In this document: piece after piece, positions 1 to 64,000 of the stretch
Position numbering within the stretch: the first letter of the stretch is position 1
Layout of the letters: every line of letters starts with the position of its first letter
DNA from: Nitrospirota bacterium
GTDB taxonomy: Bacteria > Nitrospirota > UBA9217
NCBI GenBank assembly: GCA_963818475.1
Contig: CAWFSF010000006.1
Span: forward strand, 2,080,001-2,144,000
Length of the DNA: 64,000 bases
Reading direction: 5' to 3'
Program-made: the position numbers and the translations under genes
Notes under the pieces: generated by a model
What the model was told of the DNA's origin: nothing
What the model saw: the letters and a program-made list of their open reading frames with translations, nothing else
The model's database searches: none

Positions 1-855
1 GCCATGGCAAAACTTGCCCAGCGTCTGCTCAACAACCCGGTCCGGGTGGAGATCGCCGGCAAGAAGACCACGCTGGAAGCCATCGAGCAGCGTCTTCATG
101 CCGCCGATGACATGCAGCACAAGAACCGCTTATTGAAGCACCTGATCGCCGACAGCGGCATGACCCGGGCGATCATCTTCTCCGGCACCAAGCGGAATGC
201 CGATCAGCTGGCCAATGAGCTCTCAGCCCAGGGGCACTCGGCAGCGGCGCTCCACGGCGACATGAACCAGAACGCCCGCAACCGGACCATCATGAAGATG
301 AAAAACGGAAAGATCAGGCTGCTCGTGGCAACGGATGTGGCTGCGCGCGGCCTCGACGTCACCGGCATCACCCATGTGATCAATTACGACCTTCCGAAGA
401 ATGCCGAGGATTATGTGCACCGCATCGGCCGTACCGGCCGGGCAGGCGCTACAGGCATCGCCATCTCCTTCGCTTCAGGCAAGGAAGTGGACGCGCTCCG
501 CGCCATCGAGCGCTACATCGGCCAGACCATCCCCCAGCAGGTGATCACGGGACTGGAGCCGATGCGCACGCTTCGCCGCACCGGCAGCAGCAGCCCCTCG
601 TCGCCGTCAGCAGGAAAGCGCTGGCAGGGTGCATCGGCCGGAAAGCGCTACGGGCAGAACACGTCAGCACGACCCTCCTTTGGTGCAAAACCGGCACGGA
701 AGTCCTATGATGCCAAGCCGGCGTTCGGCGACCGGGACCGGAAGTCCTTCGATGCCAAACCTGCATTCAGCGACCGGAAGTGGAGCGCGAAAAAAGAAGG
801 CGGCAAGACCGGAGATTTCAATTCCCGGCCGGCCCGCCCGTCCCGCTGGGCATAA
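1..855 (+). CDS. DEAD-box RNA helicase, C-terminal part (5'-truncated by window)
   Basis: Motifs LHGDM, ATDVAARGLDV, YVHRIGRTGRAG; basic disordered tail. Confidence 0.95.
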   Translation, partial: AMAKLAQRLLNNPVRVEIAGKKTTLEAIEQRLHAADDMQHKNRLLKHLIADSGMTRAIIFSGTKRNADQLANELSAQGHSAAALHGDMNQNARNRTIMKMKNGKIRLLVATDVAARGLDVTGITHVINYDLPKNAEDYVHRIGRTGRAGATGIAISFASGKEVDALRAIERYIGQTIPQQVITGLEPMRTLRRTGSSSPSSPSAGKRWQGASAGKRYGQNTSARPSFGAKPARKSYDAKPAFGDRDRKSFDAKPAFSDRKWSAKKEGGKTGDFNSRPARPSRWA

Positions 856-887
856 GCTCCTCTTCAACCGAAGTCATTTTATTCATC

Positions 888-915
888 AAGCGCCTCTTCA
901 CGAGGCGCTTTTTTT
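888..915 (+). terminator. Rho-independent terminator
   Basis: AAGCGCCTC-ttcac-GAGGCGCTT then T-run. Confidence 0.85.
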
Positions 916-950
916 ATTATTGAAAGAAGCCGAACACCTCTCCCATTATC

Positions 951-1031
951 AACCGCGAATACACACGAATACACGCTAATAATTTCTCTTTGGTTTTCCT
1001 GATTTGTGTTCATTAGCGTCCATTAGCGGTT
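951..1031. repeat. Palindromic REP-like element built from 10-nt sub-repeats
   Basis: aaccgcgaat acacacgaat acacgctaat ... gatttgtgtt cattagcgtc cattagcggtt; arms are imperfect reverse complements. Confidence 0.7.
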
Positions 1032-1263
1032 CCAACGCTTATTTCCCAATACAGAACTCATTAAACCAGAAGTACGAACGACTGTCTCACGCAGAGCCTT
1101 AGAGAGCGCAAGGAAATCAACTACACGAACAGAGCAAACCTATCGTACGAAAGAACCGAATAGAACGGTGTTCCTTTGCATCCCTACTAATTTTTCATAA
1201 CTATTCTCACCTTTGCAAATGAATCCTCTGATGAGTTCGCCGTTAATTCAATCAGTTAAGATT

Positions 1264-1279
1264 TGGCACGCCTGATGCA
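1264..1279 (+). promoter_or_regulatory. sigma54 -24/-12 promoter
   Basis: TGGCACGcctgATGCA, GG-N10-GC, 40 nt upstream of the 1319 ATG. Confidence 0.75.
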
Positions 1280-1318
1280 ATAAGACAGGCAAGAAAGAAC
1301 GAAAGCGAGGAAACAATA

Positions 1319-1645
1319 ATGAAGACCACCATAGCAAAAAAAGCGGCATTCGGAGGAGCGGGAGCAGGCTTGGTACTGTTCGCACTCTTCGGACTGATCC
1401 CAGGAAGCCTGCTGGGCGGCGCAGCCGGGATCAAGCTTGCAGGAGCGTTCTACGGCCTCCCGCTGGAATCAGGACTCGCGGCTCGCGCCATGGTACTCGC
1501 ATCCATGCTTGTCGGCGTCATGGCGTCCGGCATCACGATCGTCACGGCAACCTCAGCAGCAGGGTGGCTCGTCGGCAACACTGCAGTAACAATGTTCAGA
1601 TCGCCGGCAGAAGCTGAAATGCAGGTTCTGGCAAAGAAAAACTAA
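1319..1645 (+). CDS. Small Gly/Ala-rich membrane protein (paralog of next gene)
   Basis: GAGG RBS; hydrophobic Gly-zipper-like helices; GLIPGSLLGG motif. Confidence 0.8.
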   Translation: MKTTIAKKAAFGGAGAGLVLFALFGLIPGSLLGGAAGIKLAGAFYGLPLESGLAARAMVLASMLVGVMASGITIVTATSAAGWLVGNTAVTMFRSPAEAEMQVLAKKN

Positions 1646-1708
1646 CAGACGATTTAATAAAATCAACGTGATCCATCGAGATCACCAAACAGGTAAAAGG
1701 AGATTGTC

Positions 1709-2026
1709 ATGAAGAACGAAACAGTAAAAACGGGAATGAAGATCGGTGCAACAGTGGGCGGACTGGTGTTTGTGGTGGCGGGGATCGTACCGGGATTCTA
1801 CTTCGGCAGCTTCGGGACCCTGATCCTGCTCCAAAAGATCATGGGCGGCGCTGTTGAACCTACGCTCTTTGTGCGGGCCGCGATCGTGATGGGCATCGGT
1901 GTTGGGATCGCCTGTGCAGCCACGGTAAGCATTGTGGTCGGCGGACTGCTCGGCACGGCGGCCGGGTTCATCGCATCTGCCCCCGCATCGCTCCGCAGTC
2001 GGAAGGAAGCAGCTCAGGCAGCATAA
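1709..2026 (+). CDS. Small Gly/Ala-rich membrane protein
   Basis: AAGGAG RBS; GIVPGFYFGS motif aligns with previous gene. Confidence 0.85.
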   Translation: MKNETVKTGMKIGATVGGLVFVVAGIVPGFYFGSFGTLILLQKIMGGAVEPTLFVRAAIVMGIGVGIACAATVSIVVGGLLGTAAGFIASAPASLRSRKEAAQAA

Positions 2027-2047
2027 GTGAGAGTGTGGATGCAAAAC

Positions 2048-2077
2048 GAAGGCGGTGAGCAATCACCGCCTTTTTTT
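2048..2077 (+). terminator. Rho-independent terminator
   Basis: GAAGGCGGTGA-gcaa-TCACCGCCTT then T-run. Confidence 0.85.
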
Positions 2078-2190
2078 ATTTTCAAGACGTCCTCCGCTCG
2101 CCCCATTGCCCTCTTTCCTGATAGGGAGATCGCTATTCCAGGGGAATGGCATGGCATCCTATCGGCACACTGCCTGCCCGGCTTGAACGG

Positions 2191-2382
2191 TCAGGCAGAG
2201 AACAGCGGCATCTGATTCTTGCTCGTTTCCTCTTTGCCTGCATGCCGTCCATATCGTTCTGCGATCTTGTAGATCCTGTCGTGGAACATGTTCTCATCGA
2301 TGGAGCCTGTCTTAAATTCCTCCACGATCAAATAGAACGTCTCAAGGAGTTCTTTTTCCACCCATCCTGAACCAGCACTCAT
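2191..2382 (-). CDS. Small hypothetical protein, 63 aa (MSAGSGWVEKELL...QMPLFSA)
   Basis: GAAGGAG RBS before ATG 2382; 3' part of track ORF 2191..2748. Confidence 0.5.
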   Translation of the reverse strand: MSAGSGWVEKELLETFYLIVEEFKTGSIDENMFHDRIYKIAERYGRHAGKEETSKNQMPLFSA

Positions 2383-2626
2383 AATTCTGTATTCTCCTTC
2401 TCGATCCGACAAAGCGTTATTACAAGAGCGATAGAATACAAAAAAGCACAATAAATTGCAAGGAATTTTGGGAGCATCCCCCCAATAAATGTTCGGTCTG
2501 ATAAAAGCGATCATCAATAAAAATGCAACCAAAAAAAGAAATATCAACATCACCATCTTCCGCCAATAAAGGACTTTTTTTGTCTTATATTTGGTGTATA
2601 ATAGAGTAGAAAGAGAGGATGAAGCC

Positions 2627-3718
2627 ATGATCTCAAAAATACTCATAGGATCATTGATCCTTTTGCCGTTGCTGGTCACCCATATTGATGCCGCTGATGT
2701 CCCTTCCCTGCAGAAAGCGACCTTTGCAGGCGGCTGCTTCTGGTGCATGGAACCACCCTTTGAGAAATTGGACGGCGTGAAGGAGGTCGTATCGGGCTAT
2801 ACCGGAGGCAGCACCGTCAACCCGACCTATGAAGAAGTTACGGCCGGGAAAACGGGGCATCTCGAGTCCATTGAGGTGACCTTCGACCCGGCGAAAATGT
2901 CCTACGAAAAACTTCTTGATGTCTTCTGGAGACAGATAAACCCCACCGATGCCGGCGGGTCCTTCGTGGACCGCGGCACGTCGTACAAATCGGCCATCTT
3001 TTACCATACCGATGAGCAGAAGAGGCTTGCTGAGGCCTCGAAAAGCAAGCTCCAGCAATCGGGGCGTTTCGTCAAACCGATCGTGACCGAGATCCGTGCT
3101 GCCGGACCTTTTTACCGGGCCGAGGATTACCACCAGGATTATTGGAAAAAGAACCCGGTTCGGTATAAGTTCTACCGCTACAATTCAGGCCGGGACCAGT
3201 ACCTTGAAAAGGTCTGGGGAAAGGAGAAAGCCATGCAAAGTGGCAACGCTGCTGCCGGCACTTTTGTAAAACCGTCCAAGGATGAGTTGAAGAAAAAGCT
3301 GACAGCTACTCAGTTCAAAGTATCTCAGGAGAACGGCACCGAGCCTGCCTTTAAGAACGAGTACTGGAATAACCACCGGGAAGGTATCTATGTGGATATC
3401 GTATCCGGCGAACCACTCTTCAGCTCCCTGGATAAGTACGAGTCCGGCACGGGATGGCCAAGCTTTACCCGGCCGCTTGAACCCGGAAACATCGTGGAGA
3501 AGGAGGACCGGAGCTGGTTCTCGGTCCGTACCGAGGTCCGGAGCAGAGAGGGAGACTCGCACCTGGGTCATGTGTTCAATGACGGCCCAAAACCCACGGG
3601 CCTCCGTTATTGCATGAACTCGGCAGCGCTCCGCTTCATTGCAAAGGAAGACCTTGTCAAGGAAGGTTACGGAAGGTATGTGACGCTCTTCGAGAAGCTA
3701 TACAGGACGACCGGATGA
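2627..3718 (+). CDS. msrAB: Exported bifunctional methionine sulfoxide reductase MsrA/MsrB
   Basis: Signal peptide; GGCFWC and YHQDY (MsrA); GWPSF, HLGHVF, RYCMNS (MsrB). Confidence 0.95.
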
Positions 3719-4103
3719 TCTCTCGAAGGCATCCTTCTCGTTATAGATATTTTCATGCTGATAGCCGCTTCGTGCTCGCTGACGGCTTCCCGGTCCCTTT
3801 TTTTGCGTTCCGCGGGCCTTCTGCCGCTAAGAGGGGCAGCCTACGAACAGCGCAAACCATTTCCCACGAATACCAAGAACCTGTTTCGCCCGACTGTACC
3901 CTTGCATGGCATATTGCAACCATGACCAGGGTCTGAACCTGCATTCATAAGAAGGAATTTTCATACACCAGGGAACGTCCTGTTATATCGAGCAAAGTCG
4001 TTCATATGTCGTTAATACGCACGTATTTACGCAGGAAATACCAGACAACTTCAGACCAGTCTCCAGACAGTATAAACCGGATGCGTACAACTTATACTCC
4101 GGG

Positions 4104-4149
4104 AATCAACAGGTTACGTCGCAAAATCACACATGGCACAGCGTTTGCT
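4104..4149 (+). promoter_or_regulatory. IHF site plus sigma54 promoter
   Basis: AATCAAcaggTTA (WATCAANNNNTTR) at 4104-4116; TGGCACAgcgtTTGC at 4134-4148. Confidence 0.75.
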
Positions 4150-4243
4150 TTATAGCGTAGAGGGAGGAGATAAGCGTGATCCGGCTCAACAGGCTCACTG
4201 GCCGAAGGTTCCGCGCTGTTGCAAACATTTCAGGAGGTGCCTT

Positions 4244-4501
4244 ATGAATCTCAGTTTTCTTCCAAACAGAAAAACTTTACGCCAAGAGAGAGAGACTATG
4301 CGCGAAGAGATTGAACAGTGGATCGCGCTCAGGAAACTGGACACCCTGCTGGGGGTGTGCAACAGCTGCATGTACAAGGTCTTCGACTTCATCCTTACCC
4401 AGGAATGCCGCACCTGCACGGTGCGGGATGGGATACTCAGGATCACGAAAGAAGAGCAGCGGGAAGCATGGAAGGAAGACGAGTTTCTGGGGGTTTGCTG
4501 A
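4244..4501 (+). CDS. Small 85-aa protein with two CxxC motifs (putative Zn-binding)
   Basis: AGGAGGT RBS before ATG 4244; CNSC...CRTC. Confidence 0.7.
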   Translation: MNLSFLPNRKTLRQERETMREEIEQWIALRKLDTLLGVCNSCMYKVFDFILTQECRTCTVRDGILRITKEEQREAWKEDEFLGVC

Positions 4502-4666
4502 AAAGGGGACGAAAAGCTGAAATTCACGCCTCGGCCTGACCGGGTGCCACAGACTTGGTAGCATCCTATCGAGACGAGCATCTGAACGAATCATTGAGAC
4601 CTGTGCTAAGAAAATAGGGCCATCGGACAGATACAAACGTATTTAATACCAGAGATCACAGCACAT

Positions 4667-4708
4667 AAAAACGGCTGCCAGGGCATTCCCTGACAGCCGT
4701 TTTTTTTT
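4667..4708. terminator. Bidirectional terminator
   Basis: AAAACGGCTG.CAGGG-catt-CCCTG.CAGCCGTTTT with A- and T-runs, between convergent genes. Confidence 0.85.
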
Positions 4709-4763
4709 ATATTCTTGAATCTTCTCGCCGTTACTGCTTGAGCCTTGCGGAACCTGGCGATAA

Positions 4764-6119
4764 TCAGCGGGTCGAGCCCGGTTTGCTGGTGTGCGGCCGA
4801 AACGACCGGGCGCCGGCGGGACGGGCCGTCGGCGTTGACGATCCCCCTGGTCCAGCGCTGCGCTGCTGATGAGCTGCATGCGTCTTCGGCCGTGCTCCTG
4901 CACCGTGCGATCCGCCATGCTCCGCTTTCGGCTGGGTTCTCCGGCGCTGCGGCTCACGCGGCGGGCGGGCGAATTCGGCATCGCGCGCAGGGGCTGATTT
5001 TTTGTAATCGAAATCCTTCAGCGTGCGCCGCTCGATCTTCTCGCCCAGCACCCGCTCTATGCTCCGAACCAGCGGCTCGTCCTCACGGCTGACGAACGTA
5101 AAAGCGTCGCCCGTCTTGGCCGCGCGGCCCGTCCTGCCGATGCGGTGCGTGTAAGCATCGGTCGTGTCCGGGATATCATAGTTGATGACGTGGGATATGG
5201 ACGAAACATCGATGCCGCGGGCAGCGATGTCCGTTGCCACCAGGATCTGGTAGGCGCCGCTCCTGAACCCGTCGAGCGCTTCCTGGCGTTTGTTCTGGGA
5301 CAGGTTCCCTTGGAGCGAGGCGGCCTTGTATCCTGCTTTTTCTAGCTGCTGCCCGATGCGCTTGGCGCGGTGCTTGGTGCGCGTGAAGATCAGGATCGAT
5401 TCCGTGTCCGTATGCTTCAGGAGCTCCATCAGGAGCCCGGTCTTCAGATGCTGCTCGACCGGATAGAGCGCGTGTGACACGGTGTTGGCCGGGGCCGTAT
5501 GGCCCACCTGGACCGTGACCGGGCTATGCAGCACTTCATGGGCCAGTTTCCGAATGTCGTCGGCCATGGTGGCCGAGAACATGAGGTTCTGGCGCTTCAC
5601 CGGCAGCTGTTTCATGATCCTGCGGATATCGGGCAGGAAGCCCATATCGAACATGCGGTCCGCCTCGTCGAGCACCAGGACCTCGAGATGCGAAAGATCG
5701 ATGGTCCGCTGATTGATGTGGTCCAGCAAGCGGCCCGGGCAGGCGACAACGATGTCGACGCCTTCGCGCAGCCGCTGGATCTGCGGGTTCACGCCCACAC
5801 CGCCGTAAATGGTGCAGCTTCGCAGCTTCGTGTCGCGGCCGAGCGCCACGATCGCGACGTGAATCTGCTCCGCCAGTTCGCGCGTGGGCGCGATGATCAG
5901 CGTGCGAACCTTCCCACGCGTGCCCGGGAGCAGGCGCTGCAGAATCGGCAGCACAAAAGCCGCGGTCTTGCCGGTCCCGGTCTGGGCAAGGCCCATGACA
6001 TCCTTGCCTTCGAGCACCGGCGGGATGGCCTGGACCTGGATGGGGGTCGGAGTGGTATAGCCGAGCGCCTTGACGCCCGTCATTATCTGCGGATGAAGCT
6101 TGAACGAATTGAAACCCAT
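4764..6119 (-). CDS. rhlE: DEAD-box RNA helicase, RhlE-like
   Basis: Q motif, AQTGTGKT, PTRELA, DEADRMFDMGF, SAT, HRIGRTGRA. Confidence 0.9.
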   Translation of the reverse strand: MGFNSFKLHPQIMTGVKALGYTTPTPIQVQAIPPVLEGKDVMGLAQTGTGKTAAFVLPILQRLLPGTRGKVRTLIIAPTRELAEQIHVAIVALGRDTKLRSCTIYGGVGVNPQIQRLREGVDIVVACPGRLLDHINQRTIDLSHLEVLVLDEADRMFDMGFLPDIRRIMKQLPVKRQNLMFSATMADDIRKLAHEVLHSPVTVQVGHTAPANTVSHALYPVEQHLKTGLLMELLKHTDTESILIFTRTKHRAKRIGQQLEKAGYKAASLQGNLSQNKRQEALDGFRSGAYQILVATDIAARGIDVSSISHVINYDIPDTTDAYTHRIGRTGRAAKTGDAFTFVSREDEPLVRSIERVLGEKIERRTLKDFDYKKSAPARDAEFARPPREPQRRRTQPKAEHGGSHGAGARPKTHAAHQQRSAGPGGSSTPTARPAGARSFRPHTSKPGSTR

Positions 6120-6366
6120 GGTACCTACTTTCTGTGCGACAACAGGTGAAAAGCGGCACAGACCCCTGTCGCTGGGGGAACGACCGCCTGGGCATAACGG
6201 CGGACAGGAAAAAGCTCCTGGCAGTCCTTAGCCCTATCGAAAAAACAGTGTAACATTGGTAGCTGAAGCAGGATATGACCGATGATCTTCGTGTTAGGAG
6301 GACGTTGTGAGCGGATAGCTGCAGAGAGTCTCTAACGACGGTTATGGCAGTCACTTCAATGCACTC

Positions 6367-6395
6367 ACTATAACCTTATACCAGCATACTGTCAA
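6367..6395 (-). promoter_or_regulatory. sigma70 promoter for the helicase, giving a ~240-nt leader
   Basis: TTGACA-17 nt-TATAGT on minus strand. Confidence 0.7.
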
Positions 6396-6587
6396 TGCAT
6401 TTGTTGCTGCGGGCGCCTAAACAAGAATGCAACCCCTTTTTTTCCTACTATATTAATGATTAATGCAGCATCTATCAGGATTGGGTTATTTTTGTCTGTC
6501 TCCAATTCACTGAAGGGCGGGGAGTACAGCGTTTTCTTTCAGGGCTGATCTTGGCGGCAATTCGGAACAAAGAGGAAGGCTTTGCAT

Positions 6588-6620
6588 GAAAAGGCCCCTG
6601 GAATATCCAGGGGCCTTCTT
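6588..6620 (-). terminator. Terminator closing the large secreted-protein cluster
   Basis: AAGGCCCCTGGA-ata-TCCAGGGGCCTT hairpin just past the 6656 stop. Confidence 0.8.
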
Positions 6621-6655
6621 TACTTCGGGCCGGTCGTGTTCCCTTCCGGCTTCAT

Positions 6656-9600
6656 CTAATTTATCAACTCCAACAGGTACCACTTCCTCTCCCAGACCTT
6701 GAGCAGTTCATCGAGCCCGGTGCGTAGAGCGGGTGCATCAATCGATAGCATTCGCACCTCCTCGATTGCCTGGAGGATGAGCTTGATGTTATCTTCAGCA
6801 ACCCTCCTGGTTCCGGCATTCGTATCCACGAGCATCAGAAGGTCGATGGCTTTCGCGACCCGATCAGCATCGGAAACCGTTTTGACGGCCAAGGCACGCA
6901 AGTCAGCGAGGACCATCCCGAGCTGTTCGCCGGAGCTGTTCTGCACGGTGAGCATAAGCTCATACTGGCCGTACGTCCTGAAGAACCCGTTATTGTTGTA
7001 GGCCAATTCGGTTTTCGTCAGGTAGCTGCCGGCCGCATCCGGAAGGTTGAGATAGTACCCGAATCCGGCCCTTTCGTTCGCCGTCATGGATTTCTGCCAT
7101 GTTAATGTGTCATCCACAGGCGTTACCCGAGGAACGACGGTGTCAACGGTCGCACCGTAAGGGAGGCTTTCGATCATCTTCATTTCCACAGGTTCGGTTG
7201 AATTCGTGACGGTTATCCTGATGGGCGCGCTCCCCAGGGCACTCGACGTTTGCGCCGCAGGCCGTACGAAGTTGAGGCTTTCGATGAGCAGTGCGGAAGC
7301 AAGCGACTGATCGTCCGCGTTCAGAAGATCGAAGGTGTAGAGAAGAACCTTGCCTCGTTCATACTGGTTGAAAACGACGGCAGGATAGACATCCTTCTTA
7401 TCGAGAACCGAGCCAAACATCTGAGCTGTCGTGGAGGTGATCGCCGATACGATGCTCTTTCCGGTTGCCCGGAGAGATCCCTCGATGCTGACAGGACTCT
7501 CTTGCAACGTTATCGTCAGGTTATCGCTGGTCGTCTTGCCAGAGAATTTCAGGCCGAAGGCGTCGTCCAGGAATGGATCTGCATTCGGTTTTGTCTTGAT
7601 GAAGATAAGCCCGTCACCGGAGAACACCGATTCCCGGATTTCCCCGCCGATGAGCGGGTCCTTGACATCGATCAGGATGTAGGTGTTGTATCTTCCTGAT
7701 CGAAGCGCTATCGTAAAGTCGTCCACTGTTTCAGTGACAGTATAGGTCAGATTGAGTGACGTCAGGAGTCTGTTCAACATCTGCAAATCTGCCTGCTTCT
7801 GAGCAAGGTCCGAATTGTCGCTCTCAACGCCGACAAGGATGATCGAGTCGGCTGCTGTCTTCTTCTCCATCTCCATGATGATCAGCCGCACGGTGATCGA
7901 TGTTTCAGCCTCTTCGTTCAGGACGTTGTCCGTCGCCCTATAAGCTAGAGTATATTGCCCTGCCTTCATCCCGGCAAGGCTGAAGCTTCCCGAATACACC
8001 TGCCATGCGCCATTATTGATGCGGTACGCGGCTGTTCTTACGCCGGATAAGGCATCAGCCGGCATCAAGCTGAAAGATGTCGAAGGAGACACCGTATTGA
8101 TTACACCCTCAATCAACGGGTCTGACGCCGAAATCGAGGTCTGCGGCGCTGTTTTGTCAAGGATGACGGCGAGTTCTTCTATGTCCCCGCGATTATCCAG
8201 GTTATCGACGGACCGATATCTGATTGTGCGGGTTCCCTCATTATAGGAAGACAGCGTGAACATGGTCGTATAAGCGCTCCACGGTCCTCCATCGATACTG
8301 TATTCGACTTTACTTACTCCGCTTACCGCGTCCACGGCAGTAATGGTTACTCCGGTGCTGCTGCTCACATACAGTTTTCCCTCAGACGGGTATTGAGGAA
8401 CTCCAACCGTTACCGTTGATACCGGCGCGGCATTGTCCACGATCACGGCAAGCGTCTTAAAGGTCTCCGTATTCAATACATTGTCCCTGCTATAGTAGTC
8501 GATCGAATGCATACCTTCAGAGGCAATCGTGAACGGCGCATATGTCGTCCATTCTCCGCCGTCTATCCGGTACTCGGTCAGAGCAGCGCCGGAGATATTG
8601 TCCGTCGCGGAAAGGATGAACGTCGTGGAACCCGTTACATAGAGCTTCCCGTCAGCCGCGGTATACTTCGGCTCGCCGGTCATAATGGTCGTCACCGGCG
8701 GGGTTTTGTCTGCAAGCACGGCAAGCGTCTTGAAGGTCTCAGCGTTGGATACGTTGTCCTTGCTGTAATAGTCGATCGTGTGCGTGCCTTCCGTTAAAAT
8801 TGCAAAAGGCGAATAGGTCGTCCATGCTCCACCGTCGATCCGGTACTCGGTGGCCGCAATACCGGAGAGATTATCAGCTGCGGCAAGCGTAACGGTTGTG
8901 CCGTCCGTGATGTACAGTTTCCCGTCAGCGGCAGTGAACTGCTGTCCGTTTGTTGTGATCGTTGTCAGCGGCGGCGTGTTGTCCACAATTGCTGCAAAGG
9001 TCTTATCCGGCTCGGAATTGGCAACATTGTCCCTGCTGTGATAAAGGATCGTATGGCTGCCTTCTGCCGGGATCCAAAAGGGAGCAGCCGTGATCCACGG
9101 CCCGGCATCCAGCTTGAATTCGGCCATGGCCACGCCGCTCAGGGCATCCACGGTTGAAAGCGTGAAGGACGTGTTTTGCGTGACATAAACGGAGCCGTCC
9201 GGTCCGATATACCTGGGCTCGCTCGAAGCGAGCGTCGTCACGGGGACTGTTGTGTCCAGTGTTACGGCAAGAGTATGATACTCTTCGGTGTTGGTTGCCC
9301 GGTCGACGGCCCGATAGTCCAGAGTGAGCGGTCCATCACTCATTCCTGCAAGTGCTGCCGGCGTCTGGTACACGTTCCACGCCGCCTCATTCGTCCGATA
9401 CTCGAGTTTGTCCACGCCGGACATGATCGTGCCCGGATCGGACCCAGCCAGGGTCAACGGAGTCGCGCCGGCAACGTAAAGCAGTCCGTTGCTCTCGAAC
9501 GTCGGCGATCCTATGGTCATCGTACTGGTGGGCCTGGTCTTGTCTATGAAGAACGCATAGACTTCGCTCAAGCTGTTTCCCGCCTTGTCCCGGGCTTGTA

Positions 9601-11116
9601 TCCGCAGCTCATAGTTGTTCTCCGCGGTAATCAGCGTCCCGCTCGTGTAGGCGTCCCCGTTCAGGGAGGTCTCCACCATTTCCAGATCGGCATCCGTCAC
9701 CGAGATGATCGGGCTGAGGTCCGTATTATAGTAGATGCCTTTTGCAATGCCGGCCACGGAGATCGCAGGCGGGGTCTTGTCAACGGTAAATGCAATTTCT
9801 TTCACGCTGCTGTTTCCGGCGGTGTCGGTCGCGGTGACCTTCAGAAGGTAATTCCCTTCCACGCTTATCGGAAGTTGAGCATAGGATATGCCGTTCAGCG
9901 TAATCTCGTTGAATGCAAGATTTTCATCCTGAACGGTAATGACCGGCTGGACGTCGGAAGGATAGTACACATTGTTCGATATGCCGCTGACCGTGATTCT
10001 CGGGGCAACGTCGTCCACTGCCGCGGCGTAAACGATAACGCCGGAGCTCTCGTTTCCATGGGCGTCGTAAGCGGTTATCCTGACCGGTGATGCCTGGCCC
10101 AGAGCGAGCCCGGACATTTCAACGCCGGTTGAGGCGGCATTCACAATGTCGCTTACCCGGACGCCGGAGGCGTTATAAACGCGGTATCCTGCGGTATCCG
10201 AAGACGGCGAAGGAAGCCAGGACAGTACTGCCGTGCCGCTCTCGTCCCCGGCTTTGTCAACAGCGTGAACATTGGTAACCTCGGATGGCGCAGTATTGAT
10301 GGCAAGATCAACGGCTGTTTCGCAGAGAAGCGTGGTCCCCGCATTTACCGACTGAACCAATACCGCATTGAGCGCATGTGTTCCCGTCGAATTGTCCAAT
10401 TCATACGCAGTTCCGAGAGAAAGTTTTGCCGTGGTCAATGCAGCCGTTGCGTCCTCGCCCGACAGTCCGATCAGGTTCGGCGCTTGCGTATAGCACTTCA
10501 AATCCACGGTGGCCCCCGTATTATTCTCGACGGGATAAACAGTGCTCCCCTCAAGCAAGGCGACATCGACAAGAGATATAACGATCTTCTCGGCTGCCGC
10601 CTGGCTGCCGGCGTTGATCTGAAAACGGGCGACGGTACCGCTGCCTGATGGCAGTGCGGCTCCGTTGGTCTGGCCCAGCGTGTATAACGCGGAACCATTC
10701 TGAAGTATTTCATTGTCCATCACGAGGATCCCGTGGGATCCTTTCGAATTCCAGAAGAAGTCACCGACTCCTGAGCGGCTGGTTGTGGCCGGACCGACGA
10801 TGAGCGGCGAGGAAACCGAAATGTCCCCCGGCTGGCCTTGGGCAGTATCCGAAACCGGCGCTACCGTGGATCCGGGCGCGCTTACGTTCAGCCGGAACTG
10901 GATGGCGCCCAGGCCTTCGGCAGGGATGCCCTCGACCACAACATCGGCGTAAAAGCTCTCTCCGGGCGTTACCTTGGAAGCGGACGGAACGACCTTGATA
11001 CCGGCTGCCGACGCTGTTCCCGCCATACAGCACAGCGCGAACGCAGCCAGGCAGGACGTCAGCAGGAGAGTTCCCGCTGTTCCGGACAATCGTGCGATCG
11101 GTGATTTACTGAACAT
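6656..11116 (-). CDS. Secreted scaffold: cohesin-like, PASTA, FN3, tandem Ig-like repeats, C-terminal domain (1486 aa)
   Basis: GGAGG RBS before ATG 11116; signal peptide; VTPGESFYADVVVEG..LGAIQFRL..GSGTVARFQI (cohesin-like); APNLIGLS..AVLVQS..AG (PASTA); repeated DxTxPxT..SG..EYRIDGGxW..H.I.YYS.D. Confidence 0.85.
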   Translation of the reverse strand: MFSKSPIARLSGTAGTLLLTSCLAAFALCCMAGTASAAGIKVVPSASKVTPGESFYADVVVEGIPAEGLGAIQFRLNVSAPGSTVAPVSDTAQGQPGDISVSSPLIVGPATTSRSGVGDFFWNSKGSHGILVMDNEILQNGSALYTLGQTNGAALPSGSGTVARFQINAGSQAAAEKIVISLVDVALLEGSTVYPVENNTGATVDLKCYTQAPNLIGLSGEDATAALTTAKLSLGTAYELDNSTGTHALNAVLVQSVNAGTTLLCETAVDLAINTAPSEVTNVHAVDKAGDESGTAVLSWLPSPSSDTAGYRVYNASGVRVSDIVNAASTGVEMSGLALGQASPVRITAYDAHGNESSGVIVYAAAVDDVAPRITVSGISNNVYYPSDVQPVITVQDENLAFNEITLNGISYAQLPISVEGNYLLKVTATDTAGNSSVKEIAFTVDKTPPAISVAGIAKGIYYNTDLSPIISVTDADLEMVETSLNGDAYTSGTLITAENNYELRIQARDKAGNSLSEVYAFFIDKTRPTSTMTIGSPTFESNGLLYVAGATPLTLAGSDPGTIMSGVDKLEYRTNEAAWNVYQTPAALAGMSDGPLTLDYRAVDRATNTEEYHTLAVTLDTTVPVTTLASSEPRYIGPDGSVYVTQNTSFTLSTVDALSGVAMAEFKLDAGPWITAAPFWIPAEGSHTILYHSRDNVANSEPDKTFAAIVDNTPPLTTITTNGQQFTAADGKLYITDGTTVTLAAADNLSGIAATEYRIDGGAWTTYSPFAILTEGTHTIDYYSKDNVSNAETFKTLAVLADKTPPVTTIMTGEPKYTAADGKLYVTGSTTFILSATDNISGAALTEYRIDGGEWTTYAPFTIASEGMHSIDYYSRDNVLNTETFKTLAVIVDNAAPVSTVTVGVPQYPSEGKLYVSSSTGVTITAVDAVSGVSKVEYSIDGGPWSAYTTMFTLSSYNEGTRTIRYRSVDNLDNRGDIEELAVILDKTAPQTSISASDPLIEGVINTVSPSTSFSLMPADALSGVRTAAYRINNGAWQVYSGSFSLAGMKAGQYTLAYRATDNVLNEEAETSITVRLIIMEMEKKTAADSIILVGVESDNSDLAQKQADLQMLNRLLTSLNLTYTVTETVDDFTIALRSGRYNTYILIDVKDPLIGGEIRESVFSGDGLIFIKTKPNADPFLDDAFGLKFSGKTTSDNLTITLQESPVSIEGSLRATGKSIVSAITSTTAQMFGSVLDKKDVYPAVVFNQYERGKVLLYTFDLLNADDQSLASALLIESLNFVRPAAQTSSALGSAPIRITVTNSTEPVEMKMIESLPYGATVDTVVPRVTPVDDTLTWQKSMTANERAGFGYYLNLPDAAGSYLTKTELAYNNNGFFRTYGQYELMLTVQNSSGEQLGMVLADLRALAVKTVSDADRVAKAIDLLMLVDTNAGTRRVAEDNIKLILQAIEEVRMLSIDAPALRTGLDELLKVWERKWYLLELIN

Positions 11117-12101
11117 CGGTCCTCCCGTATTCCTTCGAGAATTTCGAAAAATCACGAACATCCACTTTGCCTCCCGTGTCAGCCACGAAATCATAATCCG
11201 GGTTGTAGATGCCGTCATCGCGCGTGGTCCTGTATTGGGCCTTGAATGCTGCAAAGTCCTGGTCGTCGACCTTCCCATCAAGGTTGCTATCGGCAAAGAA
11301 GCCCGGCACCGGACCGACAATCGAAACGAGCGAGCTGTTCTGCGGCGCTTTCCTGTAATGGACCAGGGTGGCAAGATTTCCTGCCCGATAGATGCGCAGC
11401 GTGATCGTTTCATTACCCGCTACAATACTATTCGAGCCGTCGTCACCGAAGAGATTGTTCAGGTCCAGCATGCCTTCCGGAGAGACCGCTCCGTCACCGA
11501 CAAATGCGCTGATCGGATACAGGGAAGCCTCCTCTTCAAGGACGACCAGATCGCCTAAACCGGGCTCGGCTGCCGTGTCTGAGGGCCGGATATATACGGG
11601 AAAAGTCACGAGATCATTTGCAAGTGCCTGAACCATGCCGTTCACGGGACGATACAGTACAATGTTCGAGGCGGTGGTTACCTGCTGGAGCGCCGAGTAG
11701 CTGACGCTGCCGGGATTCAGCGAATCTCTCGTAACGGTCCTGACAGAATAGGTTGTCGCAGGCAGAACGCCCGACACGCGAACCTTGACGATCCCCTTTT
11801 CCCGTGCTGCCTGCGCAGCCTTGCTGATCGCCGCCGGCATCGGCGTAATGAGTATTCCTTCGGTCAACCGCTGCTGCAGAGAATTATCCGCATACACCTC
11901 TACCGACGGATCGGCAACGACATCGGTCATCCAGATTACGGAAAAAGAGGAAGGTGTGACATCGCTGACACGGACAGCGCTGGTTTCAGGAACAGCGTAA
12001 ACCGGCGATGCACACATACAAAATGCCAGATAAAGAATGAGGCTTGCGAAATGAAAATTGAAGGACTCCCCTATTCTCTGCTTGCATGTCAATCTTTTCA
12101 C
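11106..12101 (-). CDS. Secreted FN3-like protein with C-terminal dockerin-like domain
   Basis: GTG start overlapping the upstream stop; duplicated Ca-loops ADSNLDGKVDDQDF and YDFVADTGGKVDVRDF. Confidence 0.85.
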   Translation of the reverse strand: MKRLTCKQRIGESFNFHFASLILYLAFCMCASPVYAVPETSAVRVSDVTPSSFSVIWMTDVVADPSVEVYADNSLQQRLTEGILITPMPAAISKAAQAAREKGIVKVRVSGVLPATTYSVRTVTRDSLNPGSVSYSALQQVTTASNIVLYRPVNGMVQALANDLVTFPVYIRPSDTAAEPGLGDLVVLEEEASLYPISAFVGDGAVSPEGMLDLNNLFGDDGSNSIVAGNETITLRIYRAGNLATLVHYRKAPQNSSLVSIVGPVPGFFADSNLDGKVDDQDFAAFKAQYRTTRDDGIYNPDYDFVADTGGKVDVRDFSKFSKEYGRTDVQ

Positions 12102-12929
12102 CGCACACCTCCCGGGCAGGTCGGGCATGCCCCTGTTGTCTGCTGTTTGCGCAACTTCTCAGAAATCGTTGCCTCATATCCGCCGATCAGGTACCTGACA
12201 TCGTCTTTCGTACTCTGCAGTATCCTGTTGGTATATCCCTCAGCATCATCCGCAGCCGCAAAGATCAGGACCACAGGCAGCGGCTTCAGCATTTTCGCTG
12301 CAAGGTCCTTCTTTTTTCCCGTGCCCGCCAGCATGCTCTTCAGCTTTTCGACCCGTTCATCGAGGGTTTTGCCGGGAACAGGTTCGCTGTGTTGACTGGG
12401 CTGCTGCTTTTGTTTCTTTGCATCGCGCAGATCGTATACCTTCATCGGCACCGAACTGGCAATCGCCCATTTCAGGTCGGCGGCGGTCACTCCGCGGTCT
12501 GGCTCTTTGGTCTCGATAATCGGGAGGCCTTCTCTCTTCCATCCGGCAATCCCGCCCTCAAGCACAGACACCCGTTCATGCCCCTTTTTCACCAGCACCT
12601 GCGCCGCTTCACGTGCCGACTTCTGGCCGAGAGCATCATCAATGAGAATGAGCACCTTCTGCGGTGGAAATTTCTTGTGAATAAGAACGTCCGACGGAAT
12701 ATTGACCGAGCCTTCGATGTGGCCGGTTTCATAATTCGAGGCAGCCCGAACGTCTATCAGCCACAGGCCGCTCCCTTCGTTCATATAATTCATCACCCGC
12801 TGTCCGTCGACCCATTGCCAGCCGGTGGCGCGTGAGCGACGTCTCCAATGAGCAGAAGGGTTGTCATGCAAAGCAGCTGCACATTCAAAATTAGAAATTT
12901 AAAATTAAGATTTTCATTTTTGTATCCAT
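12098..12929 (-). CDS. Exported rhodanese-fold protein (N-terminus frameshifted)
   Basis: LIDVR, GHIEGS, LEGGIAGW motifs; signal peptide restored with two indels near 12830-12900; C-terminal CPTC. Confidence 0.75.
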
Positions 12930-12998
12930 AAAAAGACGTCAGCCGCAGTTCACCGAGAAGACCGCAAAAAAATTATATCATTGTCCAGATTTCCAAAC

Positions 12999-13093
12999 GC
13001 ATTTAGATTCGTTACTGATTTGCCCCTCACCTTTGTCCTCTCCCCAGCGGGGAGAGGGTAGGGAGAGGGGGGACTGTAACAATATTTAATTCG
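12999..13093. repeat. MITE/REP-like palindromic element, copy 1
   Basis: gcatttagattcgttactgatttgcccc..cctctcccc agc ggggagaggg..tgtaacaatattta; resembles 33906-34001. Confidence 0.7.
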
Positions 13094-13205
13094 TTTGCAT
13101 TAATAAACATAAGACTAAAGTTGACTTCTAAATCAAAAAAAATATATTCGGGCCCCTCGTTTTTGTTCGTGCTTTGCCCACTCCACAAGCCGCACTGGAG
13201 TGGAG

Positions 13206-16200
13206 TTAGGGTTTCCACCCATCCACCCGGTTTTTCATGATAACGATCAGTCCGTCGCCATGGTTGAGCACGAAATCGGCGCCTGCGGCGGACACATTCC
13301 CCAGCAGCTCGCGACGCACAGCAGCCGTCTCCCAGAGACCCGTCTGGTTGTTGAATCTCCGCACACTCTGTACATTATCGAGACCGATTGACTCGAGCAG
13401 GGTGTATGCCGTGTATCCGTTCGGGAGGGTGAGCATTCCGATGTAATTCGTGCCCGGAAGCAAAGTATATAAACCCGTTTCGCCGCTGTCGGCGACCTCC
13501 AAAGAACCGCTGTTTTCGGCATACAGACCGATTGCCATGCCCTTTTGCAGCGCAATATCTGCACCCGCTGATGTGTCCATGAAGGTCCCGTTCTGGCTGC
13601 TGTAAGCCACGACCTTTTCAATCCCGATCCCGTTTGAATTCGCTGCTATCAGCGAACTGGTCGTGGGATATGCTCCGGCGAATTTGTTCCCTACCGCAAT
13701 GAGATTGAGTCCGGGTTTGATCTCCACCGCAAGGGGAACGGCTTCCACCTGGAAAGGCGACCAGTAGATCCGGCTGATACCATCCCGGTCGTCCTGCCAG
13801 GCCAGCACGCCGTTCCCGAGCGCCGGTTCCTCCTGCCGGGCGGGGTTTGCCGTGAGCAGCGCCCCGAGGCCCGATTGCGCGTCAAAAAATGCAAGGTTCG
13901 GGTTGTCGATCCCTGCCTCGTAGTCCGTGTAGACGACGACCTTCTCCAGCACGGTCGCCTGTGAATGATCGCCAGCGCCGTAGGTCACCCGTATCTCACT
14001 GTTCGGCGCGGGCGAGTAATAGATATCTCTCTGGTTGTTCCTCTGATCTGTCCAGACAAGGGCGTTGCCGGAAAGTGAAGGCAGCGTCTGGTTGTAACTG
14101 TCCACGGTGTACCGTACCTCCGGTCCGCTCGTCAGATCGTACGTATAGATCTCCCCGAGGCCGTGCCGGTAATCTTCCCAGCTCAAACTCGTGCCTGCCA
14201 GGGCCGGATGCATCTGGTCCCGCACATGACTGATCATCTGCGTCTGATTGTGCGTTGTAAGATGGTAGGCAAAAATGTCCCAGTTCCCCTTCCGGTCATC
14301 CTGCCACGCAACCCAGTTTCCTGCGACAACAGGCCGTTCCTGGTTGCCTGCATCGTTGCAGATCAGGAATTCCTGATTCGTCGTCAGATCATAACCGTAG
14401 ATGTCCCAATTGCCGTTCCGGTTGTCCTGCCAGACAATGATGTTGCCGTCGATGGCCGGGTACTGGTGGTCTGAAGAATTGGCAGTGACGGCAACTGAAG
14501 AAGAACCTGCTGACGTATCCTTGGTATATATCTGCCAGGCGCCGCTCCGGTCATCCTGCCATACAACGCGCGTACCCGAGATCCTGGGATGCTGCTGCGC
14601 GCCCGCGACATTCGGGTCAAGCGGCTGTCCCGTGAACCAGTCAGCCACCGTGATCGGGATCGTTCGTGTGGTCGTATGGCTGGTGGTTGGACTGCTGTCG
14701 AGCCCGTCGGTAACGCTCAAACGAGCGGTATACGTGCCGGTCGGGACGAGCGTTCCAACCGAATCCCTGGCGTCCCACGAGAGAACCGCCTCAACATCTT
14801 TGGTCAATGCTGTTTTCAGGGTCCGGACGACCGCTGTCGGGGAATAGGTTTCTCCTTTTGCGATATCGATCGTTGCCTGGAGTGCGCTCTGGTCATCGGT
14901 GGCCTTGACCGCGAAGTTCGTTGTCCGGGCAGCTGCAATCCCTCTCGGGGCATAAGGCGAGATGGTGGAGGGCGACGCCTGGAAGGTAAGGACCGTCGGG
15001 GCGTTATCGTCAACCACGATGGTCGCTGTCTTAGTAGTTTCCGTGTTCCCTGCCCGGTCCACGCTGTAGTATTCAAGCGTATAGGTCCCGGGATCTTCAA
15101 TAGTGAATGGATAGGCCGGGATAAAATCTTCATCTATCCCCGTAACCTTTTCGAACATCTGGCCGACGCCGCTTCCTTCGTCATTGTCCGTTCCAAGGAG
15201 AACGACCCTCGTTGCGGTCGTGATGTAGTACGTCGGATCTGTTCCGGTCGCAGGTCCATCAAAGATAACTCGCGTGCTCGGCGGGAAGGTATCTTCCGCA
15301 GGCTGAGTGAAGACGAGTTTATACGTGCCGGGGGCGGAGGCATCGGCCCGATAATCAAGTAAGTTCAGGCTGAATATCTGCTTATAGTTCGTGTCCAGGC
15401 CTTCCTGTATCCAGAAGTTGTTCGGATCGAGGTGAACACCGTCTGCCCGCACCACGTCGAGCAACGTGAGCATCCCCTGCGCCGGATCAGGGAGCCGCGC
15501 ATATAGCCATCCGGTCGTACCTGTCTGGAGCGACACCAGGACCTCCGGTGCTGATGGCGTGGGCCGTGCCGGAGGCGTCACCACCTGCATAACAGCGACG
15601 GGAGAGCGGGCATCGTCGGTTTTTCCCGTATTGCCAGGTATTTCGGATTCAAAGATCGAGTCCGGCAGACGATCTGTGTTTTTGGTCAGGTCCGTTGAAT
15701 AAGCGAGAAAATCAAGCCGGCTGTCACGGCCCGGCAGGTTCACCTTGACCCGGTGCGTCAGGTAGTGAGTATTTGTTTCCTTAAGAAGCGATGTAAGCTC
15801 GCCTCCGAGTTCGGAATCATGAGAGAACGTCGCCTTGAACTCGGTTATCCGGCCGCTCAGCGTCGAGATCATCTCCCAAAAGGCCGTCGCGATCTTCATG
15901 CTGTCGAGGGTCCCGATGGAAACGGTGAGCGATGGGGAAACGGCGCTGTCGTTGACGGCGGATCCGATAAGCTTGAAGTCTACGAGCAAACCCTGCTCGT
16001 TCTCGACGATCTTCGGCTGGGCTGATTCGATCTTGAGGTTGATCGCAGGTCCGTAACCGTCATTCAAAACGCGGACAGCCAAAGGATACGGGATCGGAGC
16101 TTCAACCTGGGAGGTAAAGGGGTTGTCCCCGAGCACTTCGTAGGGGGTGAAATAATCAAGAACAAGCTGCGCTTCGGGTTTTACGATGATCCGGTCGGGA

Positions 16201-16668
16201 TTCACGGTAACCACTTCCTGTTTGCCGGCAACAGTGTACGTCAGTGTTGCGCCCACCCAGTATATCTGGCCGGTCGATACTGTTCCGCCTGCGCCGGGCG
16301 ACGGAATGATCAGCCAGTGAATTTCTGCCGCGGTAGCCGCCTTCACTGTTCCCGTGCCGTCCACTGCCGCGATGTTTTGCACTGATGAAACCCGGGTGAA
16401 AAAAATGGGATTTTGCCACTTTCCCTTCGTCGTCCTTGATGGTCACATCTACGCGGATATTGGTAAGGTCCTTGTCGGGAACGTTGTTGGTGATGACCAT
16501 TTTCGCGTCGAATGCGATCCGTTCGAGAGTGAGTTCCTGGAGAATCTCTATTTTGACCTCGGAACAAGCTCCTATGGCGCAGGAGGTGCGGGGCGCAGCA
16601 AGGAATGATAGGACAAGCGCCGCGAATATGAGAAGCAGATTACGATATTTTCTTTTTTTAGCGTCCAT
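13206..16668 (-). CDS. Secreted protein: uncharacterised N-domain, Ig, FlgD-Ig, beta-propeller repeats (frameshift ~16400)
   Basis: ATG 16668 with signal peptide; joins track ORFs 16156..16758 and 13206..16382 at an A7 run; repeats of the VVWQDxRxGxWDIY type. Confidence 0.85.
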
Positions 16669-16827
16669 ATTCCCTTCCCTGCTGTAAGTTAGCCTCAAAG
16701 ACTCAATGAAATAATTTTTTCTGCCGCTATGCTTTATCCGTGTCCGATCGGTGCTCATCGTAGGGCTAACCCGATACTACATCTCTCTCATTCCGTACTC
16801 TGCATTCCAAATTCTGCGGTCTGATCG

Positions 16828-18202
16828 CTACTCCGAGAGTTGCCGCAGCACTTCGGCACCGGTTGAAGTGGCCATTGGTGTATCCAACCCTGATCCATTC
16901 ACCATATAAACAAACGCTATTTTTTTACCATCCATCCGATCGATGTATCCGGCAAGGCTATAGGCGTCGGCTACTTGTCCGGATTTCACTCGAATACGCT
17001 CGGACCGGTATCCGAAGTCCTGTAATCTTCCATCCATTCCCGGCCTCGACAGACTCTCATAGAAAACATTGAACCACGGTTTGACCGTTGAAACTTGCAG
17101 AAACGTGACCATCTGCTCGGCTGAAATCCGGTTCCTGTTTGAGACACCGCTACCATCAGCGATCACGAGTCCGCCTAGCTGGACACCCAGTTCGCTCAAA
17201 AAACTGTTTACGGCCCGGATTCCCTTTTCCTGAGTACCGGGAGCTCCGTATGCTAGAGCTCCTAGTAAGAAAAGCATATTGTCTGCCGCAACATTCAAAC
17301 TCTGTTTATTAGTGTCTCTGATCAATGCGTTAACGTCATACGAGCTTACACGAATAACTTCACTCGCGTGAGAAGGCAGAATTCCTCGTTTGGTCACTCC
17401 AGAGACCATAATTCCTTGTTTCCTTAGCAGTGTTAGGAAAGCGCCTGCTGCATAAAGTGCCGGATCGCGCAGCGAAAAACGATCGTGAAAAGCGGGAGTA
17501 TTCCCTACCTCGCCTGTTATTTCATAAGTAAGATCGTCGATCTGGCGTATCCTCAGTTTATTGGATGGATTAAGACTGACCTTGACCGCGTCATTCATTG
17601 GATCGACAACGATACGCTCTCCTTCAATTGCAATTGAAACTGTGTGCAGATCGAGACCTAGGGCAGATGGGACTCCATATGCAGGCCCGGCATATTTGCC
17701 GTTCCATCCCTTCACATCGAAGAGCGAATCGTCGACGATTACATCTCCGGCTACTTCCTTGATGCCCAATGACTTTATTTTCCCTACCGCGGCAAGCAAA
17801 TCTTTGGTCGAAAGCAATGAATTGCCGCTTCCTTTTATAATAACGTCTCCATGAAGCTTCCCACTTGAAATGCTTCCATGAATTGAGATGACGGTGGAGA
17901 AATCGACTGCTGAGCGGCTATTTTGCTCAAGAAGCGCTGCAGTGATAAACAACTTTAAAAGCGATCCGGGGATTAAAAACCGATTTTCTGCGTTTCCCGC
18001 ATGAATCACTTTTTTTCCTGATGCGATGTCTACTGCGGCTAGTGACCATTCTGTTTTATCCGAGAGTCGCGCTGCGACTCTGATCTTGAATGCCGAGCGC
18101 TTGTACAGAAAAAGAAACATCGACTCCTTCGTTGGCTCGTAGCAAAGAGGGAGCCAAGAGAATGAATAAGGCACAAAATACACTGGTTCTCGCTCGCTTC
18201 AT
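16828..18202 (-). CDS. dacB: D-Ala-D-Ala carboxypeptidase/endopeptidase (PBP4, peptidase S13)
   Basis: PGSLLK (SxxK), SLN (SxN), KSG, DGSGVS; signal peptide from ATG 18202 with one indel ~18110. Confidence 0.88.
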
Positions 18203-18207
18203 TAGAT

Positions 18208-19086
18208 CTATTTCTTCTTTCTTAGTTCCGTTTCGATAATTGTCTCAAAACCATGCAAACTGCGGTCCTTCAGCTGCTTACCGTTTACAAAAATGGTAGG
18301 TGTGCCGTGCACGCCTGCTTGATTGCCCTCGGCAAGATCCCGGCTGATCAGTCCCTGAACCGCCGGGCCGTTCATGTCTTTACCGAACTTATCAAGATCA
18401 AGGCTCAGTTCCTTGGCGATATCCATAAATTTTGTTTCGCTCAGGCCTGACAAATTTTCAAATATCTTATGATGGTACTCCCAGAACCTTCCCTGTTTAT
18501 GAGCCGCAAGAGCTGCGGTTGCAGCCGTACGCGAAAGCTTGTGCATCGGAAGCGGAAAATTCTTTTCGACCAGTTTGACCTCTTTGGGATATTTCTCCAG
18601 CACCTGCTGGAGTAGCGGATCGAGCCGCGCGCAGAATGGTCATTGGTAATCGCTGAAGATCGCTATGGTCACCGGCGCGCTCTCAGGCCCTTTAAAAGCC
18701 AGTCCGCTCAAGTCGAATTTCTGCAGTACTTCCACACTTATGAGTCTGATCGTTTTTGTGGTACTGCTTGAAAGCATAAGAGTGTTTGCATTCGCCTGGG
18801 AGGAGTTAGAAATCCGATCGAACGATTTATCCACCGGGATTTTGCTCAGCACTTTGTCCTCGGCAATGGAATAGACCGTTATTTCTCCGGGTGTGAGAAT
18901 ATATGCCGTCTGCCCGTCTGTCGATAACGCCGTATCAAGCGGCGCGGCTTCTACGGTGAGCTGCTTTTTGAGCGTCCATTCCACTTCTGCAAAAACAAAC
19001 TGCGGCAGGATTAAAAGCACAATAACGGCAACTAAGAGTATGTTCAGGCTATTCATTCTATTTTTTAATGATCCTGTAGACTGCAC
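18208..19086 (-). CDS. dsbA: DsbA-family thiol:disulfide oxidoreductase, selenoprotein (UxxC)
   Basis: Track ORFs 18640..19086 and 18208..18603 are in frame across TGA 18640-18642: FSDYQ-U-PFCARL; cis-Pro GTPT; signal peptide. Confidence 0.88.
18595..18612 (-). promoter_or_regulatory. Candidate SECIS hairpin of dsbA
   Basis: CUCCAGC-AGGU-GCUGGAG starting 27 nt after the UGA. Confidence 0.6.
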
Positions 19087-19175
19087 AACAACTCCTCCGA
19101 ATGTTTATTAAGTTCAAACAACACCACACGGCATACAATAATATCCTTAACATCCCTAGTCACTTGAAACGAAAT

Positions 19176-19889
19176 TCACTTCTTGACGCCCTTAATTTTG
19201 GATTGATTCAATATGTGATATATTTTTTCTCGGTTTTTTTCCTCGATTACTTCAGCCCGTAAACAAACATGTTCAAAAACAGAACGCCCTGCTTCGTCCT
19301 TTATCTCGACTGAAGCGCCGCTGTCTATTAACAATTTGACAATTTTATAATTGCACATCGCGGTAGCATGCATTAGTGGCGTCCATCCGTATGAACCTTG
19401 CAAGTTGACATTATGACCATTAGAAATAAGACTCTGAATCAGGTTGATGTCTCGGCCGTAAACAGCTTTTATCAGCTCTGGTTCTTTAGCAGGATCGAAT
19501 GATGCAGGTAAAGTCTCTAGCAACCGTGCCTTATCCAGCAATTTTACTATTGCCTGCTTTACGTCTGGGCTAGCAGTTTTCGGGTTAACGCATATATAGT
19601 TATATACGGTGAATCCTTTATTATCTATAACATTTACTTTTCCGCCATTGTTCAACAGAATCCTAGTTATTTCCAGATCACACTTAGCTGAGGCATGCAT
19701 AAGCGGAGTCGACCCATATTTATCTTTTAAATTTACATTCACACCCATTTCTAGTGCTTTTTCAACGTATTTGACATTACCTTTATCTATTGCTTCAAAC
19801 AATTCGGCGTCTTTACCTGCCCAACTCATGTTAGAGCTCCCTAGGCACATTATTATTAGCACCTGATATAATATTTTCTTCAAATACAT
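19176..19889 (-). CDS. Exported ankyrin-repeat protein (candidate immunity protein)
   Basis: GSTPLMHA and GWTPLMHA ankyrin motifs in two duplicated halves; signal peptide; GAGGAG RBS; AT-rich. Confidence 0.9.
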   Translation of the reverse strand: MYLKKILYQVLIIMCLGSSNMSWAGKDAELFEAIDKGNVKYVEKALEMGVNVNLKDKYGSTPLMHASAKCDLEITRILLNNGGKVNVIDNKGFTVYNYICVNPKTASPDVKQAIVKLLDKARLLETLPASFDPAKEPELIKAVYGRDINLIQSLISNGHNVNLQGSYGWTPLMHATAMCNYKIVKLLIDSGASVEIKDEAGRSVFEHVCLRAEVIEEKNREKIYHILNQSKIKGVKK

Positions 19890-19941
19890 TTATTAATCTC
19901 CTCGTTTATCATCTTTAGATTGTTTATATCTTTAATTAAAT

Positions 19942-22900
19942 TTAAAAACTGCTCAAACCGTCTTGTCCGGTTGATGGACTGGATCTACTGGTCGGATCAG
20001 AAGCCTCCAATGCGTCTATGCTCGCGGCTAATTCTCGAGGCGTTTCAAAACCGTACATGTCATCGGCATCGACATCTTCTCCGACAACAGTCATAATACA
20101 ATCTGATGCCCATGCAGCACAGGTATTGGTGATAGTCCAGTAACTTGGTGTATTGATATAACTAATCAAAGCCTGCTTTTCATCAGCAAACAGCATGTAG
20201 TATCTATTGTGATTGCCCGAGGATGACTCATAATTAACCCTGACATCGCTTCCGTCATTATTATCCCCTCTTTGGATGACAAGCCAGTGATCGTCAGGCC
20301 GACAGCCCATAGGTTGTTACAAGACCGGACGTAACGTCTGTCACTGTAATCCACGCATGACCATCAGTATAAGACGGATCTATTTCATTTTGTAATGATG
20401 AGTGAACACCTAGAACAGTGTCATAAACGAGAACGTTTAGTTTGACTCTATTGCCACATTCAGCCTCAATTGTCTTATAATCTGTTTTACTTGATGAGAC
20501 CGTATCGAAGGTCACAGTTATTGTTTCTCCTGACCCAGACGCGCCCGAACTTCCGCTCCAACTAGGTTTCCCATCTGGCCATGGAGCACTGGAAGGTGTT
20601 TTTGCAGCAGTGAAAGTAACTATTGATCCTTTCATTATAAAAATAGTTTTAGTAGTATCCGGACTATCAGTATCCGATGTTTTTCCACGACCACTAATAG
20701 AATCTATCTTTACAACATACGTTTGAAGCATATACATCGGCTGGTCGTTAAAGCAATTGCAGTTGGCATATACAGAGACATCGTAAACGCCTGGCGATGA
20801 ATATGAATGATTTATAGTCGTGCTTGTCGTTGAATCTCCTGATCCGTCTCCAAAGTCCCAGAAATAAGTAATATCACAGTTCCCAGTAGCAGTTACAGAA
20901 TAATTGACCGTTTGGTCTATTGGTACGACATCCGTCTCCTTTCCATCTGCATAAGCTGATGTAATTGTTAAACTTATCGTTTCGCACGTTTTATTCCCGA
21001 AAAGGTCCGCCTTACAAACGCCTGGATTTGGCGTATTCTGATTGCAGCATTCGCCTTCCGCCTTGAGATTACACTCGCTGCACTGCTGCGGATTGAGATC
21101 GAGTAAGCTGTTTGCGGACAGTGATAACGATCCCGCCTTTAAACTGCTAGTCTGAGTAGTCTGAGCGTCCGCACACGCAACGACTTCGACGGTATCCGAA
21201 GGCTGCGCATCGGTGCAATCGCAGTTCACGTAGACTGTGGCATTGTAGATGCGCGCCGATGGCAGTATAGGTATGCGATATGGACGAGGTTGTCGACATA
21301 TCACCCGATCCGTCGCCGAAATCCCAGAAGTACGTGAAGTTGCAATTTCCATCCGGAATTGCCGTGAAGCTCACCGGCTGATTGGTATACACGACCGCCG
21401 ATTTATTAAGATTAACGAGAAGACTGACGCTCGTTAAAACGACCGGCTCGCACGTTCCCGCTTTACAGATTCCATCAATATTGCAGCATGTCGCAGGATC
21501 ATCCGGCACAGGCACTTTAACCCCATCCTGGCACTGATTACACATGTCATCCGGGATGGGCCCTGTGATCGGCGTGTTCTCGCACCCATTCGCTCCGCAT
21601 GAATCCTCGGTGCACGGGTCACCGTCGTCGCAATCGAGCGGATAGGACTGGCAATCACCGTTTTCGCACCAGTTCACGGTGCACGGGTCGTTGTCTTCAC
21701 AATCTTTGGGCGTATTGACGCACCCGTTAGGTCCGCAAGAATCATCCGTGCACGGATCGCCGTCGTCGCAATCCAACGGGTAGGACTGGCAACCTCCGTT
21801 TTCGCACCAGTTCACGGTGCATGGGTCATTGTCTTCACAATCTTTGGGAGCGTTGACGCACCCATTGGGTCCGCAAGAATCATCCGTGCATGGATCGCCA
21901 TCGTCGCAATCCAGCGGATATGACTCGCAGCCGTTCGCGCCGCACCAATCTACCGTGCAGGGATCGCCGTCTTCGCAGTCCAGAGGATAAGACTGACAGC
22001 CTTCCCCCTCGCACCAATTGACCGTGCACGGGTCACCGTCTTCACAGTCGCTGGGCGTGTTGACACAGCTTCCCGATTGGCAGGAATCTGTCGTGCACGC
22101 GTTGCCATCATCGCAATCTTTTGGTGTGCTGATGCAGCCGCCGGACCCGCAGGAATCATCGGTGCACGGATTGCCGTCGTCGCAGTCAAGAGGATAAGAC
22201 TGGCATCCGCCGTTTTCGCACCAGTCAACCGTGCACGGATCGCCGTCTTCGCAGTCCAGAGGATAGGACTGACAACCGCCGTTTTCGCACCAGTTAACCG
22301 TACACCCGTCTCCATCATCGCAGTCAATGGATGTGTTGATACAGCTTCCCGACTGACAAGAATCGTCTGTGCACGCGTTGCCGTCATCGCAATCTTTGGG
22401 TGTGTTGATGCAGCCGCCGGACCCGCAGGAATCATCGGTGCATGGATTGCCGTCGTCGCAATCCAACGGATAAGACTGGCATCCGCCGTTTTCGCACCAG
22501 TCGACCGAGCACGGATCGCCGTCTTCGCAGTCGAGGGGATAGGACTGGCAACCCCCATTTTCACACCAGTTCACCGTGCATCCGTCTCCGTCTTCACAAT
22601 CGATGGACGTGTTGATACAGAGGCCGTCCTCGCAGGAATCATTGGTGCAGGAATTGCCGTCGTCGCAATCCCTGGGAGTGTTGATGCAGCCTCCGGACCC
22701 ACAGGAATCATCGGTGCACGGATTGCCGTCGTCGCAATCCAACGGATAAGACTGGCATCCGCCGTTTTCGCACCAGTTGACCGAGCAGGGATCTCCGTCT
22801 TCGCAGTCAAGGGGATAGGACTGGCAACCGCCGTTTTCGCACCAGTTAACTGTGCACCCGTCTCCGTCATCGCAGTCAAGGGATGTATTGATACAGCTTC

Positions 22901-25900
22901 CCGAGACGCATGAATCAGTCGTGCACGCATTGCCGTCATCGCAATCTCTGGGTGTATTGATGCAGCCGCCAGCCCCGCAGGAATCATCGGTGCACGGATT
23001 GCCGTCGTCGCAATCCAGAGGATACGACTGGCAGCCGTCTTCGCACCAGTTCACTGTGCACGGGTCGCCGCCGTCGCAATCTATGGGAGTATTGACACAC
23101 CCTCCGGAACCGCACGAATCGTCCGTGCACCCGTTGCCGTCGTCGCAATCCAGAGGATAGGATTGGCAGCCGTCTTCGCACCAGTTCACTGTGCACGGGT
23201 CGCCGCCGTCGCACACTACAGGCTCGTGGGTACATGCACCGTTTGAACAGGAGTCATCCGTACATGAGTTATTGTCATCGCAGTTCATGCAGCCGCAGTC
23301 ACCTGTCGGCAGAGGACCGGGCTGTCCAGGAGCACCCCCGCCGCTTCCGCCTGAACTACCGCCACCGCCACCGTACCACCCGCCGCCGCTGCCGCCACCG
23401 CTACCACCGTGCCGCCACCGCTTGTCGGACAGGTCGTTGGTACGCCGACATTCCCGCTGGTGCTCGCGGTTGCTGTCGCTCCTGACACAGGACATGTTTC
23501 CGCCGTACCGGATGCCGTTATGGGGAATGAGGAAACACATCCTGCTCCGTATCCGCGTACTTCTTCAAAAAGCGAGGACAAAGCTGAAGCAGCGAACAAT
23601 TGAAGTGAAGAATCGGGGTTACATGCGTCATTTCCTGCATCACGGAGGTTTAAGTTCGCGGCCACTGTTTGCCGTTTAGTGACCCTGAAGGGCATCGTTA
23701 TCTTCTGTTGCGCCCCAATTCTGGTCGGTATCGACGAAGTGAAGACTTCTACGTCGTAGTCCAAGAAGCTGGTCGGGAAAGTTATTTTAACGTCAACTAC
23801 AGCTATCAGCCCGTAGTTGGTGATGGTAAATTCGCCGTTAAAGACCTGCCCAGGCAGCATTTCGGGAAGATTAATGACTGGAGGCTCAGTGACGAGCACG
23901 GGTAACGGTACATTGGTAGCAAATGTCTGAGTGATTACGATCTCGTATTTGTCCTGTATTGTCGTCGGCACCACACTCCAGGTGACGTCGACAAGCTTTA
24001 CTTCCAAAATTATGGAGGCAGTGGTTGTTATTCCCGGACTTACGACAAATGTCCCGGAATAAGGCAAATGTCCCGGCGGAGGCGTCACATTAAAGGAATA
24101 TCTTCCCTCGGGTATGTCATTCTTCATGACGGTGCCGTCTGTACCGCTCTTTACGGTATAGATAAGATCCGTGAGCAGTTGATTCTGGAATGTGATCGTG
24201 GCATCGGGCATTTTTTCCGCCAGCATATTCTGCACGGTAAAATATACGCTGCCGACCGCGTTGCTCGATACGGTCACCTGGATGTGATACGTATAGGGTA
24301 TATGATTATCGGAGTAAATAACGATTTGATCGTCATAAACTCCTTGCGCAAGGGTGCTGGACGGCACTGAACATGAAGCTGACCGACTTGGAAGAACCCG
24401 GCAGAATATCGCCGATGGTTTTGTCCTGTGTAAGACTCATCCATGATGTGGACGGACCTTCGATCCGCGCATTTTTGAGGGTGTCCTCTCCCGTATTCGA
24501 GATCGTGAAGGTGGCAATCTTCTGGTCTCCCCGCACCATACCGGTATCGATATAGGACGGACTCGTGCTGATGATCGGGCTGAGGCTGACCATGATGATC
24601 GAAGCATTGAGCGTGACGGAGAGTCCTTCAGCGGTCGTTGCCTTCATTGTCGCCCAACCGGTATCAGGCGCGGACGTATCCGCCGTGAGACGAAGCGTGA
24701 TCGACTGCTTTTCCCCTGCGGTAAGCGTTGTGTCGCCGTTGTTGATAACTCCCGCGACGATGCCGCTGCTCGATGTGGTTTCAAACGCCAGACCGGTGAG
24801 AGCGCCGCCGCCGAAGTTGCTGATCGTGACCGGGATGTCGAGACTGCGGTTTCTCGCCAGTCTGACAGTCGCCGAGGTCGGATTGATCGGAGATTCCGGC
24901 TATGGAGAACGTGGCCTGGACGGTCCTGTCCTTGACATCGGGGTGCACCGCCCAGAGGCTGTAGGTGCCTGCCTCATTGCTTCCCGGCGTAAAGGTGTAG
25001 CTGAAATTGCCGGAGGCATCGGTCGTGACGGTGTAGAACCGGTCGAAGCCGTTCACGGAAATGCCGAGCTTCACCGGAACGTTCGGAACAAGCGCCCCCT
25101 CACCCCCGCCCTCTCCCGCGAGGGTAGAGGGAGTGTTAGAGATAGCCGAGCCGTTGATGATAACCGGCTGGGCCATGGCATAGAAGGTTTTATCAGGCGC
25201 TGCCACGGCGCGATAAGCAGTCTCCTGGATATAGGACTCCACTGAGCCTTTCATACCCGGCGCCGTGACCTGGTCGGACTTCGAATAATGATAATAGGTG
25301 TTCTCGATCACTGCCTCGATGATCACCTTATAAGGGGCGGAAACAGGCACGGGCAGCAGGATCGGATCGGTCATGAAGCTTTCGTTCGGGTTGATCCGCG
25401 CAACCGCGTATCCCGCACCGTTCACGATAGCAGCGCCTACGCGCTGGTCCAGGTAACCGGTGGACAGGAGGTTTCCATCCTGGTCCTTGAGATTGATCCT
25501 GACCTTTGTCGTCTTCGTATTGTTTTCGCTCGTGACGAGCTCCATCTGGCTCGTGCCGATGTTGTTCACCTTGAGCCGCACCTTCGCGTCCGTGTTCCGA
25601 ACAAGCGGATCATTGAAGATCTCCATGCTCGAACTCGATCCCTGGACCTCTGCCGACGTGGTCCTGGAGAGCTTAATGGCAACGCCGGGCGACGGCGACC
25701 AATTTGCCTGGATGAATACGGACACCGGAGAAAGAGCGTCCGCTGTCGTGGCCGCAACCTTTTCCAGCTGAAGCGTGGTGTTGGCGGCGAGGCTGAACGG
25801 TCCCAGGATCGTGCTTGCAGGAGCAGTACCCACCTTGACGTCGATTGAATCAATGCTCAGGCCAAAGCCAGAAGCTAATGATATGATGATGGGCACGGTT

Positions 25901-28900
25901 TCGAGCACACCCCTCCTGAGGGTAGTCCCCTCTTTCAGGCCGAGCGTTAGATCGGGTAGTGCTACCTCTTTGACCGGGCTTTCATTCTCCAGATTGTCCA
26001 CTGCGGAGACGCCGTAGGTCGTGTTCGACGCACCATAGCCATCGGTATAGGAGAGATCCAATACCGGGTACGGCGTAACGCGGCTTCCGTTCCGGTAGAT
26101 ATGATAGCCTGCAATAGTGCCGTCCTGCGGCGACTGCCAGGTGATCGTGGGAGCAGCATCATCGATACGCTGGAGCACCAGATTTCTTACCGGAGACACC
26201 GGGAAATCGATCTCCTTGATCTCAGACAGCAGGCCTTCATTCCCGAGGCTGTCCACGGCGGCAACTGCATAGAAGCGATAGGTTTTCGAAGGCGAAGCGT
26301 CCACTGCCGTCGAGATCGGGACCTTTGCCACGGGCGTGAGACCGGTTGATGAGGTAAACGCGGCGTTCGACCGGTACAGATGATAGCCCTTGAGAGGCAG
26401 TACGGATTGAGAATCGACCACTGCGTCCCAAGTCGCGGAGACGCCGCCGCTTCCGAGAGAAAGCGATAAATTCTGAGGAGCAGGAGGTCCTGTCCTGTCG
26501 GAGACTGCCTGCACTTCGGCAGAGAGCGGGCTCTCGCTTCCCATAAGGCCCACGGATGTTATTGCATAGTAGTAAGTGCCGTCATCCGGCGGCGTGTCCT
26601 GGGCCGGCGATCCTGCACTTCCGGTTATAACCTTTGTCGGGGACGATTCATTCTCCGCTCTGCGGTAGACGTTGTAGGTAATGGCAGAGCCGCCTATGTT
26701 GTTCAGCTGTTCGTACATGACCGGGTACCAGGTAAGCGTGACTGCGCCTGCCTTTTCCGATTTCGCTGCAAGGCCGTCCGGTATTCCGGGGGACGGCACC
26801 TGATCGCGGTACAGCAGGATATACCGGCCTGTAGAGACGATAGTGCCCACATTTCCGAGTGTATCTTGTGCTGAGTTCATGATGAACTCGGCCTTGCCCT
26901 CGGGCATGCTGGAGACATTGAGGGATCCCGCCCAATGAATGCCATTGTCCGTCGACGTCATGCCGCTTACGAGCGAGGTCGTTCCATCCGACCCCTTGAG
27001 GGTAATTTCAGGTGTCACGACTGAAGCTTCATTCAGGATGACGGCAACGGCAGCAGGATCGGACTTGATCTGCAAGGTCGCCGCTGGAGATTGGACTGCG
27101 GCTTCCGGTCCTTTGACGTCGATGGTGATGCCTGCCCCCTGCCCGTTCCCGCGATTTCCGACCATGTCCTTGCCCGAGAATTTGTACGTTGTCGCTCCCT
27201 GAGGGCTTTGTGCGGTGATCGTGAAGGCGCCGTCGTAGTGCGTGTCGTCCACCTTGTTCATCGTGACCACGATGGGAGAGCCTTCCTGCGGCTCGAGGCT
27301 GAAGAACGGCAGCTCCTTGAGCTTCTCGCTCACCGTGACCGCAACTTCCACGCTGCCCGGACCGACAGCCGAGTTCGGAGTTATGAGTTGTGAGTTCTGT
27401 TTGTATTGGATAGTTGCGACGGACGGCGCAGTCCCGTCCGTAGACAGTGCTGCAACATTCGATATCCCGCTCTCGTTGCCTGCGCTGTCCAAAGCCGTTA
27501 CGGCATAGTACCTGAAGCCGTCGTCTCCAGGGTTGTATTCCTTGTACTGGTACGTTATCGGAGAAGTGTTCGTCGCCGTCACCCCTGCGTCCGTCTTTGA
27601 ACTGAAGGAGGACGGACTCATATACAGGTTGTAACCTGAAGGCATCTCACCCGTCGGGCTCGTCCAGGTAAAGCGCAAAAGCCCTCCTGTCAGGACCTGT
27701 GCAGCAAGATTCTGAGGAGCGGGAGGTGCGCCGGTGTCGACCAGGATCTTGTAATCCGGCGCATAGGCGCTCTCGCCTCCGCGATGGCTCGCCTTGACTG
27801 CAAGGACATTGTCTCCTTCAACAAGTGCTATGGACGGGAAGGTGAATGTTCCCGTTCCTGTCGTACCTGCGGTCTGGGCCGTGTTGACAACGACACCGTT
27901 CACTTTAAGCGTGACGGTCGTGAAGAGCGGGGCCGTGCCCGTTGCGGTCACTATATAGCTGGGTGTCGTCTGTGTCTCGCTATGGCCCGTGATCTTCGGG
28001 GAAGCGGGCTGTGCAAGACTCACGATGACCTGTCGCGGGTCTTCGGTTGCGTTCCCTTTGCTGTCCGTTGCCCTGAGCTTGATCGTATGATTGCCGTCGG
28101 TCGCAGCAACCACATTCCAGAAGTAAGAAAGGCTGCCACCGTTCTGGGTCGCAACAACGGTGCCATCGATGGAAAGCTCCATCGAGCCCATCGTGCTTTC
28201 AACATCATACGCTGTTGCGGTGATCGTGATCGGCCCGGTGACCACCTGGCCGGTGATGATCGAGAAGGTATCGATGGCCGGTCCTGTTGAGTCGGCCAGG
28301 GGTGTCACGCTTATGCTCTGGACATCGGACCGCTCGGCGCCTGATGTGTTCAGTACCGTGACCGCGTATTGATAAGTGGTGTCGTTTGTGAGGCCCGTGG
28401 CGTTGTAGGTCGTTGCAGTCTTGGCAACATTACCGACCAGGGTCATCGTGCCGATGCTGGTCAGTTGCGCTGTCGAAGGTTTGCTGTAAATATTGTATTG
28501 CTTCACGTACGGCGAACTTACCGCGCTCCAGGAGAGTGCAGCCTTGCCGCTGCTTGTTGCGGCGGTGAGATTCGTGGGGTTCGCGAGCCGCGTTACCGCT
28601 TCGACCACAGCGCCACGGCTCTCATGACCGAGCGTGTCTTTGACCGTTATTTTGAACTTGTACTTCGTTGCGTCGGAGAGCCCCGTTTTCGTATAGGTCG
28701 CTGCCGTCTTTCCGAGCGGCGTTCCGGTGTCGTACCCTGTCCCGCCGTCCACGTACACGATATGGTCCGCGAGATCATTGGTGGAGTTAAGGCTGGCATT
28801 CCAGGTGATGGCAATGAAGTTTCCTTGCGTGTCTGCGTAATCGGCTGCCGCAGCAAGATTCGTGACATCTTCGGGAGCCTTTGTATCGGTCGGCACTGCC

Positions 28901-31900
28901 GATGCGATATTCACGGTATCGATCTGGTTCCCTGCCTGATCCACTGGCACGACTGCGAAATAGTAGGTGGTTCCCTGAGTAAGCGCCGTTGCGGTGTAGG
29001 TCCTGGTGCCGTTGTTCACCGTGCCGATGGGTATCATGCCGGCGACATCGCCAAAGACCGAGAGAGATTGGTAGACGACGTAGTAGCCGACGTCGGGCGT
29101 CTCGGGATAGGCCGTCCACGACAAGGTTGCCTCAGTGCCGTTGCCGCTGCCGTCCGCAATGAGCACACCGGGGCCGAGCGGCGCGGGAGGAGCGGTATCG
29201 TACAGAATATCGACCGTCCTGGTCGTGGTGTTTCCGAGCGCGTCGGCCGCGGTGAAGACATAGCGATTCGTAATACTCGATATCAGGTTTGCGTCATAGG
29301 ACCAGGTGTCGCTGATATCGGCCGGGCCGTAAAGCTGCGTGTCGCCGAGCTTCACGATACAGCCCGGCTCCTTCGTTCCGGTCAGGGTCTGCGTTGCCAC
29401 CGACGACGGGTTCTGATAGGTGTTCACGGTGAACGTCGGCGGAGTAGTGTCGAGCACGATGGCCGCGGTCGTGGGAACCGAATTGTTCCCTGCCGCGTCG
29501 CGGGCCGTGATGGAGAGTGCATTCGTGCCCTCGGAGAGGGGGTAGCTGTAGCTCCATGGTTCACCCGTTGTCGGGTTCGGATCTGCAGCAACCCGCTGAG
29601 TCCCATTGATGTAGATGGCTGAGCCGAGTTCTCTGGCGCCTTTCAGGATCTGGTTCCGGTTGTTGGTGGGCGTTGTGACGTTATCCAGGCCTGGTGATGC
29701 AGGCGGTGTTGTGTCGAGGACAAAGGTGCCGGTCGCGGCACTGGTCATCACGTTCCCGGCTATGTCTTGGGCTCCCGATACATTTACGGTATAGGTGCCG
29801 TCGCCAGTCCCGCTGCTGAACGTATGACTGCCGTTCCAAGTCTTGTTGTAGTTGCTCCAGCTTTTGCCAGTCCAAACTGGCGTTATGGTACAGAAGATGA
29901 GACAAGAAGACTTCACAAATGAAACCGACGGGTCGATGGTTGTGGACATCGGCTCATTGAATGTGATACTGAACTGCACGCTCTCGGTCTTGTGCGGGCT
30001 TGTGGGGCTCATGGTGAGAGACTGGACCGTGGGCAGTCCTGTATCCAGGGTGAAGCTGAAGGTAAGCGTTATCGTAGTTTCGAGCTGGTCAACGGGTTTT
30101 ATCTTGACCGTGTACACTCCGTCTCCCAAAACAGTACCTGGATCAGGCGTGAACACAATATGGCCGCCGGCTTGCGTGGTCCATGAACCGCTGATGACCG
30201 TGTTGTTCGAATACGTGACCTCATTGTTTTGGATCGACGCCTGAAGATCGACGCCTGAATTATCGTCAACCAAGACGATGTCGATTGATGCGAGCTGGTT
30301 CGTGAATCCGTTGATAGAAGGCGTTGTGGACGATATCCTCGGAGCAGTGGTGTCCCTGACAACATTCACGGTTACCGACTGACTCGGGTTGCCGGCCTCG
30401 TCCTGCGCAAAGACGACGAAAGCGTTATTCCCTTCGCTCGTGAGGTTAACGGGATAACTCCATGCACTATCACCATATGCCGCGCCGGTCTTGACATTGT
30501 TGACGAACAGGTATGAACCCGCTTCCTTCGTTCCGGCTAAGGTAATCGAACTCAGCTTCGTCGGCGTTGACTGAGGAGTGACGATTGGTGCAGCCGGAGG
30601 AAGCGTGTCCACGGTGAAGGTCATTTGCGCTGAAGGGCTCGGGTTCGCTGCCTGATCAACGGCATATGCAGTAACAGTGTTGCTTCCTTCGTCCAGTCCG
30701 GATACCGTGACGCTCCAGGTGAGGGCTGTAGGATAGGATACGGCGCCGACTGTCGCGCCTGCGCATGCGGCTATGATCTTTATTGAATCCAGGCTCTTCG
30801 TGCCGTTAATCGTCTTTGTGGTCGTGCGGCTCGGAACGAGTATGGGATCGATCGTCGGAGGCGGAGGCGGCGTGGCGTCAACCGTGAAGGTCATACTATA
30901 AGATGAACGGTTGCCCAGCAGGTCGGTCGGGTGTATCGTGGCCGTATAGGTTCCTTCGGTCATGGTATCGTCCGGTGTGAACGTTACTGCTGCAGTTGAA
31001 CCTCCGCCGGACGTGGCCCAGGTGCCCGAGGGATCGGCGCCGGATGTTTTTGTTACAGAAGCACCGGTCAGAGTTGCGTCCAGGTCGATGGTGGAGAACG
31101 GCTCACTGAGGTTGAATTTGATCGATCCGACCGATGTATTGAACAATCCATTGTTGACCGGGTCAGTGCTTAAAACATCCGGCGAACTCAGGTCGAGGGC
31201 AACGGGAACGAGGACAGCCTGACTATGGAACCCATCGGCATCCATTGCCGTGAAGCTCAGGTTGTTCATGCCAGGCTGCAGGGTATAACTCGCCTGCCAG
31301 GTAGTTTGACTGTCGAGCGGAACTATCGTTGTTCCATTCACGACGATGGCTGTTTCGGCAGGTTTGGAGCCGCTAAGCGTGATGGTCGAAGAAGTAGTCG
31401 GAGTCTGCACCGGTTCAACCGTCGGCGGCTGGATGCTGTAGGAGCGGTAGTTTTCCTGGATCTCCGTGTCCGAAAGCGCGCGGTTGTAAATGGCTACATC
31501 GTCGATTGAACCCTTATACGGCCCGTAGGTGGCAACATTGCCAAATGTTGTAGAAGCATAGACATTCTCCCGCAGGCTTAACAGTCCGGTTTTAACAAAT
31601 TGTCCGTTCAAATACAATCTAGGTTGCTTATTTTCGTACACCACCGCAATGTGATTCCAAGCGGCTAGCGATACGTTGTGGACAAGCAGAGACGGCAGAT
31701 AGCTGCTCCCATGTTCAAATACACTGATCCCGTTGGTTCCCACCGATATTCCCACTCCTGCATCGTTATTACCACCATGTGCAGGGCCAACAGCATATCG
31801 TTGAGCACTCGTGCCTGAAATACCCGAGTTGCTTTCGGAAGTAACATTGCGGGTGGCGGTAGGATATGCCCATAGCATGACAGTAAAAGTATTTGCTGCT

Positions 31901-33861
31901 CCGGCATAAGAACCGGCACCTGCCATTGCATAATCATCAACACCATCAAAACTTCCGGCATAGGTCCCGATCTTGGCGCTTGAGGTGAACGTAGCGCCGC
32001 TGTACGGCGTCGCATGGTTGCCGATGACTGATGAATCCTGCCAATCATTATCCATGTGCCATAGACCTACGAGACCTGTCTTGTTGATCCTTATTTCGCC
32101 GGACTTTGTCGCTTCGACGTTTCCGGATTTGTCCGTAGACCGGTATGAGAGCGTGTTCACTCCATCGGTGTCCAGCCCAAAGGATGACGTATACGTTACC
32201 CATGAAGTCCCGTCTAAACTATATTCGATCCTTGCAATGCCGGACCCTTCACCACCGTCCGAAGCCGTCAACGTTATGGTGACTGCGGAAGAATACCAGC
32301 CATCTTTTCCCTTGGTCTCTTTCAGGGACAGTGTCGTGATTGGAGCTGACGTATCGTGGGTGGTGAACGCGATCTGCTGCTGGCCCTTGTTTCCGACAGC
32401 GTCCGCGGGGTAAATCGTAACCAGGTAGCTATCGGAAGGAAGCGGCGTTGTGGACGGTGTGAAAATAATCGTTTTTGTTCCTGAATTCATCCACAAACCC
32501 GAAACTGCCTGGCCGTCGGAATTCTTTATTGTGGCATCCACCCTGCTTTCGTCAAGATTGATGGAGGAATAAATATCAGTCAGATTGATCGCGACCGATG
32601 TTACCGGTCTGGCCGTATCGGAATTATTCGCCGGGTACGTGCTTTCTATTACCGGCGGCATATTGTCATAGATGACCGATTTTGATACGGGAGAACTTTG
32701 TTTGAATGTTGCATCAACGGCGACGATGTTCAGGAGATTTACTCCCGGCAGGAGAGTACCGTATGTTCCTAGCCATGCTGCAGTGTTGTCGAGCGGAGCG
32801 ATTTTCTTATTGTTCACCCAGATGGAGGTGCTGATTGTCTTGCTCCCAGAGAGCGTAATGGTGCTGGTACCGACCACAGCGGGCACGGGATCGAGAATAG
32901 GAGAAGGCGGGGCTGCTGGATCACCGGGAACGGCATTGGCATGTAATGCGATTTCTTCTGGTGTGAGGGCACGTTTATAAATGGCGACTTCATCGGTGAG
33001 ACCGTTAAAATATTGAACTCCGGAAGGGTCGCGCCCAAGGTTAAGGGGGGTAGTGCTCACTTTAAGAGCCGTAATTGTTGACGTTTTCGCTTGGACAGCC
33101 TGTATCCCATTTACATACAGATTGAGTACGCCGGCGTTGAACGTAGCTGCCACGTGATTCCATGCATTCACGATAATGGGCGCGGTTGTGGTAGCAAGAT
33201 TATCATATGCTGTGCCGGTGCCGCTGATGTCTACCCGCAGATTGCCTGACGGTGCAAGCCCGAATTGGTAGGAATAATTTCCCGAGCTGCCGAACTTGCT
33301 CACGATCTGGCGGTAGTTGCCGATGTCGCCTGGTTTAATCCATGCTTCCAGCGTCATGGCCGTCGTAAGGTCCAGGCTGGCGCTGTCTGCCACTTGAATA
33401 AAACTGCTGCTCCCGTTAAAACTGACAGCCTGTGTCCCGCCGTGATTATCAGTCGTAAATGCAGGTGCATTAACAGGAGCTCCATTGTTATTATTGCCTG
33501 ATGAATCAGCCCAATCTCCATCCATGTGCCACAGACCGACAAGATCCGGGTCACCCTGGTTCTCCGGATTCACTGCCAGTGTCACCGGCTTGCCCATGTA
33601 CATGCCGTCCGCTGACGTGAATGGATAAGACACGCTCACCGGCTTGCTGTCCAGCTCGCCATGCATCCCGGTCGGAACAGCAACGCTCACCGGTTTGCTG
33701 TCCAGTTCACCGTTTACCGAAGTAGGTACGGCGACAGAGACGGGGTAGGAGATGGTATTGGCTCCCACATTGGTGACACCTGCAGGAAATAGCAGTACAT
33801 AAGAGATCAGTATGTTCAACAGGGCTCTAAATTTCATTAGTGTCCTTTGACTTTCCGTCAT
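19942..33861 (-). CDS. Giant secreted protein (~4,640 aa): 2 LamG, many Ig/FN3, Cys-rich repeats, 2 PKD, C-terminal papain-like domain; 5 apparent frameshifts
   Basis: Six track ORFs read as one continuous domain series with indels near 24890, 24368, 23410, 21252, 20301; LVGLWHMD (LamG) twice; TYFWDFGDG (PKD) twice. Confidence 0.8.
21564..23282 (-). repeat. 25 tandem coding repeats of 66-69 bp (CDDGxPCTxDxCxxGGCxxxPxD)
   Basis: Counted in translation: 23 units of 23 aa plus 2 of 22 aa; resembles the Dictyostelium CTDC repeat. Confidence 0.92.
25095..25134. repeat. REP-like element embedded in frame in the giant gene
   Basis: ccccctcacccccgccctctcccgcgagggtagaggg, same core as the intergenic copies; encodes TPSTLAGEGGGEG. 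Confidence 0.65.
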
Positions 33862-33905
33862 GGAGCGTTAAAGTGAGAACCAATAGGTGCCGCTAAGACG
33901 CGAAG

Positions 33906-34001
33906 GCATTTAAATTCATTACTGCTTTGCCCACGTTAGCCCTCTCCCCACAGGGGAGAGGGTTGGGTGAGGGGATTTTCAAGATGTAACAAAGCTATTT
34001 A
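33906..34001. repeat. MITE/REP-like palindromic element, copy 2
   Basis: gcatttaaattcattactgctttgccc..ccctctcccc aca ggggagaggg..tgtaacaaagctattta. Confidence 0.7.
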
Positions 34002-35405
34002 CGATTTCAACTGCTTCGCCGGTATTTCCTTGCCGCTCGCGGTGATATAGGTCATCGTGGAACCGCCACCCATGGCCGCTTCTACCCGTACCTTCTCAAT
34101 CAGTTCCCCCTGAGCATAGATCGGTCCCATGCCGAGAGAGGCAAGCTGGAACGTCACGGATGCAGTCAGAATAGATGGATAGGCTTTAGATATGTTTATC
34201 TGGATAGAAGCGGAAGACGAGGTGTCTGTTCCAGCCAGAGTTCCCGTCGCCGTCGTAGCCGTCCCGACAGCAGGAGACGCCTTGAGCGTGATCGTAGTGT
34301 TGGCAGGAATATTTGCGCCTGCAAGGACTACCGTAATTGGATTCTGCATATTAAACGGCAGCATCATATCAGGTGACCCGTAAGAACCTTTAGGAACGGA
34401 AGGAGAGTCCACACCGCCCGCTGAAGTAATAGTGAGCGTCGGCATGTTCTGCGGAACAACGGCATAGGGATAATCAAGGGAGAAAGGGGGGGTCGTTCCA
34501 GCTGTCCGCGTGACGCTCGAAGCTTCAAGACGAATTCTACCAATACCACCAGCACCACCGAAACCCCAGCTTGAAGAACCGCCGGTGCCACCAGTAGCAG
34601 ATAGCGTGCCATTCCCGGAAATAGTATTTGCGATGAGCCTTATACCTCCGCCACTACCACCACCACCGCTGCCAGCGTATCCATTACTTTCCCCGAGTGC
34701 ACCTGTTCCCCCATTAGCAGTGATAGCGCCGGTAAGATTAATAATGCCGGACGACGCGATAACAATTGCACCGCCCCCTCCGCCACCCGCTCCACCTACT
34801 AAATTTGTGTTACCAGAACCTCCACCACCACCAGACCCTCCAATTTGAGGAAGAATCCGTTCATTTCCGTAACTGGAACCTCCTGCACCGCCCGTAGAAG
34901 AAGAATAAGTGCCACCAGTTCCACCATTTACCGCAAATCCACCACCACCGCCGCCACCCGCAGGATTACCGTTGGCTGTGTTTGGAGAAGCTCCCCAGCC
35001 ACCCCCAGGCCCCTCGCCTCTTTTGCCAGCCTGAATCACAACCCCGCCTTGTCCACCATCAAAACCGCCGGGCCCGCCAACTCCCGGAATTATATAACTA
35101 CCGCTAGAACCATTAAGATTAATGGTTCCGGCAATCGTCACGTCACCCGTAGTGAGCATCGTTACCGGAGTATTCTGCGAGTTCTTCTTGAACGTGACCG
35201 TCACTCCGGAAGGGATATTGATGGTCGTAAAGTTGAATATGCCGCTTTCCGGGATCTGCAGTACCGTATTGCTCGTCGGCGCAAATTCACCGTCCGCGCC
35301 GGTGCTGCCGCTGTCGAATGCGGCATACGCCGCACGACCGGGCAAGATGCATAGCGCCAGGATCAAGAAGCTCAACATAACCTTACTCAGTGCGTACCGT
35401 TTCAT
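33999..35405 (-). CDS. Secreted glycine-rich protein, first gene of the cluster
   Basis: AGGAGG RBS; signal peptide ending AYA; GGGGGGG, GGSGGGGG, GGGSGGGIRL segments. Confidence 0.9.
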   Translation of the reverse strand: MKRYALSKVMLSFLILALCILPGRAAYAAFDSGSTGADGEFAPTSNTVLQIPESGIFNFTTINIPSGVTVTFKKNSQNTPVTMLTTGDVTIAGTINLNGSSGSYIIPGVGGPGGFDGGQGGVVIQAGKRGEGPGGGWGASPNTANGNPAGGGGGGGFAVNGGTGGTYSSSTGGAGGSSYGNERILPQIGGSGGGGGSGNTNLVGGAGGGGGGAIVIASSGIINLTGAITANGGTGALGESNGYAGSGGGGSGGGIRLIANTISGNGTLSATGGTGGSSSWGFGGAGGIGRIRLEASSVTRTAGTTPPFSLDYPYAVVPQNMPTLTITSAGGVDSPSVPKGSYGSPDMMLPFNMQNPITVVLAGANIPANTTITLKASPAVGTATTATGTLAGTDTSSSASIQINISKAYPSILTASVTFQLASLGMGPIYAQGELIEKVRVEAAMGGGSTMTYITASGKEIPAKQLKS

Positions 35406-35921
35406 ATCAATAAACCTCCTCTACTCCATGCATGACCGGATTTACTTGAATTTTCATTCACATATTCATAATGCTGACTTTAAGCAAACAAAAATATTAG
35501 TCGTCAAATCATTGTCTCGATGCGCCGGTGCCGTACAGCGCTCCGCTTGCGAGGCATTCGTAATTGAAAGTGCCCAAGTATAGCACCCACTTTATGTTTG
35601 TCAACCTTTAGTATTATTGTTTTTATCAAAACGTTAACTCAAGTGATATAAAAGCCTTGCTATTAGCGGCTTGAGCAGGGGTCGGGGTATTTTCAGGGTA
35701 TATGCAAAAGGATGCCAATAGTTGCAAAATATAGGGTTAAAATGCAGATTTTTCCGGTTTTCTCGCGGTCGGATCCCTTTGACATAGCTCGATGCATGGC
35801 GGTCACTTGATAGAAAGGGGCGCTAATTCAGAGCATACTAAAACTAAGGATGGATGCATCCCAACGATCGTGGGGTAGCGATAGAGGGCTGTAGCTGTAG
35901 GGTGGTTGTACTGAATCCAAT

Positions 35922-35955
35922 AAAAAAGAGGCTACAGCATGTGCTGTAACCTCTT
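35922..35955 (-). terminator. Terminator after tRNA
   Basis: AAGAGG.TACAGCA-tg-TGCTGTA.CCTCTT with T-run on minus strand. Confidence 0.75.
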
Positions 35956-35963
35956 GATTAGTT

Positions 35964-36040
<77 letters not shown>

Positions 36041-36084
36041 ATGAGGTTGCATAGTAAATCACAACCGTCCGAATGTCAAGATAA

Positions 36085-37557
36085 TTATAGGATCTTCGGC
36101 GGTTTTGTATCAAGAAACACGTTCAGTACCGGCGACGGAGCACTTGCATTGCCCGGTTCGTCATAGGCGATCGCGGTAATGCCGTTGTTGCCCTCGGTCA
36201 GCGTCAGCTGCATGGAAAAAGCTCCTTTTTCGTCGGCCTTGACCGTTGTTTTGGTCGCGCTGTTCACATAGACGTCGATCTTTGCACCCGGCTCGGTCGT
36301 GCCGGTCAGCGTCAGCGCCGGGATCCGCGTCACCGGCGGCAGCGCATTCAGGGTTGGCGAAGCCGGGGGGGTGGTCTTCAGCACCACATTGATGGTCGCG
36401 GGCTTTGCCTGGTTGCCCGCCCGGTCCACAGCGGTTGCCGTGATCGTGTTCTTGCCTTCGATCAGGTTCACACTGGACAGGGTGAACACGCCCTTCGAGA
36501 CCTGGACCGGGGTGTTGTTGATCTTGACCATGGCCATGGGATCATTGACCGTGCCGGTGACCGTAATCATCTTCTTGTTCGTCACCATCATCTCTTTCGG
36601 TTCGGTCAGCGTAATGGTGGGCGCGATCGTATCAACCGTGATCTTGACCGAGACCGTGGCCGCGTTGCCTGCCAGGCTCACGGCCTTGACCACGATCACG
36701 TTCGGGCCTTCATCCATCTTCACATTTGCCGTGAAGGTGCCCGAAGCGAGCACGGCCTGCACTTCCTGGCCCGTGCGCGTTGCAACGGTGACCGACGCCA
36801 CGTTTTTGTCCGCCGTACCCGTTACCGTGACCGTGCCGGTGCTCAGCAGGCTGTTCGAAGACGGCGCCGTAATATTGATCACGGGCGGCTTGCTGTCCAG
36901 GACCAGGATGACGCTGTCGCTTCCCGTGTTCCCGAACTCGTCGGTCACGGTGGCTGTTACGGTATTAGTGCCTTCGACCAGGTTTACCCTGGCGCTGAAA
37001 GCTTCTTTTTCAACAGCAGCGACCACGCCGTTCACCACGATCCTTGCCCTGCTGTCATTCACCGTACCGACGATCAGAACAGGCGAGTTGTTCAAGAACT
37101 GGTTTGGTTTGTGCGACGTTATCTTCACGACCGGCGGCAGGGTATGGATCGTGAAAGACCAGAGGGTCGATTCGGTGTTGCCGGCCTTGTCAACGATATC
37201 GAGCTTCACCTTATGGCTTCCGTCAGTCAGGGGCGCTGCCGGCACATAGGTGATCTTGTTCTGCATGATCTGAGCGGCTGCTGAAACGTCCTGGCCGTCA
37301 ACGTACATTTTGCTGTCCGTGGTGCTGACGCCGATGCCGTCATCCATGTATTCCGCAGCGATCGTCGGCTTCGAGTTGTTGATCAAGCCGCCATCACGCG
37401 GAGTCAGGCTCATCTTCGTGTCTGGAGCTGTTTGCACGGCAACAGCCGTTCTCTTTACGGTCGTCTTGCGCAAAGCCTTTTTCTCAGCAGCAACAGCCGT
37501 TCCCGCCTGTGAACAGAACAGAACGGCCATAAGGATCGTCATGCAGCGTAACAACAT
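36085..37557 (-). CDS. Secreted protein of tandem bacterial Ig-like domains
   Basis: Signal peptide; about 5 repeats with DTxPP.I..P..V.G..L.EG.N.I. Confidence 0.9.
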   Translation of the reverse strand: MLLRCMTILMAVLFCSQAGTAVAAEKKALRKTTVKRTAVAVQTAPDTKMSLTPRDGGLINNSKPTIAAEYMDDGIGVSTTDSKMYVDGQDVSAAAQIMQNKITYVPAAPLTDGSHKVKLDIVDKAGNTESTLWSFTIHTLPPVVKITSHKPNQFLNNSPVLIVGTVNDSRARIVVNGVVAAVEKEAFSARVNLVEGTNTVTATVTDEFGNTGSDSVILVLDSKPPVINITAPSSNSLLSTGTVTVTGTADKNVASVTVATRTGQEVQAVLASGTFTANVKMDEGPNVIVVKAVSLAGNAATVSVKITVDTIAPTITLTEPKEMMVTNKKMITVTGTVNDPMAMVKINNTPVQVSKGVFTLSSVNLIEGKNTITATAVDRAGNQAKPATINVVLKTTPPASPTLNALPPVTRIPALTLTGTTEPGAKIDVYVNSATKTTVKADEKGAFSMQLTLTEGNNGITAIAYDEPGNASAPSPVLNVFLDTKPPKIL

Positions 37558-37750
37558 GGAATGCCTCCCATAACCTTAAAAAATATATAAACCAAAACAG
37601 CAGTACGTTATCAAAAGGAGCCTGTATTGTCAATTATTTATTTTTCAAAAAACATCTTTTATTGTCAGCCGGCTGTTCTACGTACGGTTGCTCTATTGCT
37701 TGGAAACTGAGCAAAGGGTCGGATCTTGCCGCAGGGTCGTTGCAGCGGAG

Positions 37751-37814
37751 CACGGAGCATAGATGACACACGGAGCATAGATGCATTGACATATCAATAT
37801 AAATATGGTATAAA
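37751..37814 (+). promoter_or_regulatory. 15-bp direct repeat abutting a sigma70 promoter
   Basis: CACGGAGCATAGATG at 37751 and 37769; TTGACA(37786)-17-TATAAA(37809). Confidence 0.65.
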
Positions 37815-37860
37815 GTCTATAAGAATTGAGCACTTGAATTGAGTCTGAAAGGGGCATCTG

Positions 37861-38595
37861 TTGAGAACCGCTGTTGCCGCGTTTTTTGCAACTCTGATCG
37901 TTTCCCTGGTGCCCCCGGTTGCCCATGCTGATATTTATCAGTATACCGATGGGAACGGAGTATTGCATTTCACCAACGTTAGTGGCGGCAAGAACCACAA
38001 ACGGGTGAGATCAGAATCCCCGAAGAAGATCCAGCCTGAGACAGCCTTCCTCCCGCAGGAATCAACGCCCTCAAGAAATACGATTTCTTCGGCAAATATG
38101 CCGAGCACCTATCTCGACATCATCCAGTCCGCCTGCAACCGGCACGGTGTTGATCCGGCGCTGGTGCATGCGCTCGTGAAGGTCGAATCGGACTTTAACC
38201 CCTATGCCCTGTCCAGGAAAGGGGCCATGGGCCTCATGCAGCTCATGCCGCAGACGGCCATGGACATGGACGTGCAGAACTCCTTTGATCCGAGCGACAA
38301 CGTCGACGGCGGCGTCAAATATCTCCGCTATCTCATCGACCGGTACGAAGGGAACCTTTCGCTGGCGCTCGCTGCATACAACTCAGGAGAGACCGCAGTC
38401 AAGAAATGGGGGACCATCCCGCCCTTCAAGGAAACACAGAACTATGTACAGCGGGTCCTCGGATTGTATAACGGAAAGAAAAAGCTGCACGTCCCGCGCT
38501 ACACGGTCTACATGGGATACGCCGAGGACGGTTCTCTGCTCGTCTCGGACACTCCGCAGCCCGGCCAAAAAAAGATCTCCCGAAGAGACCTCTGA
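37861..38595 (+). CDS. Soluble lytic transglycosylase with N-terminal DUF4124-like domain
   Basis: DIYQYTDGNGVLHFTN; VKVES, GAMGLMQLMP, ALAAYNSG, ETQNYV. Confidence 0.92.
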   Translation: MRTAVAAFFATLIVSLVPPVAHADIYQYTDGNGVLHFTNVSGGKNHKRVRSESPKKIQPETAFLPQESTPSRNTISSANMPSTYLDIIQSACNRHGVDPALVHALVKVESDFNPYALSRKGAMGLMQLMPQTAMDMDVQNSFDPSDNVDGGVKYLRYLIDRYEGNLSLALAAYNSGETAVKKWGTIPPFKETQNYVQRVLGLYNGKKKLHVPRYTVYMGYAEDGSLLVSDTPQPGQKKISRRDL

Positions 38596-38598
38596 TCC

Positions 38599-39033
38599 CT
38601 AGATCCAGACCACCTTATCGAAGTCCTGCAATCCTTCCACAATATGGTTCGTCGTGCCCCGATGGCCGACCTTGAGCTTTGACTCAAGGTCATAGTGCTT
38701 GAGGCAGGTGCCGCAGGAGTACATCTCGACGCCCATGGCCTCGATTTCCTTCAACACGCCCGCGGTTTCGTCGTTCACCGTGGTGAGCTTGACGCCTGCA
38801 TTCAGGAAAAAGATCGTGTGCGGAAGCTGCTTCGTCGCCTTCATCGTATCGAAAAACCCTTTTACCAGTTTTTTCCCGAGTTCCTCGTCCTTGCCAAGAG
38901 CATCGGTGCCGATGATGAGCAGCAGATGTTTCTTGTCCCCCGTCTCCGGATTCAGCCTTCCTGCTTCCGCCTTCGTACTACAGCAGTTATTTGACAACTG
39001 TTCCGCACTCCGCGATCCGCATTCGTTTTGCAT
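38599..39033 (-). CDS. yedF: Selenium metabolism sulfurtransferase-like protein YedF (DsrE-like domain)
   Basis: DEELGKKLVKGF, FFLNAGVKL, SCGTCL; near selD. Confidence 0.8.
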   Translation of the reverse strand: MQNECGSRSAEQLSNNCCSTKAEAGRLNPETGDKKHLLLIIGTDALGKDEELGKKLVKGFFDTMKATKQLPHTIFFLNAGVKLTTVNDETAGVLKEIEAMGVEMYSCGTCLKHYDLESKLKVGHRGTTNHIVEGLQDFDKVVWI

Positions 39034-39116
39034 ATTATCCCTCAATTCCCCTGTTCCGCATCCTCATTCCCGCTGCTTTGTTCACGAATTCCGCATTCCG
39101 CATCCGGGAACTATCG

Positions 39117-39899
39117 TTATTTAACAATATCGCTCCAGACCTTGACCGCGGTAGCCAAAATAAGCGCAGCGAGCAGCCATCGTAAGAACTGTGTTCTTGT
39201 CCTCTTCCCCACGATGCTGCCCCATCGTGCAGCGGGAATGGCGCCAAGGACCAGCGGCAGTGCCATCAGAAAAGGCACCTGCGACGTGGCGACCTTCCCG
39301 ATCAACCCAGCCGAGGACGAGAAGAGCCCGATGGCAAGGGTGCTGCCGAGGGCGACCCGCAGGGGGATCTTCAAAACATACAGCATCATCGGTATCAGGA
39401 TGAACGCCCCGCCCTGCCCTACCAGGCCGATGGAGAAGCCGAGCGCGATGCCGATAACCACCGCGGTCGGCTTATGATACACAACCGCATCCTCGGTCAA
39501 ATCGTCCTCTCCATAACTGCGCGGGACGAGCATCATGCCCGCTGCGATCAATGCCAAGGTCCCGAAGACCAGAAGCAGGAGGCCGTCAGGCACCTGCTTT
39601 GACACCAGCGAACCGATAAGCGACGACAGGAACAGCGAAGAACCGAGCGTCAGAACGAGCGATCTGTTCACGAGCGCGTTTTTGTGGTAGAAGAACAGCG
39701 CCGTCAGGGCGGAAAAAAAACCCTGGGCCATCGTGAGGCCGGTGATATCTTTGACGTCGATGCCGCCAAGGCCCAAAAGCGGCGGCACATAGAGCAGGAG
39801 CGGGAACATGACGATCCCGCCGCCGATGCCGAGCAGGCCCGCGAGAAATCCGACGGACAGGCCCACCAGTGCCAGGAACAGATACAGAGTGACGTCCAT
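39117..39899 (-). CDS. TauE/SafE family exporter
   Basis: GFLAGLLGIGGG and GLVGQGGAF..P repeats; multi-pass membrane. Confidence 0.9.
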   Translation of the reverse strand: MDVTLYLFLALVGLSVGFLAGLLGIGGGIVMFPLLLYVPPLLGLGGIDVKDITGLTMAQGFFSALTALFFYHKNALVNRSLVLTLGSSLFLSSLIGSLVSKQVPDGLLLLVFGTLALIAAGMMLVPRSYGEDDLTEDAVVYHKPTAVVIGIALGFSIGLVGQGGAFILIPMMLYVLKIPLRVALGSTLAIGLFSSSAGLIGKVATSQVPFLMALPLVLGAIPAARWGSIVGKRTRTQFLRWLLAALILATAVKVWSDIVK

Positions 39900-39900
39900 G

Positions 39901-40948
39901 CTATTGCTCCACAAAGATCCGTTTCGTACCCTGTCCCGCCCCGTCCTGTACATCGCCGATATAAGCTGCCAGGATATTCTCCTTCTGCAGCGCCGCGATA
40001 AGCCGCGCCTTGTTCTCCTGGGACACGAATATCAGGAGGCCGCCCGAGGTCTGAGCATCGTTCATCAGGATCCGGTCAATCGCGGAAACGTCGGCGCTCC
40101 ATTCCACAATGGGATCATAGCTCTTCTGGTTTGCCCGCGTGCCCCCCGGGACCATGCCCAGTCTCCGCGATTGTTATTGCCTCTTCAAAAACAGGGACCT
40201 GACGCGCGTGGAGACGCGCCGTGCGCTTACTCGCCGTCAGCACCTCGTTCAGGTGTCCGATGAGGCCGAAGCCGGTGATATCCGTGGCCGTGCTGACACC
40301 CACCTCGAGCATGATCTCTCCGGCCCGCTTGTTGAGCGTAGCCATGGATTTGGTGAACGCTTCCGCGGTCACGGCACTGCATTTCCCGGCTTTGATCCCG
40401 GTCGAGATCACGCCGGTGCCGATCGGTTTCGTGAGGATCAGGGCGTCGCCTGGTTGCGCTTTTGCATTATCGAGTATTTTATCCGGGTGGACATTCCCCA
40501 TGATGGCATACCCGAACTTCGGTTCCTTGTCCTTGACCGTATGGCCGCCGATGATGAACACGCCGGCCTCGGTCATCTTGTCGATGCCGCCCTGCATGAT
40601 CTTTTTGTTGATCTCGTAAAACTCCGCTCCCGCCGGAAGCGCCGCGATGTTCAGGGCGACCAGCGGCCTGCCGCCCATGGCGTAGACGTCGGAGAGCGAA
40701 TTGGCGGCCGCGATCGCGCCGAACCAGTAGGGATCGTCCACGATCGGGGTGAAGAAATCCGCGGTCAGGACCATGGCGATCTCGTCGGTAATGCGGTAGA
40801 CGCCGGCGTCGTCGGCATTTGAGGCGCCGACCAGCACGTTCGGATCGGTTATCTGTGGCAATTGTCCCAGGACCTGGGACAGTTCAGCAGGGCTGAATTT
40901 TGACGCTCAACCTGCGCAGCTGGAAAGTTGTGTAAGTTTGATTTCCAC
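39901..40948 (-). CDS. selD: Selenophosphate synthetase, Sec-containing (frameshift ~40160)
   Basis: GTG 40948: MEIKLTQLSSCAG-U-ASK (TGA 40907-40909); DDAGVY, DFFTP, SDVYAMGG, DITGFGL, AQTSGGLL. Confidence 0.95.
40863..40881 (-). promoter_or_regulatory. Candidate SECIS hairpin of selD
   Basis: UGUCCCAG-GUC-CUGGGACA starting 25 nt after the UGA. Confidence 0.65.
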
Positions 40949-41092
40949 AGTCCACCACCCCCCGTCATTTCAGTCATGTTCATCTATGATTCCGGTATAC
41001 TTTACGACAGGGGAGGCGAGAGTGTCAATGAGGAAATGACTGATGGGATTTTAACCATCGGTCTCGAGGAGGTACCGCGGAGCGCTGCCGCA

Positions 41093-41743
41093 TCATGCCT
41101 TCCGGATGCCGTCAATGAGCAAATAGGTGTCATGCTTCACATATCGCGTTCCCGTCACGATCAGGTTGGGATTGTTCTGAACATGCGCCAGTGTCTGCCG
41201 GTCGAATCGCGCGCCGTACACTTTTTCAACAAAACGCGCAAAACGGTCCTGCCTTTTTCTCAAAGCAGGATTTTCTGAATACTTCATTTCCAGAAGGCGG
41301 AACCTGCCGCCGGGTTTGAGCACGCGGGCAAACTCCGTGATTGCCTGGTCCTGCAGTTCATCGGGCAGAACGCAGCAGAGGAAGAACGAAACTACCCAGT
41401 CGTAGCGGTCCGAAGGAATGGTCTCCATCCTGCAGGCATCCTCATGGACAAACCGGACCGTGCAGGATGCCTCGTTGCACCGTTTCGAAGCGCGTTTCAG
41501 CATGGCAGGGCTGAAGTCAACAGCGGTCAGGTTGACCCCGGGCTGGTAATGCTTCAAGTTTCGTCCGGTCCCGATCCCCGCTTCCAGCACCTCACCGTCT
41601 ACATCAGCCAAAAGCTCAGGCCGCCATTTCCGGTATTGGAGTTCCCAGGGGTAATCCAGAATATCGTATACCCATGCGGTGATGGCATAGCGTTTCTGAT
41701 TCAGGAGATTCAGCTCGTGGAGATCAAGTTGTTTGAACTTCAT
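41093..41743 (-). CDS. Class I SAM-dependent methyltransferase
   Basis: VLEAGIGTG, AVDFS, RVLKPGG; AGGAG RBS. Confidence 0.9.
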   Translation of the reverse strand: MKFKQLDLHELNLLNQKRYAITAWVYDILDYPWELQYRKWRPELLADVDGEVLEAGIGTGRNLKHYQPGVNLTAVDFSPAMLKRASKRCNEASCTVRFVHEDACRMETIPSDRYDWVVSFFLCCVLPDELQDQAITEFARVLKPGGRFRLLEMKYSENPALRKRQDRFARFVEKVYGARFDRQTLAHVQNNPNLIVTGTRYVKHDTYLLIDGIRKA

Positions 41744-41851
41744 GACAGCGCATCTCCTTTCTGTAAAAATACGATCATCCTTATGGGGCTGGGATTTCAA
41801 CTTCTTGTACAGGATCAGACTCTATCCTGCGATGAACATCGCACCCCGGCT

Positions 41852-42274
41852 TTAGAACGTAAGATTCATGTCCGCCGGTATGACCGTATCTTTGTAATAT
41901 TTTGCGGGATCGGCAACCTTCACGCCGTCGATGAGATCATTCTTCTGGATATTGAAGAGCGCCACGTTCAAAGGGCAGGCAAGAACAGTCCCGCCCTCCG
42001 CGATCAGCATGAAGAAAAGGTCTTCTACGGAGGGAAGCTCCATCTCCTCCATTTTTTTCATCACTGCGTCGCCTTCTTCCTTGGGCTGGTCAGGAAGACA
42101 TTTCAGCATCTTCACCTTTTCCTTGTGGACCGCGTTGATTCCGCGCGAGCCGAAAAACATAGTCACCTTCGAGCCTTCCCGCAGCAGGCTCAATGCTGTC
42201 ATAAGGGCGTTGTAGACTTGACAAAGTTCCTCATGGAAACACATCACCGAAACGTTTTTCACGATCTTAGGCAT
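41852..42274 (-). CDS. DsrE/DsrF/DsrH-like (DsrE2-type) sulfur carrier
   Basis: VTMFFGSRG, LPSVEDL, VLACP. Confidence 0.8.
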   Translation of the reverse strand: MPKIVKNVSVMCFHEELCQVYNALMTALSLLREGSKVTMFFGSRGINAVHKEKVKMLKCLPDQPKEEGDAVMKKMEEMELPSVEDLFFMLIAEGGTVLACPLNVALFNIQKNDLIDGVKVADPAKYYKDTVIPADMNLTF

Positions 42275-42310
42275 GGCACTCTTCCTCCTTTGGCGAAAAT
42301 TCGCGAACTT

Positions 42311-42898
42311 TTACGCCCATCCATAGGGCGTAACGCTGGAATACGACCTCCAGGTAAAGAGACCTATCACCGCGGTCAGCACGAGTGTGAGCCAGATCGG
42401 AAAGGGGGCCCATACTTGTACCCCCAGCATGGTGGAGAGAAGCACCACGAACAAACAAACCGTGGCAAGGCGTTTCCGCTGAATACGCAGCGGCCCGATC
42501 CGCTTTGCGAGTTCCGGGGTCGCGGGCGCTCCGCCGGCCTGCGCGAAGAGAGCGTCGATTCGGGGTTGCAACGACACATGAACGTATGTCAGCAGGCTGC
42601 CGATCAGAAGAAGGGGAAAAAATTTGATCGCAAGGACGGGTTCGGTAAAAAGAGCCCCCAGGCTCCGGCCGCGCAGCGCTACGAGGATTGCGCCGGAAAT
42701 GAGGGCCGTAGCCTGGAACACGAAACAGGGGATCGTCCGATTCTTGATGATGTTCTCCATATACACATCAACCCGGTCGCCGAGCGGCGGTCCCAGCCTT
42801 CCGCGCTGGTTCACCGCCACAAGCGCATAGAAAGGCCATATCATCAGCATGGCATTGGTTACGTGGATGAACCGAAGGATACCGGTCAATGTCTCCAT
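42311..42898 (-). CDS. Hypothetical membrane protein (~5 TM)
   Basis: GGAGG RBS; hydrophobic segments; tight spacing to neighbours. Confidence 0.8.
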   Translation of the reverse strand: METLTGILRFIHVTNAMLMIWPFYALVAVNQRGRLGPPLGDRVDVYMENIIKNRTIPCFVFQATALISGAILVALRGRSLGALFTEPVLAIKFFPLLLIGSLLTYVHVSLQPRIDALFAQAGGAPATPELAKRIGPLRIQRKRLATVCLFVVLLSTMLGVQVWAPFPIWLTLVLTAVIGLFTWRSYSSVTPYGWA

Positions 42899-42918
42899 AA
42901 AACCTCCCTGATCAGCAC

Positions 42919-43209
42919 TTAAAACATGCCCACGACTTTATCGCTTTCAACCATCAAGTCCGTCAGGCTGTCGTAATCGATGGTTTTAGCGCGGCCATCC
43001 AGCTCGTCATCCCTGAGGCCCCTGAGTTTTTTGTCATCATCCAGGACATGAATGGCGCCGGGAAAACCCGCGAGCCTCCCCTTCTGGGCGAACAACACGC
43101 CATTCTGAAGCAAAACAAGGTCAGCTGCGCTGTCCCGGGCAAGAGCCACGCCCCGCATGGCGTCGGCAGTGTCCGGCGCGCTTTTGATAAGAACGATCAT
43201 GAAGGCCAC
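42919..43209 (-). CDS. DsrH/TusB-like sulfur relay subunit
   Basis: LVLLQNGV, LDDDKKLRGL, IDYDSLTDL. Confidence 0.85.
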   Translation of the reverse strand: MAFMIVLIKSAPDTADAMRGVALARDSAADLVLLQNGVLFAQKGRLAGFPGAIHVLDDDKKLRGLRDDELDGRAKTIDYDSLTDLMVESDKVVGMF

Positions 43210-43212
43210 CTC

Positions 43213-43566
43213 TCAAAACAAAATTGTCGATTTGGCGCTTTTAATGATACCGGCAATATCTTCGCCCGAGGCCGTTTGCACGCCCTCGACCAGGTCGTCC
43301 CTGGTTATTCGCTGAGACAGCAGAGACGACGCATCGGCATACACGGTAATCCCCATGTCCAAACAGTCCCGCAGTGTCTCTTCAAGGCCGGTGAGGCCGG
43401 TCCCGGCATCGTCCTGTCCTTTTTTCGCGAGCAGAACTCCGCCGTCAACGAGAAGCATATCCACACTCAATTCATTCACCACCGCTCCCAGCGCATGGCG
43501 CACCGCCTCCGCGGCATTCACCGTGCCGTACGGAACGTGCTGAACTATCATCGCGACATCCGCCAT
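43213..43566 (-). CDS. DsrF/TusC-like sulfur relay subunit
   Basis: PYGTVNAAEAVR, LVDGGV, VYADASSL; lies between dsrE- and dsrH-like genes. Confidence 0.85.
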   Translation of the reverse strand: MADVAMIVQHVPYGTVNAAEAVRHALGAVVNELSVDMLLVDGGVLLAKKGQDDAGTGLTGLEETLRDCLDMGITVYADASSLLSQRITRDDLVEGVQTASGEDIAGIIKSAKSTILF

Positions 43567-43578
43567 GTTCCCTCCGAG

Positions 43579-43941
43579 TCATATTCCCATATTGATCCAG
43601 ACATCCGTTTCCCGCAAGGTCGCGAACAGGACCTTCAGCGAGCCGAGCTGCGCGCCCGGAATGTAATCTTCTTTCGCCGCACGGCGAAAGTTCATGCAGC
43701 CGCCTCAGAGGTGGACCTGCAGCCCCTTGTCGATGAGGCGGGCAAACTCCTGCTCGGCATGCGGCATCCCCTTGGCCTTTTGCTTGGATAAAAAGCAGTA
43801 GAGTCCGTCCGCCGATGCGATAAGGTTCACCCGATGGCCTTTGTTCAAAGCGGATTCCGCGATCCTGATGCTGGAAGCCGCATTTTCAAAGGAATACGGA
43901 GAGCTGGTCAGATAGATCGTGATTGTTTTGGCCATACTCAT
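43579..43941 (-). CDS. DsrE/TusD-like sulfur relay subunit, selenoprotein (UxxC)
   Basis: TSSPYS, ADGL; TGA 43705-43707 at the catalytic position (QVHL-U-GGCMNFR); read-through gives a full 120-aa DsrE fold. Confidence 0.88.
43672..43689 (-). promoter_or_regulatory. Candidate SECIS hairpin of dsrE-like gene
   Basis: UUUCGCC-GUGC-GGCGAAA starting 15 nt after the UGA. Confidence 0.65.
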
Positions 43942-43953
43942 TTTTCTCCAGTG

Positions 43954-44739
43954 TCACTGCGTTAAGATCTGATACCACATCTTAAGCCCGGTAACGGCAA
44001 TGATGATTGCAATGGCGATCCGCAAGTGCTTGGTATTTACTTTTTTGCTTACGCCTCCTCCGAACTGGGCGCCCGGCACGGTACCCACGACAAGCGCCAG
44101 CGCAGCGGGCCAGAGAATTTGGCCGGTGACCATCTTGCCGACAGTCCCCGCAAGCGCTCCCAGAAATACGATCCCGAGCGTGCTGCCGATCACGATCCGC
44201 GTCGGGATATTCAAGATATAGATCATGATCGGGATATAGATAAATGCGCCCGGCGCGCCCACCATGCCTCCGAACACGCCGATGACGAGGCTCACGGCCA
44301 TTGCCAATGGCTTATTATATTTGAGTTCGTCTGGCAACATATCCTTCCCCTGTTCGCGCTTGGGGATGAACATGGCCACCGCGGCGATCACCGCCAGAGT
44401 TGCAAAGATGGCGAGCAAAAAGGAGCTTTTCGTGTGCTGTGAGTAAAAAGAGCCCGCAAGATTTCCGATGGCGTTGCAGACGCCCATATAGAGGAGCAGT
44501 GATTTGCTCACAAATTTGCTCTTATTGTGGACGATGACGCCCGTGAGAGAGGCGGACAGGACCTGCACCATGCTGATGGCAGCCACGTGCTTCATGTCGA
44601 ACTGCCCGACGCCAAGAAGCGGCGGCACATAGAGGAGCAGCGGGATCATAAAGATCGCACCTCCCAGGCCTAATAGTCCGGAAAGAAAGCCGCCACCCAG
44701 ACCGAGCGAAACAAGGGTGATCAAGAGGGGGATCTCCAT
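43954..44739 (-). CDS. TauE/SafE family exporter
   Basis: GFLSGLLGLGGA, GMVGAPGAF; TAATG overlap with the upstream gene. Confidence 0.9.
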   Translation of the reverse strand: MEIPLLITLVSLGLGGGFLSGLLGLGGAIFMIPLLLYVPPLLGVGQFDMKHVAAISMVQVLSASLTGVIVHNKSKFVSKSLLLYMGVCNAIGNLAGSFYSQHTKSSFLLAIFATLAVIAAVAMFIPKREQGKDMLPDELKYNKPLAMAVSLVIGVFGGMVGAPGAFIYIPIMIYILNIPTRIVIGSTLGIVFLGALAGTVGKMVTGQILWPAALALVVGTVPGAQFGGGVSKKVNTKHLRIAIAIIIAVTGLKMWYQILTQ

Positions 44740-45029
44740 TATGCCTCCGATCCGCTGTTGCTCAGCATCGCCGCTTGTATATCTTCGTAGGTAACGGCAG
44801 CTGTCCCAATCAAAGTGTATGACGGCGCTACGATCCGGCCATTCACCATCACTGATGGACAAGATGGCGGGTCTTTTTCCTGGCTGTATTCCTTCGAGGT
44901 TTTCTTAACAACGACAATTTCCGCGCCGAGTTCCTTCTCCGCCCGACGGGCGGCTTCCATGATGGATAGTCAGCGTTTGCCCATGGGATCATTCATGTAG
45001 AGAGTGATCGTATGCTTTTTCATATACAT
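44739..45029 (-). CDS. Small thioredoxin-fold-like selenoprotein (NDPxGxxU)
   Basis: MYMKKHTITLYMNDPMGKR-U-LSIMEAAR (TGA 44970-44972) ... CPSVMVNG; TAATG-coupled on both sides. Confidence 0.8.
44939..44953 (-). promoter_or_regulatory. Candidate SECIS hairpin
   Basis: CCGCCC-GUC-GGGCGG starting 16 nt after the UGA. Confidence 0.6.
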
Positions 45030-45370
45030 TAACGTCTCCTTTCGCCTGGGTATGCTCCTTTTTTCGTCACCGGGCAGCAGGCCGGTGCGGGGACATCTTC
45101 TGTATATTCTTTTTTAAGCAGATTGAGCAGATCAGGGATGAGGGGTTCTTTCAGGAAGTAGCATTTAAGCCTGCCGTCGACGAAGAAATCAACGATCCCG
45201 TTCGTCCGTAGCAGCGTCAGGTGCTGGGATACGTTCGGCTGGCTGATCTCAAGGGTCTCCTCGAAATCGCTCACGCACTTCACGCCCTGTGTAAGATCTT
45301 CAAGGATCCTGATCCGTATGGGGTGGGCGATGATCTTCAGGATTTCAAAGCGCTTCTCTATGGGGACCAT
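45029..45370 (-). CDS. ArsR/SmtB family regulator
   Basis: AHPIRIRIL, KCVSD, ISQPNVSQHL; C-terminal PACCP. Confidence 0.92.
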   Translation of the reverse strand: MVPIEKRFEILKIIAHPIRIRILEDLTQGVKCVSDFEETLEISQPNVSQHLTLLRTNGIVDFFVDGRLKCYFLKEPLIPDLLNLLKKEYTEDVPAPACCPVTKKGAYPGERRR

Positions 45371-45402
45371 GGGTATTTCTCCTCAGGGCGACCGGTACGC
45401 TT

Positions 45403-45654
45403 TCATGTATCGATCAGGCCTGGACCATCCAATCGTATATGAATGATGCTTGCATTTTCCTGATCCACGGCTTTAAGGACACTGCACCACTTATTTTTCA
45501 GGAAGCATTCTACCATCGCTTTCGATGCGATGCTGTTATCTATTCTTACCAGGAGCGTATCTCCCGGGGACAACTTACTCAACTCTGCCATCAACCTCTT
45601 TTTGTCTGGAATGGAACTGTCAAGCATGATATCCAGAGGCTCAGTCAATTTCAT
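45403..45654 (-). CDS. TusA/SirA-like small protein (degenerate)
   Basis: LSKLSPGDTLLVRID and C-terminal IHIR resemble TusA; no CPxP. Confidence 0.55.
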   Translation of the reverse strand: MKLTEPLDIMLDSSIPDKKRLMAELSKLSPGDTLLVRIDNSIASKAMVECFLKNKWCSVLKAVDQENASIIHIRLDGPGLIDT

Positions 45655-45881
45655 AAATAACTATATCCCCCTACTCTGCAATTAATTATATGCAAACATT
45701 ATTATGTTTTAATATAAATGTCAAGCACATTTTTACCGGCCCCGATTAGCCGCCCCGTGCTGAGCATGCGCACACATCCGCAAGCAACGACGAGAAAAGC
45801 GATATGAAGTTTGACCTGGACCAACTGAGTGTGTACACTAGATGCATCTCAGGTTTATTCAGAGCTGAACAGGAGGACGTG

Positions 45882-47337
45882 ATGCTCCGATCATGTTTTA
45901 TCGGCATTGACCAGGGAAGCAGTTCTACCAAGGCGCTTGCCCTGAGCCTTGACGGCCAGGTCCTGTACCAGACGAAGAAGGTCCTTCCGCCTGCGTATCG
46001 CGACGGCCAGCGCGTTGAGCATGACCCTCTTGCCATCCTCGATTCGGTCCGGAAGGTGCTGGACGAAACGATCCAGTACCTTCGCTCCGCCGGCGTTACG
46101 ATCAGCGGCATCGGGCTTGCCTGCCAGCGTTCGTCCTGCCTGGCCTGGGAAGAGCAGACGGGAAAGCCCCTGTCACCCGTCTTAAGCTGGCGCGATACGC
46201 GCGGAGCAGAGTACGTGCAGGGTCTCGGCACGAACGCACCGCGCATATTCGATCTCACCGGCCTGCCGCTTACACCCTATTACGCAGCCTCCAAATTTCG
46301 CTGGCTTGAAAGACCATATGCAGGAAACCCGCGGTCCCGGTGTTGTCTTCGGCACCCTCAGCAGCTTTCTCTGCCAGCGCCTCACGAATGCGGACAAGGC
46401 ATTCATCGACCATACGAACGCGGCCCGGACGCAGCTCATGAACATCCATTCCTGCGCCTGGGATGATGAACTACTGAAGCTCTTCGGACTTGCGGATATC
46501 CGGCTCCCTGCTATCACGCCGACACTGCAAAGTTTCGGCACTGTCCAGGCTGCAGCGGAAAAGATCCCCCTGCTCGCCTGCATCGGCGACCAGCAGGCGG
46601 CCATGGCAGGCCTTGGCATTCTCGAGAAGAACGACGGAGGCATTAACTACGGAACGGGCGGCTTTCTGATGGTGAACACCGGCAGCAGCCTCGTGCCCGC
46701 CCCGGGACTGATGGCGTCGATCCATTACTCAACGGACCAAAACCGGCACTATCTGGTCGAGGGGAGCGTCAATGCCGTGGGCGACAGCCTTGAATGGCTC
46801 AGGGAACAATTGCAGGTTTTTAAGGATTACGCTGAACTGGACGACCATTGCTGGCAGGCGGCAACTGATGTCGTTGCCTTCATCGGCTTGAACGGGACCG
46901 GGTCGCCGCACTGGGAAAGGGACATTTCGAGCTCGATCCATGGCCTGACCGCAGAAAGCAGGCCGGGCGACATCGTTCGGAGCGCTGTCGAGAGCATCGC
47001 CTTCTTCATGAAAGACATCGCTGCAGCAGTCGGGAAGGCAGGGCTCGAGCCAACATCCTTTTCAGTTTCGGGAGGCCTGGCATCGCTCAGCTACCTTGTT
47101 CAGGTCCAGGCCGACATCCTGGGCAAGGACCTGCAGGTAAGCGCTGAGCAGGAGGTATCGGCATTGGGAGCAGCGTTGCTTGCCGGTCTGTCTCTGGGGG
47201 TTTTGTCTTCAGCGGACATTAAAAGGATCGTGCCGCAGGGTGAGGTCGCTCAGGCACGTCAAAATGCCGGTGCGGAAAAACGGTATCGTCGCTGGAAAGA
47301 GCTCCATCGGATGACGAAGCTGCTCGACGAGATGTAA
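45882..47337 (+). CDS. FGGY carbohydrate kinase, glycerol-kinase-like (frameshift ~46305)
   Basis: GIDQGSSSTK, SWRDTR, NAARTQL, GDQQAA, YGTGGF. Confidence 0.88.
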
Positions 47338-47371
47338 CCGGAATCCGCCATCACTCCTGAACCATGCCTGC

Positions 47372-48245
47372 CTATCCGTGCGAATATGCCAGTTGTTCCT
47401 GCTTTGAAAAGGCCAGGACGCCGATATAGACGAGGCTGACGATCGGTACCAGAATGAGCAGACCCAGCCATTTGTTCCTGCCGAGATTTTCAGTAATGCA
47501 CATCCAGACATAAATAATAACGACGAAGCCCACAACAGGAATAAAGAAGAGCAAGACCCACCAGCAGGGTTTGCCGGCTGCCTGAAGGAGCGTCCAGATA
47601 TTGACGATCGGGACCCATGCTGTCCAGGGAGCCTGCACATTCAGCTTTTTGGCGATCAGGAAGAGGCATAACGAGAAATAAACATAGAGAGCAGCGCCCA
47701 GCGCGAGAAAGATCATAAAAAAAGCCGCCACGAACGCCATGATACCTTCATTCGTCAGTCTGTTGCAGTTCTTCAGGAACGGAAGAGCGCAGCTCATCGC
47801 ATGCAGTGGTGGTGCTGTTGCTGTAAGCTGCGAGACCGTTGCAGCTGTCGCCATGACATCATGGCCACCCCGGGTCGTCGTAGGCTGTGAAATCGGCGAC
47901 GCGAGGCCTGATCGTCGGCGTACCTGCTGACGACGGCACGGTTGCAGTGGCCTTCGTTACTTGTCCCTGGGGAGGTATCGGCGCCAGGGGAGCGGTCTGC
48001 AAGGGACTCTGTTTCACTTCAGGCGTGGCAGGAGAAGCAACCGGAGCAGGAGCAACCGTTGCAAATTTGCTTTCTTCTTCAGAGTTGCTTTCTTCCTCCA
48101 CACCTTTGACCGGCTTCGGGTAGTCGGTAATATGGAACACTCCGTTGTCATCGACCCAGCTGTAAGCGGCGAAGGCAGGAGAAGAACAGAACAAGCTTGA
48201 GGCAGCAATGACGAATACGGCACCGAGAAAGAGCCTTTTAGTCAT
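47372..48245 (-). CDS. DUF4124-like N-domain, Pro/Ala linker, C-terminal membrane domain (frameshift ~47880)
   Basis: YSWVDDNGVFHITDYP; WTAWVPIVN, GKPCWW, LLILVP. Confidence 0.7.
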
Positions 48246-48475
48246 GAATAATTCTCCTTAGAGGACAACGTGCAACAAAGTGTATCATGGGGCTGCGGAA
48301 CCTGTCAATGGAAAGTAACGGCCATAACAGCTTGTCTGATTCGTCGTCTTCTCCTTCTGCGACAGCTGCGCCGATTGACATGCGCCGCCCAGGTGCTGGA
48401 CAGGCCTGGGAAGATGGGTTATACTCTTCGCAGATACGATCTGCAGAATACTCTGCACCCTGGAGAGGAGCACAG

Positions 48476-49075
48476 ATGCAGATCATGGATTTGGCGAAGG
48501 CATCGTTGCTCAGTTTTATACCGATCATGGTGGCGCTCGATGCCCCGGGAACGCTCCCCCTCTACGTTGCCATGACCGAGGGGATCAAGAAGCATGAGCG
48601 AAGGACGATCGTGCGCCAGTCCATTCTCACCGCGCTGTTGATCACGATCGGGTTCGTGTTCCTGGGACAGGCGGTCTTTCATGCGCTCGGCATCCTGGTC
48701 GAGGACTTCATGATCGCCGGCGGGATCGTGCTGCTCATCATCGCCGTAAGCGAGATCGTGCGCGCCGGCGAGCGAAAGATCCTGATCAGCCCCACCATCG
48801 GCGTGGTCCCCTTCGGCACGCCGCTCATCGCAGGACCTGCCACGCTCACGACCACCCTGGTGCTCGTCGGCACCTACGGCTATCTTCCCGTCATCCTGTC
48901 GCTCATCGTCAACATCCTGCTGGCCTGGGCCATCTTCTCCCAGGCGGACCGGATCATCAGGCTCATCGGCATCAGCGGCTCCCGCGCCTTTGCCAAGATC
49001 GCGGCACTGCTGCTTGCAGCCATCGCCGTCAAGATGATCAGGAGCGGCATATTTACGCTTATCGGGATTCAGTGA
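48476..49075 (+). CDS. MarC family membrane protein
   Basis: ALDAPG, FMIAGG, VPFGTPLIAGP, LAAIAV. Confidence 0.9.
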   Translation: MQIMDLAKASLLSFIPIMVALDAPGTLPLYVAMTEGIKKHERRTIVRQSILTALLITIGFVFLGQAVFHALGILVEDFMIAGGIVLLIIAVSEIVRAGERKILISPTIGVVPFGTPLIAGPATLTTTLVLVGTYGYLPVILSLIVNILLAWAIFSQADRIIRLIGISGSRAFAKIAALLLAAIAVKMIRSGIFTLIGIQ

Positions 49076-49091
49076 ACCTGAAAAGAACTTT

Positions 49092-49257
49092 TTGGACGCG
49101 GATTTACGCGGATAGACGACAGGCAGTGAAACTCTCGACATCCAATCAGATTTGTCATTCTTCACTTTTGTTCAGGATGACGCCTAATAGATTCTAACCC
49201 GGACAAGCCGGAACCAAAAAGCCTTTTCACCACGAAGGGCACGAAGATCACGAAAAA
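49092..49257. repeat. Cluster of degenerate REP-like remnants
   Basis: acgcggatttacgcggat; cacgaagggcacgaagatcacgaa (9-nt period); gtcattct...caggatgac. Confidence 0.45.
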
Positions 49258-49318
49258 GTTGAAAAAGGTTGTCAAGTGGGAATGGTCAGCGACAGGTTGC
49301 GGTGAGCTCGATTTTTGC

Positions 49319-49993
49319 TTACATCAGTTCATTAAAGTCCATGACCGCGGGGAACTCAGTGGACGTGCCGGGAGGGAGCTTTGAGTTGCCGAGTGCCTTG
49401 TAGACAACATACTTGATCCCGAAGGCCTTTGCGGTTTTCAGCACAGCAAGCGTATCATCAACGAACAAGGTGTGCTCCCGGTGAAACCCTATTTGCTGTT
49501 CGGCCCGCTGCCAGAAATCAGTCTTCTCTTTCGGGAACCCTATCGCATCTGACGTGATGGATCCGGTCAGGTACTTTCCCAGATCCGTTTTCCTGAGCTT
49601 CAGATCGAGGACCTTGTAGTGCGCGTTCGTGGCAATGAACGTCCTCTTTTCCCGCTGCTTCATCAGCTTGAGAAAGCTCTCCACATGAGGATGCACCTCG
49701 ATAATATGGCGGATCTGTTCCTTGAGCGCCAGGATATCAAGATGCAGTTCCCTTGACCAGAAATCGATATCGGTCCAGTTCAGGGTCTCTTCGTGCGATT
49801 TATACTTTGCCAGAAGCTCTTCTTTTGCCCTGCCGAACGTGATGTTATGTTTGTCCGCGTACTTTTCGGGAACAAGATGCTCCCAGAAGTAATCGTCGAA
49901 ATACTTGTCGAGCAGCGTTCCGTCCATGTCGAGCAGCACGCAATCGATGTCTCCGGTGGAGAGCGCCTGTTTGATCTCGTTGATCGTGGTCAT
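49319..49993 (-). CDS. HAD-family hydrolase, YrfG-like nucleotidase
   Basis: DMDGTLLD, ATNAH, FVDD. Confidence 0.88.
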   Translation of the reverse strand: MTTINEIKQALSTGDIDCVLLDMDGTLLDKYFDDYFWEHLVPEKYADKHNITFGRAKEELLAKYKSHEETLNWTDIDFWSRELHLDILALKEQIRHIIEVHPHVESFLKLMKQREKRTFIATNAHYKVLDLKLRKTDLGKYLTGSITSDAIGFPKEKTDFWQRAEQQIGFHREHTLFVDDTLAVLKTAKAFGIKYVVYKALGNSKLPPGTSTEFPAVMDFNELM

Positions 49994-51099
49994 GGCCGGA
50001 TATACCCCTCGACCATCAAGTCCTGCCCGACCCACTGCGACGTGACCCGGTGCAGCCTGATCGCCTTGCTGAGCCTGGCCGGCGACTTCCCGCCGATGGA
50101 ACACAGGGAATCTGCACCCGTCATCAGCAGGGGGGCTGAGAACACCACGACCTTGTCGACAATGCCCGACCTCAAGGCTGAAGCATTCACCGTTGAACCA
50201 CCCTCGATCAGGACCGAGGTGACGCCGAAGCTGCCGAGCATGCGCATAAGATCATTTCAGGTCCACCTGTCCGTTCTTTTCTTTCACGATCAGTATTTCT
50301 GCGCCTGCATCCAGCAGTTTATCGAGCCTGTCCTTGGGCATGCTGTCGAGCGTGGCAATACAGGTTTTTGCGGCCGAATGTTGCGTCAGGACCTTTGCAA
50401 TCAACGGGACCCTCAGTTTCGAGTCAACGACGACACGCAGCGGGTCGCGGCCATGAGGGACCCTTGTGGTGAGCGACGGGTCGTCCTTCAGAACGGTGTT
50501 GATGCCCACCAGGATCGCATCATGCTGGTCCCGCAGCCGGTGCCCTTCCAGACGGGCCTCTTCTCCGGTGATCCATTTCGATTCGCCGGTATGCCGTCGC
50601 GATCCTGCCGTCCAGGGTCTGAGCGATCTTGAGCGTTACAAAGGGCATGCCCGTGGTCACGTGTTTGATAAATGCCTCATTCAGCTTTTTCGCATCAGCT
50701 TCGAGAACACCCGTCTGCACCTCGATCCCGGCCTTGCGCAGTGCCTTGATGCCGCCGCCGGATACGTGCGGATTCGGGATCGATCATCGCCACCACGACC
50801 CGCTTAACGCCGCTCTGCACGACCAGCGGTGTACAGGGCGGCGTCCGCTTGTTCGTGTGCGAACAGGGCTCAAGCGTCACGTACAGCGTAGCCCCTTTAG
50901 CTGCTTTGCCGGCCTTCGCAAGCGCAATGGCCTCGGCATGGGGCTCGCCGGCCTTCCGGTGATAGCCGCGGCTGACGACCTTCCCGTTCTTGACCACGAC
51001 GGCGCCCACCATGGGGTTCGGGCTCGTCCTGCCCCTGGCCTTTTCGGCAAGGCGAAGCGCCATGCGCATGTATTTTTCGTCTAGAGGTTGTTTGGTCAT
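49990..51099 (-). CDS. ribD: Riboflavin biosynthesis deaminase/reductase RibD (3 apparent frameshifts)
   Basis: PNPMVGA, HAE, TLEPCSH, PPC; TLDGRIA, DDPSLT, EGG. Confidence 0.92.
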
Positions 51100-51102
51100 T
51101 TT

Positions 51103-51492
51103 TTATTTCTTCCGGGGAACGGTATGTTTTTTCAACCATGCAATGGCTTCACCAGTCGCCAGTTTCCCAACAGCCATGTCCAAAGCAAACCGTTCGAATG
51201 TTTTCTGCGGTGCTACCAACACCAAACCATTTATCTGAAGGAACAACCCCGTTGACGTAACAGCAGTCCTCTTGTTCCCATCCAGAAAAGGATGATTCCT
51301 CGCCAATGATTCCATCAGAGCGGCAGCTTTCGAAAAAACATCCGGATAGAGTTCATCTCCGCCGAAGGTTGCCTTCGGTCGCGCTGCCGCGGATTGCAGG
51401 AGGCCGACATCCCGAACGCCATGAGCGCCACCGGTCTCATCGACGATCCTCGCATGGATGAAGAGAATCTGTTCTTCGGTCAGGTATTTCAC
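51103..51492 (-). CDS. doc: Doc/Fic family toxin
   Basis: HPFLDGNKRT motif. Confidence 0.92.
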   Translation of the reverse strand: MKYLTEEQILFIHARIVDETGGAHGVRDVGLLQSAAARPKATFGGDELYPDVFSKAAALMESLARNHPFLDGNKRTAVTSTGLFLQINGLVLVAPQKTFERFALDMAVGKLATGEAIAWLKKHTVPRKK

Positions 51493-51737
51493 TTTTTCGC
51501 AAGTTCCTTGAGCGCGGGACGATACCGTTCAATGAAATCATTTACCTGGGCTACAAACTCACGGTCCACGCTCTTGGGATATTTCTTCTTACGCACCGGT
51601 TCTATGACGATGCGGTCATGGACCTCATCAAGAGTCACATCAACCTCGGCGCCTACGGCCAGATCAAGTTTGCTGAGGTAGTCGGCAGGAATTGACACTC
51701 CCCTGCTATTCCCGACGGAGAAGACTTTTCTATGCAT
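51489..51737 (-). CDS. AbrB/MazE-type antitoxin
   Basis: RKVFSVGNSRGVSIP; ends YRPALKELAK; 4-nt overlap with doc. Confidence 0.9.
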   Translation of the reverse strand: MHRKVFSVGNSRGVSIPADYLSKLDLAVGAEVDVTLDEVHDRIVIEPVRKKKYPKSVDREFVAQVNDFIERYRPALKELAKK

Positions 51738-51758
51738 CAAACACCTCCTGACGCGTTA

Positions 51759-51779
51759 CGTTATAACGCCATTATAACA
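51759..51779. promoter_or_regulatory. Putative TA operator: two TTATAA palindromes
   Basis: CGTTATAACG and CATTATAACA, 11 bp apart, just upstream of the antitoxin RBS. Confidence 0.55.
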
Positions 51780-51823
51780 TACGATAAATCGCTGTAAAGT
51801 ATTTTGCGATGCAGGTTCAAACA

Positions 51824-51849
51824 AGAAGGGCGGCTTTCGCCGCCCTTCT
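51824..51849 (-). terminator. Terminator after ppdK
   Basis: AGAAGGGCGGC-tttc-GCCGCCCTTCT. Confidence 0.8.
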
Positions 51850-51870
51850 CATACATTCATAGCTTGCTGG

Positions 51871-54556
51871 TTACTTGGTCCCCGAACCGCCGATGCCTTT
51901 TTCCTTGAGCTTGGCATGTGCAGCCGCAAGCCGGGCGATCGGCACCCGGTAGGGGGAGCAGCTTACGTAGTTGAGCCCGCTCCGGTAGCAGAACTCCACG
52001 CTTGCCGGGTCGCCGCCGTGCTCGCCGCAGATGCCGACCTTGAGGTTCGGCCTGGTGCCGCGGCCTTTGGCCACGCCGATCTTCACGAGCTGGCCCACGC
52101 CCTCCTGGTCCAGGGTCTGGAAGGGGTCCTTCTCCAGGATGCCGTTCTCGGTGTAGTAGTTGATGAACTTGCCCGCGTCGTCGCGGCTGAAGCCGAAGGT
52201 GGTCTGCGTCAGGTCGTTCGTGCCGAAGGAGAAGAACTCCGCCTCTTTGGCGATCTCGTCCGCGATCATGGCTGCGCGCGGCAGTTCGATCATGGTCCCG
52301 ACAAGATAGTTTATCTTCACGCCTTTTTTCTTCATGACCTCTTCAGCCGTTGCCTTGATGAGCTCCTTCTGGTTCTGCAGCTCCTTTTTGATGCCGACGA
52401 GCGGCACCATGATCTCGGGAACCACCTTTTTGCCCTTCTTCGCGAGCTCGCAGGCGGCCTCGATGATGGCCCGGGTCTGCATGCGCGTGATCTCGGGATA
52501 GACGATGCCGAGCCTGCAGCCGCGGTGGCCGAGCATGGGGTTCAGCTCATGCAGCTCCTCAACACGATGGAGAAGCTTCTCCTTCTTCGTGATGGACGCC
52601 TTGGGCGCCTTCTTCGCATGCATCACGGCTACCTCGCACATCAGTTCCTCGCGTTTGGGCAGGAATTCGTGGAGCGGCGGGTCGAGAAGACGGATCGTGA
52701 CCGGGAAGCCGGCCATGGTCTCGAAGAGGCCCTTGAAGTCGGAACGCTGCATGGGGAGGAGCTTTGCCAGCGCCTTCTCCCGGTCCTCGATATTGTCGGC
52801 CAGGATCATCTGCTGCACGATGGGCAGCCGGTCCGCGGCGAAGAACATGTGCTCCGTGCGGCAGAGCCCGATGCCTTCGGCGCCGAACTTCATGGCCATC
52901 ATGGCATCGCGCGGAATGTCGGCGTTGGCCCGGACGCCCATGGTGCGGATCTCATCGGCCCATTTCATGAGCGTTCCGAAATCGCCGCTCACTTCCGGCT
53001 CCATGGTCGGCACTTTGCCGAGGATGACGCGGCCCGTGCCGCCGTCGAGGGTGATGTGGTCGCCCAGTTTCACCGTGACCTTGCCGACGGTGAACTTTTC
53101 CGCTTTCAGGTCGACCCGGATCGATTCGCAGCCGGCCACGCAGGGCTTGCCCATGCCGCGGGCAACGACGGCAGCGTGAGAGGTCATGCCGCCGCGCGCC
53201 GTCAGGATGCCCTGTGCCGCATCCATGCCGTGAATATCGTCAGGCGTGGTCTCGGGCCGGACGAGGATGACCTTGCCGTTCTTTGCAAGCCTGACCGCTT
53301 CATCGGCGGTGAAAACCACCTTGCCCGATGCGGCGCCGGGCGATGCCGGAAGGCCCTTGGCAATGACCTGGATCTTCGCCTTGGGATCGATGATGGGATG
53401 GAGCAGCTGATCCAGCGAGGCCGGCTCAACGCGAAGCACCGCTTCCTCCCGGGAGATAAGCCGCTCCCCTACCATGTCCACCGCGATCTTGACCGCGGCG
53501 TGGGCCGTGCGCTTGCCCGTGCGGGTCTGGAGCATGTAGAGCGTGCCGTCCTGCACCGTGAACTCGAAATCCTGCACATCGCGGTAATGCTTCTCGAGCT
53601 TGGTCGTGATCTCGCGGAGCTGCTTGTACACCTGCGGCATTTCCTTGGCCAGCTCGGAGATCGGGTGCGGCGTGCGGATGCCTGCCACGACGTCCTCACC
53701 CTGGGCGTTCGTCAGGTACTCTCCGTAGAATTCCTTGGCGCCGGTCGAAGGATCGCGGGTGAAGCCCACGCCGGTGGCCGAGGTATCGCCCATGTTGCCG
53801 AAGACCATGGCCTGGACGTTCACGGCGGTCCCGAGATTGCCGGGAATGTCGTTCAGCCTGCGGTAGGTGATGGCGCGGGGGTTGTTCCAGGAACCGAAGA
53901 CCGCATCGCGCGCCATGGTGAGCTGCTCAAAAGGGTCCTGCGGAAAGGGCCGCTTCGTTATCTGTTTTACCTTGACCTTGAACTTGTCGACGAGCCCCTT
54001 CAGGTCCTCGGCCGTGAGATCGATATCGAGGTTTACCTTCCGTCTTTTTCTTCACCTCGTGGATGATGTGCTCGAACACGTCCTTTTCGATGCCCATGAC
54101 CACGTTGCCGAACATCTGGATGAACCGGCGATAGGCGTCCCAGGCAAAGCGCTCGTTGTCGGACATGCGGATCAGGCCGTCGATGGTCTGGTCGTTCAAG
54201 CCCAGGTTCAAAACCGTGTCCATCATGCCGGGCATGGAGAACTTGGAGCCCGAACGGACCGAGACGAGCAGCGGACGGCTCGCGTCGCCGAACTTGAACC
54301 TGCCGCCCAGCGCGTCCTCGACCTTCTTCATGTACACCCGCATATCGGAGTCAAGACCTTCCGGCACGCGTTTGCCGAGATCATAGAACAGGTTGCAGAC
54401 CGCGGTCGTGATGGTGAACCCTGGAGGGACCGGAACGCCCGCATTCGTCATCTCGGCCAGGCCCGCTCCCTTGCCTCCGAGCAGGTCCTTCATCGCCCCC
54501 GTGCCGTCAGCCTTGCCGCTGCCGAAAAAATAAATGTATTTCTCCCCCGTAGCCAT
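51871..54556 (-). CDS. ppdK: Pyruvate phosphate dikinase (frameshift ~54046)
   Basis: LLGGKGAGL, SMPGMMDT, GGMTSHAAVVAR, GICGEHGG. Confidence 0.96.
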
Positions 54557-54667
54557 ATGACCATACCTCCTGGAAAATTTTTAATGCACCGAGTATTCAG
54601 AAGCCAGGAACCGGAGTTCAAGAGACTTGTCTCTCGGCGAACCCGGTCGGCTGACTTCTGGAATCTG

Positions 54668-56753
54668 TTATGTCGTCTCTTCGGAACTCAGGACCAGGCG
54701 CGAAAAATCCGCGATCTGTGAAAAAAGCCCGGTAATGCCGGCAAGCAGCGCCAGGCGGTTCTCCTTCACGGCAGCATCCTTGTCCATCACCATGACCTTG
54801 TCGAAAAAGGCGTCCACCGGTTTCCGCAGCGACGCAATATCCGCCAGAGCGCCGCGAAAATCGAGCGTTGCTGTTTTATCGGCGACCCGGTCCTTGATCT
54901 GTACATACGAGGCGTAGAGCGTTTTTTCCTCGTCCTGCTTCAGCAATCCGTCGTTCACGACGCCGGAAAAGCCTTTCGGCACGATGTTCCCGGCCCGTTT
55001 GAGCGCCGTTACGAGGGGCCGGTAATCCTCGGAGGTCCTCCAGAGATCGAGCGCCCTGACCTTCTCTTTCGCGATCAAGGGGTCGTCGAAATTCACGGAG
55101 AGCGCGGCATCCACCACATCGGACCGCAGCCCTTCGCTGATCAGCATGCCGGCAAGGCGCTGACGCATAAAATCGAGCGTTTCCGACTGCACCCGCAGCG
55201 CATCCTCTTTTTTCAGCCCCAGTCCCGTGCATGCCCCGGCGATGAGCGCGGACAGGGACAGCCGTTTGTTCCGGTCGAACAGTATGCTCAGGATGGCGAC
55301 GGACTGCCGGCGAAGCCCGTAGGGGTCTTCCGATCCGCTCGGCACGAGACCGACGGAAAAGCAGCCCGTAATGGTGTCGATCCGGTCGGCGATCCCGACG
55401 CAGGCGCCTTCGAGCGACGCCGGAAGCGTGTCGCCGGCAAAGCGGGGCTGATAGTGCTCCAGGATCGCATCGGCGACCCGGGGGCCTTCACCGGAAAGGA
55501 GCGCATAGTGCCTGCCCATGACGCCCTGCAGCTTCGGGAACTCGCCTACGATGCCGGTGAGCAGATCGGCCTTGCACAGATGAGCGGCGCGCTCAGCTAC
55601 CTTCGCATCAGCGCCCAGGGTACGCGGCAAGCGAGACTGACAGTTTCTTAACGCGCTCCAGTTTATCGTGGACCGTGCCGAGCTTTTCCTGGTACGTGAC
55701 CTTTTTGAGGCCCTCGACCCGGTCGGCAAGCGGGATCTTTACGTCGTGATCAAAGAAATAGGCGGCATCGGACAACCGCGCCGTGAGCACCCGCTCGTTC
55801 CCTGCGCGCACAACGTCCATGTCCTCGGCCCGGGTGTTGCTGATCGTAATGAAATGGGGGAGCAGGTTCCCCTGCTGGTCAACAACGCTGAAGTAGCGCT
55901 GGTGCTCCCGCATGGCCGTGATCAGCACTTCCTTCGGGACCCGCAGGAACTCCTTGTTGAACGAGCCCATGACCGGCACGGGATATTCCACGAGGTTCGA
56001 GACCTCATCGACAAGGCCCTGGTCGTCAAGCACCCTGCCGTTCTTTGCGAGAGCCAGCTCTTCAGTCTGTTTCACGATCCGCTGTTTTCGAACCGCAGGA
56101 TCGATCACAAAGAAGTTGGGCTCAGCCTGGGCCTGGTAGGACTTCAGGTCCTTGACCAGGAAGGCGCCGGGACTCATGAACCGGTGGCCGCGGGAAAGGT
56201 TGCCGCTCTTGATGCCGCCCAGTTCAAAGGGGATGACCGTACCGCCATAGAGCGCCAGGATCCAGTGGATCGGCCGCGCGAACCGGATGTCCTTGTCCAT
56301 CCACCGCATGGTCTTCGGGAACGGGATCGACAGAATGAAACCCGGCATCACCTGCCGGAGCCATTCAGCGGTATCGCCGCCTGCTTCGTCGATCCGGACA
56401 GCCACGTACTCGCCCTTGTCGGTCTGCTTGATCGTCAGTTTTTCGACCGCGACACCGTTCTTTTCAGCAAAGACCAGGGCTGCTTTTGTAGGTTTCCCGT
56501 CGGCATCGAAGGCGATCTTCTTCGGCGGCCCCACGACCTCTTTCGAGAGGTCCTGCTGCCGCTCGGCAAGCTGCGGGACCGCGAGGATCAGCCGCCGCGG
56601 CGTGCCATAGGCCTGCAGGCTGCCGCCGTCGATCGTCACGCGGCCGCCGGCCAGGAGCGCTGTAAAAAGCTCCTTCATTTTCTCCAGTGCCGGATTGATG
56701 AACCGGGAAGGGATCTCCTCGGTGCCGATCTCTAATAGAAATTCTTTAGACAA
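54668..56753 (-). CDS. glyS: Glycyl-tRNA synthetase beta subunit (frameshift ~55620)
   Basis: LLEIGTEEIP, TPRRL, HQRYF, EFPKLQG, GSEDPYGLRR, NRLALL. Confidence 0.96.
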
Positions 56754-56778
56754 AAAACACTCCTAATGCTTTTGATTC

Positions 56779-57684
56779 TTACCTTCTGACCCTGACCCCT
56801 GGACCCCTGGACCCTATTTCTTCAAGCATCGGGAAGCCCTTTTCCTCGCGCATGGCCAGGTAGGCATGGGCGCAGAGCCGGGCAAGCTTCCTGACCCGCC
56901 CGATATAGCCCGTCCGTTCGGTCACGCTGATCGCGCCTGCGGCATCGAGCAGGTTGAACGTGTGCGAGCATTTAAGGCAGTAATCGTATGCCGGCAGCAC
57001 AACACCCGCTTTCACGAGCTTTTCGCTTTCCCGTTCATAGGCCTCGAACTGCCGGAAAAGCATGTCCCGGTCGGACAGCTCAAAATTATATTTTGAGAAC
57101 TGGACCTCGGACTCGTGATGGACATCGCCGTACTTGACGCCTTTGGTCCATTCGAGGTCATACACGTTGTTCACGCCCTGAAGGTACATGGCGAGCCGCT
57201 CCACGCCGTAGGTGATTTCGGCTGAAACAGGCTTCAGATCGATGCCGCCCACCTGCTGAAAATAGGTGAACTGGGTGACCTCCATGCCGTTCAGCCAGAC
57301 CTCCCAGCCCAGTCCCCAGGCGCCGAGGGTCGGCGACTCCCAGTCGTCCTCCACAAAGCGGATATCGTGCTTCAAAGGATTGATGCCGAGGCTCACGAGA
57401 CTGTCGAGGTAGAGGTCCTGAACGTTTTCCGGATGGGGTTTCAGAATGACCTGGAACTGATAGTAGTGCTGCAGCCGGTTGGGATTTTCGCCGTAACGGC
57501 CGTCCGTCGGCCTGCGCGACGGCTGAACATATGCCGCTTTCCACGGTTCAGGCCCCAGGACCCGCAAAAATGTTGCAGGGTGGAACGTTCCCGCCCCGAC
57601 CTCGGTATCATACGGTTGATGGATAACGCAGCCCCTGGAGGCCCAGAAGTTCTGCAAGGTGAGTATAAGATCCTGAAATGTCAA
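56779..57684 (-). CDS. glyQ: Glycyl-tRNA synthetase alpha subunit
   Basis: [28 protein letters not shown]. Confidence 0.98.
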
Positions 57685-57830
57685 CGATTGCCCCTGCCTG
57701 AAAAATCATGGAAAGATAGATAAATAGAGTGCCATTATACAAAAAAACCTTATGTTGTCAAGAAAATATCGGCGTTTTGACCAGTATTATCCTTGTCAGA
57801 CGCTGATATCGAAACAGTTATTTAATTTTA

Positions 57831-58425
57831 TTATGAGATGATTGCCGCAGTTGCCTGGACTTGCAGCCGCTCGTAAAGCAGGCTGAAAAGCATGGCGACC
57901 GCGCTGCCGAGTGCTGCGCCGACGATCACATCAGAAGGATAATGGACGCCGAGATAGACCCGGGAAAAGGCAACAGCCGCAGCCAGCACCAGGGGATAGC
58001 ATCTGGCAAGGATTGGGACGAAATACCGGGGAAGGTAAAAAAGCGTTGTTGCAGCTGCAAAGGATGAGATGGCATGGCCTGATGGCATGGAAAAACTGTG
58101 AGGGCAGCGGACCAGAAACCGGATTCCCTGAACAGCCTGGCAGGGCCGGATCCGTCCGAAAACAGGTTTCAGCAGATCAGCAAGCAAATCTGCCATGAAG
58201 AAGGAGCAGATCGAGATCAGCACGATCAGGAACGCCTGTTTTAATGACGTGGTCTCAGTGCCTGCGCCACAGGACCATCCCCGGATAAGCATATAGAGCA
58301 GGTACGGAACGAACAGGAGATAGCCGAAATCGGAGAGCGATATCATGACGGCATCGAGACTGGGATTGGCAAGGACCGTTGTTGATGAGGAGCAGGAGCT
58401 GCGTGTCGAGATCTTCAAGACTCAT
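57831..58425 (-). CDS. PAP2-family phosphatase (N-terminal frameshift)
   Basis: KPVFGRIRP, PSGHA, SRVYLGVHYPSDV. Confidence 0.9.
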
Positions 58426-58450
58426 CATTGACTGGCCGGCAGCACCGGTG

Positions 58451-60656
58451 CTAAACCTGCCACATCATGGCCTCAAAATCGTCGGTCGGCACCTTGAACT
58501 GGATGAATCCCCGGTAGGGCCATTTTTCGATCTCGGAGCCGTCCCGTTCGACCGTGATAAAAAGCTGCACCTCGTCATTGGGCATGACGCCGAGCAGTTC
58601 GAAAGGCACGGCAAGCTCAATGATCTCGTAGGCTGCCACCGTATTGATCAGGGCAGCCTGTTTCCGCACACTGTTCTCACCGCGAAACAGCGTTGCGCTT
58701 ACCCGCCGTTCCCGGGGCACGATACGCATTTCGATGTCCATACCCTTGGGGCTGAGAAAATTGACATAGAAGGCGAGTTCGGATACTTTTTCGTCGCGGA
58801 GGTTCCCGCTCGGGTCGAGCCGCAGGAACAGGTTCTTCAGGTCGAATCCGTAATAAATATGCGTGATAATGGAGTCCCCGCGGTGCATGGCGCCCCCGCT
58901 CTGGCTCACGTCGTAGAACCCGGCAGGCAGCCATTCGAAGTAGTTCGTCACCCGCCCGTCGATGGTCGGCGCAAGGAACGCCGTCAATTGCACCGTCGGA
59001 AGCGCCTGCCGGTCCTCGCGCAGGATGGGCACATACAGTTCATCGGGAATATCGAGGCCGATAATGCGGTAGACGTTCATCAGGTGTGTTCTGAACAGAA
59101 GGTCGAACTCTTTGTCATTCTCCGAAAAATGGTCGTCCCCGTACCACCAGCACCAGTCGCTTCCCTCGGCAATATAGATCTCTTCCCAGGCTTTCTCAAG
59201 GCGGGCAGGCTCACCCCCCCGTGACGCATACTCGCTCAGGGCATCACGCGTCTGTGACAGCAGGTCCCAGGCACGGTTGTCCTCCTCGTGCCCGATCCAG
59301 ATCCGGAAATTCTCATTGATCCACGAGCCTGCATGGAGCCGCTCGATCTGCTCCTGCGCGGGGTTCTCCTTCAGGTATTCGCCGACGCTCACGCACCGGA
59401 GCCCCTGCTCGCGGCTGAGCCGTTCGTAGAGGTACAGGAAAAAGTCGCGGCCGTCGTTCTGGTAATACTCCCAGGCATTCTCGCCATCGAGGATGATCGA
59501 AGCCAGGTGCGGTCCTTTCGGCAGGCTGCGCCGGACGCGGTGCAGCCGGTCGATAAGATCGTGAACAGCGTTCTTGTAGTCCCACTTGGAGTAGACAAAG
59601 CCGACGAGGTCCGAAAGCGTATGGTCGCGGAACACCACCGAAACACGGTTGGCCCCCTTGCCCGCCAGATAGGGTTTGTAGAGCATCGCGGGGTTCTTCA
59701 TGATGCCGGCAAAATCCCGCTCGATATGGGTCCCGAGCGAGCGGGCCAGCACTCCCTCATCAGTGCCGATCCACGTGATCCCCGCTCCGGCCAGCATGGG
59801 GAGGACCTCTTCTGCGACCGAACCCTCGGCAGGCCACATGCCTGTCGGCCGGCTGCCGAACAGCTGCTCGTGGAACTTGATCGCACGGTCAACCTGGATC
59901 TGTGCGTCTTCGGGATGCATGAACCGCTTAGACGGCAGATGGATGTCGGGGATGGCCACCTTCGCCAGGTCCGTATCGCACAGGAGCGGCAGGATCGGGT
60001 GGTAAAAGGGCGTGGTGGTCAGTTCGATCCTGCCCTGCTGGGCGAGACGCCGGTACTCGGGGATGATGAGCCCCATCACCTCGCGCTGTTTCTGGAGCAG
60101 CAGCACTTTCTCCTGCTCCGTGAAGCTGGCATCCCTTTTCGATCAGGCCTTTGACCAGCGGGTCCGTCTGCTTGAACAGGGGATCGAACCAGGTAAGATT
60201 GAACCAGACCTGCAGGTCGAGATAATCCTGATCGGTAAAATAGCGCGTCGCGTTCAGCAGGTCGTCGTGGGATACGCTGAAACCCCGCCGGTCGAGCAGG
60301 CGCCAGTAGCCGGGATAGGGTTTGATCATCGTATCCCAGTTCGCCATGAACGAGTTCTTGAGCAGAAAGAGCTTATCTTCGAGCGCAAGAGCGGACGCCG
60401 GTTTCAGCGCGACCGTGAGAAACGCGTCGGTCGCGCCGTTGCCGACATAGTCGTTGATCTGCTTCAGAAGGGACGGCACAAGGTTGAAGGTCTGATGGAT
60501 GTCCGGAAAATCGGTCAGCAGCGCCGGCATATCATAATAATCCTTGATGCCGTGCATGCGGACCCAGGGAAGGATATAAGATCCCGTAAGGTCGTCCTTA
60601 TAGTACGGCTGGTGCATGTGCCATACAAAGGCTATGGAAAGAGGGTGATCGGACAT
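58451..60656 (-). CDS. Glycoside hydrolase family 57, amylopullulanase-like (frameshift ~60135)
   Basis: WHMHQP, HPILPLL, WPAEG, LDGENAW, AEGSDWCWW. Confidence 0.93.
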
Positions 60657-60779
60657 GACACAGGGATGAGCAGCCCTTTCTCCGACGCGGGTCCGGCGGA
60701 GCGAATAAAACCTGACCAGCCTGACCGGCTTGTGATTTTTTTCAGCACTGCGTGATTGAACAAGTGCGGTCGGGAGGGC

Positions 60780-61108
60780 TCAGGGCTCGCCGTAATAGTA
60801 CACAATCTCACCCGGCCGTGCAAGCCCCAATTTATCCCTGGCGATCCGTTCCATATAGGCGGCATCGGTCTTCAGGGAATGCACTTCCCGGGACAATTGA
60901 ACATTAGCCTGGCGCAATGCCGACATTTCCTCGTTGACGGCACTGTATTGGTGCTTCATGCGGTAATACTTCACTACTCCCATGTCGCCGAAGATGAATG
61001 AAACCAGCAGATAGATGCCGAGCAGGACGCCTGACGCTATGACCAGCCGCTTCCTGAACGGTGATTTGGAACTGACGCTCAGCCTTCACATAGTTTCGCT
61101 TCGACCAT
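60780..61108 (-). CDS. ftsB: Septum formation initiator FtsB/DivIC (5' end frameshifted, start uncertain)
   Basis: TM helix, FGDMG, coiled coil, ERIARDKLGLARPGE. Confidence 0.85.
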
Positions 61109-61314
61109 AAGAACTCCCCGGCATCATGCAAGGCGCCGTGCACCGATAAGAACAGGGCAGGAAGGATACGCTCGTACTGTGCGATAAGGATATTGTAGAG
61201 CAATTCAGAACGTGATGCAGTAAATAAATCGAGCGAAAAAACAAAACCACGAAGATGCTCTTCGTGGTAGAGTTGCAGTGCATATCAACAAGCAGCTGTC
61301 ATGGTTTTCAACGG

Positions 61315-61371
61315 TTATTTCTTTTTTGCGGCTTTCTTGGCCTTCTTGGCCGGGGCTTTCTTTGCTGGCAT
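61315..61371 (-). CDS. 18-aa Lys/Ala-rich peptide MPAKKAPAKKAKKAAKKK
   Basis: AAGGGGGTGA SD; clean ATG..TAA; paralog of next peptide. Confidence 0.7.
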   Translation of the reverse strand: MPAKKAPAKKAKKAAKKK

Positions 61372-61535
61372 GGTGTTCATCACCCCCTTCCGGTCAAAAC
61401 GTTATGCTCATGAGCGTTAACGAACTTCCTGGTAAAGAATGATGATATGATAACCGTACACGCAAACTAAGGATGAAATACGCCGGGGGCACGAGGCCCC
61501 CGGCGGGCCCCCCATATGGGGACATTTTATAAAAA

Positions 61536-61604
61536 CTACTTTTTCTTTTTGGTGGCCTTCTTCTTGGTTGCTTTCTTCTTTGCTGCTTTCTTTTTTGCCG
61601 GCAT
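61536..61604 (-). CDS. 22-aa Lys-rich peptide MPAKKKAAKKKATKKKATKKKK
   Basis: AAAGGGGGTG SD; clean ATG..TAG; GC hairpin downstream at 61481-61505. Confidence 0.7.
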   Translation of the reverse strand: MPAKKKAAKKKATKKKATKKKK

Positions 61605-61649
61605 TATATGTCCACCCCCTTTCGGCTACCGCGTATAAGCTATGCGGCG

Positions 61650-62120
61650 TTATCTTGAAACAAGCTGTGGTACGTCGTTCAGCAGCGACATCTGCGAGTA
61701 TTTTTCCCTGATCCTGCCGCTGACGAGCCCGAAGAACTCTTCCGCATCCTTGATCGCCTGGCCGGCCTCGTACTTCGATATCACCCTGCTCGACTCTTCC
61801 ATAAAGTTCTGATATTTACGACGCATGCGGTCGAACTTGTTGATCAGGCTTTTGTACTGCTCTCCCAGAATAACACCCACCGCCGTTACGATGGTCTTCT
61901 GGATATCCCTGCCCCGGACGCCTTTCGGCCGGTACCCCTCGGAAAGTATCAGTGCCCGTGCAGACCGGGCCATCGCGAGATAGGCCGCTGCAAAGGCCCA
62001 TTCCTCATCTTTTTCCTGGAGCAGTCTGCTGGTTGCCAGATCGCGCTCGGCCCTCGTTATCAGGCCGATGACCTCGACGGTCTCGGTGACCCGCTCCTCC
62101 AGCATCCCCATGTCCTGCAA
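61650..62120 (-). CDS. HEPN-domain protein with degenerate active site (true start may be ~62136)
   Basis: AERDL..WAFAAAYLAM..ARAL..GYRP..FDRMRRK..A..AEEF pattern; downstream of MNT. Confidence 0.8.
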   Translation of the reverse strand: MQDMGMLEERVTETVEVIGLITRAERDLATSRLLQEKDEEWAFAAAYLAMARSARALILSEGYRPKGVRGRDIQKTIVTAVGVILGEQYKSLINKFDRMRRKYQNFMEESSRVISKYEAGQAIKDAEEFFGLVSGRIREKYSQMSLLNDVPQLVSR

Positions 62121-62125
62121 GTTCT

Positions 62126-62692
62126 TTATAGTCCATCTTCCCTGCCTACCAGGAATATCTTTTTGCTTTTCACGATCTCCCGGATAAAGGGATCTTTTGC
62201 ATCCTTGCGCTTCCGGTATTCCTGCTCATCGAAGACCAGATAATCGATCTCGCGCTTCAGTTTTTCTTCCAGCGTCATCACCATGTCGTTCAACTCGGTG
62301 ATATTGACCTGGCCGATCACCATGATGTTGATGTTGCTGTCCTCTTTTTCAGACCCCTTTGCGTAGGACCCGTAGATGAACGCGAGCTGCACACCCTTGA
62401 GCCTGGACAGCGTCGCCTTGATGGATCCCTGAATTCCCGTGGTCTTAAAGATCAGACCCTTCATCTCGGAGAAGATCGGGGAGTTCTTGTCAGCGTAATA
62501 ATACTTCTGTACACCACGCTGCTCTTTTGCCAGGAGCCCTATCTTCACCAGCGTGTCCAGTTCCCGCTTGATCCCTGCGGCATCCTTGTTGATGTGACGC
62601 GCTATCTCCCGCAGGTAGAACTTATTATCCGGATTGTTAAAGAACAGACTTAAAAGCTCCGCTCTTGTAGAAGAGAAGAGTTTCGTAAGCAA
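62126..62692 (-). CDS. Winged-HTH plus minimal nucleotidyltransferase-like protein (DxD replaced by NxN)
   Basis: TTG start after GAGGTGA; LFSSTRAELL..FYLREIAR..RELDTL; IYGSYAKG..SNINIMVIG..LKREI. Confidence 0.88.
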   Translation of the reverse strand: MLTKLFSSTRAELLSLFFNNPDNKFYLREIARHINKDAAGIKRELDTLVKIGLLAKEQRGVQKYYYADKNSPIFSEMKGLIFKTTGIQGSIKATLSRLKGVQLAFIYGSYAKGSEKEDSNINIMVIGQVNITELNDMVMTLEEKLKREIDYLVFDEQEYRKRKDAKDPFIREIVKSKKIFLVGREDGL

Positions 62693-62705
62693 TTCACTCA
62701 CCTCA

Positions 62706-62745
62706 TGTGGACAAATATACAACAAGAGTGTACCTTTTGTCAACA
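62706..62745 (-). promoter_or_regulatory. sigma70 promoter inside an inverted repeat (putative operator)
   Basis: TTGACA-18-TATATT on minus; arms TGTGGACAAA / TTTGTCAACA with inner TACA/TGTA. Confidence 0.55.
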
Positions 62746-63227
62746 AGAAAAATATAAAAATTATATTTCCGTATGTTAGACAATTTATCAACAGCCAATA
62801 ACATTCCAATTAAATTTGGTACCAATATTTTATGTAATTTTGCCGCCATACCATATTTTGTGGCTCCCATCCCAAGGCATACTAGGGGGCGGATTAAGTC
62901 GCGAATTTGCGTAAAATAATTATTATGGGAGCGTAACGGTCCGATATGTCCGTAAAAATGACCGCATGGACAGCGCCGTTTATAAGCAGGCCGACACAGC
63001 ACAGCCTCTTCACCTGTTTCGCGAAAATATAATGCAGACGCTGCGATAATCCAACGAAGAGCTCTCACCTGCTCTCTCTGTTTCTCCGTCTGTTGACGAG
63101 AAGGCGAGCATCCAACTACAGACTGCATCACGTTCTGCGATTTTTCTTTCGACATCTCCGCCTCGTAATGGTATACTGCGGCCTCAATATCCGTTGACAA
63201 AATGTCCTCCACCATGATCGGAGATGT

Positions 63228-64000
63228 ATGAACTTCAGTGAACTAGATATTCCGGACGAGATCCGGCAAGGCGTCGAGCACGCCGGATTTACGGTGTGCA
63301 CGCCGGTGCAGGAAGCGGTGCTGCCGCGTGCCATCCGCGGCGAAGACATCGCTGCGCAGGCGCAGACCGGCACGGGAAAGACCGCGGCCTTTCTCATTTC
63401 GCTTTTCACCCGCATGATCAGGAACCCTGCCGTCGATTCCGGCGACTCTCCCCAGGCCCTGATCATCGCTCCCACGCGCGAACTGGCCGACCAGATCTTC
63501 CACGAGGCGGAGCGTCTCGGCAAGTTCACCGGCTTTCGGATGCTCGCGGTCTATGGCGGCATCGATTACCGGAAACAGATGGAGACACTGCAGAACGGCG
63601 TCGATGTGCTGATCGGCACGCCGGGCAGGCTCATCGATTACTATAAGCAGCATGTGTACAGCCTGAAAAAGACGCGCTACCTGATCATCGACGAGGCGGA
63701 CCGCATGTTCGATATGGGATTCATCGATGACATCCGGTTCATGCTCAAGAAGCTGCCGCCCTATACCAAACGGCAGTCCATGCTCTTCTCGGCCACGCTG
63801 TCGTACCGCGTCATGGAGCTGGCCTACGAGCACATGAACCTGCCGGAGAAGATATCCATCACCCCCGAGACCCTGACGGTCGAGAAGGTCGCGCAGGTGC
63901 TCTACCACGTCGGCAAGCACGAGAAGATCCCCTTGCTGCTCGGCCTCCTGAAGCGGGAAGCGCCCGAGCGCGCGCTGATCTTCGTGAACACGCGGCGCGC
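63228..64000 (+). CDS. DEAD-box RNA helicase, RhlB-like (3'-truncated by window; absent from ORF track)
   Basis: MNFSELDI..CTPVQ..AQTGTGKT..PTRELA..TPGRLIDY..DEADRMFDMGF..SAT. Confidence 0.92.
   Translation, partial: MNFSELDIPDEIRQGVEHAGFTVCTPVQEAVLPRAIRGEDIAAQAQTGTGKTAAFLISLFTRMIRNPAVDSGDSPQALIIAPTRELADQIFHEAERLGKFTGFRMLAVYGGIDYRKQMETLQNGVDVLIGTPGRLIDYYKQHVYSLKKTRYLIIDEADRMFDMGFIDDIRFMLKKLPPYTKRQSMLFSATLSYRVMELAYEHMNLPEKISITPETLTVEKVAQVLYHVGKHEKIPLLLGLLKREAPERALIFVNTRR

Follow-up and report, generated by a model that had tools for sequence, protein, structure and literature searches.

A candidate Sec-dependent polymorphic toxin system built around a giant exported protein in a Nitrospirota bacterium

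In the stretch of DNA analysed here (the window, 64,000 nucleotides), the list of open reading frames outlines a cluster of nine genes at 6656-35405, all on the minus strand. The initial annotation had described nine co-oriented genes, and all of them are present in the order it gave, as judged from the open reading frames and Pfam. The features of the cluster, from its first gene to its end, are the following.

33999..35405, minus strand: first cluster gene, Gly-rich exported protein of 468 aa (open reading frame and leader)
19942..33861, minus strand: giant exported protein, about 4,640 aa if one gene, here in six open reading frame pieces
24781..33861, minus strand: piece B1 of the giant, 3,026 aa (Pfam and NCBIfam domains, leader)
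23420..24890, minus strand: pieces B2 and B3 of the giant, conserved pre-toxin module (Pfam, alignments)
20480..23408, minus strand: variable region of the giant, with a Gly linker, 20 Dicty_CTDC Cys-rich repeats and 2 PKD domains (Pfam)
19942..20480, minus strand: predicted toxin domain of the giant, permuted NlpC/P60 (His before Cys), TseH-like (family alignment, fold)
19176..19889, minus strand: exported ankyrin-repeat protein of 237 aa, candidate immunity protein (Ank_2, leader)
18208..19086, minus strand: predicted DsbA-like selenoprotein (DSBA match, in-frame TGA)
16828..18183, minus strand: DacB/PBP4-type D-Ala-D-Ala carboxypeptidase/endopeptidase (Peptidase_S13, 8.5e-57)
13206..16668, minus strand: propeller protein, about 1,150 aa (leader, domains), with a frameshift in a T7 run near 16395
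12098..12871, minus strand: rhodanese-like protein (Rhodanese, 1.2e-16)
11106..12128, minus strand: FN3-like protein ending in a dockerin-like module with two Ca loops (Dockerin_1, PDB profile)
6656..11116, minus strand: cohesin-like protein of 1,486 aa (Cohesin, PASTA and OmpL47 matches)
6591..6617, minus strand: terminator-like hairpin with a 12-bp G+C-rich stem (8 G-C pairs)

The hairpin proposed earlier as a closing terminator is indeed present, about 38 nt past the stop codon of the last gene, and is followed by TTTT on the minus strand. At the other end, the Gly-rich protein matched no Pfam or NCBIfam family, a profile search against the PDB returned nothing meaningful and its Atlas matches were unnamed clusters only, while its identity across an eight-member alignment is 47-61%. 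In Geothermobacter, its gene also lies directly upstream of the giant and the cluster boundary is the same, with the Gly-rich gene first and housekeeping genes upstream of it. Both sequences suggested as baits in the initial annotation were located, CSEVKIEILQELTLERIAFDA in the open reading frame at 16156-16758 and VTWSVVPTTIQDKYEI in that at 23285-24367, and Pfam bore out its domain labels (two LamG, Big_13, fn3 and other Ig-type domains, 20 Dicty_CTDC Cys repeats, two PKD domains, Ankyrin, DSBA, Peptidase_S13, FlgD_ig and Rhodanese). Likewise, as it had stated, no RHS, TPS, autotransporter, T1SS or T6SS family was found by Pfam among the 17 proteins scanned, and within the cluster Pfam matched no protein to an outer-membrane channel, an ATPase or a known secretion component. 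Signal peptides had been claimed for all nine products; leader-like N-termini are recognisable by eye in seven, but DacB and the rhodanese-like protein have no visible leader in the window copy. In this copy, the rhodanese gene has a garbled start, and a leader can be seen by eye in its homologues.

The single giant of about 4,640 aa described earlier is distributed in this assembly over six open reading frames (24781-33861, 24333-24890, 23285-24367, 21147-23540, 20294-21352 and 19942-20310), joined by five frameshifts near 24890, 24365, 23410, 21250 and 20300, and the propeller gene holds one frameshift, in the T7 run. An independent metagenome protein from another assembly, P0127, matches the window pieces along the last 1,340 aa of the giant with 99.3-100% identity and runs continuously through three of the five junctions, with 100% identity on either side of two junctions and the reading frame intact. 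Across the other two junctions (B1-B2-B3), the orthologous giants in L017, L018, L019, L022 and L032 are single open reading frames, so the pieces are not several unrelated genes. In the same window, glyS, an FGGY kinase gene and a GH57 gene are each split in mid-profile. Since the essential glyS is frameshifted and P0127 is unbroken, the giant can be regarded as one gene, and the frameshifts in the cluster are most likely assembly errors, because other housekeeping genes are broken as well and the orthologues are intact. Alternatively, the frameshifts could be real, leaving the giant and propeller genes as pseudogenes of a decayed locus, given at least seven frame breaks inside 29 kb and one junction that looks, by eye, like a 4-nt insertion (GCGC) and no homopolymer slip. 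However, housekeeping genes of the window are broken at a similar density in an assembly of 7 contigs with 91% completeness and, together with the intact P0127, this makes decay hardly credible.

Genomes of other phyla carry the gene set in synteny as well, and the association is more than chance; non-co-occurrence of the homologues, which would have spoken against the earlier proposal, was not observed. Among the 39 loci from other genomes compared, the 27 with a full relative of the propeller protein served as the reference for gene counts. Beside this relative, genes for the rhodanese-like, dockerin-like and cohesin-like proteins were found in 23/27, 25/27 and 21/27 loci, respectively, and DacB in 20/27. 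DsbA, which the initial annotation had included in the proposed machine, is not core, as it was present in only 6/27.

With regard to the architecture of the giant, B1 comprises a signal peptide, two lectin-like LamG domains, Big_13, fn3, Big_7, and OmpL47-type and other Ig-like domains, and its C-terminal half is 45-52% identical to the giants of L017, L018, L019, L022, L027, L032 and L034. The module B2-B3 consists of a HYDIN/VesB-like Ig domain, a CarboxypepD_reg-like domain, the VTWSVVPTTIQDKYEI domain and a Cys-containing linker. B3 is alignable in 66/66 pairs of giants, at 30-68% identity, whereas the region behind it is alignable in 13/66 pairs only, and the alignment of relatives displays invariant Cys residues downstream of the B2-B3 module. 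The variable region of the window (Cys repeats, PKD) was found at a length of at least 100 aa in 0/39 other loci, and its Cys-repeat, PKD, toxin and ankyrin parts in 0/39 related loci. The GC content is 0.44 in the toxin, 0.385 in the ankyrin gene and 0.55-0.57 in the trunk. Homologues thus share a conserved N-terminal trunk and differ in the C-terminal domain, as polymorphic toxins do, and the proposal of a swappable C-terminal effector fits this well: at the level of sequence, the giant is a conserved trunk with an exchangeable C-terminal cassette. An invariant C-terminus and next gene would have contradicted it; both were found to vary.

The cassettes of relatives place the family close to known toxins. 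In seven of them (L034, L038, L039, L040, L044, P0126 and P0137, the RHS assignments of the last two being taken from precomputed domains), B3 is followed by DUF6531, RHS repeats and an RHS core, and a weaker relative, P0140 (E 6.4e-36), has RHS domains too. The tail in L038 consists of RHS, PT-HINT and Tox-HNH-EHHH, and the next gene is Imm50. The suggestion of a class outside RHS therefore fails for the family, although no RHS repeats or core were detected by Pfam in any piece of the window's own giant.

The toxin domain of the window matched no Pfam family. It belongs to a family with 155 relatives, some named RHS-associated, in which the His of GHAW, the WPDxH motif and the Cys of NTC are invariant and the His precedes the Cys. 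In P0153 and P0187 the domain lies right after the DPxGL motif that ends the Rhs core, and five relatives carry X-Tfes_XVIPCD according to precomputed domains, with the re-scan of P0225 scoring 24.1 bits, just below the Pfam cut-off of 24.9. The fold was taken from an AF2 model (pLDDT 88) of a 55%-identical proxy, whose best structural match is TseH (6v98_A, Z 9.3, rmsd 3.7 A, 122 residues). It is followed by YiiX (Z 7.2), DUF862, Aichivirus 2A, MARTX RID, 3kw0, CLN5 and PLAAT4 (Z 4.1), presumably mostly papain-like or permuted NlpC/P60 folds. Foldseek gave a best match of only E 0.015 for the proxy model, and the Atlas leads were TseH and IcsB_M. A papain-like fold with the His ahead of the Cys, as in permuted NlpC/P60 proteins, is thus seen on the proxy model, and Rhs-core ends, XVIPCD, the TseH-like fold and Tox-HNH-EHHH in relatives indicate that the module is shared with other delivery systems. 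The description of the giant as toxin-tipped is therefore supported, and the cassette of the window is predicted to combine the 20 Cys-rich repeats and 2 PKD domains with a TseH-type Cys-His hydrolase of the permuted NlpC/P60 group.

The gene that follows the toxin encodes an ankyrin protein (Ank_2, 6.9e-29) that is absent from 39/39 related loci. In L060, too, the gene after this toxin domain encodes an exported ankyrin protein (23% identity, E 9e-13); this is 1 of 63 other loci, and the 23% match may reflect generic repeats. Of the 63 genes downstream of the toxin domain, 41 form one family, and the N-termini of the eight members inspected look like those of small lipoproteins. Most of the next genes in related loci also show leaders by eye. 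L018 and L032 resemble each other in the tail (31% identity) as well as in the next gene (37% identity) and, together with Imm50 in L038, they exemplify an adjacent downstream gene that co-varies with the toxin, as expected of immunity. Judged by these comparisons, the next gene varies with the cassette, the one found here being the exported ankyrin protein; Imm-ank is among the immunity types listed in PMC3482391.

The remaining proteins form the accessory set. The propeller protein consists of a leader, a conserved Cys, an all-beta N-domain of about 420 aa (model pLDDT 91.5), OmpL47-type and FlgD-Ig domains, a TolB-like propeller and a C-terminal domain. Its N-domain family comprises 3,340 representative clusters, and N-domain proteins differ widely in their C-terminal parts, which are of adhesin type (He_PIG, cadherin-like, SdrD_B, FG-GAP, TSP3, Golvesin_C), and the first sandwich of the N-domain resembles MG domains (Z 6.5-7.8) among many other sandwiches. 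Of the 12 loci with an N-domain and no propeller, 5 carry a B3 module beside the N-domain gene and 9 carry a giant-like gene when a looser test is applied, while B2-B3 and N-domains alternate in fused proteins, three times in P0263 and two times in P0264. DacB also matched TIGR00666 (174.9 bits vs a cut-off of 107.8). In the DsbA gene, an in-frame TGA at 18640-18642 takes precisely the place of the first Cys in CxxC (read Q-U-P-F-C), with a 7-bp hairpin 31 nt downstream of it (about 18595-18612); the gene is split at the same position in L017 and L019, and a SelD-like AIRS protein is encoded at 40115-40861 in the window. The in-frame UGA at the redox Cys, the SECIS-like hairpin and the SelD-like protein point to a DsbA-like selenoprotein, and such proteins appear in the tables of PMC1794560. 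The rhodanese-like protein has, by eye, an Asp at the catalytic Cys position, and ends in a CPTC motif, a C-terminal CxxC being present in 14/15 homologues.

The dockerin-like and cohesin-like modules at the end of the cluster both score below Pfam cut-offs. The dockerin-like module matched Dockerin_1 (PF00404) at E 0.077 and, in the PDB profile search, the dockerin chain 2vn5_B at a weak E of 0.042; in its family, 12/17 members reach E<=0.1 (best 1.4e-3) and 17/17 have Pur_ac_phosph_N. The cohesin-like protein is built of an N-terminal cohesin-like module, PASTA (9.1e-5), fn3, Big, six OmpL47-type domains (5.6e-100) and a C-terminal domain of about 400 aa. Its cohesin-like module matched PF00963 at E 1.1e-3 (19.6 bits vs a cut-off of 24.1, profile positions 5-130/139) and Scaffoldin C (5lxv_A) weakly, at E 8.6e-4. 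In diderms, PASTA, the TolB-like propeller and DacB are themes of the periplasm, which would suit a periplasmic assembly as well.

Among described systems, the Rhs/YD-repeat polymorphic toxins, among them WapA-type toxins and the Sec-dependent class termed T2SS by Zhang et al. 2012 (PMC3482391), are alike in having a signal peptide, a long filament-like trunk and an exchangeable C-terminal toxin with an adjacent immunity gene. Relatives of the window's giant share DUF6531, RHS repeats/core, PT-HINT and Tox-HNH-EHHH with Imm50, and the window's toxin domain is itself found behind Rhs cores. On the other hand, the window's giant lacks RHS repeats and an RHS core, and its trunk (LamG/Ig and the B2-B3 module) and accessory genes match no Pfam/NCBIfam family, while Table 1 of PMC3482391 gives the signature neighbour genes of the Sec-dependent class as '-'. 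CdiA/CdiB (T5SS) and Neisseria MafB are also large exported diderm proteins whose C-terminal toxin varies and is accompanied by an immunity gene. MafB, too, has only a signal peptide and no known route across the outer membrane. Pfam found no TPS domain, FHA repeats or CdiB/TpsB barrel in the 17 proteins scanned, and no MafB-N (DUF1020) and no fused or adjacent PAAR, VgrG or adaptor in the cluster. The T6SS effectors TseH of Vibrio cholerae and Tox-Act1 of Salmonella are alike in fold and His-before-Cys order, and represent antibacterial use of the module (PMC12994826, in the section cited), but their sequence identity to the window's domain is about 10% and they are T6SS-delivered, whereas here the domain is the predicted tail of a giant Sec-exported protein. 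In Chlorobium chlorochromatii, the neighbours Cag_2038 (C-terminal dockerin) and Cag_2037 (N-terminal cohesin) are arranged as the dockerin-like and cohesin-like modules are here, each on an Ig-rich protein (bioRxiv 10.64898/2026.03.19.712371). Unlike that pair and cellulosomes, both modules of the window lie under Pfam cut-offs, and its cluster has no carbohydrate-active enzyme and no T1SS/RTX and sits in a toxin locus. The DsbA-like selenoproteins of PMC1794560 share the TGA at the first Cys of CxxC and the downstream hairpin, but here, and in L017 and L019, the gene is an accessory inside a toxin locus.

Taken together, the locus is probably a Sec-dependent polymorphic toxin system (probability of about 0.7), in which the trunk and the accessory gene set are new; as far as could be found, the helper set is not described as a system in the literature. 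The conserved neighbourhood, the sub-threshold cohesin/dockerin signals and the domain fusion lead us to infer a multi-subunit machine from sequence. Since Pfam revealed neither an outer-membrane channel nor an ATPase or secretion gene of a known kind in the cluster, export of the giant beyond the periplasm is only assumed.

It is also possible to read the locus as a cell-cell or cell-matrix adhesion system, in which the giant and the N-domain protein would act as adhesins that keep aggregates or partners attached to one another, with the variable tail used for recognition and not for killing. The dominance of LamG and Ig-type domains in the giant and the adhesin-type C-terminal parts of N-domain proteins agree with this, as do the cohesin/dockerin proteins of syntrophic sulfate reducers, proposed as adhesins in the cited part of PMC10553843, and the Chlorochromatium dockerin/cohesin neighbours, modelled as a cell bridge in that of bioRxiv 10.64898/2026.03.19.712371. 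Nevertheless, Tox-HNH-EHHH with Imm50, the RHS cores and the TseH-like domain, which also turns up behind Rhs cores and with XVIPCD, show the tails to be well-established toxin modules accompanied by fitting immunity genes, and adhesion alone seems unlikely; since adhesion and toxin delivery are not exclusive, it would mostly be a sub-function of the toxin reading. Another explanation keeps the giant in the periplasm, as a resident protective assembly resembling bacterial alpha-2-macroglobulin and its penicillin-binding protein. Sec leaders with no outer-membrane channel gene would suit it, as would the periplasmic themes noted above, DsbA included, and the generic sandwich likeness of the N-domain to MG domains. 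Two giant relatives, P0128 and P0136, moreover carry PF01835 among their precomputed domains, which we take to be the macroglobulin MG2 domain. However, Pfam and NCBIfam revealed no A2M family, thioester (CxEQ) or bait region in the window's giant, and a protease trap has no place for a swappable toxin with its immunity gene or for Rhs cassettes, which makes such an assembly very unlikely.

If the locus is indeed a Sec-dependent toxin system, the giant may pair with the propeller protein via the N-domain of the latter, because the two are adjacent in several phyla and natural fusions alternate B2-B3 with N-domains; a disulfide would be possible between the invariant first Cys of the mature N-domain and the conserved Cys behind B3. 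DsbA and the CxxC-tailed pseudo-rhodanese could handle the many cysteines of the assembly, and PASTA, the TolB-like propeller and DacB might tie or fit it to peptidoglycan. In the Desulfuromonadia/Nitrospirota form, the dockerin-like protein would dock on the cohesin-like protein. Permuted NlpC/P60 toxins target lipid, and TseH has phospholipase activity (PMC12994826, in its cited section). The toxin would act on neighbouring bacteria by attacking their envelope from within the periplasm, with membrane phospholipid a likelier target than peptidoglycan, and the ankyrin protein would act as the periplasmic immunity protein.

Between 6656 and 35405, the reading frames form nine genes in one direction on the minus strand, in the order proposed by the initial annotation. 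In order of transcription they are:

33999-35405, minus strand, Gly-rich exported protein (gene 1)
33861 down to 19942, minus strand, the giant exported protein (gene 2)
19176-19889, minus strand, ankyrin protein (gene 3)
18208-19086, minus strand, DsbA (gene 4)
16828-18183, minus strand, DacB/PBP4 (gene 5)
13206-16668, minus strand, propeller protein (gene 6)
12098-12871, minus strand, rhodanese-like protein (gene 7)
11106-12128, minus strand, protein with a dockerin-like tail (gene 8)
6656-11116, minus strand, protein with a cohesin-like head (gene 9)

The cluster ends with a 12-bp hairpin (6591-6617), in agreement with the single closing terminator also proposed. Directly upstream of the cluster lies a tRNA-Met (CAT) gene (35964-36040, minus strand), followed by the gene of an exported Ig-repeat protein (36085-37557). 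This tRNA was considered as an island attachment site and rejected, its end being repeated in 1-35000 only by an 11-mer expected by chance. Just beyond the cluster, a fused MsrA-MsrB methionine sulfoxide reductase (PMSR and SelR) is encoded at 2591-3718 on the plus strand. Pfam and NCBIfam models recognized LamG, Big_13, fn3, 20 Dicty_CTDC Cys repeats, two PKD domains, ankyrin, DSBA, Peptidase_S13, FlgD_ig, TolB-like and Msarc-type propeller repeats, Rhodanese, PASTA and OmpL47-type domains. As claimed initially, they found no RHS, TPS, autotransporter, T1SS or T6SS family in the cluster proteins. The Gly-rich protein has no Pfam or NCBIfam family; profile searching of the PDB yielded nothing but ribosomal L15 (E 0.035), and the Atlas only unnamed clusters.

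In this assembly the giant is split into six ORFs by five frameshifts, a further frameshift breaks the propeller gene at a T7 run, and the rhodanese gene is garbled at its start. We read these frameshifts as assembly errors and the giant as one gene, because housekeeping genes of the same window are likewise broken (at profile positions 368/372 in glyS, 141/140 in an FGGY kinase gene and 93/80 in a GH57 gene), because the genome is assembled in 7 contigs at 91% completeness, and because the giant is unbroken elsewhere. P0127, a protein of 1,340 aa encoded in a different assembly and with 99.3% and 100% identity to pieces of the window, is continuous across three of the junctions, and the remaining two fall within single ORFs in the orthologous giants of five comparison loci (L017, L018, L019, L022 and L032). 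All five junctions are thus bridged, which speaks against the giant being several unrelated genes. Propeller homologues are also unbroken, at about 1,150 aa. Frameshift-split housekeeping genes were located at 45804-47337, 51871-53916, 54668-56753 and 58451-60656, and a PPDK-like ORF begins only at profile position 140. Between the propeller and rhodanese genes, an AT-rich stretch of about 330 nt (12872-13205, GC 0.40) lacks a long ORF and contains remains of the rhodanese leader that are out of frame (compare locus L016), so several indels are present there. The assembly seems error-prone throughout, and care is therefore needed with any pseudogene call in this genome.

In regard to the recurrence of the locus, the N-terminal 340 residues of the propeller protein matched 877 proteins at E<=1e-3 among 7,999 candidates scored. 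The best 120 of these, the query's own sequence apart, are 59-86% identical and come from Nitrospirota/Thermodesulfovibrionales, Geobacter, Desulfuromonas and other Desulfobacterota. Scanning one genome per species yielded 39 loci, against which all window products were run by tblastn. A propeller-type relative was found in 27 of the 39, and homologues of its neighbours co-occur with it: dockerin-like in 25/27, rhodanese-like in 23/27, cohesin-like head in 21/27, DacB in 20/27, DsbA in 6/27, the B2 and B3 modules that end the giant's trunk in 9/27 each, and the Gly-rich gene in 5/27, several of the misses falling at contig ends. From lineage to lineage the gene order differs by circular permutation, some having giant-X-DsbA-DacB-propeller-rhodanese-dockerin-cohesin and others DacB-propeller-rhodanese-dockerin-cohesin-Gly-rich-giant. 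In Geothermobacter hydrogeniphilus HR-1 the giant is directly preceded by the Gly-rich gene, with housekeeping genes upstream, so that the cluster has the same boundary there. The distribution of the locus is patchy: of 401 genomes from the phylum, 10 (the window's own among them) encode the N-terminal domain of the propeller protein (N-domain, about 420 aa), and none of five from the genus does, while 40 relatives gave no full-length propeller orthologue, only repeat-level matches.

The trunk of the giant is conserved, and what follows it is exchanged. Among 12 giants with sequence on either side of B3 (66 pairs), B3 could be aligned in all 66 pairs at 30-68% identity, compared with 13 of 66 for the region behind it. 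The genes following the giant are diverse, with three similar pairs only among 10 compared, and most carry leaders as judged by eye. Neither the C-terminus nor the next gene is thus invariant. Loci L018 and L032 resemble each other in the tail (31% identity) as well as in the gene that follows (37% identity). Behind B3, L034 carries DUF6531, RHS repeats and an RHS core, and Cystobacter fuscus (L038) carries RHS, PT-HINT and Tox-HNH-EHHH followed by Imm50, a toxin/immunity pairing that appears in the list of Zhang et al. 2012 (PMC3482391). RHS repeats and core lie within the B3 ORF itself in L039, L040 and L044, and three database proteins also combine B3 with RHS. None of the 39 other loci showed the window's own Cys-repeat block, PKD piece, toxin piece or ankyrin gene. 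GC content is 0.44 in the toxin domain and 0.385 in the ankyrin gene against 0.55-0.57 in the trunk; the cassette is compositionally foreign.

The proposal that the giant is toxin-tipped gains from the company its tail keeps. A search with its last 166 residues gave 155 proteins at E<=1e-3 among 341 shorter candidates scored. Members are either free-standing (about 160 aa) or form the tail of 'RHS repeat-associated' fragments; in two of these proteins, P0153 and P0187, the domain begins straight after a ...DPxGL motif, which we take to be the end of the Rhs core. According to precomputed domains, five proteins fuse it to X-Tfes_XVIPCD (in P0225, the only one of the five re-scanned, this reached 24.1 bits, just below the Pfam cut-off of 24.9), and one fuses it to LysM. 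The His of GHAW, WPDxH and the Cys of NTC are invariant in the family, which matches no Pfam model. Structures were compared through an AlphaFold model (pLDDT 88) of P0143, a 55%-identical proxy, against the PDB. Foldseek placed the H-box/NC protein 2A of Aichivirus first (E 0.015), and an all-against-all aligner placed TseH first (6v98_A, Z 9.3, rmsd 3.7 A over 122 residues), ahead of YiiX (7.2), DUF862 (6.8), Aichivirus 2A (6.2), MARTX RID (5.8), the cysteine peptidase 3kw0 (5.3), CLN5 (4.8) and PLAAT4 (4.1). Most of these matches are presumably papain-like or permuted NlpC/P60 folds, and the Atlas leads, TseH and IcsB_M, agree. Targeting of lipids by permuted NlpC/P60 toxins, and a phospholipase activity of TseH, are described in PMC12994826. 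We therefore expect the window's toxin to be an envelope-directed Cys-His hydrolase, probably directed at lipids. This TseH-like domain is widespread and unnamed; it was found in one of 400 gammaproteobacterial genomes scored and in none of the five genomes from which loci L038, L044, L046, L049 and L050 were taken.

Immunity was surveyed in 69 loci with the toxin domain (68 metagenome loci and L059), 63 of which have a downstream ORF. One family of about 115-135 aa follows the toxin domain in 41/63 (within L061-L123), and the eight members printed have lipoprotein-type leaders by eye; it is probably the main immunity family of the domain. A second family follows in 6/63 and a third in 3/63. 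In one of the 63 (L060), the downstream gene encodes an exported ankyrin protein with 23% identity to that of the window (E 9e-13). Imm-ank is a known immunity class (PMC3482391), and position, leader and this single recurrence likewise make the window's ankyrin protein a candidate immunity protein. Exported immunity proteins would fit a periplasmic site of action.

A conserved trunk with a variable tail, a toxin module shared with other delivery systems, and an immunity gene that varies together with the tail (seen in L038 and in L018/L032) are the three features of polymorphic toxins. Judged by these defining features of sequence, the locus qualifies as a polymorphic toxin system of the Sec-dependent class. 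The initial annotation had placed it outside CDI, RHS and Maf. This holds for the window's giant, which is not itself Rhs, and the locus lacks the tested features of CDI, Maf and T6SS in the Pfam scan; however, it does not hold for the family, in which relatives use Rhs cassettes behind B3. The 2012 survey (PMC3482391) gives no signature neighbour genes for the Sec-dependent class. The trunk with B2-B3, the family of N-domain partners and the set of accessory genes have no Pfam or NCBIfam model and appear to be new; a search of an open-access library found no description of the gene set.

The N-domain begins with an invariant Cys, 1-4 residues past the predicted leader cleavage site (by eye). 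Its model (pLDDT 91.5) shows tandem beta-sandwiches without a specific structural match: a specific fold was rejected in favour of generic tandem Ig-like sandwiches (Foldseek TM<0.25), and the best Z in VIA, 8.3 for residues 16-131, was tied with many others. The family matches no Pfam or NCBIfam model, and its profile finds 3,340 representative clusters (50% identity), of which 2,187 reach E<=1e-30. Among the 150 matches listed, the domain begins within the first 107 residues in all but two, in proteins of 405-3,971 aa whose C-terminal parts are diverse, adhesin-type modules. On propeller proteins, precomputed tables give PF26549, which seems to lie in the C-terminal half, judging by which matches carry it. 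Among 12 loci with an N-domain and without a propeller, 5 have an adjacent B3 module and, by a looser test, 9 a giant-like gene. In the loci examined, the N-domain stands beside giants with Rhs or other toxin cassettes in Nitrospirota, Desulfuromonadia, Myxococcota, Gammaproteobacteria and Acidobacteriota. Some N-domain loci without a propeller also hold a transglutaminase-core gene, as in two gammaproteobacterial loci where it adjoins the giant and N-domain genes or separates them (L044:8723-9625, E 3e-24; L046:11991-12980, E 2e-25); its product may be a processing or anchoring factor replacing the cohesin/dockerin set.

The two exceptions among the 150, P0263 (7,485 aa) and P0264 (3,746 aa), look eukaryotic: P0264 has a teneurin-type EGF match, and P0263, as judged by eye, a cadherin-like repeat and, at its C-terminus, a Ser/Thr-rich stretch with a membrane anchor. 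In them, B2-B3 and N-domain alternate, three times in P0263 and two in P0264, with spacers of about 330 aa holding RxKR motifs and with the N-domain Cys retained. Such fusions argue that both parts work together; homology between B2-B3 and the N-domain was rejected (hhalign probability 0.6%). The mechanism of assembly and outer-membrane passage is inferred. On the boldest reading, with a probability of roughly one in four, B2-B3 and the N-domain would be a two-chain joint, which in bacteria may be locked by a disulfide made by the locus's own DsbA and in the fused eukaryote-like relatives would arise through cleavage at the RxKR sites. With a peptidoglycan-anchored cohesin/dockerin scaffold, this joint would be the core of an undescribed pathway displaying and releasing Rhs and other polymorphic toxins from diderms without T5SS/T6SS.

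As for the other helpers, the cohesin-like head matches Cohesin below the Pfam threshold (E 1.1e-3) and Scaffoldin C (E 8.6e-4), and the dockerin-like tail gives sub-threshold matches to Dockerin_1 at E<=0.1 in 12/17 members and to the dockerin chain 2vn5_B (E 0.042), which is consistent with the proposed identification at the sequence level. A like arrangement of neighbours is given for Cag_2038/Cag_2037 (bioRxiv 10.64898/2026.03.19.712371). The rhodanese-like protein has Asp at the position read as the catalytic Cys, and a C-terminal CxxC is found in 14/15 homologues. The DsbA gene has TGA in place of the first Cys codon of CxxC (read Q-U-P-F-C) and, 31 nt further downstream, a 7-bp hairpin; a family of DsbA-like selenoproteins is on record (PMC1794560). 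Further upstream lie a SelD-like AIRS protein (40115-40861, the ORF spanning AIRS_C only in part), two flanking TauE/SafE exporter genes (39117-39953, 43954-44862) and a methyltransferase gene (41093-41800), so that 39117-44862 may be a selenium-handling neighbourhood beside a selenoprotein-encoding locus.

Among diderm bacteria, polymorphic toxins that depend on Sec make up a large class. The N-domain family is present in cultured and harmless strains, namely Geothermobacter hydrogeniphilus HR-1, Geotalea toluenoxydans JCM 15764 and Cystobacter fuscus, and is therefore open to laboratory tests. For this class in diderms the locus provides a candidate set of helpers, and it adds a TseH-like toxin domain together with its probable main lipoprotein immunity family.

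Follow-up and report, generated by a model that had tools for sequence, protein, structure and literature searches.

The window analysed here, a stretch of 64,000 nucleotides from contig CAWFSF010000006.1 of a Nitrospirota bacterium, carries on its reverse strand a giant gene whose product ends in a candidate toxin domain, followed by a gene encoding an exported ankyrin-repeat protein. The features at this end of the locus are the following.

19176..19889, reverse strand: exported ankyrin-repeat protein of 237 amino acids (Ank_2, E 6.9e-29), putative immunity protein
19942..33861, reverse strand: giant carrier gene of about 4,600 codons, read as six open reading frames (ORFs) in different frames and collinear with the homologue P0031 (4,161 amino acids)
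19945..20416, reverse strand: toxin domain of about 157 to 160 amino acids, a permuted NlpC/P60-like cysteine hydrolase according to its sequence family and predicted fold
20417..21090, reverse strand: low-GC pre-toxin module (Cys-rich linker, PKD domain, Ig-like segment), also present in P0031, P0022, and P0023
19000..21000, no strand: low-GC island spanning the pre-toxin module, the toxin domain, and the ankyrin gene

The carrier is composed of a signal peptide, LamG, bacterial Ig and FN3 domains, 22 Cys-rich Dicty_CTDC repeats, and PKD domains, with the toxin domain placed last. Neither RHS_repeat nor RHS was detected by Pfam in any of the six carrier ORFs, and the Pfam matches of the carrier and of the flanking ORFs include no TPS domain, haemagglutinin repeats, VENN-type pre-toxin motif, or CdiB.

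The toxin domain itself is divided between two of these ORFs. The ORF at 20294..21352 (reverse strand) terminates in ...GHAWITVTDVTSGLVTTYGLSA*, and the ORF at 19942..20310 (reverse strand) reads MGCRPDDHWLV...SDVRVNY...NRYYML...YWTITNTCAAWAS...GFETPRELAAS. When the two are joined across the break, a single continuous domain is obtained, in which the motifs LGVHSS, GHAWI (harboring the His), YGL[W]PDDHW, SDVR, NRYY, TNTCAAWAS (harboring the Cys), and GEDVDADDMYGFETPREL follow one another in this order. The local sequence is CTG T[C]GG CCT, where the bracketed C at position 20301 is the extra base. A preliminary description of this DNA had proposed that one base be dropped at about 20301, and we deem this the correct reading, since the affected Trp is kept in 128 of the 134 representative homologues covering the domain core and in more than 90% of 27 aligned sequences, and since the metagenome protein P0028, which is 98 to 100% identical, reads TTYGLWPDDHW without interruption.

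Five frame breaks were found in the carrier, all of them within its last 5 kb, while its first 9 kb is free of any.

20299..20303, reverse strand: frame break in the toxin domain, due to an extra C at 20301 in the Trp codon of YGLWPD
21251..21254, reverse strand: frame break in the first PKD domain, with four extra bases (GCGC); P0028 reads TAIGIYNATV
23405..23412, reverse strand: frame break in the Gly-rich linker, where one base is missing with respect to the P0028 reading
24355..24370, reverse strand: frame break deduced by comparison with the collinear P0031
24885..24892, reverse strand: frame break deduced by comparison with the collinear P0031

Three further genes of the same window, namely, the essential glyS, a GH57 gene, and an FGGY kinase gene, are each split between frames within 15 kb, and the breaks in glyS and in the FGGY kinase gene each read as a single extra base located outside homopolymers. 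The assembly thus has indel errors, which makes an artefact the likelier origin of the carrier breaks too. The break inside the toxin domain is accordingly taken as an assembly indel in preference to a real mutation, and the five carrier breaks together are probably assembly errors. The contig encoding P0028, 98 to 100% identical, keeps the last 1,340 codons open. It may be, instead, that the frameshifts in the carrier are real and that the toxin gene is a genuine pseudogene, so that only the ankyrin gene would still be useful to the cell as an orphan immunity gene. Five breaks packed into 5 kb exceed the background rate of the window, and gene decay is for this reason a possible reading; the four-base GCGC insertion also differs from the single-base events elsewhere, the ankyrin ORF is intact, and the cassette was not found in five genomes of the same genus, which are 65 to 92% complete. 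Set against the damage to glyS, GH57, and FGGY and against the open reading frame of the near-identical contig, these observations leave decay the less probable of the two accounts. A DsbA-like gene downstream was also considered as a further frame-broken gene and was rejected, as what interrupts it is a TGA codon in frame, located at a CxxC position.

The turn to AT-rich sequence that had been noticed from about 21 kb through the ankyrin gene is confirmed by the GC scan of the window, where values of 0.30 to 0.48 are found between about 19,000 and 21,000, versus 0.53 to 0.63 in the flanking and upstream sequence. Residues 3789 to 4043 of P0031 align to the pre-toxin module at 20417..21090, and a second copy of the PKD domain, 43% identical to the first, lies at the cassette border. 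The 2-kb low-GC island points to a swapped cassette, and, with the duplicated PKD module at its border, it sustains the earlier proposal that the cassette was acquired by exchange.

Sequence similarity searches with the toxin domain retrieved 26 homologues (E 3e-42 to 3e-20), and an exhaustive search yielded 251 cluster representatives at E <= 1e-3 (50% clustering); with such numbers and E values, the match is not due to chance. The scan of genomes for this family was run with a 10-row alignment. Domain matches were inspected in 169 representatives, of which the 134 covering the core form a subset, and in all 134 the His of GHAW and the Cys of TNTC are invariant, with the His always first; in the homologue P0002 the His precedes the Cys by 82 residues. 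Neither of the libraries searched, Pfam and NCBIfam, contains a model for the domain. Hmmscan against Pfam at E <= 10 returned, for the 26 members, only weak matches to DUF6950 (9 of 26, best E 0.0069), and the Pfam model of TseH (PF25218), a permuted enzyme to which we return below, gave nothing for the same members at this threshold. The TseH model also found nothing in the six frames of this genome at E <= 0.001; it does detect L101 and L102, the two positives among 101 sampled genomes of the Vibrionaceae family. Profile comparison by hhalign between the toxin family and these two TseH-family proteins of Vibrionaceae aligned GHAW with GHAG at a nonsignificant E of 0.18. Searches against PDB sequences gave matches to DARPins only, which we consider noise; a relationship with DARPins was dismissed, as the matches stem from a short acidic stretch. 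Judged by these searches, the toxin domain is a member of a widespread family that is unnamed in the domain libraries examined. We found no paper on this family in the literature on XVIPCD proteins with papain-like or NlpC domains, subscription journals being outside the scope of this search, and the X-Tfe domains treated in the available portion of PMC6536674 include the canonical NLPC_P60 and not the family of the window.

As there is no sequence link to named families, the fold assignment relies on structural Z scores and on a model predicted for a homologue. The AlphaFold2 model of P0002, which is 54 to 59% identical to the domain of the window, has a pLDDT of 89.6; in it, helix 105-117 begins with Cys105, and His23 lies just before strand 24-30. 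When this model was compared by VIA-align with 48,161 chains, the best match was TseH (6v98, Z 9.4, 129 aligned residues, rmsd 3.8), followed by YiiX (2if6, Z 7.6), DeSI-1 (2wp7, Z 6.8), and Aichivirus 2A (7zv6, Z 6.2), and further by 3kw0 (Z 5.5), the MARTX RID domain (5xn7, Z 5.3), CLN5 (Z 4.7), and PLAAT4 (Z 4.1). The stated background of this method is Z 7 to 8, which TseH alone clears, so that the case resides in the uniformity of the list: the nine best matches are permuted NlpC/P60-type enzymes save that at rank 8, an unrelated chain of a Euglena supercomplex (Z 4.1). No PDB entry was matched by Foldseek at E <= 0.001, the highest-ranked hit being Aichivirus 2A (E 0.027), and structural look-alikes in the ESM Atlas include clusters with the TseH, IcsB_M, and Lnb_N families. 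The invariant order of His and Cys, the quality of the model, and the near-uniform list of permuted enzymes thus support a circularly permuted papain-like (NlpC/P60) fold, in agreement with the preliminary description, where the His-before-Cys order had been read in this way. The term papain-like is not to be taken here as peptidase, since TseH and Tox-Act1, the closest relatives among characterised proteins, are reported to be phospholipases in the part of PMC12994826 available.

The ankyrin gene starts 52 nt past the toxin stop codon, with GAGGAG ahead of its ATG, and a promoter and terminator scan of 18950-20050 gave nothing above shuffled sequences. The N terminus of its product, MYLKKILYQVLIIMCLGSSNMSWA-GKD, resembles a signal peptide as judged by eye, and Pfam recognizes two separated ankyrin blocks in the protein. 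Orthologues lie behind the toxin gene at five loci in addition to the window (L001, L002, and L049 to L051). Seven ankyrins align end to end, all have hydrophobic N termini (again by eye), and they have non-generic motifs in common, such as KGFTV.DY. The toxins linked to ankyrins all fall in one 8-row subclade (SH-aLRT 81 in a quick tree), within which L005 has a CHAT/TPR protein downstream instead of an ankyrin. Among the downstream ORFs of 95 loci, a lipoprotein family of about 125 amino acids recurs in 40, with a lipobox pattern in 34 of these; two other lipoprotein-like families (6 and 4 loci) and one membrane protein family (3 loci) are also recurrent. The small downstream gene varies with the toxin clade across the five recurrent families at these 95 loci, and the families cluster on the toxin tree, with 17 label changes versus a mean of 38.8 after shuffling. 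Every recurrent family consists of lipoproteins, proteins with a signal peptide, or membrane proteins, which supports the view that the candidate toxin acts in the periplasm. The role of putative immunity factor, assigned to the ankyrin protein from the outset, is likewise reinforced by the recurrence of an exported ankyrin behind the toxin within one subclade, as well as by the precedent of Tli, the periplasmic immunity protein with six ankyrin repeats that counteracts the Tle6 lipase of Enterobacter cloacae, as described in the available text of PMC11470151.

Structure prediction of the toxin-ankyrin complex gave a score of 0.60 (runs 0.59, 0.71, and 0.60), with the best control at 0.01, contact agreement of at least 82%, and partner pLDDT of at least 84. 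Of 157 solved complexes, 116 reach the mark used for this score, as do 2 of 215 mismatched pairs; a value of 0.60 or lower is shared by only 18 of those solved complexes and by both passing mismatches, and the prediction was graded as weak support. Solved structures include many ankyrin complexes, a circumstance that counts against the weight of a complex prediction of this kind. According to our analysis, the exported ankyrin protein probably guards the producer against the toxin.

The explanation that we consider likely as a whole is that of an interbacterial toxin of permuted fold with a lipid substrate, an ankyrin immunity protein, and a recombined low-GC cassette. The toxin domain would consist of the last 160 residues or so of a surface protein that is giant, adhesin-like, and exported by Sec and that may serve to deliver it, and the catalytic pair would consist of the GHAW His on an early beta-strand and the TNTC Cys opening a later helix. 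The toxin would act in the periplasm or envelope of the target cell, where it would most probably hydrolyse or transfer acyl groups of membrane phospholipids, by analogy with TseH and Tox-Act1; both are described as permuted NlpC/P60 effectors with phospholipase activity, and permuted enzymes of this group as acting on acyl or lipid substrates, in the available part of PMC12994826. The ankyrin protein, once exported to the periplasm of the producer, would bind and block the toxin and so act as its immunity protein. The pre-toxin module, the toxin domain, and the immunity gene would together make up a low-GC cassette, joined by recombination to the carrier gene at its 3' end.

The same toxin-immunity module could, however, attack the cell wall, with the domain acting on peptidoglycan as an amidase or endopeptidase, in the manner of the canonical NlpC/P60 effectors of T6SS (the Tae families), and not as a lipid acyl hydrolase. 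A LysM domain in P0081 and a PG_binding_1 domain in P0139 are fused to it, MepS (Z 3.1) and the NlpC B3 domain (Z 2.0) do appear in the VIA-align list, if low, and all recurrent immunity candidates are periplasmic, a location which a cell-wall target fits equally well; TseH, too, was at first put forward as an endopeptidase, according to the text available from PMC12994826. This substrate is nevertheless deemed the less likely one. In the canonical members of the superfamily that hydrolyse peptidoglycan, the Cys comes before the His, the VIA-align matches with Z >= 4 are all permuted apart from the Euglena chain, and that permuted group, with the phospholipases TseH and Tox-Act1 in it, acts on acyl or lipid substrates according to the same partial source (PMC12994826). 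A lipid substrate is the more probable assignment.

The settings in which the domain occurs were surveyed in 68 of the longer homologues, chosen by hand. Five of these have RHS carriers, nine have XVIPCD, and three are giant FN3/LamG/Calx-beta proteins, while an eCIS core with PG_binding_1 (P0139) and LysM (P0081) occur in one each. Across the 169 representatives, the domain forms the C terminus of a longer protein in 55 and stands alone in 91. It is found at the end of RHS proteins, at the head of T4SS effectors with XVIPCD, and behind VgrG: the RHS motif DPxGL immediately precedes it in P0004, P0007, and P0009, and at L011 the toxin gene begins where VgrG ends. T6SS neighbors were present at 3 of 14 loci checked, with VgrG at L011, ClpV upstream at L021, and TssF nearby at L038. 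With RHS, XVIPCD, and eCIS carriers and the position directly after VgrG, the domain does occur on other toxin carriers, as had been anticipated. Varied carriers, stand-alone copies, and small lipoprotein neighbors form a pattern that typifies polymorphic toxins, as opposed to processing domains. Hence, even though the carrier of the window is adhesin-like, has no recognised toxin-delivery domain, and belongs to a 91%-complete genome in which the VipB/TssC family of T6SS sheath proteins went undetected, it is very improbable that the C-terminal domain is a housekeeping or processing module (for self-cleavage, anchoring, or maturation) beside an unrelated periplasmic ankyrin protein, given its RHS, XVIPCD, and VgrG contexts, its 91 stand-alone copies out of 169, and the small lipoprotein genes behind it at 40 of 95 loci.

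A broader claim, advanced here tentatively, is that these proteins make up an unnamed, widespread family of permuted NlpC/P60 toxins (251 representatives at 50% clustering) with at least five delivery routes, including so far undescribed giant Sec-exported Ig/FN3/LamG/Cys-repeat surface proteins whose PKD-Ig pre-toxin module is conserved and whose hosts gave no sign of a T6SS (this genome and genomes of Planctomycetota, Verrucomicrobiota, and Chlamydiota [PVC]), and that the clade on these carriers switched from small lipoprotein to exported ankyrin immunity. We know of no delivery route for Sec-exported giant proteins with a C-terminal toxin, and the carrier raises the question of how a toxin might be delivered by such a protein with no T6SS, T4SS, or two-partner secretion. 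Permuted NlpC/P60 toxins, namely, Tox-Act1 and TseH, have only recently been reported to attack membrane lipids and not the cell wall, according to the available part of PMC12994826, and the present family would represent a large branch of them, broad in phylogeny and distinct in sequence. As its catalytic residues are clear and it combines several immunity types with many delivery platforms, it is a convenient study system, in which one can ask what these toxins cleave and how a lipoprotein or an ankyrin solenoid comes to serve as immunity partner to one toxin. A new domain model would be justified and would provide annotation for hundreds of hypothetical proteins.

Among known systems, the Vibrio cholerae T6SS effector TseH (6v98, PF25218) is the closest in structure, with Z 9.4 over 129 residues. 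The two have in common the His-then-Cys order, GHAW and GHAG in register, and a similar size, and at the TseH-family loci L101 and L102 a small exported protein is encoded downstream, as in the toxin family. They differ in that significant sequence similarity is missing (no Pfam match; hhalign E 0.18), in that the motifs YGLWPDxHP and GEDVDADDxxGFETPREL of the toxin family are unlike those of TseH, and in their immunity families; moreover, the domain of the window is fused to a giant Sec-exported carrier, whereas TseH is T6SS cargo. The YiiX/YaeF (Peptidase_C92), PPPDE/DeSI-1, LRAT/PLAAT, picornavirus 2A H-NC, and MARTX RID/IcsB enzymes have the same permuted architecture (Z 7.6 to 4.1) but no sequence-level match to the toxin domain. 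The YiiX, DeSI-1, LRAT, and 2A groups are not toxins of polymorphic systems, and RID and IcsB are fatty acyltransferases that act on host proteins.

Tox-Act1 of Salmonella, delivered by a T6SS, is described in the available part of PMC12994826 as an antibacterial toxin with a permuted NlpC/P60 core that acts in the periplasm, with His and Cys essential for toxicity and a membrane-associated immunity protein. Compared by description, its His and Cys (H43 and C151) are 108 residues apart, versus 82 in P0002 (PMC12994826). The Tle6-Tli pair, also likened by description and from the text available in PMC11470151, resembles the locus of the window in that an exported ankyrin immunity protein is encoded beside an envelope-acting toxin; unlike the toxin of the window, Tle6 is an alpha/beta-hydrolase lipase delivered by a T6SS, and Tli has six ankyrin repeats versus the two separated Pfam ankyrin blocks found here. 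As in the RHS, CDI, and X-Tfe polymorphic systems, the toxin is C-terminal, the immunity gene is adjacent, composition breaks at the cassette, and several platforms carry one domain. Unlike in those systems, the carrier of the window has no RHS, TPS/FHA, PAAR, or XVIPCD and is instead a giant of Ig, FN3, LamG, PKD, and Cys-rich repeats.

The toxin domain, the ankyrin gene that follows it and the carrier gene that bears it all lie on the minus strand, and the domain is divided between two overlapping open reading frames (ORFs):

20294..21352, minus strand, upstream toxin ORF, with the C-terminal end ...DPSYTDGHAWITVTDVTSGLVTTYGLSA*
19942..20310, minus strand, overlapping toxin ORF in another frame, which runs on ...PDDHWLVIQRGDNNDGSDVRVNYESSSGNHNRYYMLF...YWTITNTCAAWASDCIMTVVGEDVDADDMYGFETPRELAAS...
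33861..19942, minus strand, carrier gene of ~4,600 codons with the toxin domain at its end
19176..19889, minus strand, ankyrin gene encoding 237 aa (Ank_2, E 6.9e-29)

The junction reads CTG T[C]GG CCT, where the bracketed C at 20301 is surplus, and joining both ORFs across it yields one continuous domain. The break falls on the nearly invariant Trp of YGLWPDxHP (alignment of 27 sequences), while P0028, a 1,340-aa metagenome protein with 99 to 100% identity over the toxin part, carries TTYGLWPDDHW uninterrupted. The preliminary description, which had placed an extra base splitting the domain at ~20301, was thus correct, including the position.

The carrier comprises a signal peptide, LamG, bacterial Ig, FN3, Dicty_CTDC repeats and PKD, and it is collinear with P0031, a metagenome protein of 4,161 aa with the toxin domain likewise at its end. 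At ~21,500 to 23,300 (minus strand), 22 tandem Cys-rich repeats of this bacterial surface protein match the Pfam model Dicty_CTDC, "Dictyostelium (slime mold) repeat" (E 6e-101). The carrier is spread over six ORFs in different frames, with breaks on the minus strand near 24,888, 24,360, 23,407, 21,251 to 21,254 (four extra bases) and 20,301. At the final three of these sites the frame of P0028 is uninterrupted; its ORF starts at the equivalent of 23,971 and is therefore uninformative on the first two. Whatever the cause of the breaks, P0028 shows that an intact form occurs in nature. Three other genes in the window are also split between two frames:

~55,610 to 55,730, glyS (tRNA_synt_2f positions 1 to 368 and 372 to 535 in separate frames)
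~60,100, GH57 gene
~46,306, FGGY kinase gene

In glyS and FGGY, the break reads as one surplus base that does not lie in a homopolymer. Since ordinary genes are split, including glyS, which encodes the essential glycyl-tRNA synthetase beta subunit, the assembly (7 contigs, 91% completeness, 6.2% contamination) clearly carries indel errors, and its other "broken" genes should be read with this in mind. We consider assembly error the probable cause of the carrier breaks as well. Genuine decay, to which we give roughly half that weight, would account for the density of the breaks, as five in 5 kb exceed the background of the window, but it has to be set against the splitting of glyS, the GH57 gene and the FGGY kinase gene in the same window.

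Further genes of the window were observed alongside the carrier:

33999-35405, minus strand, Gly-rich exported repeat protein (468 aa, no Pfam match), directly upstream of the carrier
36085-37557 and 6656-11413, minus strand, bacterial-Ig exported repeat proteins (490 and 1,585 aa)
18208-19086, minus strand, DsbA-like thioredoxin-fold gene with an in-frame TGA at ~18640-18642
40115-40861, minus strand, AIR-synthase-related ORF (AIRS and truncated AIRS_C) between two TauE/SafE exporter genes
61650-62120 and 62126-62809, minus strand, HEPN-domain ORF and Polbeta-type nucleotidyltransferase ORF

Together with the carrier, the Gly-rich and bacterial-Ig genes look like a surface-protein neighbourhood. 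The DsbA-like gene probably encodes a selenocysteine protein, judging from its sequence: the TGA stands exactly at the first Cys of CxxC (FSDYQ-TGA-PFC), and reading through it gives a full-length protein of 292 aa with 59% identity over 97% of the length to homologues of ~284 aa, among which this position is Cys in P0206, P0219 and P0312 and is called "W" in P0201 and P0202. The small hairpin downstream of the TGA has a fold energy that is not unusual (z -1.1), and the only named homologue, at 45% identity, comes from a Desulfobacterales MAG, which hints weakly at best at the affiliation of the organism. The AIR-synthase-related ORF may be selenophosphate synthetase-like or another indel-shortened gene, and the adjoining HEPN and nucleotidyltransferase ORFs are arranged as in a HEPN/MNT toxin-antitoxin pair.

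Neither a Pfam or NCBIfam model nor a PDB sequence matched the toxin domain in the libraries searched. Its family is nevertheless common: a word-indexed search returned 26 proteins (E 3e-42 to 3e-20), and an exhaustive HMMER search, for which the 122-aa C-terminal piece served unaltered as the query, found 251 representatives at E <= 1e-3, including 116 at E <= 1e-10. Among the 169 proteins collected from both searches, 134 cover the core, and all 134 have both the His of GHAW and the Cys of T(N/T)TC; Pro132 (133/134), Gly42 (131/134) and Asp63 (129/134) are also conserved.

The AlphaFold2 model of P0002, a 175-aa homologue with 54 to 59% identity to the domain, is confident (pLDDT 89.6, pTM 0.85) and has the His-bearing strands first, followed later by a helix that begins with the Cys. 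When it was aligned against 48,161 representative chains, the matches with Z >= 4 were circularly permuted papain-like enzymes, except for one chain from a Euglena supercomplex at rank 8 (Z 4.1). They include the T6SS effector TseH (6v98, Z 9.4, 129 residues aligned), YiiX (2if6, Z 7.6), the deSUMOylase DeSI-1 (2wp7, Z 6.8), Aichivirus 2A (7zv6, Z 6.2), a cysteine peptidase (3kw0, Z 5.5), MARTX RID (5xn7, Z 5.3), CLN5 (Z 4.7) and PLAAT4 (Z 4.1). Foldseek ranked Aichivirus 2A first (E 0.027), and look-alikes in a protein-language-model atlas include clusters with the TseH, IcsB_M and Lnb_N families. The invariant His and Cys and the matches led by TseH agree with the permuted NlpC/P60-like, His-before-Cys enzyme first proposed. 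The Pfam TseH model matched neither family members nor this genome, and hhalign of the family against two TseH-family proteins of Vibrionaceae genomes gave E 0.18, with their GHAG in register with GHAW. From the structural matches and the lack of a sequence-profile link to TseH, we assign the domain to the permuted NlpC/P60 superfamily as a family of its own, outside the TseH family.

The domain is C-terminal on a longer protein in 55 of 169 proteins, N-terminal with >100 residues after it in 21, and stand-alone or short in 91. A Pfam scan of 68 proteins chosen from the longer homologues found RHS elements in five; XVIPCD, the secretion signal of bacteria-killing T4SS effectors, in nine; eCIS core with PG_binding_1 in one; and LysM in one. 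Three were giant FN3/LamG/Calx-beta proteins, and the remainder mostly had no Pfam domain. In P0004, P0007 and P0009 the domain comes straight after the RHS core-end motif DPxGL, and inspection of 14 stand-alone loci revealed a toxin gene beginning exactly at the end of VgrG (L011), ClpV upstream (L021) and TssF nearby (L038). This company (RHS, XVIPCD, eCIS, VgrG) marks the domain as a predicted toxin, and it includes the expected homologues at the C termini of RHS proteins. The search of this genome, which is 91% complete, detected no member of the T6SS sheath family, and known delivery elements are absent among the Pfam matches of the carrier, whose C-terminal domain may be handed over on contact, from a protein displayed at the surface, or may be released.

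As had been noted beforehand, the sequence turns AT-rich from ~21 kb through the ankyrin gene: GC content falls from 0.53-0.63 to 0.30-0.48 between ~21,000 and 19,000 and rises again in the next gene. The carrier shares a PKD and Ig-like pre-toxin segment with P0031, P0022 and P0023, and the low-GC island starts at a second PKD copy with 43% identity to the preceding one. This border suggests that the cassette recombined into the carrier at the PKD module, which favours the exchange postulated earlier. The genome holds one copy of the cassette, and none was found in five same-genus genomes of 65 to 92% completeness.

The ankyrin gene starts 52 nt past the toxin stop, with GAGGAG ahead of its ATG, and the N terminus of its product resembles a signal peptide as judged by eye. 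At 95 loci (47 from species-representative genomes and 48 from metagenomes), the gene next after the toxin belongs to a ~125-aa family in 40, with a lipobox pattern in 34 and a Cys after a hydrophobic stretch in the others; to two smaller lipoprotein-like families in 6 and 4; to a membrane family in 3; and to ankyrins with hydrophobic N termini in 5, in addition to the window. These immunity labels cluster strongly on a quick maximum-likelihood tree built from 82 toxin domains: they change 17 times, against a mean of 38.8 after shuffling. All six toxins linked to an ankyrin lie within one eight-row subclade (SH-aLRT 81), the other two rows being L005, with a CHAT/TPR protein downstream, and P0031. 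The seven ankyrin proteins can be aligned end to end and share motifs not generic to ankyrin repeats. Complex prediction with the intact domain (P0028 residues 1172-1340) and the mature ankyrin protein scored 0.60 (runs 0.59, 0.71 and 0.60) against 0.01 for the best control, with contact agreement of at least 82% and partner pLDDT of at least 84, which the tool rates as "weak support". Among 157 solved complexes, 116 passed its mark, as did 2 of 215 mismatched pairs; scores <=0.60 comprise only 18 of the passing solved complexes and both passing mismatches. The suggested role of the ankyrin protein as exported immunity partner is supported, as is a toxin-immunity cassette consisting of a permuted NlpC/P60 toxin and this candidate. 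Two settings were observed separately: in a Sedimenticolaceae MAG (L012:4919-7432), a stand-alone toxin gene and its lipoprotein partner lie between nuoH and nuoI within the nuo operon, and in a Desulfobacteraceae MAG (L004:2157-3766), a chagasin-family cysteine-peptidase inhibitor (Inhibitor_I42) and patatin-like phospholipase genes are found within a few kb of a toxin-immunity pair.

Because every recurrent immunity candidate is exported, the toxin most likely acts in the periplasm or envelope, in line with the periplasmic action initially assumed. Passages of PMC12994826 link the permuted NlpC/P60 branch to acyl and lipid substrates, mention a phospholipase activity that was recently reported for Tox-Act1 and TseH, and state that Tox-Act1 toxicity needs His and Cys. 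Given a toxin, we tentatively favour by analogy, at close to even chances, a Cys-His enzyme that would hydrolyse or transfer the acyl groups of membrane phospholipids from the periplasmic face. Cleavage of peptidoglycan, which the LysM and PG_binding_1 fusions among the homologues support, is the main alternative and seems less likely. The system type and the fold superfamily are already known; in the libraries and in a narrow search of literature outside subscription journals, we found no description of the sequence family, of the lipoprotein and ankyrin families that would confer immunity to it, or of the giant carrier with its Sec export. For the ankyrin candidate there is a solved precedent, since Tli of the Tle6 lipase is, according to PMC11470151, likewise a periplasmic ankyrin immunity protein.
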